From assembly GCA_965655095.1 (NCBI GenBank), contig OZ296657.1, forward strand, positions 40,176,001 through 40,240,000: a DNA stretch of 64,000 nt. Reading direction: 5' to 3'. The first letter of the stretch is position 1, and every line of letters starts with the position of its first letter. This document shows positions 1 through 64,000 of this stretch, one piece after another. The notes beneath the pieces were generated by a model. The model was given only the letters and a program-made list of their open reading frames with translations. It was not told the DNA's origin and did no database searches. Source of the stretch: Haplodiscus bocki (taxonomy: Eukaryota). Made by a program: the position numbers and the translations under genes.

Positions 1-2290
1 AGAATGATTTCGAAGGTTCAACCGGCACCTCCTCCTCTGGTATGACCTCCATAAGTTGCATATCGAAGAATTCTTGAATGAATGCGGTATACCTTTGCTT
101 CAACTTCCCATCTTGCTGGAACTTCCTTTCCAACGAACTGAAAATGTTGAGAGCCTTTGGTAAACTATGTCCCAACGATTTGCTATCTGGTTTGAATGAA
201 AGAATTACTACATACCTGCCATCTTTCTGACATGTAGTAGTCTCAATGGAGTGCCTTTCACACTCGTTTTCTTCCTCTGTAAGTACGGAAGCATAACGAA
301 CTTCTTCGATTTCCCAGAATTTTCTGAGCTGATCGTTGACATCTGGCTGTAGAACTTCAGCATGCATCGCTACTCCTTTACCTGGATGAGCGGATGAACT
401 GACGTACTTCCCTGTCACAACCCATCCAAAGACTGATTCGCGATAGAACAATTTTTCGGTCTCTTCAATTTTTTCAGCCGTCATGAGTCTTTCATAAAAC
501 GTCGTTCCCAATGAGAATGTCGATTGGACCGGGCTGATAAAATTTTGGATCTGCAAGTTTAAGACGTCTTGAACGCTTGAGTGCTTTAGGATCCAATGGT
601 GCGGAAGGTAGTTCCCTTGTGACCTTGTCTAGTACAAATGCTTCGACTGGTATGACACGATCATCACCAAGAAGATTGAAACTGACCTTGTATTTTGAGA
701 GTGTGCTCCCCGACGCACCTATGCCGAATATTTGCATGGAAGACCCCTCTTTCGCCAGTCCCAAAGTTTGTACGCATTGTTCTGTTATGCAGCTCAACTG
801 TGCTCCAGGGTCTAAGAATGCACGACACTTGATTTGTTCGTGGGATCCAGGTTTTTCTATTGATACCAACGCTGTGGCTAGAATAATTTGAGAATTTCCG
901 TTGATTCCCAGGTTGGATTGCGCATTTTCAGTTGATACTAATGCTGACTGATTGCTATTGACAGCTTTGGAGGATTGAGCCATTGCAACATGAGCTCTTT
1001 CATCACTCAGCCTTTCTAGGTGAATCAAGGAATGACGCTTTCCACGACAAGTTCGGCAAACTGACTTGCATGGGCATTGATTGATCATGTTAGACGATCG
1101 TGGACAATTGAAACACAGCTTCTTTTGCTTCAGCAAGTCGACTAGAGCGGCAACATCGATCTTGACAATTCTGTACCTTGTGATTTCCTTGGCAAATTTG
1201 GCAAATATTGGTCTCTGTGACACTTGCACCGTAGGCTTGACCACGTTCTGGTCCGGATTGAGTATGTCCGTGCCCTCTTCTAGCATTGGAGCCTTTACTT
1301 GCGCTTTGACGGTTTTCGTTTCTGCGGGGAGCACGCTTTTGAGTTTTGCAGAATTAGATTCTAGCGCACGATATCGCTCTGACGAAAAATCTGTCGTCTG
1401 TTGAATTGTTTGAAGATCATTGCCTGCATGAGCTAGTTCCCATGCCTTCCTTGATTCTGAGTTGAGCTTCTCACTGATGTGGTAGACTAGGATTCCATCC
1501 CATTGATGTACAGGCACACCAAATGTCTATAATGCTTGCATTTGTTCTCGAAATGTTTCAAGAAGACTTCGCATTTCTTGGGCTGTTTCAACCTTCATGA
1601 CTGGAACTTCCAGCATGGCTCTGATGTGGCTCCTAGCAATCAATCTAAGGTGGTTGGCATACCTTGTTTGAAGTGCGTTTCTGGCTCCCGCGTAATTTGC
1701 ATCTGTAATTGTCAAATGGTTGATAATTTTGGCTGTATCTCCATTCAACGATGCCTTAAGATATTGCAATCTCTGAGCATCTGTTAAGGTTTCGTTGTTG
1801 TGCACCGAGGCATTGAATGAATCCTGAAAGGAGTTCCATTGTAGATACTCTCCGGAAAATACTGGAATGTTAATTTTTGGTAATTTGAATCCTTGACGTG
1901 TTTGTCTTCTCTCATCTTGCATTGCCTGCGGAGCCTGATTGACGATAGCTATTGGTAGATCTGCTTCTGTGAGCAGTCTCGTGATCAAAAGGATCGTTTG
2001 CGTAATCGCATTGAGGTTCTCTGACGATTCTGCCACCTCTGCTTCCGATGCATCGTCGTCTTCGATCAGCATTTCAATCTCTTTGCCTAAATCTGCTACC
2101 AGGCTCCTCTTTGACTCAAGTGCTGTTTTCAAGCCAAATATTTCATTTCGCTGTGCTACTGTGAACTGAGCTGTCGGAACTGCTAAAATTTGCGCTGCTT
2201 TGTTTGTGTAACGTGATGCTACACATTTGTGCGAGGCACGTGAGCGTACTAGTCTCGTTTTCCTTTCGTGGTCTTCCTTTTCTGTGTAGA
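1..2290 (-). mobile_element. BEL/Pao LTR retrotransposon gag-protease region, disrupted; continues off the left edge
   Basis: ORF 1527..2132 has the BEL gag motif LPKINIPVFSGEYLQWNSFQDSFNASVHNNETLTDAQRLQYLKASL. After an in-frame TAG, same-frame ORF 492..1517 has zinc knuckles (CFNC...CRTCRGKRHSLIH) and an aspartic protease (RAFLDPGAQLSCIT, IDILIGND). Toward position 1 the minus strand reads SVFGWVVTG and LRKFWEIEE, typical of Pao pol upstream of RT. Upstream boundary approximate. Confidence 0.9.
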
Positions 2291-5200
2291 ACTAATTTCC
2301 AACAGGCAAATTGGAAGTAAGAAAGATTGGCTGAAGTTTGACTAAATAAGCACTGAGTGTCCGAGGTAAGGGCGGACCAAAGATAAGTTAGTTGATCTAA
2401 CGAGAAAACTGTGTTGAGAGATACAAAAACTAAATTGGGAAAAAAGACGTGAACAATTCAACTTGCTTCGATGGAAAAAACACCGCCAAAAAAAGTTGTG
2501 AACAAAACTGCCAGCTCCAACAAATCTGACAAACATGAAATGATTGGTTTTGCTGAAGTGATAATGAATGTGACTCAATTTAACATGGAATAAATGAATG
2601 AACTTTTCAGAAATCATAAAGACAAGTTATACAAACTAAAACTAACATCATACCTGAAAACACGCAAGTATTGGAATTATTTTTTTAATCTTTATAAAAT
2701 TATTAATGCAATATTTCAATAAAAAAGAATGTTGCATTCGCCAAGGTATTTGTGACAAGCTGTTTTTGATAGTTATTCGAAAAAGTCGAAGAAATTGGAA
2801 AAATCGTAACAATTAGGAGATTCTTTCGATACGTCTTTGCTTTTAATGATCTAAAAGTTGTTTTTTTAACGGCTAGTCGAACTTAAAATGCAACGGTCAT
2901 TGCAATGTTATTCGATTTTTCGATATTTTTGAATTTCTGAATAACAGATTGCTGGACGGATATTTTATAGTTCGACCATTGAAAAATTTGTATTGCATAA
3001 GATATTCAATAAATAGAACCCAATTCAATTTCGATAAAAACTCTTCAGATGTTCAGACATTTGACTACAATGCGTTCAGCAAATAAACGCTAGAAATCCC
3101 CGATGCAATACAAAAATCTTTGGAAAGATTTGGCAAGTATCAATTTGACTTCCAGTTCCAATGCAGCAACAGATAATCAACGTTCCCGTCATTACACCGT
3201 GGAAGAACTTCATCGGCATGATGTTCGTTGATGGTTGAGGTAAAAAGTCAGCCAGAGCTAAGGTCAAAAGTATTTTATTGGCAACAACGACCGTCTTTAG
3301 CTGAATCTTCAGGCGGAGGACTGGTCGATACTTCGTTTTGAGCCATTTGCAAAAAATAAACGATTGAGAAAACGAACAAATATTTTTAGTACAAGAAATG
3401 ATTGTTGTCTTGTCGTAGCCAAACGTGCAACGCTTCCCATGTTGCAGGTGTCGGAGCGATATACACTAGCCGACTAAACTAACCGTCAGTTCATTTGCAA
3501 AAAGACTCAACTTTCAAGTCCAACTTTTGTTGACATTTTTTTATTTCAGAAAAACCTTGTGATAGCAAAATAATATCATTACTAATGTCATTTTTAGTGA
3601 CTTATTTTTTGCCGAAACGAACCATTATTTTGAAAGTTACAAAACCCTATAGTTTGCGTTTTCGACCAATGTTTTTGACCAAAAACTTTCACATAACAGA
3701 AATAAAAACTTTACTGACGCTTTTTTGAAGCTATGCATCTCCTCGAAAAAGTTTGATTTTAAGGTAATTTCAAAACAGAGGCATTAAAGATGCTAGTCAT
3801 AAAGAATTTAAAATATAAAAAATGGACTGCAGAGAATTTAGCAAAAACTGACTGATAATATTGAAGAAGAGGAAAATAGAAAACGAATTCAAGAGAATAT
3901 TTGAATTCTTCACTACATGCACTTGAAAGAAAACGGAAAGTAAACCTTAGGGCAAGAGTATAAGCTATGAATTTGACAAAGAATCTTCAAAAGAGCCAAA
4001 CTAGCTCATTTCTCACGTTTCTTCTGGAAAACTGTCCAAAAAAAATCGATCCGCAAATAAACACAAAAAGTTGATAAATCGGAGATCCCTTAGAATGCCG
4101 ATGCAAAAACAGGATAATATGGAGACTTAGGTGCCAGCACAAACAACAAAAACTGGGAAAAAATCTTGAGCAGCAAAAAACTTGCTTGACTTTCAAGTTT
4201 TTTAAGCAATAAAACCTATCCAAAAAGCTAAAACACTGAATCAAATTCCAATACTTACTTTCTCGGAGTCTCATTGTTATGTTCATGCAGGATTTATGTC
4301 AATGCCGTCATAGTCCCAGGATATAGGAGTGAAACTTTGACAAAGTGCTTTCTCTTTACAATGGCCAAGTTTAGCTCAATTTGTAAGTTTTTGTCAAAAA
4401 TTTCGAACCACAACCAAAACGTTGACAATTTGCAGCTTTTTTGTTAGACCTACGCAGAATTTATGTAACATGGAGACTTCGATGCCACGGCAAACAACAA
4501 ACTTGACGAAGATCTTCGAAATGCAAACACTGCGTTGATTTTCTGAAGTAAGTTTCGGTGGCTTCTCTGTCAAAAAATTCCAACAGAGACCCAAGTTCAA
4601 ATTTTATTAGCTGGGAGTTTGCTTGTATAGTTTAGGTGAGATTTAAGTGACTTCATGTGCAATGATATAGGGCTTAATTTTGAGAAACGGTCCTCAAATG
4701 GCCAAACTTAACTCGACTCTCAAGTTTCGTTCGATATAACAGCCATGGAAAAATTTACAGAATATTAAGAAAATGTTGTATGACATAGGAACTTTTTACT
4801 TGGCGAAAATAATTATTTCTGTCGAAAACATTCGAAAGTAAAAAACTCAATTCAGTAGTCAGAGTATCTTTTTCTTCATCCTGATTTTGTCCATGACGCG
4901 CAGAATCATCTGCAGAAGAGTTGCTGTCTTGTATATTACACATGACACATGTTTAGGTGTCACCCAGGCTAAGAAGCCAAAGCTGGCGGCTTCGGATTCC
5001 GCTGTTTGCCATTTTTTTATTTTTAAATACTCGTCACCACATTTTGCGTTTTAATGGCAGAGAACAGGTTTTTCAACCAAAATTAGTGTTCTAGAAATGG
5101 GCTCTTTTTTCCAAAAACTATCCGTATTCCAAGGTAAAAGAAACAAGTCGTTATTTCTGGAAATTTTTCAAATAAATGAAGAAAAAAAGTTATCTTGCCA

Positions 5201-7393
5201 AAGAAACTAAAAGTGTTGCAAGTTGATAAATCCGTTGAAAAATTCAATTGAGGAGGTAGATAAGGTAACCTTGTTTCAGTTCTTAGGCATCAGGTTTGTT
5301 GACACCCATAGTTAGTCTTTTGGCGCTGAAAAAATACCACTTCACTTCGAAATACCTTCAGCTGGAACACATGGTTCTAAGATTCCCACACTCGGGGAAT
5401 ACCACAAAGCGCGATTGCTATTGAATGTCCTTGATTTTTCAACAATCTTTCTTCCAGAAATACAATAATCAATTATTCCAAGTAGGTCTGACTCAGAAGC
5501 CTCCTGATTGTACAATACCTTATTGAAAAACTGCTGTCTTTGTACCTTGCGTAAAAAACTTGATAGTCCGAAAAGTCCGAAAAGTGCTATCATTACTGAT
5601 TTATCTCGATGTTTAAACTCATTTTCTCAGCAAAAACTCGCATTATTTTTTCTGTCAAGGTCTCACTCCAAAGCCTCACACTTGTAGAGAAGGAATCGAT
5701 GGAAACGCCAAGGACTTTGATCTTTCCCTCAGACCTCTGATAATCCGAAAATCTTGCAATGAGCTATTAGTTTTGAAGGATTACGAAATACAAGCTATTT
5801 TTCTACCTAAATGCAGCTTAGTTTTCTTCAACGAGGTCTCGAAAGAGCGACCTTCTGTCGTACAGACACTGAGCTGTAGAGGATTCTTGGTTTTAAAAAC
5901 CATTGATTTGGTTTCTTGAATGGCAAACTCGATAGCTCGAAAATGCCAAGCAACTGCTATTAGTTTTGACAATTTTTATATAAATCCAGACAAAGTTCTA
6001 GATAACAATTGACATAAGTTCATGCATCAAAGTCTCAGTCTGAAGCCTCCGTTTTTGGTGGACTACTCCCTTGAAAGTTTATTAATTTTTTTCCCGTGTG
6101 TCGCAATCCCGATAGTCCTAGAACGCCTAAAAGAGTTTCATTTTCCATAAAGTCACCCAATTCAAACTCATGTTCATCTATAACAACAGGTTTAATTTAT
6201 TCCACCAAGGTCGCAATCAAAAAACCTACACTTTGAGGAGTATCGGGTTTGAAAACTTTCAATCCCGTTCTTGCATTGCAATAGCTGCAGTCCAATGACG
6301 CCAGCAGTATTTATTTTATGAAGTCGTCTCTTTCGAAGTCGTCTTTCTCCAAAAAAAATGGAATCGATTTCTTTCTTCAAGGTCTCAACATAAAGTATTG
6401 TTCTTTTGTTGGAATATTCACTTCGGAATCTTTTTCAACCGTGCAGTGGAGTGCTGACGAACCACAAATGACAGAAGGTTCTACTGGTCCTCACATGCCT
6501 CAAAGTTCGAACTCGAATTACGTCAGCTTTGTTTCATTTTTCTACCAAGTTGTCATTGAATAGCTTTTTCACGCCAACTGTTTGTTTCCGCAAAGCGTGT
6601 AATTTGTCCCTGACATCAAACTTGGAGTTTTGATTCACAAAAACTGCCAAAAGTACTCATAGTATTGAGATCTCTCGATTTTCCGACTCGTCCTTCTCGA
6701 AAACTAAAGATGTGATTTTTTCCATCAACGTAATAAATGATGAAAATAAATTTTTTTTATTTCTTGCGTGGAGCAATCTCTGATTTTGACCCCCAGATTG
6801 GAATGTTCATGGGTCGAAAATGCAAAATGGTCCATTTAAGCTTGTCATTTTGCTAATTTTCCTACTCATAGTTCCCTAAAGTTATAGGACTCATTTATTC
6901 CTACAAGGTCTCCGTCGCGATTTTTTTGTCCATAATGGGTTGTTTTTGAAAGAAGTTTTTGTATGATTGATCTTTCTTAATGGGCACATTGATGGAAGCA
7001 ATCGCAAATCGGTTGTGCCTCTTGTTGAGCTTTTTCAATTTGTTTCAACTTTTTTGCCAGAGAAAAATTTCCAAGACCAAATTGTTTGTTTGGTTTTTCA
7101 ACGCGAAATCATTGAAACGTCTGAAATTCGATCGAATTCTAGCTCCATATTGGGTTACTTCTTCAGCGTGTTAAGGTCTCATCAAAAGTCAAGCGTCACA
7201 TTTCACAAATTGTTTCCCATGTAGGTCATATTTGGGCGAGACCAAACATACCAATTTATACGAGATTAACGAAAGTTATCAAAAAATTTGGTTATAGTAG
7301 GATACGTTATACGACAGTTGAGCTACACGAACAAAATTTCAATCAAAAAATAATATACAATGCTTAAAACGTCTTCTTTGTGAGACGAGGAAT

Positions 7394-9696
7394 TGTCGTA
7401 TTTAGACTTCAGAGTAAACTGATCATTGTAATAGTTTGGCTTCAAACAAGTCTCTAGATCCTTTATCTTACTTTCGGTGCATTGCTGGCCTCGCGAACAA
7501 AGGTTGCCTAAGTTCAATAGCAACGATTTTGTGGGCGATGAATGAAAATTAGAAAATAAAATATTCATTTATTCAGTTCACAAAGGGAAATGAAATGCGC
7601 TCAAATGAATTGGCTTGCAAATGCACATAGTTGGGCGCTTAGTCATAGTGAGAGTAGGCGAAGAAATGGGAGTTAGCGAAATAGCAGCAGTCTAATCTCA
7701 CATAGAATGATTAAAGTTACAGTAGATGAATTCTTCAACAAAATCCAGTACTCCTTGTACAAGAGTTTTATCCCTTTAAGAATATCAGAGTCCAACACCA
7801 GCCAGAAAATCTCTCAACAAAATAAACGTCCCAAATTGAAAACAGAAATAAAATTGGATTTTCAAACTATTTGGTAGATGACAGAAATCGACGTTATCAA
7901 AAAACAGCTCATTGCATCACTAAAATTTTTTTTGGAACGAGGCATCATTTTTTCCAGAGGACTTATATGAATATTCAATGAAATTGTTGAAAAGTTTCAT
8001 CAATTTTGTCCAAAATTAAAAAAAACTGAAGTACCAAAAAACTTTCAGGGTATATCTGGAACGTATTTGAAACGAATTCAGTTTATGAGGGAGAAAGTAT
8101 TTCGGAGCTTTTGTTAAGGGCGAACAGTTTGAGTTTTGTTGTTTCTAGAACTGCTTTTCCTTTTTGTGGTTCTTATGAGATTTTTGTTCCCTAAAAACTT
8201 TTTCTCACCTTTGCGCTTAATCAATTTGTCTACGCTCAGTAACTAGCATTTCGCGCCAATTAGTTTGGGTCTTGTGGTTCCATTTTGTTCATTCAGCGCT
8301 CAAGACATCAAGATATTCCTATGGGTTGACATGGAATGCTCTTTTGCTTTTCGTCTATTTTTATGAACTTTGGTCACATGCGGTCCGCAGTGTACCGAGA
8401 CAGGTCTCTTGTTGTTCCTTCATCGATCAGATATCAAGATCTCAAGATCAAGCTGTGACTTCGAGCAAGAATTTTATAAGTATTTAGGCTTTCTAGAAAT
8501 TTGGGTTTTATCTAATCAGGTGTACCATGCCAAACAGGCTTCTTGGTTGTCTCTGATTTTGTCCATTTTTCTTCAACCGAGACTCTTGTCTACTGGATTT
8601 TACGGGAGGAAAGAATTATGGTCAGGCCAAAAACCTACTGAACTCGTGGATTCACAAGGAATTCACCAAAAAGCCCAAAAACTTACATTTTTTTGAACAA
8701 ATTTTCGTCGGGAAACTAGTAATATTTTACGTCAGGATTTATGCAAAAAGTGTTGAAATTGGCCAGAAACATAAACTATGTCTGGACTAACAAAAGTTCT
8801 GACTAACGATTTTCGCTGATGAAGTCGAGTGACCTGCGCGTTATTTCCGCGACTCTCCATTTATAAATCTCACATGCGATAAATTCAAATCGGGAGTTTG
8901 CGACAAGACAGGACACGAAATTGCTTTAGGAAAATTTTGTAGAATTGAACAAAATTTGAGGTTAAGATGAAAAGCAACTTTGTCTGAGGAAAAAACTTGT
9001 GTTATCGAAGAAAAATTTCAGCCACGGCAGAAAATAAAGTTGTCTGGAAAATTTCTTGTAGGAATTAAAGAAAAATTTCGGCCAAGGCAGAAAATGAAAT
9101 TGTCTAAGAACATTTGTGAAGGCATTGAAGTTGGTCTCAAAGTAAACTGTTAAGCCGGGGAAAAGAGGAGAAAGAATTTGGTTTTTGAATAAAGTTTTCC
9201 GCAGAGACGAAGAGGGAAGAGGAGTTGGACTTAGAACAATGGTCCAAGTAGGGAGAGAAGGAAAAAAGGGAACTACACTTCTAATTTGTCCTTGCCAGTA
9301 AAACAGAGAACTGTAAGTTTGACTGAAAATAATTTGTCCAAGTGAAAACGTGGAGAAGAGGAGAGCAAGTCAGAACAGGAACGAGGAGTCCGTCCGTTAG
9401 AGGGTAAAGAAAAATTTGATCCAGATGGTTGCGCAGATTAACTCCAAATTAACAACATGCTGCCAGAGCATTCGACCAATAGGAACCGTTTCGCACTAGG
9501 CATGTTAGCTGGAACCAATCAGAAAATAGCACTAGTTAGAAATTTCGTAAACGAACTTTGTGCAATTCCATTTGTTCATTGGTACCAGGGGATTTTTTGA
9601 TCCTTTTTGTTATTCCTCGCCGGCCTCCAGCCTCACCACTTCAAAAATTTAGCTATAATAGCTAAAAATTGTTTAAGTGTTACTTGTAAAGCGACA
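7394..9696. mobile_element. ~2.3 kb LTR (family A), probably the 3' LTR of the minus-strand Gypsy element to its right
   Basis: Termini TGTCG...GCGACA. Shares blocks (GGCCTCGCGAACAAAG, CAACCGAGACT, GAGCAAGTCAGAA, terminal TTTAAG(T/C)GTTA...GCGA) with 25025-28211 and, in part, 53918-56172. Flanks GAAT/CAAA do not form a TSD, unlike the two solo copies. Confidence 0.65.
8940..9125 (+). repeat. Three degenerate ~60-bp tandem units inside LTR A
   Basis: Repeated ...AAAATTT(C/G)...TTGTCT... at about 60-nt period on consecutive sequence lines. Confidence 0.7.
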
Positions 9697-9789
9697 CAAA
9701 ACGGTACCCATGAGGAGCTACAACTCACGCCTTTTACAGGGACGTCAAAAAGATTGGGCGGCTCTATGAAAAAGGGAAGATAAAGGAAG

Positions 9790-10420
9790 TTTGAGTTTGA
9801 GACTTTTGGCACAGGAAGGTCAGAGATCTCTTTCTCAGTAAGACTCGCACCACCAACTAGGAAGACTGCAGTTTCACAAAAAAGGTCAAAGTGGGGTATG
9901 AAGTTATGGACGATGATTGCAGAAACTCCTGTTTTTGCTAAAATGATGGGTTGTTTCTAGGCTGGTTCTTGATCAGGTCAAATTGTCTGTGTCCAGATGT
10001 ACAGTGGGTCCAGTGGGCCACGAATACCATGTGGTAGGAGTTTTGGGCAGGACCATCCGAGCAAGTTGTCGCTTTAACCTGGGGGAAGGTGAGTAGAATT
10101 AAAGCAGAATTCCCAGTCGCCGATCAAATACCACAAAGGGTAAAACTTGATGTCTAAATTGTAGTCATGAGGATGACTTCTGAAATTAGGACGTGCAAAA
10201 CTCATGACCGGTTCGATGAGTGGGTCAGATGATGGCCCAGACACTTTGGCGGAGTCGAACACGAATTTGAGCGAAGCGATCTTCCGAATTACTGTATCTG
10301 AGTTGCTGGGTTTGAACTGGCAAAACTTATTGTGAAAGAAGAAACATTGAGGATGGTACCCGTAAGTAACTGATGTGTCACTCGTTATTTCGTCCGAATA
10401 ACTTTTCAAGTTTGAAGAAT
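9790..10420 (-). pseudogene. TRAF-type MATH domain remnant (stops and frameshifts)
   Basis: Manual minus-strand translation: VIRKIASLKFVFDSAK...PNFRSHPHDYNLDIKFYP / CGI*SATGNSALILLTFP / PG*SDNLLGWSCPK...NFIPHFDLF...FLVGGAS. This is colinear with the TRAF-C consensus IWKI...SPxFYTxxxGYxxxxRxYxNG...GxYDxLLxWPF...FxPxxxL...YxxDD. Confidence 0.75.
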
Positions 10421-12004
10421 CTCGTGGTTATTCACTATAACGTCGTGGGAGAGTTGTCTTGGGTGCTAGACGTAGGCTCTGGATCAGTATTTGTGGTAAA
10501 GGCTGTTCTCACTCTTGGTGGTCACGCAGCATCTTGCGGGGTGAAATGAAAAATTGATGTGCAACCAGCAGAAGAAAGTATGAGGTCCGATGATATAAGG
10601 GTAGGGTTAGGTTTAATTGTGGAACTTACTGCTAAATTTCGAAAAAAAGTGCACGTTGACGGGATTTACACCAACATAAAAAACAGGAGGTGACGGAGAA
10701 GTGCAAAATTATTCTGCAGTTGGACGGCAATCAAATGCAGTTCTTTCAGGTTCAGTTGGTCGGACTTTAAGTGTTCCTGGATTTGTCCCATTCCTGTGTG
10801 AATGGCATGTAGGCAATCCGCTTGTTGATTCTGAAGTTTTTGAGGGTTGGAGTATTGGGGTTCCAGGGAGAAGTTCGAGAAGCTGCGGGTTGAGTCAAAA
10901 ACGACTCCTTGGGGCCATAGCATCAAAGTTGGGGGTTTGAGTGTTGGAAACAGAAGATAGTTCAGTCAGCGGAGACATTCCGCAAACTATTCGAAGGAGA
11001 GAGGGATTCAAAAATGCTAAATTGTCCAATGATTTACCAGGAACTGGGAGGGGGAAATCAGTTGGGGGAAAAAGACTGGTGCAAGAGGAGTCAAGGACAT
11101 AAGCCGGATAGAGCAGTGATAGCTTTGGCGTTTATGCAAGTCGTTGACAAAGTAGTGATGTGTTTTGAAGTGTGAACTCCTGGCGGCAATTATCCCACAC
11201 GACTAAAACCCATGATTAAAAATCTTGTTTCAGACTGTAATGCAGATGTTGGCTGAACCGAGGTTATTTTATCTTCCCTTTATGAAAATTGTAAAACTCG
11301 TGGCGATGTTGACCTCCAAGAGTGGAGTGATGAAGTCGAAGTTTGAAATGACCGTCTCAAGGAAGAAAAGTTTGAATGTCAGAGACAGGAGAATTGAAGT
11401 TGGGAGGTCTGGTTAGTTTGTAGAGAAACTGTCGTCGGGCGACAACATAGGAAGTTGTAAAGCATCTAGCCCGGAAGCAATAGCTTCTACTATATTGTCG
11501 GGTGGAGCAGGGTTAGAGCTTAATTTAGGTGGAGAAGAGACAGGGGAAGGAAAAGTAACAATTGGATTGATGGGGACATACAAGCCAGAAAGTTTAACCT
11601 CTTGCAAGTCTTCGTCAGGATCGGAAGCAACTGGGAGGCAATCGTCACATCGAAGAAAGATTGATTGCACGGTGACCTAGAAAAACAATTATAACAAATT
11701 TAAACGGGCGACATTGAAGTTACGGGTGAGTTTAACTGCGTTGGACTCATTACGGGCTAGAAATCCTCTTGTTTTTCCATACCATCCTATCTGAGCTCAC
11801 TCAGCTTTACCTCATTACATATGGTTTTTTCTTTCTCTTGCGCGGCAAAGGACGACGCGCAGTGATCATACAAGGGAGCTAAAACCGACATGAAAAAAAT
11901 GTTGTATAAGGCTCTTACCAAACATGAGCGCCGCTGCGTCAGTTTTTTTGATTATTTCGGAAGGGCGTAAAACCATTACCACTACATGTATGATAAGCTT
12001 GACA

Positions 12005-13723
12005 TTAGAAAGACAGAAAAATTGATTCAACAGTGTTCCAAAACATATGCAACTGGTTCATAGGTATCCATAAGGCTCTCCTTGAAACAACCAGGCAAAA
12101 ACATTTTGTCCACAAAGAAGTCAGTTCGTGGAGCATCATTAGACGCACTGCCAGGGTTTTTTCCAAAGCATTTCCGGAAGCGGCACTGACGAGGATACTG
12201 CCCCAAAAACTGGTCGTTTCGCTTCTAGTATACATTCCTGCATCATGGGAACCGGAAAAAGAATCAACTGCTACAGGTGAGACGCCTTTAGGCCCAAACT
12301 CAGCAGGTCTGTCTTGATGCACGATGCCAGGTGTTAGTGTTTTCCACGGATCTTCTTGGTGCATGTCGAATTGGAAAAGTTCCTTTATTCGATCGGTACA
12401 TTTTTGTAAATGAGCTGCTGGGTGAGTTTGTCGGGTGATGGGGTGAACGAATTTGATCTGGCGTTCATAAAGTATAGGTAATCGATCGTCACACTGCTTC
12501 TTGGTATGAAGAGGCGCATGAACTAGTAGGCAGTGATAAAGTCAAACTAGGGTGCCATCTGTTTCAAGAAACATTGATAGGTTTCATGTTAGCATATAGC
12601 CTGAAAGATGGGGGTTCTCATAAGAAAACATCAAATTTGTAAGTATCTGGGTTTTTTCTTGCTCTTATTAATTTTTCAGAAGTTGTATTACAAAAGCCTG
12701 AAGTAGTCTTGGACTCTGAAAGAAAAATTTATCCAGTTTGGTTTCCGTATGCATCTTGTAGTCCAAAGCCTTATATATGTATATCTTCAATACTCGTTTT
12801 GTGAGACGTTTGGTTTGGTTTGGTTCGTATGCATACATTTGAGCAAAACCATTTTTCTTGAAGTGGGCTATACACTTTAAAAGTTGATTCGCACCATTTG
12901 TTCCCATGGTTCCTGCCAGATCTCAAGTCGAAGCCTACGCCAAAATTTGCTACATAGAGTGAAGCATAATTCGCCGGGTAAATATATGTTGGCTTTCCGA
13001 AGTCTTTTTGTGGGTTATTTATAACTGCGAATGCAAAATTGGTTGTTGCATAAGGTCCCTTGATTCACCATGTTGAGATCTTTGGCTCAGAAAGTTTGAC
13101 AAAACACCGTTGTCGGGGTTGTGCCATATAAAGGCAAGACGGTCCAATGAGGTCTCACAACCTTCTTGAGCTGAATCGGATAAAATTTTCCAGTGGACAT
13201 TCTAATCTTGAGAGTCGTTCTGTGCATGGAACGGAGGTGTGTATCGCGGGTAATCCCAGCTATTCCGCCAGGGTTTATCATGTCGTCGTTTATGGGACCA
13301 TCCATTGTTATAAAGGGATCTTTTGTACACTATTTAACTCCCAAAAGTTGATAAGCCAAAGAGATCATCTTTCCTTTTGTAAGAAAGCGGCCTCGTTTGA
13401 GTGTGATCACTCAGTAACTAGTAAATTCAGCAATGGTGTGTTCAATACTACTGTGTTCATTATGTCTACAATGCCATTTTCTCGCTGACGCTGTATTCGA
13501 TGTTTTGTTGCAAGCAATTTTTTTGGAAAAGCTTTGTCTGGAGCATATTTTTGGTCCGACTGATTTCAAGTCCTCGAGGTGTAATGTTGCCTTGTCGTAC
13601 CTGGTTGAGAGCATAGGGAGTGTTTTCCGTCCTTGCGCCGCAGTCATTTTGAGACAATTTAAGATTACTTGCCACCTGGTCTTCGCCTGGAACTAAAATT
13701 TGAGCAACCTCGGAACGCATCAC
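12005..13723 (-). pseudogene. Envelope-like class III fusion glycoprotein remnant (chuvirus G / herpes gB-like)
   Basis: Colinear Cys-containing fragments: QNDCGARTENTPYALNQVRQ (like the AYDC start), KWHCRHNEHSSI, LDYKMHTETKLDKFFFQ, and at ~12420-12580 SMFLETDGTLV*LYHCLLVH...QCDDRLPILYERQIKFVHPITRQT. The last resembles the C-x-x-x-L-P-V...F-x-x-P-x-T-R motif of chuvirus/gB-like env proteins. It lies downstream of integrase in the env position. Recognised by eye. Confidence 0.6.
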
Positions 13724-14099
13724 GATGATTTAAAGAAAAAACAAAATTGCCAAATTTTTTAGTGGAAGTTCAAGTTGTTGGCGTTTCCTCAGAGAAAAAA
13801 CCATTAAGGTAAAAGAAAATAGCGTCTTCACGGGATTTCCCAGTGAATTTCTCTCGGTTTTCTCAGACGCAAAGCTATCGAAAAATGCCCTGAAATCAAA
13901 CCACCTGTGCTTTGTTGGCAATAACACAAAATCGGACCTAAAAATTTATAGTAAAAGCACCACTACTGTAAAAATGACTTCGGGACTTTTATAAAGGTTA
14001 CCGAATTAGCACCAATATCCCTAAAAGGTACAAAAAATGAAACTTGAAACTGACTCACCTCTACCATTGAAATTGTTTAAAGGTAGCTCGTTTTGATTC

Positions 14100-16500
14100 T
14101 TCAGTCCTGCTGCCTGTCCGTCCGGAGCTGATGGTTGACAACGGCGGATAAGTTCGCTAACTAAATGTCTTCTAAGCGGATGAGTGTTTTACAAGTGGGG
14201 AAAATTGATCAATTTTTTCAACGCAGATAGCAGGTTCAATAACTCTTCACTCCCTGGCTTAATTGGTGTTTTCAAGGTTCCGGATCTAAGCTGTCCGAAG
14301 CTTAGAATCAGTAATATAAGGGAGTCAAGCACGTCGATCCAGTCCATTTTTATGGTTTCTAAGCTCTTTCTCGTTGCAAGGAGCTGCCAAAGACACTTGA
14401 TATTGAGTTCAATTGTCGAAAAAGTCGGCAACAGCGTGCAGGATGTTGATGTATGACACCTCATCAAGTCTCCTAGGGTTCCTGTCCATTACATCCAAAA
14501 GATCGTCCAAGCTTCGGTGTTCCCGTTTGTCCAGTGTTCTGGAGATTATCAAGGTCACGAAAAGGTTGGCAAACTCTTCTGTTTGGACTGATATGCGAAT
14601 GAGGATTATCGCGAGTAGATTCTAAACAACTTGAAGTATAAATTTTAGTGGACATGCGTCATGAATCCACAGATAATAGTTATGAAATGTTCTCCTTCGA
14701 GTGAAATTAGTGTCTACTTGAGGCGAATGTCAGCTCTCAGGGGTCTTTGAATATCACCAGTTCGGTTTAGAGTATTTTATACTGAGTTCGTTCGTGTTGT
14801 AACATAGGTCGATTGATTGGTTTGAAACACAATCACGGTTCTGTTTGGAGGAGCGTTCATAATAAAGCTTTCAATGGCAGCAACGTTTGTTGACTCTGGA
14901 GGACAGGAGAAGAGTTTTATTCAAATTTCGAGCTTCTCCGTACCATTTTCGTAACGTTTAGTTGTTAGATTGTACGTTGGGCAATTGATGATATAAAATT
15001 TGTCATACATTTCCAACAACATAGTTGTCATATGGAAATTTCTGTCCTGACTCTTGATAGCCACCGGGTAGGTAAATTTTGATGAGGGTTTTGATGAATG
15101 AGTAGTGAGAAGATCCAGGGTGCAGGTGAAGGTTGATATTTTGTCGTCGCTGGTCGACTTAGTGACAACTTTGTACTTTCTGTCGTGTTATTGAAAATCA
15201 GGCTCACATTGATCTGGTCTTGATCGTCAATGTTGACATGGGTAACTTTCATCTGATTGAAATAGTCCTTAAATCCACAAAAATTGTCACTCAGACCATA
15301 GATATCTGACGGAAGAAGGTTTCGTCACTGATAGTGGTTAGGCAACACTTGTACATCTCTTCCATTCCTGTTTCAATTTCAGTATGTTACGGAACAGTTA
15401 TTCAATCGGACGCCATTTCAATTCGTTTAATTGCTTTCATTTTTCTGACATCAAAACTGATAACAGCTGTAGTTGCTTGCCAAGTCTGGTGATTTTATGG
15501 AGTTTTTTAGCCCTCGGGCTCTTCCGTCGGCCATCGGGGACTTTTCATCTCTTGGCAGTCTTTTCACACCGTTTTGTGCCTGTCTGTGTGGTAAGATCTT
15601 GGGGTCACACAAAAAAAAGAACGACAAAAAGAGATACAAAGTGCTTAAGAGAGTAACTTGACTCGTCGGAAAAGAATGCAGTGAGCGAAGAGTCGAATGA
15701 TTTGATTGATTCTTTTTCAGATTCATAAACAAAGTAGTCGGAAATGTGTGATGGAAAACAGATAGGGAGGTAAGAAATTAGTTCGTCCAGGAGAAGGTTG
15801 GAACAAAAAAGAGAATGGTGGCAAGAACGCTCGTGAAGACTTGCTGTTGCCAGTAGGAACTTTTGGATTACATTTGTTGGTGAGATCCATTTTGAACGTC
15901 TTTGGTGACATTGATCTGACGCACACTGCAACAATGTGGGTAGCGAAACTCCAGAAACCTTAGTAGGAAGCGCCGAGAACAAATTCAAGGGACACCATTC
16001 AGTTGAGACCTACCACGTGGAATTGGGGTAGATTTTGTGACAATTGGTCATAGTGTTTTGGAAGAAAAAGCGTAAAAACTGTAGAATAGAACCGATGAGT
16101 TCCAAAATTTAGGTCATTTTTGCAGAAAATGAAGATAAAAAGATCCATAAGATGAAGTTTGAAAGTTTTTAACTGTGCCGAGTACGAGTGCAAAGCACAT
16201 ACTGTGGCTCAGGATAATCGTGCTGGAACGATTCTAATTTGTTTCGTTGGTCCGGGTTTTCCGACTGCTGTTGGTGAAAATTTGAATTGAATAACGATTG
16301 GCTAGGTGATTTTGAGAGGGGTTCCCTTGGCGATTTTGATGGTTTGAATTAAGGCTGAGGACATGCGAATCATTGGGCGTTAATGGCATTGCTGGTGAAA
16401 GAGCTTGAAAAAAATTGACTCGGGAATCACCGCTAGTGTTGCAATCGATTACTTGGAGCTGCAGTAGCAAGAGGACGTAAAGGTTCCGCAGCAAAGAAAA
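14100..16500 (-). pseudogene. Decayed extra ORF downstream of integrase, with a signal-peptide-like start; function unknown
   Basis: 16234..16494 begins (L)LRNLYVLLLLQLQVIDC (hydrophobic leader). Further minus-strand fragments (15999-16193, 15028-15252 with NVS/NNT sequons, 14189-14467) are co-oriented. Confidence 0.4.
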
Positions 16501-16849
16501 GAATCCTACAGACCAGGTTGCTCGGGGTTGTTAAACTTCTGATTTCGTTGTTCCATAATTTTCTTATAGAAATTGTCATGTCATCTATGCATGGGTATAC
16601 ATATTTTTCAAGCATTGAGTTCAAGCATGGGTATAGATTTTTTTCATGCATTGAAAAGTTTTTTTCTCTGGGGTTATATCCTATCAAATGACATCGGTTC
16701 ACATTCCTGGTAATCTCAGAGTCGTTGTCATCTTGTATCTCATGGTTTGTGCCTGTGCCACATTTAGTTGCTAAAAACGGTCCAAGTTGTCATTGCTGAA
16801 GTTTGGGATTTTTGGGAGAGATCTTCAAGGTGAATTTCATTGAGAATTT

Positions 16850-18600
16850 TCTGGCCTACGTCGAGGTGTTGTCCCAATTTAAATCAATTCGTGTAATTGT
16901 GTGACCTAGCGGCACTACATTTTTCGAATATGGCTGAGTTTTTCGGGTTGAAATCTCGTTCGCTTTCTAGAACGGATTGAGAAAGTTGAGGTCGTAGTAG
17001 GCTATCCAGTTGCTGGTTTTCCAAATTATTCTCACTATGAGAGTGGGGTCTCACGTATTTGCAAAAGTCAGAGTCTATGTTTATTGCCATGGTATTCAAG
17101 CTTTAAAAACATTACGAATCGAGGCTTTGTGCCAAAGAAGATCTCGTGGGGTATTTTTTCAGTGGTGTAACTAGCAATTTTTATGCGAGCAAAAATAAAG
17201 TTCAGTGCCAGTGAAGACCAATTGTTTCCAGTGTCTTTCGAGAAATTTCGCCTATAACGGGCAATGTGTTGGTTCTGTGTTTGAGTCTTACCATTAGTCT
17301 GACACGAGTATGCTGTTTGGGGCCCTAAGGTGATCCGTTTCCTTAGTCCAGTTGATGAAGTCGGTTTTGATGAAAACGGTGCCCCTGTCATGTACAATAC
17401 GCTCAAGAAATCCGGAAGAATGAATCCAATTCTCGACAACGGGGATTGTAACGTGATCACCAGTATAACTTACTGGGTATACCATCAAGAAGCCACAAAA
17501 TGCATCAACTACTAAAAAACAACGAAGATTCCGATCACTTGGTGGATGACGAGGTCTTATTGATCTATATGGATTTAGCACAGAATAGAGCAGTTTCGTT
17601 TTGCCGTTTTTCCCATGGAACATTAATCTGGTGTCTCGGTTTGGGTTTGTTATTTAAACAAGTAGGACAATCAGCAGTGAAACCACAGATCCAGCCAAAC
17701 ATACCAGGCCAGTGGTAGGATCGTTTTGTACTGTTGTAAGTTTTTGGAGCACCCATTTGTCCATTCATTTCATTGTAGTGTCCAAGGTTGAAACAAGCTA
17801 AAACAAAGTAATAGTGGTAGGCAAATTCATAGGTTGTCATCTTCCAGTTTGTCGGAGAGTTCATTGTAACATAACATTTCTCCTTCTTCTCCAATCAAGA
17901 GGCGATCGAATTCATGGTAAGACCTGAGAAGTCTCTTCGACTGCTGAATCCGGCGTGGTTTCCTATCGAGTAAGACTCCTTTTGGCAGCCAAGATCGCAC
18001 AGTGCCAAGAACTGGGTCTTCAATTTGTTCGGTTACGGTTGTGGAAACATCAAGGTCATTTCTTTTGGCAGCATCGTCTAGTTTCTTCATTAAAGCTTTG
18101 GTATCCAAGTGCGGGGTTTCTGTAGCTGAAAGCGTTTTTCTCATTGGGGACGCATCAGTCTTCCCTAGGACAGCATCATGGGTTGCTTTGGCTTCACGCA
18201 GTCGATAATTGTCAGCATTTAAGTTTATTTCCCATCGCATATGATCTTTTCGTTCTCGTCATCATTAATTCGAGCGGCGTCGTCCATGAGTTCGTCCCCA
18301 GTGTGTTTTCGTCTACGTCAGTGTTCAGCGAATGGATTGAACTGTATTGAACCGTAAGTAGGTTCGGAGTCTTCGTTTAAGCCTAAAGGTGGCGATGAAG
18401 GTGAACACAAACGTTGGAAGTGATTGATTGTCCTGACCATTCGGAACCAGTCGGCTGCGGATTTTATTTTTGTTACTGGAAACCCGTTTTTGTGACTATT
18501 CTTGTGAAGTTTTTGCCATCATTATTCAATCGAAGGTTTTTTTGGGCGTTTCCTTGTTGGCAATGAATCGGATAGAAGTGGATGAAAGTGTCATTAGGAT
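16850..18600 (-). pseudogene. Ty3/Gypsy pol remnant: integrase zinc-binding and DDE core
   Basis: EQIEDPVLGTVRSWL (pre-integrase); GHYNEMNGQMGAPKTY...YHWPGM...CPTCLNNK (decayed HHCC); FLVVDAFCGFLMVYP; IVHDRGTVF; NGKTQTQNQHIARY; PHEIFFG. Split by frameshifts; no RT/RNase H visible. Confidence 0.9.
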
Positions 18601-20767
18601 TGTCATCGTGTTGGATTCGGTAGATTATTGGGGAACCATGTTCATCGTAGAACTCTATGTCTCGTGGTAACTTTTTGTAATAGAGCTATTGTTTTTGGTT
18701 TTCTTCCACTGTTACATTCATACGAAGGATGTCCGGGAAAGCAAGATTTGATCCTGGGGTCCAAACTAATTTTCAAATTTCTGAAACTTCGTTATAAGCA
18801 ATTGGTGTCTGATCCTTACAAGCAATTGGTGTCTGAAGAAGCGATGTGATAGTTGTCCTATACGTCCCCACAGGTGAAGAATTGGTTTATAATCACAATC
18901 CAGTTAGATCGGTAACGGAAAATCAATGATTTGAAGTTCAATGGTTTGTGGAGCGCAGACAATTTCGCAGAGTTTTCTGTGGAGGGTAGCTATTATTCTG
19001 CTCAGCTTTGTCAAATATCTTGGAGTTGAAAAAAAATATTCGCTCTTCTTCAGGGAACTGTTTCTGATCCAAGCTTGAGTTAGTAAGTAATTTTATCCAA
19101 GACTCAACATCATTGCACTTTGGTAATACCACCCAGCGAGTTCTTTTTTTGGGCATTTTGCATATTGCTCTTCTTCAGAGAGTTTTTATTCAGAACCATT
19201 TCCGTTGCACGCTTTTCAGACATTATTTACCCGATCTAAGATAATAAAAGTTTCATCTATAGAGTTGTACTCTTCTAGGGTGAGATACTTTAGATACTAA
19301 CGATTTGTTTTATTCAAAATAATGGGTACTGGGTTGTAGTTGGTGGGTTTTTGCGATTGCGATTTTCTTTTTAAGAGATCGGAATATTCCAAGTTCACAG
19401 TCTTCTCCTCAATTCATTCTTGCCAGCCACTTTTCATACGAGGTACTTATTCCCTAACCGTTGTACCAAATTTGATATTTTCAATTTGAAAAGTTTCCAA
19501 TTTGACGAATCCCCACAGACGTAGATTGGTCATCGGCCGGACGTAAAAAAATCAAAACACTATAGATGAGTGTTACTATTTTTGTCAAATTATGTTTTTG
19601 GTGTTTTTGTCAACTTCGGTGTTTCTGAGAAATGAGATTTAGAACGAGAGAGCTTCATAAAAACATTCGGCATTCATAATTTTGAATAATGGTCGGACGT
19701 TTCGGGAAATATGGAAAGGGGTATAATGAAAATTTTGGTTTTGGTGTTTTCAATAAAATGTTCCCTTAGGAACAGCGTATTGAATATTTTAGGTGTTGAG
19801 GCTTTGTATCTGGCGATTAACGTCGTAGTGCTACCCTTTTGTGTCTTAAACAACTTTAGCTCGTGAAACATTTCGCTTAGTAAAGGGCGGTATCACGATT
19901 TCAATTGGAAAATTTAGGTCTCATTACCGGATAACTTTGAGGAACGCTTTGGTGTTTCGCTAAACTTGTCCTTCCCCAGCAGAACGTTGTAAGAAATGAA
20001 TTTACTGAAGAGTGGAAAACACGAAAAGAACTCTGGATCGATATAAAACTAGAAAAAGCATTTTCCAAAAAAAATCACTGTAATAGTCGGACAGTTTTTG
20101 TTACAAAAAATGCCGAGTAAAAACTAATCTTCTTTAAATTTTCCGGCCACCTCACTACTTAGCGTATCCTACCGAACCCTTGAAGTCAACTTAAAATACG
20201 TTCAACATTTTGAAACAATTTGTAATTCCAGGCAATCCCACAGCCAGGCTTGCCCACAACCTTGTCCGAATAATTCCATGGAAAGTATTAAAAAGCTCCT
20301 CCAAGAATACTTCGCTTGACACTTCCACCACTGAGCACTTCTCCTCGATTTCTGTACCTAAGTTGCAATATTGTATGTTTCAAGATTTTTTAAATCCCTT
20401 CGTTACTGCAGCTTGTGAAGACACATGCCTTTGCCCACATACTACCCCGAAGTAACGCTGAAAACCTTTAACCTCCTTAACTTCCTCGCCCAAGCCCCTA
20501 ATAATATTAATCCGAAAAATCTTTCAGGGGGATTATGAATTTTTTTTTATTCGCGCGATCTCCCGGCTCCATGCTCGTCCAATGCGTCCCCCTTTACCCC
20601 TAATCCATTTTCCCGCAAATAGAGGTGAAAGTACTCGAAAGTTGTTGAGGTTAATTCATAATTTTGTTGAATTTGCGCAATCTCACAGCCACAGTGATTT
20701 CTCATAGTGTCGTTCCTGTCCTCCAATGCAAGTTTTTTGCGTTTTGAACAACAAACTCAAATTCTTT

Positions 20768-20883
20768 TGAAAAATGTTTATGCACTGTATTTGATGAAAA
20801 ATGTTTATGCACTGTATTTGATGAAAAATGTTTATGCACTGTATTTGATGAAAAATGTTTATGCACTGTATTTATGAAAAATG
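20768..20883 (+). repeat. 27-bp tandem repeat, ~4.3 copies
   Basis: Unit TGAAAAATGTTTATGCACTGTATTTGA starting at 20768, 20795, 20822 and 20849. Confidence 0.95.
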
Positions 20884-22231
20884 CTCAAATACACATTAAG
20901 CGAGGTATCAAAATATCGTACGAAAATTGCGTTCAAACCAAAAAATTACAAACCGAGTAACCTTATAAATACCCCTAAATTTTTTTCAAAAAATTCTAAA
21001 AATTGTAAGAATTTTGCCCCATCTATTCAGGAGACGGTTTGGAACCTTGGTAACCTCACTTGGCAGCAGCAAAATTGAAAGAAATTTTGATTGATTGAAA
21101 CATTGACTCAGATGCATGTTATATAATATCAATTGAAGCTCTCGGAAACTTTACACTTCTGCGGGTCAATTAATTTTGTCTCCTCCTAAGTAGCGTTTTT
21201 CATTGATTTTCGCGATTTTGATATTCTATAATTAGCTTGCGGCGACGTTTTCGAAAGTAGTGGTTTAGCCATTAACGAACAAAACTAGTAATGATAAAAC
21301 CTTAATTCCTATATGATTGTGTCACCAGGAAGAAAGGTTTGACATCGCTCTTTCTGAAATCGCTGAAGTTAAGTTTAATTATAAATCACTCTCGAAATGA
21401 CGCGACTTTCCTCAATAGAAAATGAAAGGGCGCAAACATTTCCACAGAACATATCCCGCCAATGGGGAGAACGAAGTGAGCGCTGTCCGTTAACCCTAAA
21501 AAATTTTTCTTACAGGGACTATTTGTTAACTAAAATTGAAAATTTGGAACTTTCAGAAGGTTAAGTTGTGGAATAAACTTGTATGTGACTGCTCCTTATG
21601 ACTCGGGGCCTAAATGGCAAAAAAATTCTGCAAAACACTAACTTTGAGGGATATGAAATCAGCAGGCACATCAATTTCTGCAGTTTCGACAGAGAAGTGG
21701 GTCAAGAAGTGTGATGAGTGTGTGATCTAATCTACTGACGTCATGTCTGTAACTATTTTTAGTTAGAACATCAGAGGGCTTATCCCGCATTTTGCATATC
21801 GTCATCATTACATCATTTCGAAGATAGCAACAAAATAAACATCAAAGGAGGAGACGCCGAAAAATGATGACAATCAAAATATGGATACGAAAATGTGGAT
21901 AAATACTGAAGATCAAGAAAAGCATGTTTGCATGTAGGACTTACATCATGGAAATCCTGTTTCAAGGGTTTAATATGTCTTGGTGACTATGGTTGAAGTA
22001 AAAGGGGTGTAGCTGCTCATACATGAAAGGGGAAATATAAATATTACATTATATTTTCAGGCTTCTTTATGTGGTCAATTTGTCGTTATATTATATTAAA
22101 TACGACAAAAATGTTGTTATTAGGCTTCATGCACAGGTTTGGCTTCAATTTAATGCATTGTGGTCAAAAGATAGGCATTATGACTGTCTTTTGAACAAAT
22201 AATAATTTTCACTGGGAATTCGCTAGTAGAG

Positions 22232-22431
22232 NNNNNNNNNNNNNNNNNNNNNNNNNNNNNNNNNNNNNNNNNNNNNNNNNNNNNNNNNNNNNNNNNNNNN
22301 NNNNNNNNNNNNNNNNNNNNNNNNNNNNNNNNNNNNNNNNNNNNNNNNNNNNNNNNNNNNNNNNNNNNNNNNNNNNNNNNNNNNNNNNNNNNNNNNNNNN
22401 NNNNNNNNNNNNNNNNNNNNNNNNNNNNNNN
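22232..22431. other. Assembly gap (200 N)
   Basis: Run of N. Confidence 1.
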
Positions 22432-22541
22432 AAGAAGGCTCATCCATCACGCGAAGCCATTCGCTTGTTGGAAAGTTGGTTTGGGTTCTGCGACACTCAA
22501 GTTGTCAAATTTAGGCACTTCGTCCTGCCCCGATTTGCTTG
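22432..22541 (+). CDS. Candidate N-terminal exon of the DEG/ENaC gene (start hidden in or before the gap)
   Basis: Open frame KKAHPSREAIRLLESWFGFCDTQVVKFRHFVLPRFA ending TG|GTGAGG. This phase-2 donor fits the phase-2 acceptor at 33581 (TG+G=Trp, giving ...RFAWKMLW), and the spacing to the TM1 Trp matches the DEG/ENaC pre-TM1 region. Confidence 0.5.
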
Positions 22542-23003
22542 GTGAGGAATATAAAAGACAGAAATTTTGAAAATACCCCACAAATAACACTTAGAAGGCG
22601 TTGCGGACAAAAAACGATGATAGGGACCAAAATTGTATCTAATTGATAGGTTGTCAGACAACTGAAAATTATTTGATGAAATTTCTTGTGAAATCGAAAA
22701 CTAAAATGAGTATATAGATAAAATTACACCTAACGATGAACGAAGAGTTAAGAGTAAAGTATCAGGCCACAAAAAGATATAAAATCGTAGCATATTTCGA
22801 TTTTTTTGCTGTCACTAACAAATAGGTGGTATCTCAAAACGGGTCCATAAAAACACATTTTCTTGTATCCACTGTTGGGTAATCCAGGATTGTTAAAACT
22901 AGATTATGCTCTGCTCTTCTGAATTGAATTGTAAGGTTGGATTATGCTATGTGTCTTTGAAATTTTCTTTTTAACGCTGTGAGACGAGGGTTAGAGGCCG
23001 TTT

Positions 23004-23130
23004 GGTGCCTCAGTAGTGTCTGTACCGTACATTTAGTGCCTCGGTGGCAACTGTACCCTAGACTAGTGCCTCAGCGGTGACTCTACTGTTGATTTGTTAG
23101 AGTTAGTGCCCTAACGGTGACTCAACTATG
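23004..23130 (+). repeat. Degenerate ~30-40-bp tandem repeat, 4 units
   Basis: Core (TA)GTGCC(T/C)...GTG...ACT at ~23004, 23034, 23064 and 23104. Confidence 0.65.
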
Positions 23131-25024
23131 GATATCAAAAGGGAATTGTCACTCCAAGTACCTTGGAGAACTGTGGTTGTTATGATTAATCCACTTCTTC
23201 TCTCATGAATTCGTTGATTGCATTCCCTTCAAGTTTTTCCTTGCGAGAACGTTTTGTCTTTATACACCCTCCTGATCTGGTTTGTTTATTGACTCTGGAA
23301 ATATATCAATTGTTTTGAATATTTTCTGGTCTTGGAAATGTTCTATTCAATGTTTATGTAATGTTCAGCGTGATTGTTTTTTTCTAGTACTTCTGTGAAA
23401 TCTTGAGTTTTGAAATGAGTTCTCAGAATAGACCACTTTATTCAACAGTCAAGAGCTACAAGACAACCTTATAATCACGAATCAAGATAAAACAGCATTT
23501 CTTAGCGCGTCTTACCCCCGCTGCCCCTGAATTATTAATCTAGATTTTTCTTTTGGAGTTAAAAATTTTTCATGGATACTCTGCCGATCCTCTGTTTCGT
23601 GGTGATGAATGGTACACGGTATTATTATCCAAAGACTGGTCGAGAAAAAAAACTGATCTGTACTTCGATTTTTATTGTGAGACTTTTATAGTAAACTACT
23701 TTTCAAATTTCTGCAAAATGCAAAAACACATTCCTCTCTAAAGGACAAACATTAGTTTACGAAAAATCGGAAAAACATTCATATCTGTACATACCGATTA
23801 TCAATCATCAGAATTGATACCTTCTTCGGAGTCTCAAGGTGTGAAAATAACAACTTTAGGTTCAGATTACGAAAGTTTTTACACATTTATTTGACGGTGA
23901 ATATGCAACTTTCACTTTGTTCGTTGAAGTAGTTTGATCATTTCAGATGGTTGACAACTGGGATGACAATTTTGAAGATGCTTTGATGTCTCGTCTACTA
24001 TTATCAGTCATTTTCAAAGCTCAAAATTTTTCACCGTGAACGTCTTTTCCGGGTTACCGAATACTAGGTGACTCAAAAGAGGCGATACATGCTCAATTTT
24101 TGGATCTCAAAATAGCTGTTGTTTGAAAAGAAGACGCCGGAGCTTTCTCCCATGGTGCTCTATCATTTTTGTCGATCAACAGAACCGTTATCTCTATTGA
24201 TTAACAAAGTTCAAAAGTGGCCATTTTAGGTTCGGACTCTCAGAGCTCCTTCACTTTGAAGCTGGAAATAAGTGTCATAATTTCCGATATGTGACAACTC
24301 AGATAAGTAGTGTTTGAAGCATTCTGTTGCCTTGTTTATTAATATTAGCAATATTTACATTTTGAGAGCTAAAAACTTACACACAAGTTTTTTGCTTTTT
24401 TTGGGTCACCCATAAAAAATAGGTTTGCATAAATGTTTTCGAAATTTGAATTTAAAGGATATTTGTCAACAGACTGCCAATTTCAAATCTCATTTGTTAA
24501 TCATGGGAGTTGATGATACGCGCTTAAGAACTCAACTTGAAAACTGCAACCTTTTTGATCAAGAAATTGAAATAATTTTGATATTCTGAAATCTGAACAT
24601 CTAAAACGGCATTTTTCCGTCCCGTTCTGATACTGGATGGGTGCCCCAAAAAACTTTTCATGTAAATTTTTCGAACTCTCAAAGCGGATGATACTAGTAA
24701 ACAAAACATCAGAACAACTTTCCAAATCACAAGCTGGATGATTGACAGTCGAAATAGGGCCACTTGAAAGTTTTTCGTACACATTGTTTACAAATATCAG
24801 CTGATAGAGAAATTGAACAATTTTAGACGGACCATTTTTGGGTTACTTAGTGTAGTACTAAGTTTAATTGAGCAAGCTCCCAGCCAGAAATGTGATTTTT
24901 CACATCGAAATCTTAAATACTAAAATGTTTGGAAAATTATTTGAGGATTTGATATGACTACAAAGTTTTTCATTTGATCAAAACCGCATCAAAATTTGAA
25001 GATTTTGAGATTTCAGAAAGTTTC

Positions 25025-28000
25025 AGTCGCAGAGGTAGGGGGGAGTGCTGCGCTACTACGAGCATGCGGAAAGTAGAAATATTACTTGAATTTAATTTTC
25101 TTTCTGGTTCTAGTTTTTTCTCTCGCTTAGTGCGGCAGGTGATTAGCATACCTTTTGTTGTCTGGATCAATACAACAGCGGCGCCGCCGCGGTTGTTTTG
25201 TTTAATGAAAGTAAGTCTCAGGGGCTTTTATTAATCTACTTTCAGGTGCCTTGCAGGCCTCGCGAACAAAGATTGCGTAAGTTCAAAAGCAAGAACTTTA
25301 TGAGCGATGGAGGCAAAATAGTAAATAAAATAATCAAAAATTCAGTCAACCGAGGGGAACAAACATATGCAAAGGAAAAATGAAAGAGAACTGCGCTAAT
25401 TGGGAACTGAGTCATGTCTCAGCAATAGTAGCGAAAGTGGGGGTGAGAAGAAATTTAGTATCTATTCCAGGCCGTTCACAAAAGCGGTTGTTGAAAAAGA
25501 ATTATTGAGTTAGAAAATACAAAAAAACTCTCTCCCTCACAGAAATTTCAGTTCATTCCCAAATTTGCATAGACATCCGAAGAATATAAATTCATCAAAA
25601 GATTTATCAACTTAGCAGAAGACTTATCAAACGTAATAATCAAGAACAATCAAATTTAGAACGCTGATCATTCTAAAATGGAAATCTGATATAATGTTAA
25701 CAATCATAAAAGTTTACAGAAATCTCGATATAAATAAAATCCGTCCAAAGTGCAAATAAAATAAAACTTTGAAAAGACCAAAATGTGAGGTAATTCAAAA
25801 GAAAAGAAAAAAATCCCAAGCTTTGCTATTTGGGATGTATTAAAATGAGAGGTAGGGTACTACAGATAAATATTTCTTTTTGTTTGAAATAGGAAGGAGA
25901 TTTACTCTTCTCCTATTTTTCTAGCACTTTTTTAGGGTCGGGTTTAGTTTTTTGTTAGTTTTGGTTGATTAGTTAACGTTATGTCATATATATTGTTTTC
26001 GTCTACACTCAGTACCTGCGCCAGCATAGCAACTGGTTTTCAAACCTAGTCTCCGCAAATTTCCCGGACCGTGAATAATCACCGGATATTTTGGCGGGGT
26101 TTGGTTCGTTTAACTCTTATCTAATGATCAGGTGAAAGCCCGCGTTTTAGCGGCAGCCTGGTGATGTTCTCTTAGTCCCTTTTTCTCCAACCGAGACTTT
26201 TGTGCGGGTGATAAAAATGGGAGCTGGGAAAGAATTGCTGTCTATTCCATTAAGCTTCTGAAGAACAGGTTGTTACAAATTGCAGCCACAAAAATCAGTA
26301 TAAAAATCTCTCTTCACATTTATCCAAATTGTACATATCCCCAAACAAAAAAAAAACAACATTAATCGGACCGTCTAGAAGATTTCGAAAGTAAGAACAG
26401 TATGATTATATTCAAGAATTCTGGGAGTTACCAACTGTGTGAATTATCCCGGATAAAGGATTGCTGAAGATGGCTTGATTAAAAAATTGTACAAACGAGT
26501 CAAGATAAATGATTTTTAGTCCAAAATGCAAATGATATAAAATGTTCATGGCACAGTAAAAAAGCTGTTAGTGAATTAATTTTAGAATCAAGAGAAAAAC
26601 AACATAATTATTAGAAAATACCCAAGAATATTCAATTGCGGTATTTTAGCATTAAGCGGAAGCCATACGGGTAACATATTCTTGTTTTAGTCTAAGAAGG
26701 AGCTTCTCTTTTCTCCAATTCTTCTAGCACTGTTTTCTTTTAGGTTGGGCTCTTTTTTTGGTAATTTTATTTTTAATCGCTGATGTAATCTCATATATAA
26801 AAATTCATCATTTAGTCTACACTCGGTACTTGTGTTAGCATAGTAACTGGTTCAACAAGCTTAGTTTTTCCGAATTTTTCAAACCGTGAATAAATCACCG
26901 GATTTATTGGCGCGGTTTGATTTGTTTTAGGTTTTTTCTAAAACTCACGTAAGAGTTCGTTTATAACGGCAACCTGGTGACGTTCTTTTAGTTCTTTTTT
27001 CTCCAACCGAGACTTTTTTCTAGCGTATTTTACGGAAAAGACTTACAGAAAATTAAAAATGATCAGAGAGATTTACTCGTTCTGAGTTAGAAAAGTCTCT
27101 AACTAACGGGTACCATTGATGAAATCGGATGATCTGCTGGTATCTCTGGGACTCTCCTCTTATAGATATCAATTGCGAAGAAATTGACTAAAAATTTGTG
27201 AATCTATGCAAAGAATGGAATTGTTTGAATCAAGCACGGACGGTTTCTGCGTATTTAATCCGTATCTTGGAATTTAGAAAGTATTCTGAAGACCACGGAA
27301 GCAGACGAGGTGAGATTTGATCTATGTAACGTCAATTCTCTTTGACTAGGAACCTCGTGGAGGGTCGTGCTGTTTAAGATCCACTCATGCTTCAGAACCG
27401 GAGCTCGTCAGCGGAATTCACACACGCTGATATCGAGGCTAGCGTTAGTGGACACTGTTTAGACTCCAGCGGCAAGAGTATAGAATAAATAAAATGTTTT
27501 GCAAATTAAGATTCACTCTTGTTTCAGAACTGAGGTTCGTCCACGGGATCAGCAGACGCCAATGCCGAAGCTAGCGTTAGTGGACACCGTTTAGACTCCG
27601 GAGGCAAGAGTTTAGAATTTGTAGGCAGAAAGAGGGAATTTTTCTAAGACAGAAAGAAATTGGGACTAAGAATATTTTTGTAGGATTGGAATGACTTTGC
27701 GGCTCAGACAATTTTTGGAATAGTCTTAGAAAAATTTTGCAAGGACCTAGAATAGAGAAGAGAGAAGAGAAACTTGGACTTAGAATTTTTTGTCGAAAAA
27801 CAAAAGGGAGAAAGGGAGTTGGATTTAAAATAGTTTTTCCAAGTAAAAGGGAGAAGGAGAGTAAGGTAGAGCAAGTCAGAAGAGGAGTATGGAGTCCCGT
27901 CCGCAAAGCGGGAAAGTGAGTTACGATTGAGTCCGTTTCCTAGATCGACTCCAAAATAACAGCATCCTGCCGTTTCATGCAACCAATAGAAAAAAAAGCT

Positions 28001-28211
28001 TGTATCAGGCATGGTTGGCAGCAGGAGCCATTACGAAAAAAGCTCGCGTTAGAAATTTTTTGTAAAAAATATTTGTGCAACTCCGACGGTTTCTTTATTC
28101 CATCAGCTTTTATATTCTTTATAATTCCTTCACCTCTCCATAAAACGTTAGTTTCAATTAATTAATCATGTTTTATTTAATTAGCGTTTAAGCGTTATGT
28201 GGAACGCGATA
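25025..28211. mobile_element. Solo LTR, family A (3.2 kb), 4-bp TSD TTTC
   Basis: TTTC|AGTCGCAGAG...ACGCGATA|TTTC. 26200-28211 is highly similar to 54150-56172. Internal duplications at ~25850-26200 vs ~26690-27020 and a ~135-bp repeat at 27440/27570. Confidence 0.85.
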
Positions 28212-29512
28212 TTTCCCTTTTTAAAAATTTTCAATGCTAAAATTAAAACAGGATTTTTTCAATTCTGATGCTACTTATACTGGTAAGGAGGCCTGATATT
28301 CAACTTTCGGTGAAAAATTTTAACTTCTCAAAACAAAAATTGTCATATAGTTGTTTTATGAAATCAATCTCATTCCACGTTATAGACACGAATTTGATTT
28401 TATAAAAAATCATACCTTTGAATGCTTTAGAGGGGAAGCGAAGACAAAATCGGTTGATTTTTGTATTTTTTAAGGTTTTTAAAGTTTCAACAGAAGCTGG
28501 AAATTGATCGAAAAGTGGCAAAATGTGCTTCCTCGTAACTTTTCGATTTTTGGTCAAATTTTAGAACAAATAACACGACTAAAATCCTGTGAAAGTCCGT
28601 GAACAACTTAATTGATTGAACAACTTAATTGAACAACTTCCTTGAAAAATTCAGACTTCAAAAAATTGGGCTCTAAACTTGTCTAATTTCACTTCTCAAG
28701 AGTGCCAAAGCAAAAACTGAAAGGACTTTGCAGCAATGTACTTCTTGAATGTTTTGGACCACAAATTGATTATTAATACCATTACGACTAAGTGTTCAGC
28801 AAATGAGTTATTTCCAATTTCAAATTTTAGTGTGACTGTTGATAATGGTTTTTCTAACTGGCCATTAGCTACTTGTATTTCAAAATTGGGAGGGTCGTCG
28901 ATTTTGAGAATGTTATTGGGGGCTTTCTGTTTGATTGATTCCAAGTCATCCTGGGCGATTGCGCTGACAAATTGACAAATACTCCTGAGTCCACCAGAGC
29001 ATCTACCGTTAGATTATTCTCAAAATCCAGAGGCACATAGAGCATTTCTTGCTTCCGTTTCAAGACTACAGTGGATGTTAATGGGAGAAACACCTCATTT
29101 GTTTGTTCATCTCGCACCAGCCCTTCTTCAATTAGTGGGGTTGCAGTGGTGAGAGACGGAGTTGTTGTAAGTCCATTAGGGGTAGTCACTGCGTGCTGTT
29201 CTGTGTTTTGGGTGTTGGTAGAAGAATTTTTGGAGCAGTCAAGGAACGGTACTGGCTCATTCCCTGTTTTTCCCGAAGATTTTTCCGTGGTGTCCACGTG
29301 GTGCTGTGGTTGGGTTCCCTTGGGTGGTGACGTTTGACTTGCTACATTTGTCTTTATAGTCGATTCATTAGTAGTATTATTTAAATTGTCTTGGTTTGTA
29401 ACGATCTCCGTAGGTTGCTGCCAGACAACCTCGGGAATTGGCGGAAGTTTAGATTTTTCATTTGTCTCCGGTCTGTCGCATGCAGGTCCGGAGTGAAGAC
29501 GTGGCGTTTTTA

Positions 29513-29519
29513 GTTTAAA
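29513..29519 (-). promoter_or_regulatory. -1 programmed ribosomal frameshift slippery site U_UUA_AAC at the gag/pro-pol junction
   Basis: gag ends GCT TTA AAC TAA. The -1 frame (TTT AAA CTA AAA ACG CCA...) stays open and joins ORF 28869..29297, which contains the VDSG protease motif. A CTCCGG...CCGGAG stem lies downstream. Confidence 0.8.
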
Positions 29520-30810
29520 GCTTCGGCTGCAGCTTGGATATTTCCATCTGAATTGTTTTGAGCATTTTTTTGCTGGCTTTGGTTCTGTCCTTCCGGTCGT
29601 CTATTTCGTGGAGGCGGTCTATTCGCTGCATTTGCTCCAAGATAGCATCTCTCTGTGGAGTGGTTAGTTCTACCACATGTCTCACAGGGTGGGAAGACGG
29701 GTTTTGGTCTTCTGTCTCTTTGATTATTTATATTGTTTCCTTTGGTATCGGTTGCAACTTTGTTGTTATTGTGGTTAGAGTTTGTTTGGGCGCTTCCATT
29801 GTTGTTGTTGGCACTATTTGTGTTATTTCGGGTTTGGTCTTTCGGGTTTGGTTTGAGTTGACGACACTGGTTTTGATAGTGACTTGGTTTTTTACAATGG
29901 TGGCACGTTGGTCTGGGCTTGTTAGTGTTTTGCTGTGGGGTTTGTTGCGTCACAGTGTTTATGGGCATTTCATCCGGAGCTTCCAAACCATTTAATTCTA
30001 ACTCCCTTTCAAGATGCGACACAATCTGTTCATACGTGCCGTTTTCCAGATGCGCCTAGTTAATTGATTTCTTCAGGTGCTGGGGCATTTTGGCATAGAT
30101 GAATTGCTCGATGATCGCTTGGGCTGCAACTCCGAATGCGTCTTTTGCCAATTTCTGGAGTTCATCTAGAAAATCAATTAACTTCTGGTTTGAGGGGTTA
30201 AAGACCAGTCGTTGAAACTTGTGTTTTGCCGTAGCCATTGACTGGGGTTTCTCGTACTTTCTACGGAACACAGTCAGGATTTCTCCCAAATTCTCTCTGT
30301 TGGGGCTAGTGATGTTTTTGAAAGTCTGTAGAGCATCACCGCGCATGAGAGAGTGGAAGTAGTTTATCTTGTCTTCTTCCGTCAACTGATTGTGGATTTT
30401 CAAACTCGTTTGGAATATATCTTCAAACAGTTCGAATTTCTCTGATTTTCCGTCAAACGTAGGCATCTTCGTTGTCAGAGACTTAGGCAATTTCGAGATT
30501 CGGCTAATATTATTGTTGAAATTGGCTGAATTGGATTTCGTCGCCAATTGTTGAAGGGCCAACAAAATCTGGTCTGCTTCAATTGTCGCAGGGCTATTCT
30601 CACTGCGGAATTGAGGTTGACTTGTGGAGCGCGCCTTCTTCTGTTTGCCTGACGAAGTAGTAGGAGAGCAGTAGGGAATTTCTTCTTGAGTTGCTGTCGT
30701 CGCGTGAGGGTTGTGACAAATCTCTTCTGTGGCTCCTGTCACCATGTGAGGATAGTGACGAATTTCTCCTGTAGCTCCTGTCACCATGTGAGGATACGTT
30801 TCCGTCACCA

Positions 30811-32584
30811 TGTCTGCCTCAGAACTATTGAGTTGTCCCGAGTGGTGAGGAAAATACCCCCCTTCGGGATAAGGATCGGTTGAGGAGCGGTCCCCATGAA
30901 GTTCTCAGCTTTCTGTGTTAACGTTTCTAGACGCTCCCTGAAATACGGAACAAGTCCGCACTTGTGGGTTAAGGAGAAACTCGTCAAGTTTCGATAGAGC
31001 ACCCAAGATACGTGACTCCGTTTTGTTAAACTCCTTCGACAGTTTCTTAGTTACCCTCCCTTCAATCTCCTCGGAGACCTGGGAGATGTAACCCTGGGTT
31101 AACTCAGGGTCAAGTACATTCCGTCCTCTACTGCCTCTACTGCTGTCGGGCGTTTCTCTTGACACTGCCGCTAATTTTCTCTTGTTTCTCAGTGTTGCCA
31201 TATTTCTTGAGGGGAAAAATCTTGTCAGTGATGAAGACTGAATTTCTACCTTGTGTTTTAATATTGATGAATTTCCTCTTGGTATGAGGGATCATGTTCC
31301 AATCGTATAAAAGTCAAAAGATGATTTTTGAAAACAACAATACTAAACAGTCACAATATTTTATAAAAGTACCAAACCGAAAGGCTACAATTTATATAAT
31401 AATACTTGTACTTTTATTTCTCCTATTTATACCTTTCCTTGACGGGAAACAAAATTGTTTACACGCCAAATCAAGGTACAAATAGGGAAAAATACTTTAA
31501 TCATATTATTTATCAAAGAAATTGGATGCCGACTCTGGCGGGAAATAAACACCCTTCCGTCCATTTCTTCCCTCACGGACCGCGTCTGTTCAATCTTTCG
31601 ACAGAAAAAAGTACGGTCCGATCCGTCTAAAATGGACATCAAAGTGGTTATTCCCGCGCCGACATCATAAATAATAACATGAACAAAAGATCAAAGTTAT
31701 TTCCAAACAGGGAATAAATACAATAATACAGTTGGAAAAATAATTTAAAGTAAGGAAAATTAATGTTTATAGTCTCAAAAGATTCATGACTACATGCTGC
31801 GTCGATTAAAACCACTGTTTGGAACAAACTAGGCGTAAATCCTAGCCCGTTCCACGTTTCTACCAGCTCAGGCCTCACTTTGGCCGGAGTGTTCCGTGGC
31901 GGCTACGTAGCCGCTTGTAGCACTGCCTTCCGCAGTGCTACTGAGGAGAATGATTCTGGTGGCTACGTAGACGTCCCGTGGCCGTCCAAAGTGAAACAGC
32001 GTAGTAGCACAGCGGATTGACTGAAATTCTAGTGACGTCACCAGATTAGTTACGACGGAACACATACGGAACAAATATTCACTTTTAAAGTCAAGCTCTG
32101 TTCTAATAGTTAAGCTATTGAAAACTTGTTAAAGCTGTCAATCTAAAAAGATTACTGCACATTCAAAAAGGTGGATTTATATAATAATTACATTAATTAT
32201 ATAAAATAGCACCTAAAATTATTATAAAATACAGTGAATATTCCTTTGTTCCGCATCTATTCCGTCCCAATAAGGATCAGTTCTCCAGAATTAAACGTAT
32301 CGGATACGTGCTTTTTACATGAAATAAATGTTATGGGACGATACGTAACTACTACGTATCGTCCACATAAATTACATGTGTGCGTACTAGGTGGATACGT
32401 ATCTACTACGTATCCTTAAGTATAATTAAATGAGTTCATGAATTAAATAAATAGGGCTTCAAGTTTAAGAGTTTACGTATAAGTTTGGAGTGTCGCTGGT
32501 GTCTCTAACTTCTGCTAGATGGACCTGGGGTGTCCTTTGTTGACGGGATCGTTTGTCCGCAGGCTTCGCAGATGTGCTGCGACA
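30811..32584 (-). mobile_element. 5' LTR of family B (includes gag start at 31201)
   Basis: Homology to the solo LTR 40395-42094 ends where minus-strand ...GACA is followed by TGGTGAC (PBS-like). Confidence 0.7.
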
Positions 32585-33580
32585 TCAACCTTAGTCATGT
32601 TAAATGATTTTTTAGAGACCTAAATGAATGCAACCGTTTCAGATTTTGAACTAGTTAAGTCTTTTTATGAACCCGTCAACACTAATTTTTTCTTCTAAAA
32701 CCTGAAGATGGGCCCAAAAAGGAAAAAATTACAGGAGCTTCACATAAACTCGAGTTTGTTCTCCAATTTTTCACTTCAACACTACCTCCAGAAACTCTCC
32801 GTTCACGCGTAGCTTTTAAAAATTCATTACCCACTGAAAATTTTCTACTTCTACTGCTGCGTAAAATTGAAGTCTCATAAAACATTTGAGTATAGAATTT
32901 CCGCAAGTAATGACATGAAAATAAAAACCCAGTCTATGCAATACGCTTGAAAAATTTGTGGATTCCTCAGTTTTTATCGCCTTCAATAGAAAATTAAATG
33001 AGGTTAGAAAAAATCTTTTTGCAAGAAATCAAATGTTTAATTTTCGGCTTCGGAAAAATTTCGTATCAACTTCTCGAAACGCGCTTTTTAAAATCTAATT
33101 AATGTTCGATTTACAGATATGTTTTTTATCAGCTTTGATTCACCGAGCACTCGTTCAAAAACTAATCATGTTTGGAAGATAGATGCAACAGTGGACTTCC
33201 AAGTTTTATAATTCCGTTTGCAAGAAAAGCTCGAAGAAGCCGCCTAACAAAAAATGTGTGGACCTCCTTCGACATTCAAAACAGTTTTATCTATGACTTT
33301 CTGATTGATTCTATTTTATCGAACCTGGAATCAAATCATGACCTACTTGAACAAGTTTTCAGTTTCCACTTTCAATATCGAGGTAAAATTCGAAAAAATC
33401 TTTGAAAGCTGAAACAGAAAAATAATTTTCTCAATTCAATTTGTATCGATTGTGAACTCAAATTCCTCCGTTGTGTGCAAAAAAGTTGTCTAGTTTCTTT
33501 TTTGAGTAATTTGCCTAGATTTTGAGGGTGAAAAGTTCCCAGTGCCAGCTTGTTTTATTCATAAAATTGAATTGCTGCAG

Positions 33581-33729
33581 GAAAATGCTGTGGATTATTT
33601 TCGTTGCCGGTGGGGTCTTCATTTTTCTGCTTCAGTCAGTTGAACTTCTTGTAGACGTGTTCCAGTATCCAACAACTCTCGATATTACAGAGGAAGAATT
33701 TGATCAAGATTTCTTTCCAGTGGTCACAA
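33581..33729 (+). CDS. DEG/ENaC (amiloride-sensitive channel family) exon: TM1 and post-M1
   Basis: TGCAG|G acceptor; KMLWIIFVAGGVFIFLLQSVELLVDVFQYPTTLDITEEEFDQDFFPVVT; donor A|GTTAGT. Splicing to 33808 creates FPVVTICN, the family FPAVTxCN signature. Confidence 0.9.
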
Positions 33730-33807
33730 GTTAGTTTCTTGTCACCAGCTATTCAGAGTAATGGCAAAATTGGAATTTGGAAGAATTTAGTGCACATTTT
33801 CTTTCAG

Positions 33808-33987
33808 TCTGTAACGCCAACAAACTGCGGATGGACCAACTCGATTCTTTGCACTCTGAGAACCAATTACGTAAACTGACGTCATTTCAATCCTACACTT
33901 CTAGATCAGTAAATTTAATCAGAAAGGAACTCGAGAGCTATCTTGAAAAAGACGAAGAATTAGCGACAGAAAATGACTTGGATGGAA
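33808..33987 (+). CDS. DEG/ENaC gene exon (ICNANKLR...)
   Basis: TTTCAG|TC acceptor after a 78-nt intron; CNANKLRMDQLDSLHSEN...ENDLDG; donor A|GTAAGA. Confidence 0.88.
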
Positions 33988-34046
33988 GTAAGAAATACCA
34001 TACACTTGGTTGAACCAAATCAACGAAAAAGTTGAAGAAAAAAGGA

Positions 34047-34530
34047 GAACAACACGGCCGGCTAGCACTGGCATAATTTTCGCCCAACTACAAATATTTT
34101 GATCAACTTTTGCAAACGGTTAAGAACAAAACTGAATTAATTTAGTTTTCAAAGAGTTTTTAAAAACATCAATTCCACCACTGATTTCTGGACATTATGC
34201 AAAAGGGTATCACGATTTTCCGTTGAAAAACTTTTGTCTCGCAGTGCCGAAAAATTTCGTAGAGGAACCCTTCTGTGTTTCAGAAAATTTCCGGTATCGA
34301 AAAATATTAGGGATAAGAGAGAGGGCGGGTATCACAATTTTCCGTCAAAATTGTTTTGTTTCACAGTACCAAATCATTTCGTAGAGGAACCCTTCTGTGT
34401 TTCAAAAAGTTTCGGGTATCGAAAACTTTATGCCTAAGTGAGAAAAATCACGATTTTCTATAGAAAATGACCATACTGAATGAATAATTTTTCTTGCATA
34501 TTACCTATGCGGCGAAAAATAACAACGTTC
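34047..34530 (+). repeat. Non-autonomous interspersed repeat with internal ~120-bp minisatellite (copy 1)
   Basis: Near-identical inverted copy at ~42888-43620. Internal units TATCAC(G/A)ATTTTCCGT...CGTAGAGGAACCCTTCTGTGTTTCA...GGTATCGAAAA occur twice; a decayed unit is at ~19885-19965. Confidence 0.9.
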
Positions 34531-35054
34531 AAAGAAATCAACAAAGTAATGAACCTTTTCCACAAGACTTCGAAATGCTAATTTCACCGAATAAGCGTAC
34601 ATTGCTTTTCATTCATGAATGTCTTGCAACCATAGTTGCAAATAGTTGGTCAGGCAATGGTCGACTAGCGGCAGAGGCATCCATGACGTGCTGAAGGTTA
34701 TAATGCTTAAACCTCCAATGGCCATTTTTACTAGTTCATAGGAAAAAATTCACCGCCAATGCCTTTTTTGGGACATGATCATCCGCTTCTAGGGCAAGGA
34801 CTAAGGATTTGCTCGAGGTTTGAACGAGAAAGGATGGAACCTACAAGGGCTCCCTTTGTAAACTCCGCATTCAAACCACTGTCACCGCTTGCCAGGTGTT
34901 TCTCATAATACGGGTTATATGGGCTATTTTAGGGTTATATTGGCTATTTTACTTCATCAATACAAAGATTTTCCTGGCTCGTTGTCTTTCAATTCAAAAG
35001 TTGATCCTAATGTTATTCTAGTTTTCTTTTCGAAATGATGGCCAACATTTTTAG

Positions 35055-35220
35055 GACAAATCACATCAGTGTTTTCGAAATCAGTTTTCTGGATTGATTC
35101 CAAAATTGGATTCTCCGAAGAGTTCAAAAATTATCTAAACGGGCCGATTATCGAAAAATGCATTGAGAAAAATCTCGTTAAATTATCGAAATGTTTCCAG
35201 CAAAAATTGTGGCAACCTAT
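35055..35220 (+). CDS. Probable DEG/ENaC gene exon
   Basis: TTTTAG|GA phase-1 acceptor compatible with 33987; open frame QITSVFSKSVFWIDSK...EKCIEKNLVKLSKCFQQKLWQP; donor AT|GTAAGA. Confidence 0.55.
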
Positions 35221-35788
35221 GTAAGAAAATCTTTCAACTTGCATAATTTTTCAGTAGATTGGTCGGATTGTGGCAATTTTATATTTCAATTGTTTTTCTC
35301 AACAACCTTGGGTTTCATATATAGTCGGTGGTTTTTTAACAAAAAAGCCCGACTACTAAGTATTGCAACTATTTGTGGCCTGTTTCTTCGCATATATTTG
35401 ACTAAATGGTGTTATGAAATGAATTGATAAAATGATGAATTGATGAAATAATGAATTAATGGATTGATTTTTTGTTCTCAACAAGGGAGAAAAGATCGAA
35501 TTTTTCAAAGGTATCAGCAAACAATATAAAGTTTCAAAACACCAAAATATCTCCGACAAAATTTTTCGACTGTGCGAGGCAATTTTCAGGATTTCCCTTT
35601 CGTCGTAACAAATTTTTCAAGTGAAAATTTACCTCGCTTGAATGATTTTGAAACTTACCGGAACTGTTGACCTTTTTTGTTTCTATAATGTTATTCACAG
35701 CACTGTGCTCTTGTAGTCAATAAATTATTGCTTTTGCTATCAAGATAGTTATACTGGCAAGCTTCGACAACCTTGAATTTTTATATAG

Positions 35789-35979
35789 GTTGCATTGAGG
35801 AGAATCGAACAAAAGTGATTGATTTTGTGAAGCAAGAACTAGATGCAGTTGATACAGACTCATACAACATTGCCACGTATTTTAATGGACAACTGACGTC
35901 TTACTCGGAAGGACAATACAACTACGTGTTTCAATGCAACGACAAGTCATGCTTCAAGCATTTTGAAGCTTGCAAACGG
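35789..35979 (+). CDS. Probable exon ending in the first half of an LDLa-like module
   Basis: TATAG|GT acceptor; CIEENRTKVIDF...YVFQCNDKSCFKHFEACKR; donor CGG|GTTAGT. Needs an unidentified intervening exon to be in phase with 35220. Confidence 0.65.
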
Positions 35980-36049
35980 GTTAGTCCCTGCTTACGTGTT
36001 GATTTCACCAATAAAGTTTAGTGTTTTGACATTAAGGAAGTCATCGCGT

Positions 36050-36150
36050 AATGACTGGACCGGGGTCATCTCGACTGGAAGCTAGATACCGGTCCCAAGC
36101 CCGGCGCCATTCATATGGAGGAGGAGGGTTGGGGCCTGGCGTTCCCCGTA
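36050..36150 (+). ncRNA. Twister-ribozyme-like motif at the LINE 5' end (partial or variant)
   Basis: CCGGTCCCAAGCCCGG (36089-36104) matches the twister P4/L4 hairpin, and the following GGAGGAGGG supplies the P2 3' strand and the pseudoknot partner. The canonical upstream P1-UAA-CUCC-GC segment is not cleanly present. Confidence 0.55.
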
Positions 36151-39100
36151 AAACTAAGCCATGAACCCACTATGCTAAGTCCTCTTACTGACATACCGAT
36201 CTCAGCTACGCCCCCAGCGGTAACTGGGGCCGCCATGAGTGCCGTCGTGGCGGAAACTGCAAATTCGGCAGAATCCTACAAGAAACTGAATCATTCCAAA
36301 AACTTTCTTCATATGTGCACATGGAACGTGTTAACCCTACTACCCATTGGATCCCTGGAACTCTTAGACGTGTCGCTTACCAACCATTCTATCGACGTCG
36401 CATGCCTTCAAGAAACTAGAATCAGAGGCGATACAAAGTCAGTGACCAGAAACTACCAGATACTGACAAGCGGGTATGAAGACAAAAAGGGCCTCCACGG
36501 TGTCGGGATCGCTGTTTCTAACAGAATCAGTAACTCTATTCAATCGTGGCAGGCCATCAGCGCCCGAATATGCGCTATGCGCATCAATGCCAAGCCCACG
36601 CCCATCTCCATCTTGTCCTGCTATGCCCCTACCGAGGATACTGATTCATCCAAAAAAGACGACTTCTATATGAGCCTGCAGAGAGTCATAGACGCCGTTC
36701 CAAAGGGCGATGCCCTAGTCATCGGCGGTGATATGAATGCGAAGCTAGGATGGTCCAGTACATCCGAAAGCAAGCACATTGGTCGGTTTGTTAAGCCATC
36801 ACAGCGCAATGACAATGGTGATCGGTTAGCTCTTTTCGCATCCGCTAATGACCTCTCCGTTGCTAACACCATGTACCAGAAGAAAAAACACCAACTCAGC
36901 ACGTGGACATCAAGGGACAGGAAAACGAAAAACCAAATCGATTTCTTTCTTATAAAAAGAAGATGGCGCACAGCCATAAACGACATCCGCACTCGCAAGG
37001 ACAACCTGCTCATTGATAGCGACCACCAGATGCTTAAGTGCAAGATCAAATCCAAGCTGAAGACATACACAAAGTCTTACAAAGCCCAACGGTTCAACAT
37101 TGAAGGCCTTCGACACCCTGCCACGGCCAGACAGTACTGTCAGGAGCTACGTAAAACCGCTCAAGCGCTTCCGCACGACAGTACCGTGAACAGAAAATGG
37201 GAGTATATAAGAGACGCTATGATCAAAACTGCTAAAAAGACCATCGGCAAGACTCAAACCAAAAGTAAACCCTGGATTTCTCAGGAGACTCTCAATGCAA
37301 TTAAACATAGAGAGAGCCTCAAAAACAAGGGTGCGCCGCGCAACAAGATTAAAGAACAGAGGAAGCACATCAAGAAGCTTCTCAGGAGAGACAAAAACAA
37401 ATACATTGACGACAAAACTGCCGACATCGAACTGGCTAATGAGAAAGGGCACACCAGGGAAATGTACCGGCTGATCCGAACACTTGGAGGCTGTAAAAAG
37501 CATGCTTCGGAAACAATTAAAGACTCTAGCGGTCAGCGAATTTCCGATACCAGGAAAATCATGGAAAGATGGGCAGAGCACTTTGTCGAACTGCTCAACG
37601 CTGATACTAGCTCCACTCCATTACTCAAACGATTCACCCCACCCGTGGTCTTAGCAGAAATAGATACCGAAGCTCCAACCAAAAATGAGATAACCCACGC
37701 TTTGAGAGAACTTCAGAATCGTCGTGCTGGAGGATGCGACGGCATCCCGCCCGAGTTGTACAAAGAAGGCGGCGAGGCTCTCATTGACATGCTGAAATCC
37801 CTTCTCGATGACATCTGGGACAGTGAACAAATTCTGGATGAATGGCGGACTTCTGTACTTCTTCCTTTCCACAAGAAAGGCGACACGCAGATTTGTAGTA
37901 ATTACCGTGGCATCTCTCTGCTCTGTATAGGCTTCAAAATCCTCGAAACTATCCTTCTGGCTAGACTCACAGAAGCCTACGAACCTGCTGCTCGAGACAA
38001 TCAGGCGGGGTTCAGAAAAAAGAGAGGATGCCGAGACCAAGTTTTCGCGCTTCGACAAATTTTGGAGCAACGAAGTGAATTCAACAGATCTACAGTTATG
38101 ACGTTCATCGATTTCAAGGCGGCGTTTGATAGCGTAAACCGCAATGCGATTTGGCAAATCTTCGAACGCCTAGGCATGCCACAAAAGATCGCCAACATCA
38201 TCAGAAATATGTATACCGATACGAATAGCATCGTGAAGATGAATAACAACCTCTCCGACCCCTTTCCGGTGTGCTCGGGTGTGCGCCAAGGCGGTGTTCT
38301 GTCGCCTTTCTTATTTAATCTTCTGATCGACTGGGTTATGCATACAGCCACTGAGGGCACCAATCACGGAATACAGCTTGAAACTCTCATTACCGACCTT
38401 GACTACGCTGACGATATCTGTCTCTTGGAAGACAACAGCGCTGATGCCCAGGCCCTCCTCGATAGGGTCCTTTCTGCCGCGGTCGAAGTTGGTCTCAAAA
38501 TCAACGCCGGGAAGACGAAATGTATGCTCTCCAGACTAGAGCCGTCTTCGATTTACTGTAACGGCTGTGCCCTTGACAACGTAGCAGAATTCGATTACCT
38601 AGGCAGTCGCATCTCTCACAATGGTGACATCTCCAGTGAGATCCAGCATAGAATTACCCGTGCAACTGCTAATGCCTGCCAGCTCAACAAACTCTGGAGC
38701 AATAGAGATATCACTATCAAAACCAAGAGCAAAGTGTATAAAGCCTGTGTTCGTAGCGCCCTCCTGTACGGCGCAGAGACCTGGACCCTAAGGAAAGCTG
38801 ATCTCTCCCGACTGGACGCATTCGAGAACAGATGTGCTAGAAAATTCTTTGGAGGTAAAACTGAACTCAGATCTTCGACCATCAGAAGCATGGCACACCT
38901 GGGTGGCTCACTGGATCCACTCCTCCGGCAGATGCGCCTGAAATGGTGCGGGCATGTGTTCCGGATGACAGAGGACAGAGTCACCAGAGAGGCATTGATG
39001 TTCGACAAGGCTACATCTTGGAAGCGCCCACCAGGGGGAATGAGAAAGACCTGGAGAACTACTGTGGCAGAAGATCTGGAGCCCATTCTGAAACCCCCAC

Positions 39101-39231
39101 GGATGAGATCCGATATTTGGAAGAGGAAGTGGAAGGATACCTGCAGTGAAATTGCGACGGACAGGCCGAGATGGCGAGCAGTTGTCCGGGACGCGGTATC
39201 GGTGGCTGGCAATGGGCAGACATGCCTCTAG
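36115..39231 (+). CDS. APE endonuclease-reverse transcriptase (RTE-type ORF); true start may be a downstream ATG
   Basis: EN motifs TWNV, CLQET, YAPT, GDMNA, NQIDF, SDH; RT motifs NYRGISLL, QAGFR, FIDFKAAFDSV, GVRQG, YADD, YLGS; RTE C-terminal RLKWCGHVFRM; no stops. Confidence 0.97.
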   Translation: MEEEGWGLAFPVKLSHEPTMLSPLTDIPISATPPAVTGAAMSAVVAETANSAESYKKLNHSKNFLHMCTWNVLTLLPIGSLELLDVSLTNHSIDVACLQETRIRGDTKSVTRNYQILTSGYEDKKGLHGVGIAVSNRISNSIQSWQAISARICAMRINAKPTPISILSCYAPTEDTDSSKKDDFYMSLQRVIDAVPKGDALVIGGDMNAKLGWSSTSESKHIGRFVKPSQRNDNGDRLALFASANDLSVANTMYQKKKHQLSTWTSRDRKTKNQIDFFLIKRRWRTAINDIRTRKDNLLIDSDHQMLKCKIKSKLKTYTKSYKAQRFNIEGLRHPATARQYCQELRKTAQALPHDSTVNRKWEYIRDAMIKTAKKTIGKTQTKSKPWISQETLNAIKHRESLKNKGAPRNKIKEQRKHIKKLLRRDKNKYIDDKTADIELANEKGHTREMYRLIRTLGGCKKHASETIKDSSGQRISDTRKIMERWAEHFVELLNADTSSTPLLKRFTPPVVLAEIDTEAPTKNEITHALRELQNRRAGGCDGIPPELYKEGGEALIDMLKSLLDDIWDSEQILDEWRTSVLLPFHKKGDTQICSNYRGISLLCIGFKILETILLARLTEAYEPAARDNQAGFRKKRGCRDQVFALRQILEQRSEFNRSTVMTFIDFKAAFDSVNRNAIWQIFERLGMPQKIANIIRNMYTDTNSIVKMNNNLSDPFPVCSGVRQGGVLSPFLFNLLIDWVMHTATEGTNHGIQLETLITDLDYADDICLLEDNSADAQALLDRVLSAAVEVGLKINAGKTKCMLSRLEPSSIYCNGCALDNVAEFDYLGSRISHNGDISSEIQHRITRATANACQLNKLWSNRDITIKTKSKVYKACVRSALLYGAETWTLRKADLSRLDAFENRCARKFFGGKTELRSSTIRSMAHLGGSLDPLLRQMRLKWCGHVFRMTEDRVTREALMFDKATSWKRPPGGMRKTWRTTVAEDLEPILKPPRMRSDIWKRKWKDTCSEIATDRPRWRAVVRDAVSVAGNGQTCL

Positions 39232-40394
39232 CCATGATGATGATGATGATTATTCTAGACCATTTTTGGGTTCGCTTGGTAAATAAACTCTAAATAATGC
39301 CTGAATGATTCTATAAAAGAACGGAGTTTGAAAAATTCAACCGGTGACTACTCAAAAAATAACAGGCATATAAAAATTTTTCTATCTGTCAAGAAGAACA
39401 GAAAATAATGATCAGGGGCGGATTCTAGCTGCAATTCCTGAAACAACATGTCAATAATAGTTACTATCTTAGCTGTCAAAAACGTTAAAATGTGTGCTCT
39501 TATTGGTCGGAACGTCTCAGAAAAAGTTTCACACAAAGAAAAATTTCCAAAAAACCATAATGCAGCTTGTTGAAAAGTATTTTTGTTCCAAAAATCTAGA
39601 TATTGAAAAATATTTTAAGTATTCGATATTCTCGGATTAAATTTTCTGTAATAGGAAGAAGTGTTTTAAAAGTCTCGAGAATAATTTTTCATACCAATGG
39701 TTCTACAAATGTGGTGGGCAATGAGGTTATGTCTGCCCATTTTAGGTGCTGAAAAGAATTTCCCTAGAATAGGCCGTTTTTAATTGCACGGCAAAGTAGA
39801 AACTAATAAATGCTTTTAATTAAGTGCTAAAACTAAAATCCACTTGATCAAGACGTTCAACTGTACGTTCCTCAAATCTATCCAAATTCAAACTGCAACT
39901 AAATGACAATTTAAAACTACTATTTTGTTTCAATAATACCTTAATGAATTTTATTATTACCCGGGTTTACCACCCGAGGAATAACTTACTACGGAGCAGC
40001 TCTGTACCCCAGCACTGTCATAGACAAAACACGTAACAAGAACATGGCAAGAAAGCCCTGTGGCCAGGGATGGGCTTTAGTGAGAAAACGATGCACTCTG
40101 TGGGAATAAATTCCGATCAAGATTCGTTTTTTCTAAGTTTTGTGTTTTCCCTTTCAAAAATGTAAGAATTTAGCAATAGAAATCTCACTTCAGTTTCCAG
40201 TTAAGTTGCAGTTTATCCAATAAAACTGCTAGCACAGAACTGTTAGACATCCGGGGTTTCAAGTGAACAGCTAGCTTTTGATTGATTAAGGACTAGAGAA
40301 GCTGCAGACAACTGAGTTTCAACAAATTAGTCTGCAACTGACCTCAACCTGCCTCAAATTGGAAAAAAAGCAGACTTGATATTTTTTGGATTTC

Positions 40395-42094
40395 TGTCGA
40401 AGCACACCTGCGAGGCATGCGGCAAGCCCCTATTAAAACGAAAGACACCCTAATGCTCAGAACAAACTCAAAACACTAATACTTTTGCTCAAACTTTAAA
40501 ATACTTCACAACTTTTGTACATATATACGGATACGTATCCAATACGTATCCATAACAAATGTACATGAATATAGTGGCATGTATTCTAAACGGAACACTT
40601 TACTAAACTGATCCACACTAAGACGGAACCGTTACGAAACAAACCAATTTTCACAGAGTAGTATTAACCTAAATGGTGCTATTTTTATGTTAATCTATTT
40701 ATTCAGTTATTATATAGAAATCCACCTTTTCGGTACAAACATGTTGATTGATTGCAATAAGTGCAGTTAACAGCGGTACTTTGATATAAATTAGTGTTAG
40801 AAAAAGCGTGATTTGCTTACAATAGAGTTGACTCTCGGAGTGAATATTTGTTCCGTACGTGTTCCCTCGTTACTTGTCTGGTGACGTCAGTAATACTATT
40901 CTAACTAGGCCGTGCTGCAGTGTCGTGGTGAATACGGAGTGACTCCGTGTTCACCCCTCATTTGAGCACAGCTTACTTAATTTCAACTAATACTACTAGT
41001 GGCTACGGAGCTGTTTCGGATACCACTAGTAGCTACTCGTCGGAACGAGGAGTAAACTAGTAGTGCTACTAGTTTCTCCTCATTTCTAAAAGAGTAAAAG
41101 ACGCAAAGATTAATTGATGACAAAATGAGCATGAAGATGATGATTAACTGTTTTTTTGTACTAAAGTCATTCATTCTGTATTTTTATTTTTCTATTTTTG
41201 TCTTTTATTTTATTTTACTAACTAAGAATTTCTTAGTATTTTCCATTTGTGGATTATACATTTTTTCAAACTGCAAGCAATATGTCAGCTGGGGAATAAA
41301 CACTGTGATGTCCATCTCTGACGGATTAGGTCCCTCCAATTTCTGTCGAAAGATGGAAAACGCGCGTCCTATGAGGGAATAAATGGATGGAAAAGTTGTT
41401 TATTTCCCGCCAGAGTCAGCATTTTGACTTTGATGTTGTAACTTATAAGTACTTTTCCCTATTTGTACCCTGACTTGGCGTGTAAACAACTATGTTTCCC
41501 GCCAGGGAAAAGGTATAAATAGGAGAAAAGAAAGTACAGATTATTAGAAATTTGTTATCATTCTGTAGTACTGACGATAATACCCAGTATTGTTACTTCC
41601 ATTATTCAAAAGACTGTAAAACCACAATTTGATTTCCCTTCAGTAAAAACAAACAATTTTTAATCGCTGACGTTCACTTTTCCCGTCGAAAATGGCAACT
41701 CTGAGAAACAAGAAGAAATTGGCAGCATTAAACAAGGAAAAGTGTGAGGAACTTCGTAGAAGCAATGTGACACAAAACTCGATTGTTCCCAGATCACAAG
41801 AAGACTACATAACTCAAGTATCTGAGGAAATTGAGGGAAGAGTCACAAAGAAGTTGTCTCAGGAGTTTAGTAGAACAGAAAACAGCATATTAAGCGCATT
41901 ATCACGTCTTGAAGACTTTCTCATGAACCCACTAATTCAGGGCCAGTCCGGAACCGCTCCGGAGACGTCACCGAACGCATATGGCACAAACCAGGGAACG
42001 AATGAGGACAACTCCCAGAGTGATCCTCATCCTGAAGCAGGTGTTTTCCAGAGCCAGACGACACGAAACTCTGGCCCACAAGATAATCACGACA
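40395..42094 (+). mobile_element. Solo LTR, family B (1.7 kb), containing the first ~134 codons of gag
   Basis: Termini TGTCG...CGACA; flanks ATTTC/ACTTC (5-bp TSD, one mismatch). Colinear with the reverse complement of 30811-32584. ORF 41692.. MATLRNKKKLAA...ISQVSEEIEGRVTKKLS-like loses gag homology right at 42094. Confidence 0.82.
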
Positions 42095-42887
42095 ACTTCA
42101 GTGGGGTTGCAGTGGTATTTCTGGGAGCTTTTTCCAAGAAGTAAAGCCACAAAAAACCGGAAATTGTTTCAATTTTGATGTCTTCACTAATTTACATCAA
42201 TTCAGTTAGGTTTTGGTCAATTTTCACTATGCCTGAAAAAAATAATACTCCATTCTAAATTTTGCAAGATGCCGGAAGTGATCAATTATTTGTTTTTTGA
42301 TTGTTTTCAAAACTTTCAGAATCCTAACCTCCAAACTGTTACTTTACCGCCTTTTGCGCGATAGTAATAACTACGTTGGACTGGACGTTTTCTGTGCTAA
42401 TTTGGTTGTGTGTTTTTTTAAATAATTTCAAAAGAAATGGCTAAAACTGTTTTGTTTTCAGCCCTGGTACTGTCTTAGCAACCGTACATCATCTCCTACC
42501 GGTTTTTAATTGAGTCAAATGTTTCTCATAATCAACGGTCTGGTCTGCATTTTGATTTTTGTAGGATATAACTGGTGAACAGACAGTTTTGAATGGGTGC
42601 TTAAATTGAAAATATCAGAAAGATTTCGGCTCTTACCTGAAATTAGCCGTCTTTGAAACGGTGTTTAGTTATTTGTAGGCGTTCAATCGATGCAAGTTCT
42701 ACTTGGGCAAAATCAAATGCAGTAGACCAAGATTTTTGCTGGGTTTTCACTAGTTTGCTGTAAGTTTTGTTACTGAAAGTTTTCGAGGAAAAAAGAAAAA
42801 TAGAAAGTGTTCTTTTTGGAAATTTCTTTCAATTTTGTTGTCCTCGCAAGTCCAAATTACCTCAAATCGTTTCCCAATCCCCCATTA

Positions 42888-43620
42888 ATATTTTTGCCGC
42901 ATATGTAATATGCAAGAAAAATGATTCATTCAGTAGGGTCGTTTTTTTCAGACCAAATTTGCCAACTCTGTTTATTCAAAAATAAGTAACAGCAGTAGGG
43001 TTAGGACAACATGGTTCTGAAGCGGTAGGTCCGGGTTCAAGTCTCCGTCAGGCCAAATATTTATATGATTTCACTGACATTTGTCAGAAATTCCAATGGT
43101 TCCCATGGCACAGTGGGTAGGACAACAGGGTTTTGAAGCGGTAGGTACGGGTCTGAATCCCAGCCTTTACCTAAATTTTTGAAGTATTACGATGCAAAAT
43201 TGTGATACCGCCCCCGCTCTTATGCATGACAATTTTCGATACCAGAATTTTTCTGAAACCAGGAAGGGTTCCCCTACGAAATTTTTTGGGACTGTGAGAC
43301 AAAACAATTTCGACGGAAAATCGTGATACTCGCCCCCTCTCTTATCCCTAATATTTTTCGATACCGGAAATTTTCTGAAACACAGAAGTGTTCCTCTACG
43401 AAATTTTTCGGCACTCCGAAACAAAAGTTTTTCAACGGAAAATCGTGATACCCTTTTGCATAATGTCCAGAAATCAGTGGTGGAATTGATGTTTTTAAAA
43501 ACTCTTTGAAAACTAAATTAATTCAAAACAGTAGTTTTGTTCTTAACCGTTTGCAAAAATTGATCAAAATATTTGTAGTTGGGCAAAAAATATGCTAGTG
43601 CTAGCCGGCCGTCTTGTTTT
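42888..43620 (-). repeat. Copy 2 (inverted) of the 34047-34530 repeat, with extra tRNA-derived units
   Basis: Reverse-complement match, also visible as near-identical spurious ORFs 34234..34437 and 43167..43424. Confidence 0.9.
42988..43165 (+). pseudogene. Two tandem tRNA(Gln)-like / SINE-head-like units (~116-bp period)
   Basis: Unit 2 GGTTCCCATGGCACAGTGGGTAGGACA...TTTTGAA has a pol III A box and a TTG anticodon-like loop. Unit 1 has TTCTGAA and B box GGTTCAAGTC. The acceptor stems do not close. Confidence 0.55.
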
Positions 43621-44948
43621 TGTTCTAACGAGCTACCAAGGCTCTTTGATACCTTTGGCGGGGTGTTAAATTTTGATTAGATATCTCAAATGCTTGCAGA
43701 CTTAAGAAAATTAAGTAAAGTTCGACATTGACAAAAATTGCTTTTTCAAAACAATACGTTCAACATTATTCAAACAAGAGTTCATTCGACTTCAATTTTG
43801 CCTGAAATTAGAGCTACAGTTAATTCAAAGGTGTTTTATGTTTCAGTCATTCCAATTTTTTGCCACTTAGAGCAGTTGCAGTCCCAGAATATTGCAGTAC
43901 TGCTGCGCCTGTTGTATGAATTTTTGAAGAAACAATAGAGATTTAGCAATTGGAGTGGTATCTTTGAGAAAAACCCTCAATAATAATATATGATGTAGCT
44001 CAGGCCTTTTTAGTCGGGCGCTGTAGTAATTTTACTGAAGAGCCCTACTATTACTGTGCTTGATTTATTCCCATTTTTTGACAGAAGAACTTAAACTGTA
44101 TGCAGGTTTCTTATTTCATCCAAACTTTTCGGCCTCGACTGCTGGTACCCTCTAGAGCTGTAAAACGTACCAAATAGCATCCCAGAAACCATGTAACAGT
44201 ACCATCAAAAAGGCTTTTCGCCAAAACAAAAACCGGAAAGTTACCATATATTTTTTCAACAAATCGACCACTATATTTTTTCCAGATATAGCTTCTCATA
44301 GACCCTTATCATCAAAAAGGATGCAACATAATAGATTGAACTCTAGTTTTTGTCAAAGAAGCCTTTTTGTCAAAGAAGCCTAAAAAAACGAGTCCCCGTG
44401 GATATTTTAAACATTACGGGTTTCACCGATTTTTGCCGTTTTCGGTCTGACGTTTAATCAAAAAACTTTCCGTAATTTTTGTCAATTTTTGAAGCAAAAA
44501 TTATTTCAATATATCTAGACAATCGATGAAGGAAAGACAGTGAAAAAAAATAAAGTCCAAATTGTGCCCAGTGGAAACACTGGAACCAATAATAATGTAA
44601 TCTGATGTCAAAATTGATACTGTGAATGAACCAAGTCACTTTACAGTAGTTTCATTGTCATTTTTTAATCTTTTCGGGGGCAGAAATTGTATGAAAAGCT
44701 GTAGAAGTTTTTGTTACAACTAAGATCTTGTTTGAAAAATGAAATTACCGTTTAACTCTTATCACGTGTCAAAATTTTATCCGGTAGCTCAATTAGCTCC
44801 ATGCATATTGCTCGCTAACTTTTTGAGGGTGTTAAAAACAGTTTTCGTTTGTGTTACAAATTTATTGTATGACCACATTCAGCAAAAACAGTTTCCAAGT
44901 GATAAATCTCAGCAACTGAAATCTGGATGGTCATTTGTCCATTTGCAG

Positions 44949-45018
44949 AACAATTTTGGAACTGGGTCCCTCCGAAGTCAATGTGATGGAGGCGAAGACA
45001 TATCCTACAATCGTTGCG
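44949..45018 (+). CDS. Probable small Cys-containing exon (may begin at 44883)
   Basis: TTGCAG|AAC; NNFGTGSLRSQCDGGEDISYNRC; donor G|GTGAG, phase 1, compatible with 47301. Confidence 0.55.
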
Positions 45019-47300
45019 GTGAGCTATCTCTTCCTAATAGTCGTAAAATTTTATTCAGTACATAAATAGGTTATCTCTTACGGCAATTTTTTGGTTGGAA
45101 TCATAACGCTTTGGTAGTCCTAAGTCTTCAACTTTTGGAAATACAGTATCTCTTTGGTCGAAGAAACATGGAACCTTTACAGGTTGCATCCATGCAGGCG
45201 GGCAAAATTTTTGATGAAGCATGGAAAATTCAGACAGCACGCATCGAAAAATTTTACAGAACATCCATGCAACATAGAAAATTTTGTTAAAAAATTGTTT
45301 TTATCGAGAAGTCTAATTTCTTTGCCACGATAATATTTTGATCAATTCAAACGAACCAGCAAGGATTCTTTGTGTGACAATCCGATTAAGAAAATTTTTC
45401 AACTCACATTAAAGGGCAGTTGGTACTTTCTCAAGATATTTAACTACCAAACAGTATACTACAAGTTTTTATTTCTAAAAATCTTCTAAAACCTTCTGCC
45501 ATGTTCGGCATGCAGCAGTAACTTAAAAGATAAACTAGAAAACCAACCCAAAAACATGTAACCCAGAAATGCAAAAACACAAAGGTGCATTTTGTAAATT
45601 GATCTTTGCCCTTTTAATTGTGTTTACGCGTGCTCGAACATGTTAATTCTTTACAAGTGAAGCTACTAGCCGCCATTATTCCGTTCGCGTGCTTTGCCTT
45701 CCCGAAACAAAAACATCATCTGACGTCATTTGACGTCATGCGTTCAATAACATTATGAATACTGGCGATTCTAAAGTCTCGCGATCAGTCACGTGATCTG
45801 ATTTCATGTTCACGGCCAGTTACGTGCTATTCCCATTCTGATCGGCCAGTGACTGGACAAAACTTAGTATATATACCACACGATTTTCGCTCTGATATTG
45901 CTCTCTCCGATCAGTTCAGAAAAAAGTCGAGAAGTGCGTCACTTCACTCCAGCCATTTTCACCCCTTCGGATCAATTCCCCATGCGGCGCTTTGAGCAGT
46001 AATCGCGAGTCCAGAATGTGTTCACTTTTTATTTATGCTAACTTTCTTTTTGGTGATATCTCACTTATAATTTAACTTCAATTTTTGATGTGATGTTATA
46101 TAAGTAATTTCAGTCACCGAATTTACTTCAACAGAAGAACCTTTAGCTGAACCCGTCCTTAGTTGACGACGAGGTCTGAACTCTGAACATGAGATCAAGT
46201 CAAACAAAAAACGTAAGCCTAACGTATGAATGATTTTTTCCGTGACACTTATTTAAAAGCTGATTTGGCTTTCATCGTATTATTTATCTTATTCGCTCCT
46301 ATGTTTTATGTTTGTGATTGCAAAAATATACAGAATTTCAATTTTGATATTATTTTATCTACAATTTCCATCTTTCTTATTGCCTGACACCAAAGTAAAA
46401 GATCTTCCTTTCAAACTCACACCTGAGGCGACCGTTGTTGAAGTGTAGGGAGGCAATAGTGGCAAATTTGAAATAGGAGATTTATCTTAAGACTAGATAA
46501 TTAGCCTACCCTAGAATAGAGTGGCTTTTGAGACTTTCCACTACTATCTCCAACAACCCTAGACAAAACTTCACACTCCATGCATTTTCAGCTAGGGGTG
46601 TTGAATAGGAGTTTCAGGAGTGAATTAGATGGAAATGCAAAATTCCCCTTGGGAGTCCACACAATACTTTTCCGCGCATTTGAATTACGTTATTTGATGT
46701 ATTTTTTATGCTAATCTTGTTCTCAAATGTTAATTGTGTTATTAAAAGGAATTCTTTTTAGTTAGGCACAAATTTTTACAGCTACTGGGCAAATGTTTGA
46801 AGTCATTTGAGCATAGACGAGAGAAATAGGCGTTGTCACTTTCATGAGACCCTTGTGAACAACTTCAGTACTTTCTCGCAACACGAGGATGAAATTTGAT
46901 TTGGTCTCTCAAACGCATGAAAAAATATTAATTTTTTGAGTTATTAACTGTAAGCGCAACATGAAGCTTTATGTTAGATTATAGTTTACAAGACTCTATA
47001 TAACGACACAACGGGCAATCAACGACTTCCATTCAGTCATTAAATGGCACTTCTATGATTTTCATGTTTTTAATTGGAAGTCGACTATTTTGATCTAGTT
47101 CTAGTTTTTTGATCCAAATTTTCTGTAAACTTCTTTTGCAGTCAGAAAACTTTATGGGTATTTTAGTGAATTACTTTCGACAGTTTTGAAAACATGATGG
47201 GAAATCTGCTGAGATGAAGGTTGAGAAGTATTTATTCATTGGGCTGACAGAGTCTGTGAGCATCTGAGATACTTGAGTTTTTTCAGGGTTTTGTTTTCAG

Positions 47301-47420
47301 GGTTCTGCCCTCCTACGCAATTTCAGTGTGAGACAGGTTCGTGTGTAGAGCCAATGAGAAGATGTGACGGAATTATCGACTGCCCTGATGGATCTGATGA
47401 AGACTCTGAATTCTGTGACC
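47301..47420 (+). CDS. Exon encoding a canonical LDL-receptor class A repeat (absent from the ORF track)
   Basis: TTTTCAG|GG acceptor; [39 protein letters not shown] (6 Cys, DCxDGSDE); donor C|GTTAGT; symmetric phase 1-1. Confidence 0.93.
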
Positions 47421-48939
47421 GTTAGTTCTCTCGCTTTTTAGGAAGAATGACTAAACTCATGCTATGCACAATATGATAGAGAGCCATTTCATGCGCAAAC
47501 CTCGTGTCATAGCGCCATTGTTTGCATTAGTGCCTGGGCAAGACAGTTTTCACACATTTCCAGCAAATATATACCAGAAATATTTAATCCGTTAGCGACC
47601 AAGTAATTATTTGAATCTCGGATCTGAAATTGAAGCATAACTTTCAAACCAAAACTGCAAACTCTCTAAACATTTCCAAAGCTGTTGATTGATTGCAGTC
47701 CAATTGGCTTCCAGCTCCTAACAGCCCATTGGCTGCCAAAAAAGAAACTATAGCTTGAAAACTTCTTGAACCAAAAATTTTTGAATCCAAGCATTTGACA
47801 AGAAGTTTTTCAGAACGAGAATCTTCAATTATGGATGATGATTATTCAAGTTTCATATATGTTCGTATTTGTTATTCTAATCTAAAACTTTAACACGGAT
47901 TTTTATTTTAAATTTAGTTTTAAAAGCTTTGTTTGACAGAAATGTTTCAAAACAACTTCTTTCTCAAGTAATCTCAAATTTTCCAATGTTCGTATTACGT
48001 ATTTTAATAAAAAACCTTCCAAAAACATTTTGAGGTTCGAGTTTAAGAGTAGAATATTAGGAGCCAACATTAAAACTATTTTCACTCTGAAAACTAATTT
48101 TTTACTTTTGAACTGGAGGAACCCAATTTTATGCAAAATCGGGAAAAAAAGATTGTACCATAACTTCTCAAAAATATTCTGATTGAGGAGCAAAAAGCAC
48201 AGCAGAGCTGCAATACTTATCTTTACCGGGAGTAAGAAAAAATACAGAGTCAGCGTCGACCGAACAACTCGGTATATAAAAATTTAAAACCTGGAATAAT
48301 GTAAGTAAATGGGGTACAACGGAAAATTCTGGTATCTAACTTTTCTCAAAATTTGTGGTTACTTCTTTCTTATCAGTTGTATTATCTCTATAAAGGATGT
48401 CATACAGTTTGATAACGAAGAGACTGCAGAAAAAGTTCGTAATCATTTTTACATTTGCTATAATAAAAAAGCGAAACGTTGTATTTATTCCCCAGGAAAG
48501 AAAGGGACAAGTGTAGGTTTATTCTTTTTAGTCTTATATACCCTACATTAAAAAAGTTCAATAATATTTTCGGTGATATGATCGTTGTGAGATTCGCACA
48601 TATAGTTTTTCTATCTTCACTGTTTAATATTAGTGATATGATGCTAATTGAAAGGACACTATGATTTCTCACTGTTCATGATTTAAAGGGCGTCACACAG
48701 ATGTTAACTATTCTCACTATAGCTTCGCAATTTTTTTTCACTAGAACCCTATAGAATTTGATTTACATCTCTAGTCCTCTCACTAATTTTTCATTTCAAG
48801 AGTTGATAGTGAATATGAGGCTATAGTGGCGCCTTATCTTACTAGCTCCCACAATTCCTTCATCTTCGTTTGTCCTTTTCTTCTAACTTTAAAACAGATC
48901 TCCTACACTTTGCACGAACTAATACAATTAAATTTACTT

Positions 48940-50470
48940 CTATATGCAGCAAATTCAAATCAAGTTATTGTATAAACTCGCTCAAGATACAGACGAATCC
49001 TCTTCGGACTCATGAAAAAAAGAAAGAAACCGAAAACTTTCCATGATTGTATCCTACAAGGGGTATTCCCAAATTATATGAAAAATACCAAAATGACAGC
49101 TCTGTATGAAAGAAGCGATAAAACTACTCCCGAAAACTATAAACCCAAAGTTTTTGCCACGTCTGAGCAAAGTTTATGGAAAAATGCTACTCAAGCTATG
49201 ACTCGTTTTTGCAACACGTTCAATCCCTTCTCACCAATGAAGTTTTGTTTCCGACAAGAACATTCCCGTGTGCAGGTTATTGACCCAATCACGGACTTCA
49301 TGAGGAACGAAATCGAAAAAAAACTACTGGTCAAGCAGGCAAGTTTCCTTCATCTGAAAAAACTTTTGATTCCTTGGATCATTCATAACTCCTACAAAAA
49401 AAATCTCAATTTTGTTTTATAAGGACCTATCGACAACTTTTTCACAAGTTATTTTTCTGATAGGCGGCAATTCCTTGAGGACTATGGATGGATTTCCGAA
49501 TGTTTGAAAATAAAAACAAATGTTCCCCAACGCTCAAAACTGGGACATTTTAATCCCTTCCTTTATTCAATTGAATAGCTAACACACTGTGGCAAAGAAA
49601 TGAAAAAAGTTTTGTTTGCAAGATTTCCTGACGACATTACGAGTGAAGGCAAGTGTAGTGAAACAGATATGGACGTAGATTTGCGGATTTGCAGCGGATC
49701 AGCAATTGAGTTTGCTCGAGAAAAAGCACAGTTGAAACGTCCAAGTGTGAAGTACAAAATTTTCCCATGGCCAAACAGTCGGATTAAAATTGTCATGTAT
49801 AAAATTACCTAATCAGAGAGATTTTTATTAACAATGGCGTCTCTTTTAACTGTACACTCCTTTTTGGGGATCACATTTCCTACGTAGCTGAGAAATGGAA
49901 CCAGTCATGGATCATGATACATGGAATAAAACTTATTTATCCTAAACATTGTCTTCTGCTCTTCTGCAATGCATATGCATTATCAATAATCTTCTATGGA
50001 TTGTTGATATTCGGTTGTGCAGCCATAAAAAGTAAGAAATAGTCGATATATGTGAGAGGACTATTTTCACGGCCATTTTTTGAAACGGAAGTATGATAAC
50101 CTGAAAAACATATTGGAAAAACATTTCAAAAATACTGTGTTTGACATTTTCGTGATGGAAGGGTTCATGAAATTTTCCAGTCGAACAAAATTTGGTTCGC
50201 TATTGGATTTTCAGCAAAAAGGAGTTCAAAAGACAACGTATGTGACAAGTTTCATTCAGAAAGATTTGATGCCAATGTCTTACTGCAGAATTTCCACGAA
50301 ACGCAAATCACTCGAAACCATTCCAAAGACGAGTTTCAAATGGTTAACCAACTTTGATTTCATTCCTGCAAATTTGAAAACTCAAGTCAGAAACCACATT
50401 TTTCAACAGTCGAAAAAATGGAACTTTGTAAGTCTTCGATGGACAAGATTTGAAAAACAGCTTCTTTGAA
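48940..50470 (+). pseudogene. Heavily decayed non-LTR (CR1/Jockey-like) reverse transcriptase fragment
   Basis: GVFPNYMKNTKMTALYERSDKTTPENYKP resembles FPxxLKxAKVxPxxKKGDKxxPxNYRP; KFCFRQEHS resembles QFGFRxxHS; FLHLKK resembles FIDLKKAFD; FPDD resembles FADD. Confidence 0.75.
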
Positions 50471-51294
50471 AGACCAGGTACTTGATTATTAATTCAAATC
50501 CTAAAGGAGTTTTAAAATAACCGATGCTTCGTTACGCACAGTTCTTTTGCCATTAATCCAATTTATTCGCATTGCTCTGAGTGTTTTTTAAGACTTTCTG
50601 GTTCTTCTCTGCACAGTGACTGGAAGAACGAACTACTAAGCATGTCTAGATTTCATAAACTTGCAACATTGTTTTCCACCATCTTCACAGCATGCGAAGA
50701 AAATCATCATCCACTGATCTCGAACGTGCTTTTTGAGCTGGTCTTGCCATTTGATAACGTCCGAATGTTCGGCTTTTCTGTCTGTCAAAGTTTTTGATCA
50801 CCAAATTATAAGAGATTTGTTTTTCAATAAGACTGGAATGGTAAAAAGTCTGAAACCTGGTTTCTTTTACAAAGTAGATGGGGTTTTTGTGGAAAAACCT
50901 TTTTTTCGAAACGGTCAAATGTTGCAATTTGCTGTAGAGAGAGTATCCATTGATAATATTTCATAAAAATTTCCTTTTTAGACCGAAGTGAGGCGTTTTT
51001 GCAGAAAGCAGAAATTTTTTCTAACTTCAAAATATTGTCAACTTTTGCTGAAGGCAGTATTTTTCCTAAAAAAATAGGGTTTCAACTTTCTACATGGTGT
51101 CTTTAGCAAACAAGAGGGCGGTAAAACTGCCGGTGGTTGCCGGTTAGCTTGTTAAATCAATCAGTTGCTTACAATTCTCTTGCGATCCTTTTTTTCACTA
51201 TCTACAAACTTCGTTGATCTTCTTTTTTCCTCTTCTTCTTACTTTGAAACGGATCTGCCACACTTTACACCAACTATTCAAATTCTATCTACAG

Positions 51295-51420
51295 GAACAT
51301 GGAGTGCAGTCAAATTAATTTATTATGAGAACTCTCTCGAAAATCCCAGTAAACAGACAAATGCTTTTCAATGTTTCAAAAACGGGATCATGCGAATTGA
51401 AAGTGTGGGTGTTGAATATG
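51295..51420 (+). CDS. Candidate exon of the channel/LDLa gene
   Basis: CTACAG|GA phase-1 acceptor; TWSAVKLIYYENSLENPSKQTNAFQCFKNGIMRIESVGVEY; G|GTTTAG phase-1 donor; frame-compatible with both neighbours. Confidence 0.45.
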
Positions 51421-53247
51421 GTTTAGGTCTGGTTAGAAGCGGAAAAACAATAGGAAGTGCACAGTCGCATTACGATGTTTCTTGTCCTATGTGTGCAAAA
51501 AACTTCTTGATGAAATTTTCAGCAAACAACTTCCCGGAAAACATGCAGTCTTGACAAAAAAAATCCCTTTACATTAGGACACTAGTGGAAGAATTCAGGC
51601 GGTTAGCTGTAGAGAATTATGAAATTGAATTTAGATTTTAAAAGTTCCTTTTCATTCTCGACGTTTTCAGCCAATCAATATTCGGGTGCATGTAATCAAA
51701 TCAATGCAATTTTCAATCCCTAGATTGTTCTAGGAAATGAAAGTAATGATGTAATAGGGTGATATAAGAAATGAACATGGTAGTTTTGTAGAATTGTAAG
51801 CATATAATTTGAGGTTTGTCTATATAGTGTTACTTTTTGCCAACTCCAGCCAATCGAGATACCGATGTAACAAACAAATTTCATGGTATTTCAACGTAAA
51901 AGAATTCTTCTCAGTTTGAAAAATGCTGATTGAGGCCTTGACTTAAACAATGCAGCAGTGTTGAAGAAAGTCGCGTTTCAAAATTAGGACAGACATACAA
52001 TTTTTTGTTTCTGGCGAGGGTGTCGTACGAGGTATCAAGTGAAAATAATGTATTCCGAGGTGACAAATTTCAGAAGTTTTTTTTGGGAACAAACTTGTTG
52101 ATTGAGATGTCGATAAAAATATTTCAGTGGTCATTGTTGAGGAAAATCGAGCTCGAAGACTGTTGTTCACTACCACTAGAAACATAATTATACATTTTCG
52201 GTATGTGAAGCTTTCAATATAAAGAATAGAATGCTTGCTGATTTTTTCTTCGCAAAGTCTGCGCAACCGGAAAATTTCCGATTCAGATCTCCATATAAGA
52301 AATCAAGTCAAAAACTATGAAGAAGTATAATTTGAAATCGAGAAATGTCTATTTTCAAGAGTTTCATGGCTACTTGGGACTACCAGGATTCCTTCACAAG
52401 GAATAAACTCAACAATTTTTGCACAGTTTTCTGCGAGAGAATTCTTTGAAAAAAATTAAAGGGAGAACAATCAAACCGTTAGTGTCGGAGAATAACGATA
52501 CTGGATGCAGAGATCCATAGAGTGTAAAAGCATCTTTTGGCATTTTCGCTCCGCCCGGATTCCGGCTCAACAAAGTGAAAACGGTGACTTTTCCTTTGAA
52601 AAGTGAAGTTGATGGAAGCCTTCGAAGCAGGAAGAAATCAGGCACTATAGAAATATGAGATTGATTCTTCTTTTTACAAATAAGACACCAGGTTTTTAGC
52701 TTTTCGAGAAAATCGAAAAAGGCCAAAAAACCCCATGAATTGATGCTGATGAGTTCAACTTTAGGCGCGCAAACACAAACTTGAACTAATTCAAAATGGT
52801 GAAAATGCTGCTGAAATAGACACACCTACGGGAGCTTAAAATGTATGCTAATTTTGTTATTCATCAGATCTGGAAGATTGAACGACTCAAAGAATTTATC
52901 TTGAAAGTTTCGAAGGTATCCAAAATACCAATGATTAAAATAAGTGGTGTAGAATGAACATTATTGTGAAAGAAAGTTATGATAATTTAGGTTTGGGAGT
53001 TTGTCGTCGTGCCGACAAAAATGGTGTAGATTTTAATATTCCCCCAATGCATGTAAGATTGCTGATGAAGCAGAGCTTTTCAGTGCAATTATGAAGATAT
53101 GCAAGGTAAAACGGATATGACAAGGAAAACTTTCCCGACGAAGTCTTAATTCTCATTTGAAAATTTTTTACCTTCTTCATAAAATGAAAAATCTGCAAGA
53201 AAGCATATCAGCAAAAAAACCTGCAACCATACAAAGAACCGATAAAG

Positions 53248-53450
53248 GATGGTTGTGTCAATGGATCAATAGTTAATGGCTTCCTTCGGAGCATTTTTTG
53301 TGCATTTAATCTTCGTGTGTCGCCAGTCTTTATGATCTATGAGAAGCCTGGAACAATTCCGTATAGAAAAGTAATTAAAACCTGACTTGACAGTTTAACT
53401 TTGTACCTCAATCGTAGTTTCTTTGATTTCATCGGAGACACTGAAATTCA
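53248..53450 (+). pseudogene. Polinton/adintovirus-like minor capsid (penton) C-terminal remnant
   Basis: DGCVNGSIVNGFLRSIFCAFNLRVSPVFMIYEKPGTIPYRKVIKT*LDSLTLYLN...DFIGDT resembles the CDxIxGSxVNG...ILYSF...PGYxIxxxP...Y...L...DFxGE pattern. Confidence 0.5.
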
Positions 53451-53917
53451 TCGTTCATTAAAAAAAATCTAACTTATTCAAACCATATTCAAACCCAAAT
53501 GTTAAAAACATTAAAAATTTCAAAACAGAATCCTATTGTGTTTGTGGAAAACATTTTTATGACTCAGGTAGTATAACAGGAGATGTAAACTGCAACAAGA
53601 AGACTTTTGCATGAAGTTATTTATTTTGATGGAAGCGTACTGACCGTCAGAAGAATGATTCAATGACGGTCTCTGATGTAACCATAGATTAAAAAGACTC
53701 AGAGTGTGAAATACTTTGATAATGTAGCTGGTAAGGCAGGCACTAGTGCTAGCAAAAGGCTGGTTGATAATCACGCATTACAATTTGAACTGGCTGCAGA
53801 AAAAGGATAAGGGATGTTATATTCAACAAGGGAGATGCAAGATCAGATAGACAACAAATAATTAGGAATTAATTGCTAATTCGTAGGAGATAACGGGTCA
53901 GTACCGATCGGAAGTAC

Positions 53918-56172
53918 TGTCGCAGAGCATGAATAGTTAAGAGAGAGAAAGCTAGAGATTGAAAATGGAAATAGTATTTGGTTCTAATTTTCTCTCTCGC
54001 TTAGAGCGGTGCGTGACTAAGCGCCATTAAGCGCGATGAAAGGAAAATAGAAAATGAAGTAATCAATCATTCAGTCAACCGAGGGGAACAAATGTGTTCA
54101 AGTAAAACATGAAAGACAACTGCGCGATTTGGGAATTGAGTCATGTATGTGTGCGGGTGATAAAATTGGGAGCTGGGAAAGAATTGCTGTCTATTCCATT
54201 AAGCTTGTGAAGAACAGCTTGTTACAAATTGCAGCCACAAAAATCAGTATAAAAATCTCCCTTCATATTTATCCAAATTGTACATATCCCCAAGTAAAAA
54301 TACAACATTAATCGGCCCGTCTAGAAGATTTCGAAAGTACGAACAGTATGATTATATTCAAGAAATCTGGGAGTTACCAACTGTGTCAATTATCCCGGAT
54401 AACGGATTGCTGAAGATGGCTTGATTAAAAAATTGTACAAACGAGTCAAGATAAATTATAATAGGCCCAAAATGCAAATGATATAAAATGTTCACGACAC
54501 AGTAAAAATGCTGTTAGTGAGTTAATTTCAGAATCAAGAGAAAAACAACATAATCATTACAAAAGACCCAAGAAGATTCAATTGGGGTATTTTAGCATTA
54601 ACGGGTAATTTATTCTTGTTTTAGTCTAGGAAGGAGATTCTTTTTCCTCCAAATTTTCTAGCACTGTTTTCTTTTAGGTTGGGCTCTATTTTTGGTAATT
54701 TTATTTTTAATCGCTTATGTTATGCCATATACAAAAATTCATCTTTTAGTCTTCACTCAGTGTTTGTGTTTGCATAGTAACTGGTTCAAAAAGCTTAGTT
54801 TTCCCGAATTTTTTACACCGTGAATAAATCACCGGATTTATTGGCGGGTTTTGATTTGTTTTGAGTTTTGTCTAATAATCAGGTAAATGCTCGTTTATAA
54901 CGGCGACCTGGTGATGTTCTTTTAGTTCTTTTTCCTCCAACCGAGACTTTTTTCTAGCGGAATTTACGGAAAAGACTTATAGAAAGTTAGAACTGATCAG
55001 AGAGATTTACTCGTTCTGAACTAGAAAACTCTTTAACTAACGGATACTGTTGATGTAGTCGGACGATCTGCTAGTAACTCTGGGACTCTCCTCTTAGGAG
55101 TCTGACTTGCGAAGGAATTGAATAGGAAGTCTTGAATCAATGTAAGGAATGGAATTTTTTGAATGTTGGAAGAGGGTCGGTTTCTGCCAATTTAATCCGT
55201 ATCTCGGAATTTAGAATAAATTCCAAATACCACGGAAGCAGATGAGGCGAGATTTGATCTATGTAACGTCAACTCTCTTTTCCTAGGGACCTCCTAGGGG
55301 TCGTGCTGTTTAAGAACCACTCATGCTTCAGAACCGGAGCTCGTCAGCGGAACTCACACACGCTAAAACCAAAGCTAGCGCTAGTGGACACTGTTTAAAC
55401 TCCAGCGGCAAGAGTATAGAATAAATAAAAAAAGTGTGCAAATTAAGATTCACTCTTGTTTCGGAACCCAGGTTCGTCCACGGAATCAGCACACGCCATT
55501 GCCGAAGCTAGCGTTAGTGGACACCGTTTAGACTCCGGAGGCAAGAGTTCAGAACTTGTAGGAAGAAAGAGGGAATTTTTCTAAGTCAGAAAGAAAATGG
55601 GACTTAGAATATTTTTGTAGAGTTGGAATGATTTTGCGGCTGAGACAGAATTTGGAATTGTCTTAGAATATTTTTTCAAACTTGGAAGTTGGGCTTAGAA
55701 TATTTTCGTCCGAAGAGAAGAGGGAAGAGATATTTGGACTTAGAAAATCTTGTCCAAAAAAGCAAAACGGAGAAAGGGAGTTGGACTTAGAATATTTTTT
55801 TCAAGTAAAAGGGAGAAGGAGAGTAAAGTAAAGCAAGTCAGAAGAGGAGTAAGGAGTCCTGTCTGATAAGCGGGAAAGTGAATAATGATCGAGTCCGTTT
55901 CCCAGATCGACTGCAAAATAACAGCTTGCCGCCATTTCATGCAAGCAATAGAAAAAAAGCTTGTACCAACCATGATTGGCAGCAGGAGCCAATAAAAAAA
56001 TAGCTCCAGTTAGAATTTTTTTTGTAAAAATTATTTGTGCAACTCCAACGGTTTATTTATTCCATCAGTTTTTACATTCTTGTTCTTCCGGCTATCCCCT
56101 CAAAAAAGTTAGCTTTGGTTATATGATCATGTTTCAATTAATTAACGTTTAAGCGTTATGTGAAACGCGATA
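53918..56172. mobile_element. Solo LTR, family A (2.26 kb), 4-bp TSD GTAC
   Basis: GTAC|TGTCGCAGAG...ACGCGATA|GTAC; high similarity to 25025-28211. Confidence 0.9.
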
Positions 56173-59100
56173 GTACTAATACCAGTGTAGTCAAGGAGTG
56201 AACTCTAGACTTGTGATTCCATCTTAATTTTTTTCGTCGGATGCTAATTTTCCGTCAATGTGGCGCATAAGAAGATCGAGCGAACATACAACAAATCACA
56301 TTTGAAAATAACCCAATTTTGACAAAAGAATATCTCGATAGAGACCTCGGCGGAAGAATTCAAGCTGATAGCTTCAAAAAGTTTTGAGTTTGGAAATCGA
56401 CAAAATAGGTATTTTTATTGGACTTTTTTGAATGTTAAGCGTATCAATAATTCAATGATAGGGACAAAATCAGTAATTATTCCATCTGATAAACATTTGA
56501 AAAAATATAATTGTCAATTCATATCTTGATAGAAATTTCAAAAGTGTAGTTTTTGAGAGGAACAAGTTGAAAAAACAAGAAATCTCAATGCTAATAGCAC
56601 TTCGCCAATTTTGGTGGTCAATTAGGATTGCAATTCTGAGGCAGAAGAGAAAAAAGTTTTGATATTCAGAAAGGAATAGTCCGCCTCAAGCAAAAAAACT
56701 TTCAATTGATTTTTTGCCAGAAAAATGAAGCAGGTAGGGATAAAAGACATGAGTTTGAATAAAAGAACATGTTGAGACTACCAGCACTATCTGGCTTCTG
56801 TAGTCCATCGGGATTCCACTGCATGAACGAAAAATAATGGTTTTTGATCGCAAAGTCCAACAAAAGTAAAAACAACATTCGATCGACAAAAAAATTAGAC
56901 TAATACTTGAATAAGACACTTTTAGAGAAAAACGACTCTCAAAATCACTAGATTGGTTCAATTTATGAAAACTTCTGTATTCCAATGCAGGAACGGTATT
57001 GGTAGTTTTTTTAAAACACAGTACTCATCAAAAAGTAGAGGCATATGGAGTTCAACCATGGTCGAAAAAATCAAGCCTTCAAGCCTGTAGTTTTCAATTC
57101 TGAAAATTGAGAAGTGAGGTACGATTCTGAATAATATTGGAGTACGACTCTGAATATTGAGATAAACCAATAAAAATTAACTTTTTCATTTTTTGGCTCT
57201 ATCTAAAATTTGATGCGAATAACAAATTAAATGAAGTTTTAATCAACTCTCATTCTCCGAATCTAGTTTTCATGATTGACTCCTTGTTGAAAGAATTCAA
57301 GCCAGCAGTTACCGAGAAAAATGTTTATGAATGTCGAGATGTATCAATACTGATAGCATTTTTCAGAAAATTTTGACCATAAGGAATTTGATGCAAAAAT
57401 CAAAAAAAAATTCAATGAAAAACTCCTCTACAAGGTAAGGCTTTCGGTTGAAAACTGGATGGAAGAAACTGAAGCTGTAGTCTCTGAAAAAACTGAAAGT
57501 GAAAACCGAGATAAATCTGTTTTATTAGCTTATTTTTGGAATTTCTGAACGATCAGGAACTTGACACATCAATAAAAACGAGTGGTTTTTCAGTTTAATT
57601 CTCTTCCACAAGTGTGAAGTTTTTGATTGAGGCCTTGATGGAACAAATGAAACAAGTAGTTGCTGAAAAAACTGTGACGCAAGGCACAAAACACTTGTTT
57701 TTTGATGGAGTACTCAAGCACAAATACGAGGCTTCTGATTGAGACCTAGATGAATGACATGAGCTTTGTCTTTTTGGATGAGAAAGAGTTGCAACATATA
57801 AGAAATTCAATGCTAATTGGTCGTTTTGGCATTCCGTCAATCTGGAAATTACAGAACGGCACGTTATAGTAGAAGTAGTTTCAAAGTAAAATGTTTTTTT
57901 ACCCCGGAGGAACTAGGGTTGTGAAAAAACTGATACTCATAACCTCAAAAGAAACCTTTTTTTATATTCACTTGAACTTCTTAGCAGATTTGTAAATTTT
58001 TATAAATTTTTTTGGAAAAACGAAAAGTTTTTCCAAACATTTTGAAAATTATCGAAAAAAACCTACTTGCATCAGTTACGTCGGAAAATGCACAATGTTT
58101 GAGAAAAATAGAACTCTTTTATTAAAAAACCCCACTTTTTTGTCAAAAAAAGCCTTACTTTTTGATATAAAACAATTGGTTAACGACTATTTAAAATTAA
58201 GTGAATAGAAATTGACGGATGGCAGGATTCTACCCAACCGCCTCTGGCTTCCTAAACACGGTGACGCCCACGCATTTGTAAAATTCAAGGCACTAACGGT
58301 TGTGCATTCTGCGCGCGCATTAGTATGCGTGTCGTGGGCGATTTTCGGAAAAGGAAAAAACTCCTTCCCCATCAAGAGCTCAATATAAAATGAAACACTT
58401 GTAGAGAAATATCGAGGTGAAAACCCGCTGATTTTATTCGTTGCATCAAAGTTTTGCTACTCCGAAGTTTACAAAAGTTTTTTCTCAATAATTTTTCTCG
58501 ATTTTCAAACTCATTCTCATTCGTCACCCATAACTACAGGCTTCATTTTTTTCTATCAAGGTCTCAATCAAACAATTCTTTTGCTTTTAGAAACATTCTC
58601 AATGGAAATATAGCCGATTTTGTTCCTTGCAATGGATTACTGACAGCCTGGTAGTCCAAATAAGGATATTCACGAGGTTTCATCCCGACAGTAAAATTCT
58701 TAAACCTCCCTAACTAGAGGCTTCGTATATTCAATCTTAGTCTCTGCTGAAAGCTTGAAACTTGTGCAGATCGAATGACAAAACAAACTGTTGATTTTTT
58801 CCTCGCGTCAGAATCTTGATAGTCCGGAAATTTCAAAAAAAAACTAACACTTTTAATTTTTCTCGTCTTTCAAGTCATCTTTGCCCGCAACTACAGGTTT
58901 CAACTCTTCCACAAAGATCACAATCGAAAGTTTTACGCTTTTTAAGAATTTTAGTGGTAATAACTAACCTTTCAGTGTCTTGGGATTGACTTGTGATATT
59001 CCGAAGATGTCAAGGAGTCTTTTTTCAATGTGGTGTATTCTCGATTTTTTAACCCGGGCTTCCCCATAACTATTATCTTGATGTCTTGGTTCAAAGACTC

Positions 59101-61907
59101 AATCTAATGCTTTTTACTTGAGTTAGAATATTTAATTAAATAATCGTTGAGTTTTGTAGCCCTCTGTGGAATTGTCAGAAAGAACTTTTAGTCTTGGCAC
59201 ACTTCTGTATTCAAAGTTATACTTCTTCAACTCCTTTTTTCTTTTTTTCCATCAAGGTGTCAATTTGATAGCTTTATGCCTGAAACGCTCTGTTCGTTTC
59301 TAAATATTTCAAAATATGATTTTCACATCGGAATCGGAAGCCTGATTGGCGAGAAGTGGCAAAAGTGCTTTCAGTTCAGACATATTGCTACTTATCCTTC
59401 TCGAAAACTACAGCTTTGAGTTCTTGTATCAAGTTCTGAATTGACGCTTTCGTACTACTGCATGACTTTTCCACTGAAGAATTTCTGGTTTTATTCCTTA
59501 AAATAGCTGGAATTCTTCCATCCAAATCTCCATCGGGTTTCTTTTTCAAAATCAATTGTTGTATATTCAATCTTTCATTTCTGTACGCTTTGACGGAAAA
59601 TATCGCAGTGCGACTGCGCCTCTTGTCTGTTTTGTTCTATAAGACACGAATTTGAATTGCGCGGGCGAATGACTAGCCCACAGAAGTTCCTTGTGTAATT
59701 TTGTTCCTGTGGGTGGGCCTGGTGAATCAACGTAACTTTAGAAGTGGAGTGGGAGAAAGTAATGATCCGTTCCGGAGAATTCACAAACGTTTTGTTCGCA
59801 AAAAGTACCATCATTTCTGGACTCTCCCTTAGGATAGCAAGCAGCCACGCCAGCCGTTAATGGCTTCATTCAAAACGGGCAAACAAAAATGAATGTTTCA
59901 AGGGAAAAGCGCAAGGACATCATTAGCAGCGCCAGAATGGGGGTGTTTCCGGCAATGGAACTTTGATTTTGACGCTTATCATGTTCAATACCACGGCATG
60001 ACAAGGTATCAAAACTTGTGTTCGTTTTTTTTGATACTACTAAAATAAAAGTTATCCTCAGGGAACCTAAAAATGGAACTTGTTCTTACTTCTGCTCTGT
60101 TTCTTGTTAACATTTTAGTTTTCATTTAAAAGTTCTCTATTAGTAGATCCATGAAGCTCGCATTTTTTGTGGAATAAGGCGTAAAAAAATACGGTCTCAT
60201 AAGGAAGAACGTAGGAACCTTTAGGTGTTGTCTTCATGCTGCCAGAGCTAATGAGTTTTCTTAATTTGGCGTCCCGAAACACCGTTGAAATTTTGTTCTC
60301 TGAACATCGCCAGTGACTCAAACGATTTAGAGATCGCTGCAGTTCCAAATAAAATTGTCATGAAACGGGAATCTTAGGCGTCAAAACTTTGTATTGTTTT
60401 GTAGCGGTTTGTTTCGAAAAATCAGAAGTTTAGGCAGAGCCAAGTTTTTCTGAATTTCTGCCTGGTAAATCAGCCAGGTTGGTATTTCAGCGCACTTTTT
60501 CACGCCGGTGGATTTGTTTGAAAAACCATTAATTCAATGGAATTTAATCACGCTCTTGATTGTTCGATCCTTTTTTCCAGCAGAATTTGGAAAAATAATT
60601 AAAAAGGCACAATGTAGCAAACGTTTCTGAAATCTATGAGCCCACAAAGTTCTTCAGCCATGTTTAAGAGAAATAAGCTTGGTCTTCGGAAACAGGCAAC
60701 GAGAAAAATCGGAGCACATGCTGACCTGAGTTGAAATGAAAACCCTTGTAGGAATTTTGAAGATTTCAATCAGACCTTCGACCAAAAAAAATTGAATTGA
60801 GACAAATACCTGTCTAAATGTCTCGTACTCAAACATTTGATCTGTCAATCAAGCCTTGTTACTTTACGCCATTTCACAGCCCAATGTTTAGAAGATCCAC
60901 GCAACGATCTGTGCGAAAATGATTAAATGCCCGTCCACGCTGCCTCGTAATAAACTCAATCATATGCCAATTATGGCATTTCAAGCTGTTTTTTTTTTTC
61001 AATTTTCAGACTAATGTTTCGAAAATTGGCCATTTTTAGAAGGCAAAAACCGAATGTACTTGCGAAACGTCTCAAAAAAAGATCAGTTTCGACCGTTTAC
61101 TATATCACCAGATTCTCTGAAGACGTCAAAAAATGCATGTTTTGGTCAGGTGAAAAAAAAACAAGGCGTAAGCCGATTTCAATAGGAATTCTTTTTTTTA
61201 AACAGAGTATGTAGAAAAAAAAATCAATCACAATTTTGACAAGAAAGAAAACAACTGGATGAAAATGGATATTAATACTACGCTATTTTTGAAGTTTTTT
61301 ATCGCATCTTTCATTTTGATGTAAATTTATTAGCGTTTTCCAAAGATATTGAAACGGGAGACTTTTTTTGAATTCTGAAGAATCAACTATGCAACAGATT
61401 CGGGTGCAAACGTGGCAGAGGATGATTCCTGACTAACAAAATCTACTTGTGCCTTACTGGAAATGGTCCTTTGCATTAGTGCAAACGTCGGGTAATTCGT
61501 GCCCACCAGTTCTAACAAAAATCACCTTGGGCCGTTTTTAGTGACACAAACATATACTTTTACTTCCAAATTTTCATTTTTAGTTTGTATTTTGTCTTGA
61601 AATGGTTTCAACGCTGTATGGTTTGGAGGCTTTCAAATAATTTACACTGCACAATCAGCACTGAAACTGCGATGGTCATCGGCGTCAAGTTCTGATTCAG
61701 AGCTGATCACGGTTGCAATTTTCAAGCACTCCTACCCTTAAGCGTTTGACATATTGAAAATTGTCGTATCCACATTGCAAAATAGCATCATTTTTGAAAA
61801 CAACAAATCATTTCAAAAAGATTTTTGAAAACAACACTTTTGAAATTTCTCAGCAAGAGAAAGGCTTCTTTAATACAGTTTTGTGTAATTCAATAGTTAT
61901 ATTTTAG

Positions 61908-62024
61908 TGAAGGAAACTGAAAATTATTTTGTGTGCTGTTCGAGCAATTTGAGAATCCCTATTGAGCGAAGATGTGATGCTGTGATTGACTGCACGAGAG
62001 ATTATTCCGATGAAATTCTATTTG
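61908..62024 (+). CDS. Exon encoding a divergent LDLa-like repeat
   Basis: TTTTAG|TG; KETENYFVCCSSNLRIPIERRCDAVIDCTRDYSDEILF; G|GTGAG; phase 1-1. Confidence 0.85.
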
Positions 62025-62225
62025 GTGAGATGTCAAAACTTCGGTCGAAAACTCAAAAAAATGAGACTCTTTCAATTTGCATACATTCGTAATTTGGCAT
62101 TTGCAAGTTCTAACTTAACCCATCATTGTATCTGGATGATTTGTCAAATACCACTTTGCTTCTAATTGTCAAACTCGTTATTCTTTTTGTTCATACATAT
62201 AGTAAAAAAAACTGTTTTTTGGCAG

Positions 62226-62441
62226 GTTGTCTGAAAAACATGACAATGCCCCAGAGTGATGAAAACAATACATTTATGACATGTGTGGATGGCAGTACTC
62301 CACGTTCTACGTTCACGAAGAGACAGAAAATCAGTCTTGTCGAGGTGGGAGACGGGGTCACTAATTGTGATTGGCAAATGGATGAAGTGTGCGCGTGGAA
62401 AAAACTTCAGAGGTCAACGTATTCGAACCCTTTTGACCCGA
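62226..62441 (+). CDS. Exon encoding a divergent LDLa-like repeat
   Basis: TGGCAG|GT; CLKNMT...FMTCVDGS...ISLVEVGDGVTNCDWQMDEVCAW...PFDP; A|GTTAGT; phase 1-1; N-glycosylation sequons NMT and NNT. Confidence 0.8.
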
Positions 62442-63343
62442 GTTAGTATCATTTTCAATTCTCGTGTCATTTTTTAGAGCTTTGGCATATCCAAGTTATT
62501 CGGAATCCAAAATTGTTCAGAACAGAGCCCCCCCCCCCCCCCCTAAAAAAGTTCTGCTATTATATAAGGAAATTTTTTGAAAAAAGTCATGGCTGGCCCA
62601 AACTTTTGCGCCCCATCAGCTGTGCTCGGCTTGCTTAAAAAAGATGTGTATAGATCGTTGAATTTTTTTTCCTTTATACCAACGGGAAGACAAAATGGTA
62701 GTAAGGAAAAAAAAAGATTTTATCTCACCTAATAATTTTTTGCCGAGCAATTTAATGAGGGCGGCTGGGCCTTTAATGTTTTCAAAAATTTTCATTTCCT
62801 TAGGTTTCCTTTTCGTCCTTTGAATCGCGGGTCGAAATTTTGGATGAATTTTTTTCGACAATAAAGGTGGATCGGCGGGAAAAAACGCGGAAACGCGGGT
62901 ATTTCGTAGAAAAATAACGGCGATTACCGGCGTTTCTTGAAAATGTAGCAGCCGTTAACGGCTTCCGCGGAAAAATAGCGTCAGTTTTTGGAATTTCGTA
63001 GCAAATTTCCGCCATTAGCAGATGTTCAAATGTTGATTTTATTTTTGTTCCGTGATGTAATTTACGTTTCTAGGCTCAACCCAATTACTATTGCTCTTCC
63101 CATAGTTGGAAATAAAAAAAGAAGTTGTTAACGTCAGTGGAAAAAGCTCAATTCAGTTCACCAAAAATGATAGCACATATACAACATAAAGTTTACAGCT
63201 TTTCAAAGAAAAATTGCTTTTTACCTGTTTTGAGACAAAATTAATCCTCAGAAGTGTGGTATCAGTCTTTCGTAAGTACATCAAGTCAAATGATTTTTTA
63301 TCGTAAAAACTGGGGGACATCTATTGGAACCTTCAAAAATGAC

Positions 63344-64000
63344 ATTCGGACTACGTTATCAAAATGAAGCGGCGTTCTTCTCCAAGACATAGGAGACATT
63401 ACCTCTTGGTAAAAAACCTCCGATTGTCAATTTCATCCAAAACTGTGCTACAATATGGGCATATTGGCAAATTGTAGGTTGATAGTAGTGGTATGGGTGA
63501 AAATAAGGGTGATCTCGGGAGAATAAGGGCGCTTCACATAAAAGTTTTAATCCGGGTACGAGAACAAATGGCCTGATGACTTGGGGCGTGCACAATGATT
63601 CATTTATTTTTTTTGTCGTACTGGTCATTCCCTACTCATAAACTTGTCCGAAATGAGATTATACATTCTCAGACAGAAAAAAACTAGCAGAAATTGGCTG
63701 AACCGATCTAACGAAGTTTTTATCCCCCCAAAACGCATTGGAGGAATTTAACAAAAAGGTTTCAGGTACCACAAAAATCTGTCGATATTACTGTAAAAAG
63801 AACCGCAAGTATTTCAGTGTCTGCTGTTACATTAAAAAAATCTATCGATTTTTGTTATTGACTTGCAATTCGGACTATGTTAATATAAAATAGCCACGTT
63901 CTCTTTCTAAGACATAGGCGACAATAATGGCGCTTCTTGGCCAAAAGTCGCAGATCTTCAATTTTCTCCAAAAGTGTGCTACAACAAAGGTGCATAGCCG
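63344..64000 (+). repeat. Two diverged direct copies of a >=120-bp unit ~525 bp apart
   Basis: ATTCGGACTA(C/T)GTTA...AAGACATAGG(A/C)GACA...TGTGCTACAA at ~63344 and ~63868. Confidence 0.7.

Follow-up and report, generated by a model that had tools for sequence, protein, structure and literature searches.

A decayed, 5'-truncated copy of a large Ty3/gypsy retrotransposon family occupies positions 19063-7394 (minus strand) of the 64,000-nucleotide stretch of Haplodiscus bocki DNA analysed here (contig OZ296657.1; hereafter the window). Full copies of this family elsewhere in the genome are 19-20 kb long, and its identity and architecture are virtually certain. We consider it likely that the window holds an old remnant of a gypsy lineage whose env serves fusion and whose TRAF and TARG1-like domains would dampen host defence; in this reading the LTRs, the 4-bp target duplications, the tRNA-Met primer-binding site (PBS), the Ty3 gag-pol order, the fixed gene order and the purifying selection are observed directly. 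Env-bearing gypsy elements are usually described with three genes, and the family described here has 12-14 under selection. The accessory cargo would likely aid spread between cells and blunt host defences, and it points to TRAF signalling and ADP-ribosylation as host pathways restricting retroelements in an invertebrate.

The window copy is colinear with two-LTR copies elsewhere from 19062 to 7445, at 62-69% nucleotide identity and about 80% in a short LTR patch (Table 1). Comparison of natural pol with the window by tblastn matched residues 905-1847, starting inside RNase H at 19063, and blastn of the window against full copies stops at 19062. The copy, cut at 19063, lacks the 5' LTR, PBS, ORF0, gag, protease, macrodomain and RT. 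An earlier interpretation of this DNA from its letters alone (the sequence-only reading) had described an element lacking RT and RNase H; RT is indeed missing, but RNase H is partly present, from pol residue 905. The integrase that it had recognised on the minus strand was confirmed by Pfam (H2C2, PF17921, E 1.6e-9; rve, E 0.002). Its env-like glycoprotein (PF24664, E 2.7e-7 on one fragment; tblastn E 6e-134 against an open natural env), its Pro/Ser-rich segment, its coiled coil with MATH domain and its 2.3 kb LTR are confirmed as well; this is the sole LTR of the copy, and its identity to the two LTRs of full copies is patchy (62-81%). The proposed gag-like segment found no counterpart, neither family gag nor ORF0 having a match in the window, and the proposed PBS-like site near 19470 is unlike the family PBS; both sites lie within two unrelated repeats. 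The second secreted ORF is most likely the frameshifted N-terminal part of env (13786-13520) taken as a separate gene; by hydropathy, 0/8 small ORFs have a strong N-terminal hydrophobic stretch or membrane helix, and env alone among the ORFs tested has both. The ORFs in the interval from pol to env (A, s1, s2, s3, B and C) had been overlooked. An internal deletion of about 1 kb removed the antisense ORF, which has zero matches within the window, and a doubtful 52-codon frame (s0).

Table 1. Remnants of the retrotransposon copy and its flank in the window
Feature	Position	Strand	Remarks
Two unrelated repeats, outside the element	19055..20195	.	19055-19396 and 19397-20195; no long ORF
pol 3' part, broken	16163..19063	-	RNase H C-terminal part, linker, integrase (H2C2, core, GPF/SH3-like tail)
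ORF A remnant (140 aa in young copies; without known family)	15653..16051	-	tblastn 42% over 138 aa, E 4e-23, 1 stop
Junction of ~1 kb internal deletion	15450..15464	-	copy positions 13118 and 14127 adjoin in the alignment
Small ORF s1 remnant (73 aa)	15274..15443	-	tblastn E 1.3e-8
Small ORF s2 remnant (73 aa)	15035..15252	-	tblastn E 2.7e-8
Small ORF s3 remnant (73 aa; s2 paralog)	14819..15031	-	tblastn 47%, E 3e-16
ORF B remnant (127 aa)	14415..14773	-	tblastn E 2e-32
ORF C remnant (114 aa)	14099..14416	-	tblastn 50%, E 7e-27
Predicted three-codon micro-exon (Met-Val-Glu) and splice donor	14053..14067	-	motif kept among copies
env remnant (720-735 aa in open copies)	11703..13786	-	frameshifted, many stops in the window
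Predicted splice acceptor, directly behind env stop	11677..11685	-	kept among copies
ORF D remnant (~206 codons; no ATG near start)	11105..11676	-	tblastn E 1e-34
RING-less TRAF-like gene remnant (405-465 aa in open copies)	9771..11124	-	tblastn E 3e-55
3' LTR (~2.3 kb; start +/- ~30 bases)	7394..9700	-	ends CGACA like family LTRs

In full copies the order is LTR, tRNA-Met PBS, ORF0, gag, pol, A, antisense ORF, two or three 73-aa ORFs, B, C, env, D, RING-less TRAF and LTR. Exact LTR-PBS junctions number at least 1,956 genome-wide, with 0 occurrences of the reversed pattern; were all of them full length at ~19 kb, the family would make up an estimated 2.5% or so of the genome. Two LTR-like repeats, 91-99.9% alike, were found at 16 loci, the LTR termini are TA..CA, 4-bp target duplications were read at 7 copies with both flanks clear, and a purine-rich tract precedes the 3' LTR. 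The PBS directly follows the 5' LTR in all three subfamilies and is extended in two copies, where it reaches the Met (CAT) anticodon; three PBS-matching loci considered as tRNA genes, none of which was called by ARAGORN, proved to be extended PBS copies. The family was recently copied and has very young members. The sequence-only reading called the element dead, which holds for the decayed window copy but not for the family, in which the LTRs of two-LTR copies are up to 99.9% identical.

Gag, of 479 aa, is separate from pol (~1,850 aa), behind which env lies. Retrotrans_gag, Asp_protease_2, RVT_1, RT_RNaseH, H2C2 and SH3_Tf2-1 were identified by Pfam; the CCHC knuckle of Gag and the pol order PR-RT-RH-IN with a GPY/F-type tail assign the family to Ty3/gypsy. 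In the PDB, the RT ranks first with Ty3 (E 3.6e-35), then with foamy virus (7.8e-23) and the next retroviral entries (7e-15), which is a ranking by similarity and not a tree. In full copies a TARG1-like macrodomain (E 4e-27 to human TARG1) is located between protease and RT, RNase H and integrase following. The Lys and Asp residues aligned to the TARG1 catalytic pair, which we take to be K84/D125, are kept in 14/14 pattern-matched copies, and pN/pS of shared variants is 0.04 for the macrodomain and 0.01 for RT. The domain belongs to the same sequence family as TARG1/OARD1 (C6orf130) and here forms part of a retrotransposon Pol polyprotein; a literature search, with most subscription papers and Repbase outside its scope, gave no earlier account of TARG1 within the pol of gypsy elements. 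Gag-Pol would come from a -1 frameshift, and the macrodomain, lying in the protease-RT interval of Pol, would be carried along with the particle and remove ADP-ribose from nucleic acid or from the element's proteins.

The env protein has an N-terminal hydrophobic stretch, 17 Cys residues and a C-terminal membrane helix, all of which are kept in subfamilies about 57% alike. PF24664 was matched in 11/11 env members (best E 5.6e-39) and, by this profile, env is of the Monjiviricetes/gB type (class III). Its neighbours in the Atlas, at 0.83-0.87, comprise clusters of Monjiviricetes, gp64, rhabdovirus G and gB; these values are below 0.9 and provide a lead only. Sequence and profile searches of env against the PDB gave no match, and its AlphaFold2 model from an 11-row alignment (pLDDT 28.5) is unusable for fold comparison. 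A search of viral contigs gave no env match. We hypothesize that env probably works as a fusogen, likely letting particles fuse with other cells. The same element could instead move only inside cells, with env kept for a non-infectious role and TRAF acting as a structural adaptor, for instance of the env tail or Gag to membranes. In favour of such a mode of life, a very high copy number is typical of intracellular spreaders, and TRAF-C domains are general peptide-binding scaffolds; nevertheless, env is under purifying selection (pN/pS of shared variants 0.18), preserves its features across subfamilies and is full-length and open in 12/28 non-window copies, so that we regard a purely intracellular element as unlikely.

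The TRAF-like gene encodes two coiled coils and a MATH/TRAF-C domain (PF21355, E 3e-17), and 28/28 PDB matches of its product are TRAFs (best E 3.5e-13). Pfam identified neither RING nor zf-TRAF in this ORF, unlike TRAF2-6 with their N-terminal RING and zinc fingers; TRAF1, which is RING-less, is similar in build. The pN/pS value is 0.45 for the N-terminal part and 0.15 for the coiled coil and MATH region. Two host TRAF-like genes share a GT-AG intron, and the element TRAF reads through that site; the lack of the intron of its host paralogs indicates capture through mRNA. Transfer from host to element seems the simpler reading, the host genes having one intron in the part examined. In a tree made by a quick method with outgroups on a long branch, the TRAFs of the element group as a single clade (SH-aLRT 99), which is nested in a family that includes the host genes (100). 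The sole host zf-TRAF match (C8:58.45 Mb) has no clear linked MATH exon. A homolog search with the TRAF region was taken up by the family's own members.

A trimer model of the TRAF-like protein scored 0.62 against 0.00 for the best control (at least 94% of contacts agreeing between runs, pLDDT at least 80) and passes the mark, which 21/30 proteins solved as pairs and 0/23 solved as single chains reached; this pass may come from TRAF trimer structures that the predictor had memorised. The RING-less protein would form trimers, fill TRAF-binding sites without a ubiquitin ligase and serve as a decoy in TNF-receptor/Toll-type signalling. It is an even question whether TRAF and macrodomain would act against host defence.

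A MATH_TRAF_C domain also occurs in planarian Burro/GYPSM1, which is reported to be a giant gypsy element with thousands of copies and an env resembling mononegavirus fusion glycoproteins (PMC6431247); Burro was the only captured TRAF in retrotransposons found by our literature search (most subscription papers and Repbase outside its scope). According to Arkhipova and Yushenova (2019, PMC6431247), its accessory ORFs may interfere with ubiquitin or apoptosis pathways. The family described here could be a rearranged member of the Burro lineage, with TRAF and env inherited from a common giant ancestor, since the two share giant gypsy size, MATH_TRAF_C, a mononegavirus-like env and accessory ORFs and MATH is reported as a separate ORF in one Burro species (PMC6431247). 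However, Burro is described there as a polyprotein of ~4,900-5,100 aa with env in frame between gag and pol and with BIR, ankyrin, BCL2 and dUTPase (PMC6431247), whereas here the genes are separate, env and TRAF lie behind pol, pol contains the TARG1 macrodomain, and BIR, ankyrin and BCL2 had no Pfam match. Furthermore, the element TRAF nests with intron-bearing genes of this genome and traces to this host's own RING-less family. Comparison of the RT region with 3,227-5,000-aa proteins gave no match at E 1e-10, which is weak evidence on this relationship. We consider descent from the Burro lineage improbable; the TRAF capture appears to be independent and would be a case of convergence.

Every accessory ORF except s0 is under purifying selection (pN/pS 0.13-0.45), in agreement with the earlier suggestion of a lineage with accessory genes: several ORFs beyond gag-pol-env are constrained. 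The values are 0.13 for ORF0, 0.17 for A, 0.24 for the antisense ORF, 0.20 for s1, 0.16 for s2, 0.25 for s3, 0.14 for B, 0.22 for C and 0.33 for D; s0 (0.58) shows no clear selection. In shifted frames the selected ORFs gave 0.76-5.5, with stops, pN was lower than pS in 17/17 pairs of copies, and the non-coding control comprised 4 copies only. These ORFs also show third-position bias and no stop among the commonest codons of their columns. No Pfam family was matched by any of them. The s2 and s3 proteins are alike at about 30-34%, the signal of paralogy for ORF0, A, B and C is faint (hhalign probability 3-20%, E 0.001-0.014), and hhalign showed none for the s ORFs. ORF0 was modelled with pLDDT 86 as four strands and two helices; Foldseek against PDB and viral libraries had no match at E 0.001, and the best VIA match (Z 4.6, rmsd 3.7, 86 aligned), to PH-like domains, is below the noise level of the tool, so that the model speaks for neither a known nor a new fold. 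ORF B had no usable Atlas match. The small ORFs would be translated by stop-start coupling from a single message. That the accessory ORFs are passengers or chance frames without function for the element, as their missing Pfam families and the different sets carried by subfamilies may suggest, is largely refuted by this codon-level constraint, by the ORF0 model and by proteins that remain 38-83% identical between subfamilies with synonymous sites near saturation, and we find it hardly credible.

The gene order is complete at 22/28 loci, partial at 6 and reordered at 0. These loci were picked by env or MATH similarity, so that members without env or TRAF would be under-counted, and the LTR-selected locus C3b, which has no cargo, was left out of the count. 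Divergent subfamilies keep the order as well (6/6 loci), each with its particular set of small ORFs gained and lost: A, C, s2 or s3 can be missing, and ORF0 occurs one to three times. The sequence-only reading had linked env, TRAF and LTR to the integrase in one element, and had offered their independent insertion as what would overturn it; apart from 19063-19500, which indeed consists of unrelated repeats, chance adjacency is refuted for 19063-7394 by the many loci at which two LTRs, flanked by target duplications, enclose this same order, and has next to no probability.

ORF D has an acidic, Pro/Ser-rich N-terminal part, a basic stretch and a C-terminal block conserved in the alignment of three subfamilies, and had no PDB match better than E 0.8. 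We noticed a predicted Met-Val-Glu micro-exon with donor motif in 28/29 copies and a predicted acceptor behind the env stop in 26/29, after which the D frame begins in phase 0; the latter count comes from a per-copy scan, the alignment-column scan having been empty. An ATG at -9 was present at 24/199 donor-like sites, which include family sites and are not a clean control. The conserved donor and post-env acceptor predict a spliced gene that skips env; four contig runs of unspecified kind yielded no legible sign of splicing. We consider the splice quite likely to be real; its message would supply the start codon of D, which would be a nuclear regulator.

The gB/chuvirus-like env was earlier regarded as mainly a BEL/Pao trait, a view now out of date. 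The BEL/Pao elements, presumably those named 'Anakin', have the same glycoprotein type, and the family described here is Ty3/gypsy instead; no DUF1759 or Pao peptidase was found among the gag and pol pieces scanned, which gave gypsy-type families. Such BEL/Pao elements of mosquitoes are reported to carry a Monjiviricetes/chuvirus-type glycoprotein (PMC7642597, PMC10084718), and gB-type env occurs across metazoan Ty3/gypsy elements (Chary and Hayashi, PMC13524379). With gB-type errantiviruses (Chary and Hayashi) the family shares the LTR-gag-pol-env order, Ty3/gypsy pol, tRNA PBS, many young copies and a separate ORF for a class III-type env that has a membrane helix and a hydrophobic N-terminal stretch; it differs by 8-11 further selected ORFs, one of them antisense, and by its 19-20 kb. 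The words TRAF, MATH, macro and accessory do not appear in the main text of PMC13524379. Bdelloid rotifer LTR elements with ORF3 have likewise acquired additional ORFs by capture, together with a further enzyme located between protease and RT (Rodriguez et al., 2017, PMC5408684), but their additional ORF is a single one (GDSL, DEDDy or F-type env), accompanied by dUTPase, and that text mentions neither TRAF nor macrodomain (PMC5408684). Troyka (PMC12440569), as another candidate, has a 3-bp duplication and CG..CG termini, against 4 bp and TA..CA here, and was rejected. A search outside the genome gave one weak and uninformative locus for P0296, and literature on acoels contained no description of the family. 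A gB-type env in gypsy and MATH/TRAF with a mononegavirus-like env in planarian Burro are already known; what is new is the architecture of separate genes, reminiscent of complex retroviruses and including a macrodomain, an antisense gene and an array of small ORFs.

Complex vertebrate retroviruses encode accessory proteins such as tax/rex/HBZ in HTLV, tas/bet in foamy virus and orfA-C in walleye dermal sarcoma virus. Their layout is similar to that described here in a small ORF before gag, ORFs after env, the predicted env-skipping splice, an antisense gene and captured host regulators, whereas RT is here Ty3-like and env is class III-type, not class I; no sequence homology to complex-retrovirus accessory proteins was found. 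An invertebrate Ty3/gypsy lineage may, as a tentative proposal, have turned independently into a complex retrovirus, being enveloped and still infectious, with a spliced regulator, an antisense gene, a self-expanded set of small accessory proteins without a known fold, and two captured counter-defence modules, namely the TRAF as a decoy and the Pol macrodomain as an anti-PARP factor. If true, this would be direct evidence for TRAF-based and ADP-ribosylation-based defence against retroelements in the host.

We identified a family of Ty3/gypsy elements of 19-20 kb that bear an env and resemble a complex retrovirus in gene number and layout, full copies reading LTR, PBS, ORF0, gag, pol, A, an antisense ORF, two or three 73-aa ORFs (s1, s2 and s3), B, C, env, D, a TRAF-like gene and LTR. 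Element anatomy and young copies show that they copy as a normal Ty3/gypsy element. The sequence-only reading had joined integrase, env, TRAF and LTR in one element, and this linkage held in other copies: among 28 loci (29 scanned, one LTR-only locus left out), integrase, A, antisense ORF, s ORFs, B, C, env, D and TRAF follow in order at 22, the remaining six being partial and none reordered. The order is also kept at six loci from two more divergent subfamilies (env 54-84% and TRAF-C 50% identical), which carry between one and three ORF0 copies and lack C, s3 and at times A. This constancy, at 22/28 loci and at the six divergent ones, rules out env, TRAF and LTR as independent insertions.

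The window, on contig C10 (40176001-40240000) of the 1.5-Gb source genome, holds a real, ordinary-looking fossil of this unusual family. Its fragments matched, in Pfam, the integrase H2C2 domain (E 1.6e-9) and Monjiviricetes_fusion (E 2.7e-7), which confirms the integrase and env-like fusogen of the sequence-only reading. With nucleotides 12000-13400 as query, 40 of 1,601 candidates were scored, the top non-window loci among them being about 70% identical; six such loci were fetched, and half of them, three, proved to be 19-20 kb elements with two LTRs, with which the window is colinear from 19062 to 7445. With natural ORFs as tblastn queries, the pol match starts at residue 905 and is followed by A, s1, s2, s3, B, C, env, D and TRAF, most pieces being broken by stops or frameshifts. 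The macrodomain part of pol is absent, and the antisense ORF was lost in a deletion of about 1 kb. Tblastn and alignment with family queries found no gag, ORF0 or 5' LTR in the window; the gag-like remnant described earlier was not recovered, and two other repeats, outside the element, lie past 19063. Its closest sampled relatives, from the subfamily with three s ORFs, are about 70% identical, so that the window copy is either a long-standing insertion or a side branch that has died out.

A MATH-region search, in which 150 of 4,117 candidates were scored, returned many open frames of 470-505 codons, and the exact junction of LTR end and PBS occurs 1,956 times in the genome (reversed pattern, 0). 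Two LTR-like repeats, 91-99.9% identical, were found at 16 fetched loci, picked by similarity and not randomly. LTR termini are TA..CA, with 4-bp target duplications read in the seven copies having clear flanks on both sides, and the PBS is identical in three subfamilies. A longer tRNA-like pattern matched nine places in the genome; the three examined are PBS sites prolonged into tRNA up to the CAT anticodon, with CCA, and two of them adjoin an LTR end of the present family. These extended copies identify the primer as tRNA-Met. The proviruses concerned (loci L083:1463-1523, L084 and L085) contain about 50 bases of the tRNA and all end at one point past the anticodon, possibly a reverse transcriptase stop at a modified base; L085 has a different LTR end and the same primer.

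Pfam domains follow the Ty3 order (gag, protease, macro, RT, RNase H, integrase), and Ty3 is the closest PDB match of the RT. The gag and pol frames share a conserved overlap, G-TTA-AAC or a near variant, in at least 14 copies; it resembles a known slippery site, and we infer that Gag-Pol is made by -1 frameshift. The segment lying between the protease and RT domains matches human TARG1/OARD1 (E 4e-27); the Lys and Asp aligned to the TARG1 catalytic pair are kept in 14/14 pattern-matched copies, and macrodomain pN/pS is 0.04.

For the accessory ORFs, pN/pS was computed in 11-27 copies from variants found in at least two copies, classed against the commonest codon of each column (LTR control, four copies only). 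All except s0, a doubtful 52-codon frame (0.58), gave 0.13-0.45, showed a bias to third positions and had no columns with a stop; when the same ORFs were read in shifted frames, the ratio was 0.76-5.5 and stops occurred. pN was below pS in 17/17 copy pairs, synonymous sites often being near saturation. The small ORFs have no Pfam match and, by hydropathy, neither a membrane helix nor a strong stretch of signal-peptide type. Paralogs s1, s2 and s3 have stops (TAG, TAA or TGA) directly abutting the following ATG, an arrangement that suggests coupled translation. ORF0, A, B and C have a common Cys-x-Trp plus Thr-x-x-x-Trp pattern, and profile comparison weakly supports their kinship, with none for the s ORFs. 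ORF0 has a confident predicted fold, for which structure searches found no clear match. The small ORFs are selected proteins, and our best guess is that they act as accessory host-interaction factors. The antisense ORF (e.g. L026:7124-7750 and L038:9344-9901) is open, yet only 30-60% identical where the copies' other ORFs are 80-97% alike, as might result from exchange of modules or from an arms race.

Outside the window, env is open and full-length in 12/28 copies. All 11 aligned members matched PF24664 (best E 5.6e-39), and most Atlas neighbours are clusters of class III fusogens, with scores below 0.9; env is assigned to class III by profile only. Its N-terminus bears a hydrophobic stretch, and it has 17 cysteines and, near residue 620, a membrane helix. 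No ATG lies close to the start of D, whose frame opens in phase 0 immediately behind a T-rich TAG just past the env stop in 26/29 copies (23 by script, three read). ATG-GTN-GAR lies directly 5' of a GT donor, some 200-330 bases upstream of the env start, in 28/29 copies (22 in a first per-copy scan, three by script and three by eye in a second), with synonymous changes between subfamilies. Its acidic start, basic stretch and conserved C-terminal block suggest that D, from a predicted spliced gene, may be a nuclear regulator. A TATA-like motif within the predicted intron is possibly an internal env promoter.

Features of the window, with predicted splice sites
Feature	Position	Strand	Remark
Predicted splice donor with micro-exon	14067-14053	-	kept in window
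Predicted splice acceptor	11685-11677	-	kept in window
TATA-like motif	~13970-13940	-	~170 bases before env start; conserved flanks; all subfamilies; read by eye
Deletion junction	15464/15450		
Assembly gap	22232-22431		200 bases; 2.7 kb upstream of truncation; element untouched
LTR-like family copies	28211-25085 and 56172-53918	-	75-82% to young LTRs, 86% mutually
Open frame, 1,058 codons	36055-39228	+	endonuclease and RT domains; young LINE-type element
Inverted repeats flanking this frame	about 31400-34500 and 40800-43600		
Other LTR-element remnants	30904-28872 and 2291-2	-	DUF1759 gag (E 1e-9) and protease-bearing BEL/Pao-like piece

All 28 PDB matches of the element TRAF are TRAFs (best E 3.5e-13), and no RING or zinc finger was found in it. 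Relatives at 35-37% lie at C5:9.06 Mb and C5:50.41 Mb with no gag, pol or env within 20 kb; both these host loci are interrupted near the MATH end by a GT-AG intron, at the same codon in each, a junction over which the database relative P0286 reads and where the element TRAF is continuous. An N-terminal helical motif is also common to element TRAF and relatives, and in a quick 37-row tree element TRAFs form one clade (99) inside a family with host genes (100). The simplest reading is a single old capture of a host mRNA after splicing; the opposite course, domestication of the host genes from the element, is conceivable and would involve intron gain. A second TRAF-like group of the same host family, the database proteins P0294-P0297, has up to 104 near-identical members, is apparently without introns and was not found in the source genome; it is possibly a separate mobile capture in a different genome. 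A three-copy model of coiled coil and MATH scored 0.62 (best control 0.00; contacts agreeing at least 94%, pLDDT at least 80), the score mark being reached by 21/30 solved pairs and 0/23 single chains; since solved TRAF trimers exist, the model shows likeness only.

Functionally, env would likely let particles pass from cell to cell, the macrodomain would likely counter ADP-ribosylation and the RING-less TRAF would likely counter TRAF signalling. A gB-type env is widespread in Ty3/gypsy, hence known, according to PMC13524379, whose supplements might include a relative filed under a different host. Burro combines MATH_TRAF_C with a mononegavirus-like env (PMC6431247), so the TRAF-env pairing is known in another architecture. 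The portions available of PMC5408684, PMC4245714 and PMC11410931 mention no TRAF or TARG1 in gypsy elements, and comparison with those of PMC12440569 excludes identity with Troyka. The layout was not found described in the literature searched, Repbase and most subscription papers being outside its scope.

Between the two further LTR-like copies in the window, tblastn detected none of the family's ORFs, so that these copies are probably solo LTRs. At C8:11.51-11.53 Mb, C1:57.82-57.83 Mb and C1:162.18-162.21 Mb, of which one was checked, equal-scoring MATH matches lie 17.2-17.7 kb apart, which suggests head-to-tail arrays with common LTRs.

Follow-up and report, generated by a model that had tools for sequence, protein, structure and literature searches.

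A TRAF-like gene of probable host origin, kept under selection in env-bearing Ty3/gypsy elements of Haplodiscus bocki

A broken, intronless gene of the TRAF type adjoins a long terminal repeat (LTR) in the DNA analysed here, a stretch of 64,000 nucleotides of Haplodiscus bocki (contig OZ296657.1, positions 40,176,001 to 40,240,000; hereafter the window, whose own numbering is used). This location raises the questions of whether the gene belongs to a retrotransposon, where it came from and what it does there. The original prediction saw a captured host adaptor lying just inside the LTR, used as an immune or apoptosis decoy or amplified passively. The gene and its relatives fall into six TRAF-bearing groups: family A, an older window-like subfamily, and families B, C, D and E. 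Family D is known from database proteins alone.

The TRAF-like gene and its element

The TRAF-like gene is a pseudogene on the minus strand, at 11,100-9,764, with a PAM2-like N-terminus, coil 1, a linker, coil 2 and a MATH domain. All the peptides quoted in the original prediction lie on this strand: the coiled-coil-like stretch IQEHLKSDQLNLKELHLIAVQLQNN (about 10,850-10,700) and the MATH motifs RSHPHDYNLDIKFYP (about 10,180), PG*SDNLLGWS (about 10,075) and NFIPH (about 9,905). However, the predicted extent (9,790-10,930) and distance to the LTR (about 100 nt) had to be revised. With an open natural relative as the query, the tblastn match in the window spans 11,100-9,771, and 41 nt separate the homologous stop from the beginning of the LTR at 9,722. 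The start codon and a degenerate PAM2-like motif, MSLTPLAPVFFP, occupy 11,100-11,065, with homology reaching the ATG at 11,100. The remnant of coil 1 (10,850-10,690) is homologous to a host coil, FPLxNxKxxQYLH. The remnant of coil 2, the TRAF-N coiled coil (10,430-10,300), was placed by alignment and is helix 217-261 in a model of a family-B protein. The MATH (TRAF-C) remnant at 10,298-9,820 contains frameshifts and three in-frame stops, near 10,075, 9,979 and 9,958. There is also a frameshift near 10,400, further stops lie upstream of MATH, and the stop-start overlap found in relatives has been lost.

A Pfam match was obtained from open relatives and not from the window copy, which, with its stops read as X, matched no Pfam family and no PDB entry. 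The window gene was 50% identical to an open relative over 212 aa (E 7e-58). PF21355 (TRAF-mep_MATH) was above its cut-off in all eight related open frames tested (E 3e-11 to 3e-17), and seven of these eight also passed the cut-off of PF22486. One related open frame had 23 PDB sequence matches, all of them to TRAF domains. Since homology is transitive, from the window copy to its open relatives and from these to PF21355, the MATH call is sound and is not a chance result. The predicted lack of a RING or zinc finger was confirmed, as none was recognised, and the element proteins gave no RING or zf-TRAF match in Pfam.

The gene is part of a 5′-truncated Ty3/gypsy element with an env-like fusion gene. 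The minus-strand order begins with a pol remnant (RNase H and integrase; 19,063-16,225), identified by Pfam and by relatives, at which the element is cut off. It is followed by small-ORF remnants (16,078-14,090), two of them common to families A and B, and by the remnant of an env-like fusion glycoprotein gene (13,789-11,703), detected by tblastn and by PF24664 (Monjiviricetes_fusion, E 2.7e-7 on 12,005-12,541). ORF-X (11,676-11,101) and the TRAF-like gene come next. The 41 nt behind them include a degenerate purine-rich tract ending in GTGAGT (9,740-9,723), which has the same position in relatives with paired LTRs. The LTR itself is about 2.3 kb long (9,722-7,450, far end approximate) and was 67-78% identical in pieces to the LTR of a paired-LTR relative. 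It is the 3′ LTR, the only one that the window copy keeps. The gag and RT of this element family had no match anywhere in the window. The small ORFs had no Pfam match, ORF-X had neither a Pfam nor an Atlas match, and Rfam gave no match in the window between 7 and 20 kb.

The TRAF-like gene is thus the last internal ORF, outside the LTR and not just inside it as had been thought. A MATH domain within the LTR had been considered owing to pairs of MATH matches about 18.5 kb and about 7.8 kb apart. This was rejected because long direct repeats span env, ORF-X, TRAF and LTR together, as tandem elements or duplications would. Two other LTRs, at 25,025-28,211 and 53,918-56,172, were rejected as the 5′ partner, since both are solo LTRs, each flanked by a separate 4-bp duplication; they were only about 68% like the LTR at 9.7 kb. 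These two solo LTRs, both on the minus strand, belong to family A and are 86% alike over 2 kb, and the one at 25,025-28,211 has an internal duplication of about 816 nt.

Other repeats were also seen in the window. At 36,055-39,231 on the plus strand, an open non-LTR frame of 1,058 aa encodes an endonuclease and RT and is flanked by long inverted repeats at 31.0-34.5 kb and 40.8-43.6 kb. BEL/Pao-type gag remnants (DUF1759) lie on the minus strand at 492-2,291, with an aspartyl protease, and at 28,869-31,291. A perfect 27-nt tandem repeat occupies 20,768-20,900.

Relatives and the host donor clade

The TRAF-carrying relatives are elements of about 18 kb. Pfam recognised gag, protease, RT, RNase H and integrase in Ty3/gypsy order, and in one relative a fusion-glycoprotein ORF after pol (PF24664, E 7e-33). 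The paired LTRs were 96-98% alike in three family-A elements and 86-89% alike in one window-like element, while two further loci checked had no clear pair. Target-site duplications of 4 bp were found in two elements. A DNA search of the organism's own genome (1.5 Gb) gave 529 candidates, 40 of which were scored, and the other copies were 68-72% alike. First-look searches gave 2,967 candidates with PF21355, 4,293 with the family-A MATH, 3,311 with a family-E-like protein and 4,116 with env; these figures are not copy numbers, as the best 150 were scored per TRAF search and different families led each. The TRAF gene is carried by elements in hundreds of copies or more. Among 90 inspected loci (89 distinct, with a few near-duplicates), 85 had an LTR starting 25-85 nt after the end of MATH, so the predicted adjacency holds well beyond the window. 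Of the remaining five, one is an element copy whose end is disturbed, and four are host-type genes.

The same linkage was seen from the side of env. Twenty loci were taken across the score range of 121 env matches without regard to TRAF, and a TRAF ORF followed in 14 (13 of family E and one of family C). The other six form an env family, F, without TRAF; in five of them an ORF-X-like frame runs into a coiled coil. Where open, this frame is 312-362 aa long (loci L156, L157 and L159-L162), and family F offers a natural comparison lineage.

Several side features of the relatives were recorded. The pol of families A and B has a Macro domain between protease and RT, scoring 22.4 bits with PF01661 in B (cut-off 22) and 18.9 in A. 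Between pol and env, two sense frames are 64% and 48% identical between A and B, and an antisense frame is 37% identical (L062 6,297-6,755, minus; L083 1,796-2,359, plus); none of the three had a Pfam match. One family-E locus (L164) contains tandem units of env end, ORF-X and TRAF about 2.8 kb apart. A public metagenome contig (L148) carries a family-B fragment of env end, ORF-X and TRAF, 83% identical to the query; the metagenome scan found nothing further.

Host proteins related to the element TRAFs are encoded at two loci, L031 and L032. They consist of a coil and MATH and have a GT-AG intron within MATH, after ILHFIxH. In the alignment, the element TRAF copies read straight through this position. 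Database relatives of the two host proteins include a cluster named Convolutriloba TRAF6-A-like (XP_075250305). No RING was found in this host clade, as Pfam searches of 10 proteins or fragments gave MATH and weak coil matches only; upstream, L032 has a single small exon whose Cys pattern resembles a zinc finger. The family-B protein was 28% identical to the L031 and L032 proteins over 340-355 aa, and the similarity reached beyond MATH to the coil-1 motif.

In a tree of 46 rows, families A-D formed one branch (100/99). In a tree of 38 rows, all the element TRAFs grouped with the host acoel-type clade, apart from canonical TRAFs (99/98), and family E took its own branch with two database proteins. 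An AU test did not reject a single element clade (P = 0.50), although the free tree separates family E. Nothing in this genome matched one of the two database proteins at more than 47%, so another organism also has E-type TRAFs. The env tree (9 rows) has the order (F,(E,(B,(A,C)))), in keeping with the TRAF tree. As the trees have no certain root, the donor means the nearest host clade. By the alignments and trees, the donor is likely the host acoel-type TRAF clade, with the intron in MATH that the elements lack, and the gene was likely captured from a spliced host mRNA. The missing intron, the branch shared with the host clade and the fixed site before the 3′ LTR all favour the predicted capture of a host adaptor.

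Expression signals and the encoded protein

ORF-X opens in phase 0 directly behind a TAG, which in the window makes 11,678-11,677 a candidate splice acceptor, and the tract is pyrimidine-rich in the window and in families A, B and C. The TAG was found in 26 of 28 A or window-like matches, 11 of 11 in B, one of one in C and five of five in F; the count is limited to frames preceded by a stop, and some loci enter it twice. Because no ATG opens ORF-X in families A, B and C, an upstream exon would be needed. A spliced leader supplying the start codon was not adopted, since the acoel leader that has been published lacks an AUG at its end (PMC9911081).

The stop of ORF-X overlaps the TRAF start in 60 of 62 cases (TAATG 24, TGATG 14 and ATGA 22), and for 51 it was verified that the stop belongs to the frame of ORF-X. 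Family C uses ATGA, and family E has a 2-nt gap instead. Stop-start overlaps serve termination-reinitiation in some RNA viruses. It seems that the TRAF would be expressed from a spliced subgenomic RNA, with the acceptor before ORF-X, and translated by reinitiation at the overlap.

In a structure model of a family-B protein (mean pLDDT 68.5), the N-terminus is disordered and is followed by helices at 59-148; a linker, likewise disordered, separates these from helix 217-261 and the MATH sandwich. Helix 217-261 (pLDDT 83-91) directly precedes MATH and aligns with the host coil. The best Foldseek matches were the TRAF domains of TRAF1-6 (E 1e-13). The element protein as modelled has the TRAF fold, and it would form trimers. 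The Arg-x-Tyr strand and the Gly strand are what we take to be the receptor-peptide groove of canonical TRAF2-6. In the host, the Gly strand reads MSVGILHF. The Gly is kept in the host and family E but lost in families A-D, where the strand differs from family to family; the Tyr is mostly kept, and the Arg is changed to Lys or Gln in A and B. As the peptide-binding strand differs from that of host TRAFs, host partners may not be bound.

The N-terminus begins with LNPxAPxFxP in families A, B and C, which otherwise have little alignable sequence at this end. Of 85 element loci, 61 carry this pattern; among the 67 that cover the junction, 58 do. It was absent from the opposite strands (306 kb) and from all 18 host-type or outgroup proteins. 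PAM2 (PF07145) was the sole Pfam match in four of five N-terminal 30-mers, at 15.4-19.1 bits (E 0.001-0.015), below the 20-bit cut-off; the window and family-C peptides had no score. Family E has neither the motif nor coil 1. The original prediction contained none of the following: the env gene, ORF-X, the candidate splice acceptor, the stop-start overlap and the PAM2-like motif. The PAM2-like peptide would bind an MLLE domain, that of poly(A)-binding protein or of the ligase UBR5, and so would bring whatever the protein binds to RNA granules or a ligase. One MLLE was found in the genome, and the flanking HECT-type sequence (PF00632) suggests that it belongs to a UBR5-like gene. The host poly(A)-binding protein gene was not located, as TIGR01628 led to other RRM proteins and a DNA pattern to UBR5 and an unrelated repeat. 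The UBR5-like host gene itself has a PAM2-like stretch (L143, about 6,380-6,450) just before its intron-split MLLE domain.

Selection, function and known systems

Selection was estimated by pairwise Nei-Gojobori dN/dS among natural copies, the pairs not being independent. In the open frames of families A (19) and B (10), dN/dS was 0.08 and 0.16 for MATH, 0.36 and 0.11 for coil 1, and 0.49 and 0.35 for the linker, in sets whose ranking by MATH similarity lowered dN. Two other sets avoid this bias. Among 28 loci chosen by DNA, broken copies included, dN/dS was 0.26 over 378 pairs. In 13 family-E loci chosen by env, it was 0.08 for MATH, 0.15 for the coil, 0.12 for env and 0.11-0.15 for ORF-X. 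MATH variants shared by at least two copies had a dN/dS of 0.06-0.16, against 0.18-0.33 for private variants. Judging from these ratios, the TRAF is constrained as tightly as env during element replication and decays after insertion. We hold with high confidence that the gene was both captured and selected.

Could the gene be passive cargo, a processed TRAF pseudogene carried along between env and the LTR? The decay of the window copy and the replication of env family F without a TRAF would fit. However, such passive amplification, one of the options in the original prediction, is contradicted by the range of 0.08-0.26 in three differently chosen sets. Moreover, a comparison of family A with family B shows saturation at synonymous sites (pS 0.78) with pN in MATH at only 0.32, and the stop-start overlap was kept through an exchange of TGA and TAA. 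We reject this explanation as very improbable. It is also conceivable that elements spread TRAF copies which the host uses, so that selection reflects host benefit. Many TRAF copies keep open frames of 430-500 aa, and acoels have been suggested to use lineage-specific immune genes (PMC12849515). However, shared variants have the lower dN/dS, as if selection acted in replication and relaxed after insertion. Env and ORF-X are equally constrained, and older copies such as that in the window are broken, the open ones being in young elements with LTR pairs 96-98% alike. Service to the host thus seems unlikely, though less so than passive cargo.

Among the readings in which the protein serves the element, our first choice, held tentatively and at slightly less than an even chance, is that it interferes with stress or death signalling that depends on host TRAFs, because the coil and the fold have been retained and family E is under selection although it has no PAM2. 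The element TRAF is predicted to act as a trimeric adaptor in cells where the element is active, and likely competes with host TRAFs and blunts stress or cell-death signalling. PAM2 and coil 1 are not required, since family E lacks both, and neither is the TRAF itself, since env family F has none. The decoy in its predicted form, a RING-less dominant negative of TNFR/TLR-NF-kB signalling, is weak; a decoy against another TRAF-dependent stress or death pathway is plausible. The host donor is already RING-less, so the architecture can be explained without a dominant-negative truncation. In acoels, moreover, TLRs and the entire Toll pathway, NF-kB included, are reported to be absent (PMC12849515, whose main text does not mention TRAF). 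In this genome, an RHD search run without a positive control was empty, and there was one marginal TNFR-type match (E 8e-4) and two TIR matches. Recruitment of TRAF2 to stress granules is reported in a review to dampen signalling (PMC7552005), and by analogy a PAM2-tethered TRAF could imitate this route. A more doubtful alternative has no link to TRAF signalling: MATH would be a re-aimed substrate receptor, and the PAM2-like peptide would recruit an MLLE protein (UBR5 or poly(A)-binding protein), to remove a host silencing or restriction factor or to aid translation and packaging of element RNA. The distribution of the motif, its retention across A, B and C, the diverged peptide-binding strand and the UBR5-like context of the sole MLLE found are consistent with this adaptor. 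The strong selection on MATH in family E without PAM2, the PAM2 scores below cut-off and the unlocated poly(A)-binding protein gene argue against it.

A still less likely but more far-reaching reading joins these elements: the captured TRAF was rebuilt into an accessory factor, made from spliced RNA by stop-start reinitiation, in which PAM2 takes the place of the RING and enlists UBR5 or poly(A)-binding protein of the host, while a redirected MATH groove chooses the target. It likens the element TRAF to the accessory factors of complex retroviruses. If true, it would expose a TRAF-dependent defence or death pathway of animals without Toll/NF-kB. What the element TRAF binds may point to the acoels' substitute pathway, because Toll/NF-kB is reported absent. 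Host-derived accessory genes kept by selection are a mark of complex viruses; to our knowledge, accessory genes have rarely been traced to a donor in invertebrate retroelements. There is also a practical side: in such a genome, element cargo accounts for hundreds to thousands of TRAF-like matches, and host TRAFs would be overcounted if these were included.

Several known systems resemble this one in part. Canonical TRAF2-6 E3 adaptors have an N-terminal RING, several zinc fingers and a conserved receptor groove; no RING or zinc finger was found in the element proteins, and their groove is altered in families A-D. TRAF1-like RING-less TRAFs and the acoel TRAF6-A-like type likewise combine a coiled coil with MATH and have no RING; compared with the acoel type, neither the intron nor the single zinc-finger-like exon at the N-terminus is present in the elements, which add the PAM2-like motif and have an altered groove strand. 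A viral TRAF homologue is also known from a fish iridovirus, a large DNA virus: ISKNV ORF111L binds TRADD and promotes caspase-8 apoptosis (PMC3352826). As a virus-borne TRAF that acts on death signalling, it speaks for such a role of the element TRAF; that it promotes apoptosis and does not block it counts against blunting. Errantiviruses, the env-carrying Ty3/gypsy elements of invertebrates (PMC13524379), share the order gag-pol-env, paired LTRs and many young copies; the elements here have two extra ORFs after env. The main text of PMC13524379 contains no occurrence of TRAF, MATH, Xenacoelomorpha or Symsagittifera, and the available text of PMC9911081 does not mention TRAF. In the open literature we found no account of a TRAF-carrying acoel LTR retrotransposon or of a link between PAM2/MLLE and retrotransposons; subscription papers, Repbase and supplements could hold one.

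The closest precedent, by domain content, is Burro (GYPSM1), a giant gypsy element of planarians which also has Ty3/gypsy LTRs, a mononegavirus-type fusion env and MATH_TRAF_C, and for which interference with apoptosis or ubiquitination was proposed (PMC6431247, in the text available). According to the same source, its MATH lies inside a polyprotein of about 5,000 aa or in an upstream ORF, together with BIR, BCL2 and ankyrin, and env lies between gag and pol. In the elements studied here, of about 18 kb, the TRAF stands on its own as the last ORF, behind env and ORF-X. Its coils derive from the host, where a donor clade can be traced, and it has a stop-start overlap and a PAM2-like motif. The ORFs are separate, and BIR, BCL2 and ankyrin were not among the Pfam matches of the relatives. 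The donor clade, the lost intron, selection of env strength and a TRAF-less sister family are all found in one genome, which makes the idea raised for Burro testable on a small stand-alone protein. The combination of MATH and env is known from Burro, and what appears to be new is a host-traced, selected, stand-alone TRAF as the last ORF of an env-bearing Ty3/gypsy element.

Follow-up and report, generated by a model that had tools for sequence, protein, structure and literature searches.

A decayed class III-type envelope gene beside Ty3/Gypsy pol debris in Haplodiscus bocki

Envelope genes of Gypsy and other LTR retroelements

The closest described systems are the 'ancient' errantiviruses with an HSV/gB-type ENV, which Chary and Hayashi (eLife 2026, PMC13524379) report to be widespread. 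According to the accessible text of that study, a chuvirus-like env stands beside gypsy pol in 114 elements, the glycoprotein resembling the envelope genes of Chuviridae, and the acquisition of env is held to be ancient, env having since been inherited with pol; a single origin of the env-bearing elements is ruled out, and Xenacoelomorpha are missing from the surveyed groups listed there. The association of a gB-type env with Gypsy has in this sense already been described as widespread and ancient. Drosophila gypsy and ZAM have the same gag-pol-env Ty3/Gypsy layout as the lineage discussed here, but their env, as outlined in the same text (PMC13524379), is of the F-type (class I, baculovirus F-like), with a fold unrelated to that of the env treated below. 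Outside Gypsy, a chuvirus glycoprotein is carried by the mosquito BEL/Pao elements named Anakin (Dezordi et al. 2020, PMC7642597, accessible sections), and chuvirus-like glycoprotein fragments have been found enriched beside Gypsy pieces, though capture is treated as unproven in the available part of that work (PMC10084718).

The locus described here lies in a stretch of 64,000 nucleotides of the Haplodiscus bocki genome, the whole of which was analysed and is referred to as the window. An RNase H end, an integrase, an extra stretch, an env and a post-env ORF follow one another in this order along one strand, forming what is very probably the dead 3' half of an env-carrying Ty3/Gypsy LTR retroelement, an HSV/gB-type errantivirus whose family is present at high copy in an animal genome. 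The family may resemble acoel repeats.

In the locus as in the errantiviruses of PMC13524379, an animal genome contains a Ty3/Gypsy pol with an env of the gB fold behind it, signal peptide and transmembrane segment (TM) included. As far as the accessible text describes these errantiviruses, the locus differs from them in several respects. The window copy is dead, whereas the catalogued elements are intact; an ORF-like stretch lies in the roughly 2.4 kb that separate pol from env, whereas the first filter of that survey allowed 1 kb; and the family has a conserved post-env ORF and a TARG1-type macrodomain in Pol, whereas the main text of the survey mentions no macrodomain, dUTPase or accessory gene. 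The family may be among the 1512 elements of that survey. With Anakin (PMC7642597, accessible sections) it has in common that a chuvirus-like glycoprotein of class III is encoded in an LTR retroelement, but unlike that BEL/Pao element the lineage is Ty3/Gypsy by its Pol domains and its Ty3 match, and no close chuvirus donor was seen.

The envelope remnant and its state of decay

An initial annotation, made from the window sequence, had placed at 12005-13723 an env remnant resembling chuvirus G and herpes gB class III fusion proteins. The nature of the gene was recognised correctly, as judged from a PF24664 match and from the predicted fold of a relative, but the extent was too short: aligned to the relatives P0081 and P0009, the decayed env occupies 13774-11703 on the minus strand, and the stop at 12005 merely ends an out-of-frame tail of it. 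P0081, an open relative of 718 aa obtained from a cluster look-up, aligns at 63.7% identity over 672 residues with 10 stops and 12 frameshifts, and the shorter P0009 at 64.4% identity over 641 residues with 8 stops and 8 frameshifts. The stops lie near 13731, 13412, 13331, 12669, 12666, 12585, 12543, 12028, 11788 and 11758. Aligned cysteines are kept in 8 of 15 and 6 of 14 cases, their placement being approximate near frameshifts.

The peptide quoted in the initial annotation was found by six-frame translation at 12574-12425 (minus strand). It contains an in-frame stop near 12543 and is the best-conserved stretch of the gene, directly past the long central helix of the structural model. It had been thought to be missed by the ORF track, which is true of its first ten codons, cut off by the stop, but the remainder lies mostly inside ORF 12005-12541 (178 aa, stop-to-stop, minus strand). 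Of 27 long natural relatives, 19 have the F-x-x-P-x-[TS]R spacing singled out in this peptide. The xDC motif noted for the N-terminal piece was located by translation at 13648-13640 (minus strand), at the start of the ectodomain, and 22 of these 27 relatives have a DC among their first 90 residues. Upstream of the motif, hydropathy indicates a signal-peptide-like N-terminus at 13694-13774 (minus strand), interrupted by the stop near 13731, with no Met at the position where the relatives start. At the other end, a remnant of a C-terminal TM, placed by the hydropathy of the relatives at 11940-12030 (minus strand), is broken twice, by the stop near 12028 and by a frameshift near 12001.

The state of the gene was compared with contigs from two sequencing runs of one study, which may represent the source or close kin. 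A contig of run X2 spans 8500-13621 with 10 differing letters and zero gaps, and a second one from the same run spans 13818-18662 with no differing letters. The former is free of gaps and does not differ at the sites concerned, so that this sample likewise has every one of the 12 frameshifts and eight of the ten stops counted against P0081; the stop near 13731 falls outside the long contig pieces listed, and the one near 11788 is unconfirmed, both runs reading that place differently. The contigs exclude an assembly error and nothing beyond that. The window copy of env is dead and yields no product. Just before env, at about 13812-13845, contig depth exceeds 2000 with a clustering of loose ends, which suggests that this short piece is common to a very high-copy repeat.

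Envelope genes are known in general to be domesticated by their hosts. Nothing specific to this locus favours such a domesticated fusogen, or a membrane protein of cellular origin, as the identity of the gene; for the window copy this reading is refuted by the 8-10 stops and 8-12 frameshifts, most of them recurring in the gap-free contig of another sample, and no cellular protein occurs among the listed fold matches, leaving it a probability close to nil.

The envelope family and its predicted fold

Nine ORF pieces of the env region were scanned against Pfam, and only ORF 12005-12541 matched any family, namely PF24664 Monjiviricetes_fusion, at 29.4 bits with a cut-off of 27 (E 2.7e-7). The window env with X at its stops reaches 37.7 bits (E 8.3e-10) and P0081 reaches 103 bits. 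A search for longer relatives of env returned 67 proteins among 383 candidates, all of them from ENA assemblies; PF24664 is found in all 67 of these close relatives, which stand for as many clusters, one with 86 members, and in all 25 of the more distant ones scanned. The env observation of the initial annotation is real and exceeds chance. Other searches were negative within their scope: the window env fragment had no match in a PDB sequence search, the env profile had a single PDB match (E 0.66) attributable to chance, phage records held no env relative, and viral contigs, from collections poor in animal RNA viruses, gave 0 pattern matches and 0 of 54 candidates confirmed.

The predicted structure is that of P0081 and not of the window copy itself, folded as a monomer with 44 natural relatives (a 45-row alignment). 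The model (pLDDT 73.5, pTM 0.54) has an N-terminal helix, beta-rich domains, a central helix of 45 residues (348-392) and a hydrophobic helix at 596-634. Hydropathy along P0081 has a single 19-residue peak, near residue 606, in addition to the hydrophobic N-terminus, and the C-terminal 19-residue values of P0081 and P0009 are 2.38 and 2.42. A signal peptide and a C-terminal TM, which had been named as features to look for, are thus indicated in both relatives by hydropathy and model helices, and survive as broken remnants in the window. Between 3 and 5 N-glycosylation sequons are present in P0081 and P0009.

When the model was compared with the PDB using Foldseek, all top matches listed were herpesvirus gB (best E 2.1e-14), covering model residues 28-567 at 9-13% identity. 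VIA-align gave Z 11.6 against gB over 435 residues at an rmsd of 15, and Z 9.5 against gB domain IV alone over 164 residues at an rmsd of 3.4. In a viral library the best matches were chu-, qin- and xinmo-like glycoproteins, with E from 3.5e-32 to 3e-28 and 12-17% identity in the best ten, herpes gB following well behind these RNA-virus glycoproteins at E 1.3e-15. Whole-chain TM-scores are low, at 0.25-0.31 against postfusion gB and up to 0.47 against viral G models, because the domains of the monomer model are hinged differently, which also accounts for the high rmsd. The class III fold is in this way found in an intact relative, through its matches to both gB and chuvirus G, and neither an absence of class III likeness nor a best match to a cellular protein, either of which would have spoken against the initial annotation, was seen.

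The glycoproteins of Jingchuvirales and related negative-strand RNA viruses are thus joined to this env by the same PF24664 family and by the closest predicted folds, but unlike them the window env is retroelement-encoded, and identity is confined to the low range given above for the best ten matches. Herpesvirus gB offers the best solved structure for P0081, with no match at the sequence level, and unlike gB the window env was not seen with partner glycoproteins. By analogy with such proteins, the env of active members would enter the secretory route through its signal peptide, would be glycosylated and would form trimers held by the C-terminal helix on Gag-built particles. It might then trigger membrane fusion, allowing particles to move between cells, probably from soma to germline.

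The Gypsy backbone and a possible LTR

Upstream of env, on the minus strand, a 5'-truncated Ty3/Gypsy pol remnant comprising an RNase H end, a linker and an integrase occupies 16163-19063. P0333, a Pol protein of 1827 aa from a cluster of 617 members, aligns to 19063-16225, the RNase H end and the integrase, and in this alignment no RT, protease or gag is attached to the window remnant. The domains of P0333 are of Gypsy type by Pfam and run in the order PR-RT-RH-IN, and its best PDB match is the Ty3 Gag-Pol (E 6.8e-55). Pfam matches of the Pol relatives include RT_RNaseH, Integrase_H2C2, Integrase_p58_C and SH3_Tf2-1, and a BEL-specific Pol family is absent among them. The Gypsy backbone proposed in the initial annotation is borne out by the window's RNase H followed by integrase and by the full PR-RT-RH-IN series in P0333 and in the related locus L004 described below.

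Evidence that pol and env belong together across the family comes indirectly from contig sizes: 8 of 120 contigs with a pol match are of the same size as one of 129 contigs with an env match, and a shifted control gave a mean of 0.05 and a maximum of 2, indicating that the two genes share contigs. These counts bear on whether a fragment of an RNA-virus glycoprotein, as an endogenous viral element (EVE), might have landed by chance beside Gypsy debris. Such an event would accord with the enrichment of arthropod chuvirus-like fragments beside Gypsy pieces (PMC10084718, available part), with the abundance of retroelement debris in the window and with the 2.4 kb between pol and env, but it has to be regarded as very improbable, given the many copies of the family in 67 clusters and the pol and env matches on contigs of identical size, and it is contradicted by L004, which has the same strand and order and a post-env ORF in common. 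No nucleoprotein or polymerase match was found near env among the 26 window ORFs scanned.

A possible 3' LTR remnant of the env-carrying Gypsy element is placed at 7469-9570 (minus strand) by its patchy colinear likeness, at 68-82%, to a repeat of 2-3 kb at 25237-28211 and 54027-56172. No 5' partner, PBS or convincing PPT was found for this candidate, the window copy being 5'-truncated, and the window holds no tRNA genes. An LTR-like direct repeat of 2 kb, 86% identical between its copies, lies at 26201-28211 and 54150-56172 and bears a distant similarity to 7469-9570. The interval from the post-env ORF to the possible LTR contains two stop-to-stop ORFs on the minus strand (10074-10427 and 9633-9956, of 117 and 107 aa), without Pfam match. 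Remnants of gag(-protease) at 31291-28790 and 2457-492 (both minus strand) have no match to P0333 and were taken as a different LTR family. The window further contains an unbroken LINE ORF of 1058 aa with endonuclease and RT (36055-39231, plus strand), flanked by long inverted repeats at 34048-34518 / 42891-43618 (up to 94%) and 31434-32094 / 40828-41510.

Related loci and the origin of the envelope

Metagenome assemblies were scanned for further env loci with a 13-row env alignment, the 45-row one being too diverse, and 11 of 194 candidate stretches were confirmed, among them L004 to L009. Only one of the 11, L004, extends to the pol gene. This locus of 13.2 kb is a whole element with gag, pol, env, two further ORFs and matching terminal repeats; its pol matches P0333 with identities of 54.5% over 851 aa and 50% over 524 aa, and its env matches P0081 with 38% over 668 aa. 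At L004:5162-5204, just ahead of the integrase zinc finger, pol is split into two overlapping frames. L008 and L009 have different ORFs upstream of env, without Pfam match. In the one from L008 (947-1894, 316 aa), a run of hydrophobic residues is accompanied by a dibasic site and by clustered Cys residues; the env relative of this locus is 30% identical, and a charged ORF, likewise without Pfam match, follows env at L008:4248-5738.

In a quick env tree of 31 env rows, with neither viral G nor published env rows, the window family and the L004 env fall into one 14-row clade (SH-aLRT 99), the window row filling 25% of the columns and ending out of frame. The shared arrangement points to pol, env and post-env ORF as parts of one old module. 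The initial annotation had suggested that such an env on a Gypsy backbone would imply an independent capture. This stands with respect to Drosophila gypsy, from whose F-type env the capture is independent, but a gB-type env on Gypsy had already been described, and a capture specific to the window family is not supported, since L004 has the same pol lineage, env clade and post-env ORF. Because these are common to a locus as distant as L004, a family-specific capture is unlikely.

A capture at the level of the lineage, in which the ancestor of the window family and the L004-like pol took a chu-, qin- or xinmo-like G apart from the catalogued gB-type errantiviruses, is a different matter, to which we give a low but not negligible probability. 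The fold matches to RNA-virus G, far exceeding those to herpes gB in the same library, and the strongly supported clade with L004 agree with it, as does the exclusion of a single origin of env-bearing elements (PMC13524379, accessible text). On the other hand, the 12-17% identity to viral G in the best ten matches falls short of the 25-41% found with other long relatives (their context being retroelement or unknown), the viral contigs yielded no confirmed candidate, and a chuvirus-like env beside gypsy pol is already on record in 114 elements (PMC13524379, same text). For the env-carrying Gypsy element favoured here, env would have joined the pol lineage long ago, from the G family of negative-strand RNA viruses or sharing an origin with it, and would after its entry have been inherited along with pol. 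The window env adds one family to the described association and supports long-term inheritance of gB-type env with pol.

Candidate accessory genes

Downstream of env, a broken homologue of a conserved post-env ORF lies at 11135-11314 on the minus strand. It was found with a profile of five ORFs from L004 to L007, which matches 11314-11135 with E 5.2e-5 among 1710 frame chunks, the best match elsewhere in the window being at E 2.2. The ORF occurs twice in L004 (9651-10757 and 11157-12095), the copies being duplicates, and once each in L005 (2541-3137), L006 (3075-3719) and L007 (2318-4060); a weak match was obtained in L008 and none in L009. It is kept in four of six distant loci with downstream sequence, in addition to the window, and the protein may have accompanied env over a span of 30-40% env identity. 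In its relatives a coiled coil follows a small domain. Five members gave no Pfam match at E 5, and the best Atlas value was 0.76. The best PDB profile match, Cas10 at E 0.019, was dismissed as chance. The model of the small domain is weak (pLDDT 58); none of 48161 chains reached Z >= 5 and Foldseek returned no match at E 0.001, the best match being a chromodomain below threshold (Z 4.3, rmsd 2.1, 46 residues). A chromo/Tudor likeness, as far as this model goes, may serve as a lead only.

Between pol and env lies a broken ORF-like stretch at 14099-14912, possibly beginning at about 15400 (minus strand). Eight protein relatives among 1579 candidates are 35-49% identical to it, and no gene is claimed here because they disagree in frame. 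Five of these proteins gave no Pfam match, and the Atlas search led at best (0.85) to unnamed clusters. The stretch is common to family members and absent from L004.

Macrodomains occur in other retroelements. In P0333, residues 291-431, between protease and RT, match the human TARG1/OARD1 macrodomain (E 7.6e-24). The domain is present in 19 of 30 Pol relatives examined, and as the other 11 do not span the region, in all 19 that do; it is missing from L004, and the corresponding part of pol has been lost from the window copy. The literature searched, which leaves out Repbase and most subscription papers, contains no description in Gypsy of a Pol macrodomain, of the post-env ORF or of the pol-env stretch, and a macrodomain in Gypsy Pol was likewise not found in the accessible portions of PMC6338049 or PMC12440569.

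It is conceivable, though we put it forward tentatively and as the less probable case, that the lineage represents an undescribed group of complex Gypsy elements which, as complex retroviruses do, have accessory genes beside a gB-type env, namely a conserved post-env protein with a beta domain, weakly chromo/Tudor-like, and a coiled coil, together with a TARG1-type macrodomain in Pol, and that its env may mark a separate capture. Should this be so, the macrodomain might act as a counter-defence by stripping off host ADP-ribose marks. The post-env ORF and the macrodomain, if functional, would provide handles on the assembly and spread of retroelements and on their evasion of host defence in invertebrates. 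The stretch of P0333 that precedes the macrodomain resembles, by eye, a decayed dUTPase.

Follow-up and report, generated by a model that had tools for sequence, protein, structure and literature searches.

A predicted 14-exon DEG/ENaC channel subunit gene with LDLa-type modules at the finger site in Haplodiscus bocki

Results

The window analysed here is a stretch of 64,000 nucleotides from Haplodiscus bocki (assembly GCA_965655095.1, contig OZ296657.1, positions 40,176,001 to 40,240,000). It contains the 5′ half of one 65-kb gene of 14 exons, which spans 33585 to 98438 in window-extended coordinates (C10:40209585-40274438) and is encoded on the + strand throughout. The predicted product is an 805-residue channel subunit of the DEG/ENaC (ASC) family. 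When the exons were spliced in silico, 805 codons ran unbroken over the 14 exons and ended in a stop codon. A base-by-base check of the exons showed that all 13 introns are bounded by GT and AG and that their phases are mutually consistent. Hydropathy windows above 1.8 were found only at residues 1-26 and 679-706, corresponding to two transmembrane (TM) segments.

Exon 1 (33585..33729) carries an ATG, TM1 and the start of FPVVT, and ends in phase 1 at the donor GTTAGT. Joining it to the acceptor ttctttcag before 33808 yields ...DFFPVVT/ICNANK... behind the hydrophobic TM1, so that the post-TM1 motif FPxVTxCN is present as FPVVTICN across the junction; the Cys of ICN is C50 of the model. Exon 2 (33808..33987) adds ICN and the first finger helices (ANKLRMDQLDSL...DLDG) in phase 1-1, with the donor GTAAGA. 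Exon 1 could be aligned to TM1 of the paralogue L045 and, taken alone, scored 24.1 bits against Pfam ASC (PF00858, gathering cut-off 23.6 bits). A preliminary description of this DNA had proposed TM1 plus FPVVTICN from this splice, and the splice sites, hydropathy and Pfam score bore it out. The model begins directly at TM1; the preceding 33.5 kb, searched by motif scan and by tblastn with the L045 N-terminus, yielded no exon carrying the HG gating motif. An acceptor at 33581 (ctgcag/G) suggests a further upstream exon, which could be hidden in the 200-N gap at 22232-22431 or in sequence before the window.

Five phase-compatible exons (starting at 35789, 44949, 47301, 61908 and 62226) form an insert of 238 residues, exactly 714 nt, placed after the post-TM1 strand and first finger helices and before the palm. 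Of its four LDLa-type modules, the first is degenerate, the second canonical, the third a conserved variant and the fourth a half module derived from LDLa. The degenerate module is split between two exons. Exon 3 (35789..35979), which as a whole had no detectable paralogue match, encodes a finger segment whose terminal part is the first half of the module (FQCNDKSCFKHFEAC) and ends in phase 0, while exon 4 (44949..45018, phase 0 to phase 1) supplies the second half (CDGGEDISYNRC-G). Together they are colinear with the intact LDLa of the paralogue L044, in which HQCNDGSCIPLLSVCDG corresponds to FQCNDKSCFKHFEAC and the exon 3/4 junction residue G is that of a contiguous SIC-G-TC. The disulfide and calcium-cage pattern has been lost, the fifth Cys and SDE being missing. 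Exon 5 (47301..47420, phase 1-1) is the canonical LDLa, with six Cys and the acidic DCPDGSDE calcium cage; it scored 42.7 bits against PF00057 (gathering cut-off 24.1 bits), and its best non-self matches in the genome were the paralogous ASC loci at C6:75700530 (66%) and C4:80211064 (51%).

Exon 6 (61908..62024, phase 1-1) encodes a variant LDLa (YFVCC...CDAVIDCTRDYSDE) that scored 17.4 bits, under the PF00057 cut-off. It keeps the CD..DC....SDE cage with an altered Cys pattern (adjacent CC), and its final Cys is encoded by the opening codon of exon 7. The variant pattern FVCC...CD..DC.RD.SDE is kept in seven paralogues, and all matches to exon 6 at E<0.001 were at or near ASC loci. Exon 7 (62226..62441, phase 1-1, donor GTTAGT) encodes the half module (GDGVTNCDWQMDEVCAWK...NPFDP), in which the fourth Cys is replaced (GDG). 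Neither exon 7 nor the 35789/44949 pair matched PF00057 or had the full set of standard LDLa features, namely about 40 residues with six Cys and an acidic D-x-S-D-E Ca2+ cage. In hhalign, a profile of exon 7 and seven paralogous modules aligned to the LDLa profile with P=1.3e-4 and a probability of 54%, and only to its C-terminal 22 columns, that is, its C-terminal half. Modules homologous to exon 7 run unbroken into the palm start in L042, L044 and L045. The repeat claimed earlier at 47301 stands as a canonical LDLa, and that at 61908 as a variant module under the Pfam cut-off. The one at 62226, described as a divergent repeat, is conserved and LDLa-derived but a half module only, and the half module noted at the end of the 35789 exon is LDLa-derived and forms one degenerate LDLa with 44949.

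The proposed phase-1 chain holds for 44949 (phase 0 in, phase 1 out), 47301, 61908 and 62226, and fails for the exon proposed at 51295..51430 (+). This candidate has an open frame and a phase-1 acceptor, but neither a defined unique donor nor a paralogue counterpart. Uninterrupted paralogue ORFs pass directly from the 47301-type to the 61908-type module (FCD-L/P-...FVCC), leaving 51295 unsupported. As had been stated, no TM, stop or signal-peptide exon was found between the LDLa exons, nor was any start.

The introns reach 16 kb and are packed with retroelements, along with a repeat present at extremely high copy number. Intron 3 contains the ORF of an RTE-type non-LTR retrotransposon (36055..39228, +, 1058 aa) with endonuclease and reverse transcriptase (Pfam RVT_1, 135 bits; Exo_endo_phos, 30 bits), which is not part of the channel gene. 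A search of sequencing runs found no RNA run containing the locus. The four runs that cover it were of genomic DNA, and contigs from them extend through intron 1 and do not join 33729 to 33808. Exons 1-3 showed seven variants, of which three are synonymous and four nonsynonymous, with no clear constraint and in a number too small to show any.

The palm, thumb and TM2 exons that had been predicted beyond the window were found there, in phase, in order and on the same strand, in DNA 5.6 to 34.4 kb past the window end. In the model, exon 7 is joined to an acceptor 7.2 kb downstream, where exon 8 encodes the palm (L001:5614-5877; GHQQQDLFIQCSFNNEDC...FGNCF). It is followed by a beta-ball exon (L001:8033-8211), two further exons (L001:8995-9093 and 9287-9395), the thumb exon (L003:5027-5163; SCECPDQC), another exon (L004:3446-3646) and the TM2 exon (L004:4049-4438; GGLVGLYLGLSVLSLLE). 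The G/S-x-S selectivity-filter motif, whose detection had been suggested as a check together with that of the thumb, is present in TM2 as G-L-S followed by an acidic residue (GGLVGLYLGLSVLSLLEVV, L004:4049 onward). Cys occupies 13 palm/thumb alignment columns in 96% or more of 134 relatives, and the model retains it in all of them (C394, 401, 418, 507, 529, 533, 542, 544, 559, 569, 583, 585 and 589).

Examined alone, the TM2 exon scored 19.0 bits against Pfam ASC (model positions 430-454), under the cut-off, and the palm and thumb exons gave no match at E≤0.01; the latter two were detected only by HMMs built from same-genome paralogues. The window locus was also absent from the listing of a genome-wide PF00858 scan because it is too divergent exon by exon. 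When 264 kb were searched in six frames with the paralogue HMM, the top five matches were TM1, palm, a weak thumb-region match, thumb and TM2. The weak match sits 106 kb beyond the gene. The other four are exons of the gene, all on the + strand and in order, which excludes chance. The spliced model scored 158 bits (E 1.5e-50) against an HMM of the LDLa-CUB ASC paralogues of the same genome and 96 bits against one of all fetched same-genome ASC paralogues.

Whether the LDLa and TM1 exons belong to one channel gene, as the preliminary description supposed, was settled by paralogues that carry LDLa modules and ASC in a single uninterrupted ORF. A single ORF in each of L042, L044 and L045 covers the LDLa half, the variant LDLa and the module resembling exon 7 and continues into the start of the palm; it also reproduces the residues at the predicted splice junctions of the window gene. 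The intronless ORFs L021 (872 aa), L022 and L023 have the Pfam architecture ASC(N)-LDLa-CUB-ASC(C). Across the genome, the best non-self matches of exons 5, 6, 7 and 8 fell in ASC loci on C6 and C4, examined as 3-kb pieces, with exon order and strand preserved; four loci on C9 and two on C11 matched subsets of the exons, again in that order. These data directly support the gene structure, the reading frame, the assignment to the family and the conservation of the architecture.

We defined the ASC+LDLa insert subfamily from databases as carrying LDLa between ASC model positions ~107 and 128, with both the N- and the C-terminal part of ASC present in a single protein, confirming paralogue and database members by Pfam. 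The window model is colinear with these paralogues. By sequence, the window gene is thus assigned to a lineage-expanded subfamily with LDLa modules at the finger site, of which the intronless members also have CUB. The core of the window gene shows at best 27% identity to any relative in the tree, and its very long branch makes its placement there unreliable.

The rarity implied earlier for this architecture had been overstated. At least 12 loci of this genome have it, as do numerous predicted acoel, hemichordate and echinoderm proteins in RefSeq/UniProt. The RefSeq models come from Symsagittifera, Saccoglossus, Ptychodera, Glandiceps, Patiria, Acanthaster and Anneissia, and contain as many as 11 LDLa together with CUB, Kringle or PAN. 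Hence, the architecture is not unique to the window gene, and the family members are uncharacterised. Database entries are annotated 'uncharacterized', 'LRP2-like' or 'degenerin mec-10-like', some being thus mislabelled ('LRP2-like'). Literature searches for DEG/ENaCs with LDLa or CUB found nothing relevant, and these architectures are unmentioned in the searchable DEG/ENaC reviews and phylogenies. The hemichordate and echinoderm proteins share with the window gene the order TM1, FPxVTxCN, LDLa, palm, thumb and TM2, with an insert that splits Pfam ASC. Unlike the window gene, they have more repeats, which are canonical, and Kringle, PAN or CUB in some. Examples are Saccoglossus kowalevskii XP_077866593.1 (9 LDLa) and XP_006821452.1 (11 LDLa, 3 Kringle and 4 PAN), Patiria miniata XP_038045203.1, Anneissia japonica XP_033126039.1 and Ptychodera flava XP_070566951.1. 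The LDLa-CUB DEG/ENaCs (L021, L022 and L023, and Symsagittifera roscoffensis XP_063722317.1 and XP_063721483.1) also have the insert at ASC ~107/128, with the LDLa first behind the finger helices as in the window gene. They consist of intronless ORFs with one LDLa, a Cys-rich LDLa-like unit and a CUB, whereas the window gene has four LDLa-type modules, 13 introns and no CUB; HMM searches found no CUB match between 62441 and the palm exon.

Discussion

Taken as a whole, these findings are best explained, with good though not full confidence, by a single 14-exon DEG/ENaC gene with an LDLa insert in the finger and an inferred ligand or Ca2+ role. It is highly unlikely that the locus comprises two transcription units, the TM1 exons splicing to the palm exon and the LDLa exons forming a nested or independent gene, or that the latter are obligatorily skipped. 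Such a splice is conceivable, as exon 2 ends and palm exon 8 starts in phase 1, and the loss of 714 nt, or 238 codons, would keep the frame and leave a finger of ordinary length. However, the LDLa region yielded no exon with a start, signal peptide, stop or TM, LDLa modules lie in one ORF with the palm start in L042, L044 and L045 and with both TM1 and TM2 in L021-L023, and ancient paralogues with 30-66% identity share this order of exons. Given the compatible phases of exons 2 and 8, an isoform devoid of the insert is conceivable. We also regard as improbable that the gene is a decaying or silent copy, that is, a divergent paralogue swollen by transposable elements and no longer expressed or channel-forming. 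The very long branch, the degenerate first LDLa, the failure to find an HG exon in the 33.5 kb upstream, the large introns packed with retroelements and the high-copy repeat, and the polymorphism of exons 1-3, which shows no visible constraint, would fit such a fate. Against it, 805 codons over 14 exons remain free of stops and frameshifts, the 13 splice-site pairs are canonical, and the 13 conserved palm/thumb Cys, FPxVTxCN and the TM2 G-x-S are all kept.

If the single-gene reading is correct, the predicted subunit would contribute to a trimeric Na+-permeable channel. Protons, peptides, proteases or force gate DEG/ENaC channels, whose finger is the part that handles stimuli and varies most; LDLa, CUB, Kringle and PAN are classical protein- and Ca2+-binding units. 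The preliminary description had proposed a channel gated or tethered by a protein, lipoprotein or matrix ligand, and we infer that the insert may have a ligand-binding and gating role. The Ca2+-binding LDLa stack on the peripheral finger would engage an extracellular protein or the matrix, or would sense Ca2+, and its signal would be passed through the finger-thumb interface to the gate. It is less probable, though a serious alternative, that the gene is real but its LDLa stack has no part in ligand binding or gating and acts instead in folding or ER quality control, in trafficking or endocytosis, or in the assembly of subunits. In type II membrane proteases, LDLa and CUB modules are often spacers or chaperone-binding stems, a general precedent for such use, and three of the four modules here are non-canonical. 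Nevertheless, the unusual pattern of the variant modules is kept across paralogues of 25-60% identity, and the modules sit at the gating-relevant finger site.

More broadly, we tentatively propose, as an idea that is itself rather unlikely, that there is an old unstudied DEG/ENaC clade whose finger has become a modular receptor of LDLa arrays, with or without CUB, Kringle or PAN, gated or tethered by extracellular proteins or matrix and not by protons or small peptides. ASC+LDLa proteins have so far been seen only in an acoel, hemichordates, echinoderms and this genome. If the proposal were true, the shared architecture could be a rare genomic character for a Xenacoelomorpha-Ambulacraria grouping. 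The replacement of the finger by LDLa, CUB, Kringle or PAN modules points to unexplored DEG/ENaC stimuli, namely secreted proteins, lipoproteins and matrix. The window gene is one divergent member of the subfamily and its own importance is modest; the subfamily provides concrete candidates for expression work, and the compact, intronless L021-L023 and the RefSeq models would be far easier to clone than the window gene.

The arrangement can also be compared with other known systems. A paralogue was alignable to human ENaC gamma at residues 55-138 and 249-563, and the gap between these segments indicates that the insert replaces the finger/GRIP interval. The finger/GRIP of vertebrate ENaC alpha and gamma is likewise a large insertion located between the post-TM1 strands and the palm, and has a regulatory role. 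To our knowledge, the GRIP is an unrelated domain whose inhibitory effect is relieved by protease cleavage, and the vertebrate ENaC finger/GRIP has no LDLa or CUB. Nematode DEG/ENaC subunits with EGF modules are functionally uncharacterised and gave no currents in oocytes (PMC10424705). They resemble the window gene in being fused to extra Cys-rich extracellular modules, with EGF instead of LDLa.

Neto1 and Neto2 are CUB and LDLa auxiliary subunits of kainate receptors, which tune gating and act on iGluRs in trans. In the present case the fusion is in cis, the modules being part of a DEG/ENaC, and the likeness is one of function only, as the Neto proteins are not channel homologues. By this analogy, the LDLa insert might in effect be a built-in Neto-like (CUB/LDLa) auxiliary module. 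The Neto2 CUB domain was among the PDB matches of the CUB of a paralogue.

Exon structure of the window gene

The window gene encodes a DEG/ENaC subunit whose finger carries an LDLa-type insert. We retrieved 200 kb of downstream DNA (L001-L020) together with sixteen ASC loci from this genome, and ran tblastn and two HMMs built from the same-genome ASC paralogues on the 264 kb in six frames. The top matches were TM1 at 33.6 kb, LDLa at 47.3 and 61.9 kb, palm at 69.7 kb, thumb at 89.0 kb and TM2 at 98.0 kb, all on the + strand and in protein order, and the palm, thumb and TM2 exons predicted beyond the window by the preliminary description were thus located. Elsewhere in the 264 kb only one match was comparably strong, a weak one to the thumb region that lies at 203.9 kb, well outside the gene.

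At the 5′ end, exon 1 follows an acceptor (ctgcag, then G) at 33581 (+) and runs from the ATG at 33585 to 33729 (+), encoding the hydrophobic MLWIIFVAGGVFIFLLQ and then ...DFFPVVT. As had been proposed, the splice from 33729 (donor GTTAGT) to 33808 (acceptor ttctttcag) completes FPVVT-ICN after TM1, and exon 1 by itself passed the Pfam ASC cut-off of 23.6 bits with a score of 24.1. Exon 47301-47420 encodes a typical LDLa (PF00057, 42.7 bits), in agreement with the earlier reading; exon 61908-62024 reached 17.4 bits, under the cut-off, and neither exon 62226-62441 nor the 35789/44949 pair had a Pfam match. Every junction of the 5′ exons was inspected base by base. Exon 2 ends at 33987 in phase 1, exon 35789-35979 passes from phase 1 to phase 0, exon 44949-45018 from phase 0 to phase 1, and exons 47301-47420, 61908-62024 and 62226-62441 are each phase 1-1. 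All donors checked were GT (five being GTTAGT/G) and acceptors were AG with pyrimidine-rich tracts. The proposed phase-1 chain held for 44949, 47301, 61908 and 62226 but not for 51295, which had a usable acceptor but in which no donor stood out among nine frame-compatible GT sites; this exon has no place in the gene, because contiguous paralogues go straight from the 47301-type into the 61908-type module. Motif scans and tblastn with the N-terminus of the paralogue L045 found no HG-containing N-terminal exon upstream.

Downstream, all on the + strand, we placed the palm exon at 69614-69877 (L001:5614-5877; ...EKLGHQQQDLFIQCSFNNEDC...FGNCF), followed by exons 72033-72211 (GLSVLLNAETY...VPTGFES), 72995-73093 (...PDPFSEC...), 73287-73395 (ECESDCLNREKLRVCKC...LCEVTD), 89027-89163 (...SCECPDQCEYEQYSY...), 97446-97646 (...FLTLKVYLTTL...) and the last exon at 98049-98438 (MEIIFSNLGGLVGLYLGLSVLSLLEVV..., a basic cytoplasmic tail and the stop). 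Once spliced, the 14 exons gave 805 stop-free codons, scoring 158 bits (E 1.5e-50) with the LDLa-CUB paralogue HMM and 96 bits with the HMM of all retrieved paralogues. The model has only two strongly hydrophobic segments, residues 1-26 and 679-706. The gene is highly divergent; in an alignment with 133 relatives, all 13 columns with Cys in at least 96% of sequences are Cys in the model, which argues for a folded, constrained ectodomain and against a decayed copy.

Paralogues join the LDLa block to the channel

That the LDLa block belongs to the same gene as the channel exons, as first suggested, was confirmed at the level of sequence by the paralogues. Three intronless loci, L021 (872 aa; L021:718-3330 = C10:91470717-91473329, on the sequence that holds the window), L022 (868 aa) and L023 (843 aa), and the partial copies L024 and L034 carry the whole architecture in a single ORF, in the order TM1, FPAVTxCN, finger helices, LDLa, Cys-rich unit, CUB, palm, thumb and TM2. 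The three of these that were scanned, L021, L023 and L034, showed ASC in two stretches, CUB and Ldl_recept_a by Pfam. These intronless copies are far cleaner examples than the window gene and easily cloned. The L021 product is already present, without a name, in ENA-derived protein sets (P0001).

Individual window-gene exons also served as genome-wide queries, and their best non-self matches were compared for order and strand. Those of the LDLa, variant-LDLa, 62226 and palm exons were colinear and shared one strand at other ASC loci: on C6 at 75700530, 75700994, 75701703 and 75708338, with TM2 at 75722101; on C4 at 80211064, 80212623, 80213128 and 80217871, after TM1 at 80204656; and, for subsets of these exons, at four loci on C9 and two on C11. 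In the 3-kb loci L042, L044 and L045, one open frame holds the second half of an LDLa, a variant LDLa, a module of the 62226 type and roughly the first 45 residues of the palm exon (in L044, ...DQFLEACLEKTG...NDGVPDCINGMDETCGWK...DPFKTPEFYEYLNFLEMLETNPAGSRWYTMVSREELEKLGH...), and the window-gene junction residues FCD-L-K, LF-G-C and DP-T-I are matched by unbroken sequence in paralogues of this type. L045 holds an HG-TM1 exon, LDLa exons and palm on one strand within 3 kb. In another paralogous ASC gene, a long GAT/ATG-type trinucleotide repeat run with poly-Asp or poly-Met frames lies just 3′ of the LDLa exons (L043:2117-2656; C9:40153782-40154321).

Modules, position and possible role of the insert

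The term "array of LDLa repeats" is fair as to the origin of the four modules, but only module 2 (exon 5), a canonical LDLa, falls within the family definition. Module 1, formed by the end of exon 3 and by exon 4, is colinear with the intact LDLa of L044; its fifth Cys and its SDE motif have been lost. Module 3 (exon 6) follows the pattern F-V-C-C-x12-C-D-x3-D-C-x-R-D-x-S-D-E, kept in seven paralogues, its last Cys being the start of exon 7. An alignment of module 4 (exon 7) and its seven paralogous counterparts showed invariant G, C, D-E and W in DG..DC....DE.C.WK, and the module 4 profile matched the C-terminal half only of the LDLa profile (P 1.3e-4, probability 54%).

The insert occupies the finger/GRIP interval, since the alignment of L021 to human ENaC gamma covers residues 55-138 and then resumes at 249-563. 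In the window gene it consists of exons 3-7 and comprises 714 nt (238 codons). Exon 2 could be spliced to exon 8 with the frame kept and a finger of normal length left, so a form that lacks the insert is possible.

LDLa modules bind Ca2+ as well as basic residues on their protein ligands; in ASIC and ENaC, gating is governed at the finger-thumb interface; and Neto is an example of a CUB/LDLa protein that tunes other channels of the ligand-gated kind. By analogy with these three properties, we tentatively propose as the likeliest role, at somewhat less than even chances, that the insert might be a Ca2+-dependent docking or sensor module and might couple an extracellular partner to channel gating. 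The main alternative to this docking or sensor role is that the insert serves structure, trafficking or assembly.

Distribution of the architecture

The window gene represents, in divergent form, an architectural variant of DEG/ENaC channels that is uncharacterised and already present in databases; the interest lies in this class, and as a single locus the gene is modest. The closest named relatives of the genome's LDLa-CUB channel genes, from the acoel Symsagittifera roscoffensis, share 34-37% identity. With the palm-to-TM2 half of L021 as query, an exhaustive search by HMMER returned 274 cluster representatives at E<=1e-30. Among the best 150, 38 had one or more strict LDLa signatures, and many had a TM1 motif, an LDLa array and a TM2 motif in that order. 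Pfam confirmed database examples with ASC plus 9 LDLa, 8 LDLa, 10 LDLa and 2 Kringle, 11 LDLa with 3 Kringle and 4 PAN, 3 LDLa and CUB, and 1 LDLa and CUB. P0059, P0151, P0058, P0090 and P0049 are hemichordate or echinoderm RefSeq proteins with ASC and up to 11 LDLa, 2-3 Kringle and 4 PAN.

All 24 named LDLa-bearing representatives looked up, a biased sampling, were RefSeq or UniProt models from Ambulacraria or an acoel: hemichordates (Saccoglossus, Ptychodera, Glandiceps), echinoderms (Patiria, Acanthaster, Anneissia) and the acoel Symsagittifera. They were labelled 'uncharacterized', 'LRP2-like', 'Kringle domain-containing', 'degenerin mec-10-like' or 'ENaC alpha-like'. Subject to this bias, the ASC+LDLa architecture may be taxonomically informative. 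Full-text literature searches returned nothing relevant on DEG/ENaC combined with LDLa or CUB, and neither a 2022 family review nor a 2023 phylogeny including Xenacoelomorpha mentions LDL, Kringle or extra domains. For such added modules we could document a single named precedent, C. elegans EGAS ('EGF plus ASC'), from which no currents were obtained in oocytes (PMC10424705).

In a FastTree phylogeny of the C-terminal halves, the LDLa label required 9 changes, compared with about 30 when labels were shuffled, and gathered in two clades, LDLa-CUB and ambulacrarian LDLa-array; the label undercounts, because the strict pattern misses some LDLa found by Pfam. The window gene fell near the ambulacrarian LDLa-array clade, but the length of its branch (2.64 substitutions) makes the exact placement unreliable.

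Locus setting

The window (G000:C10:40176001-40240000, + strand) belongs to a 1.5-Gb animal genome, has a GC content of about 36-38%, is rich in retroelements and contains a 200-N gap at 22232-22431. Between 33577 and 35973, the reference and contigs of two samples differ at about 25 single bases (about 1.2-1.4% in exons and introns alike), reflecting high heterozygosity or divergent samples. In exons 1-3, 3 changes are synonymous and 4 nonsynonymous (Y28F, H64D, F121I and F164L), an uninformative count. Intron 3 holds an intact-looking RTE-type non-LTR retrotransposon ORF of 1058 aa in the gene's orientation (36055-39228, +; endonuclease plus RVT_1, 135 bits). A short interspersed repeat of enormous copy number occurs in inverted copies in introns 2 (34010-34600, +) and 3 (43170-43520, -), with near-identical open frames (FSFQRVFKNINSTTDFWTLCKRVSRFSVEKLL...) and a summed contig word depth of 1e5 to 1e6 against about 4-100 in the flanks (DNA runs). 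Gag-like retroelement ORFs (DUF1759/Retrotrans_gag) lie upstream of the gene at 28872-31291 (-), and a related 157-aa ORF starting MATLRNKKKLAAL... lies in intron 3 at 41671-42141 (+).
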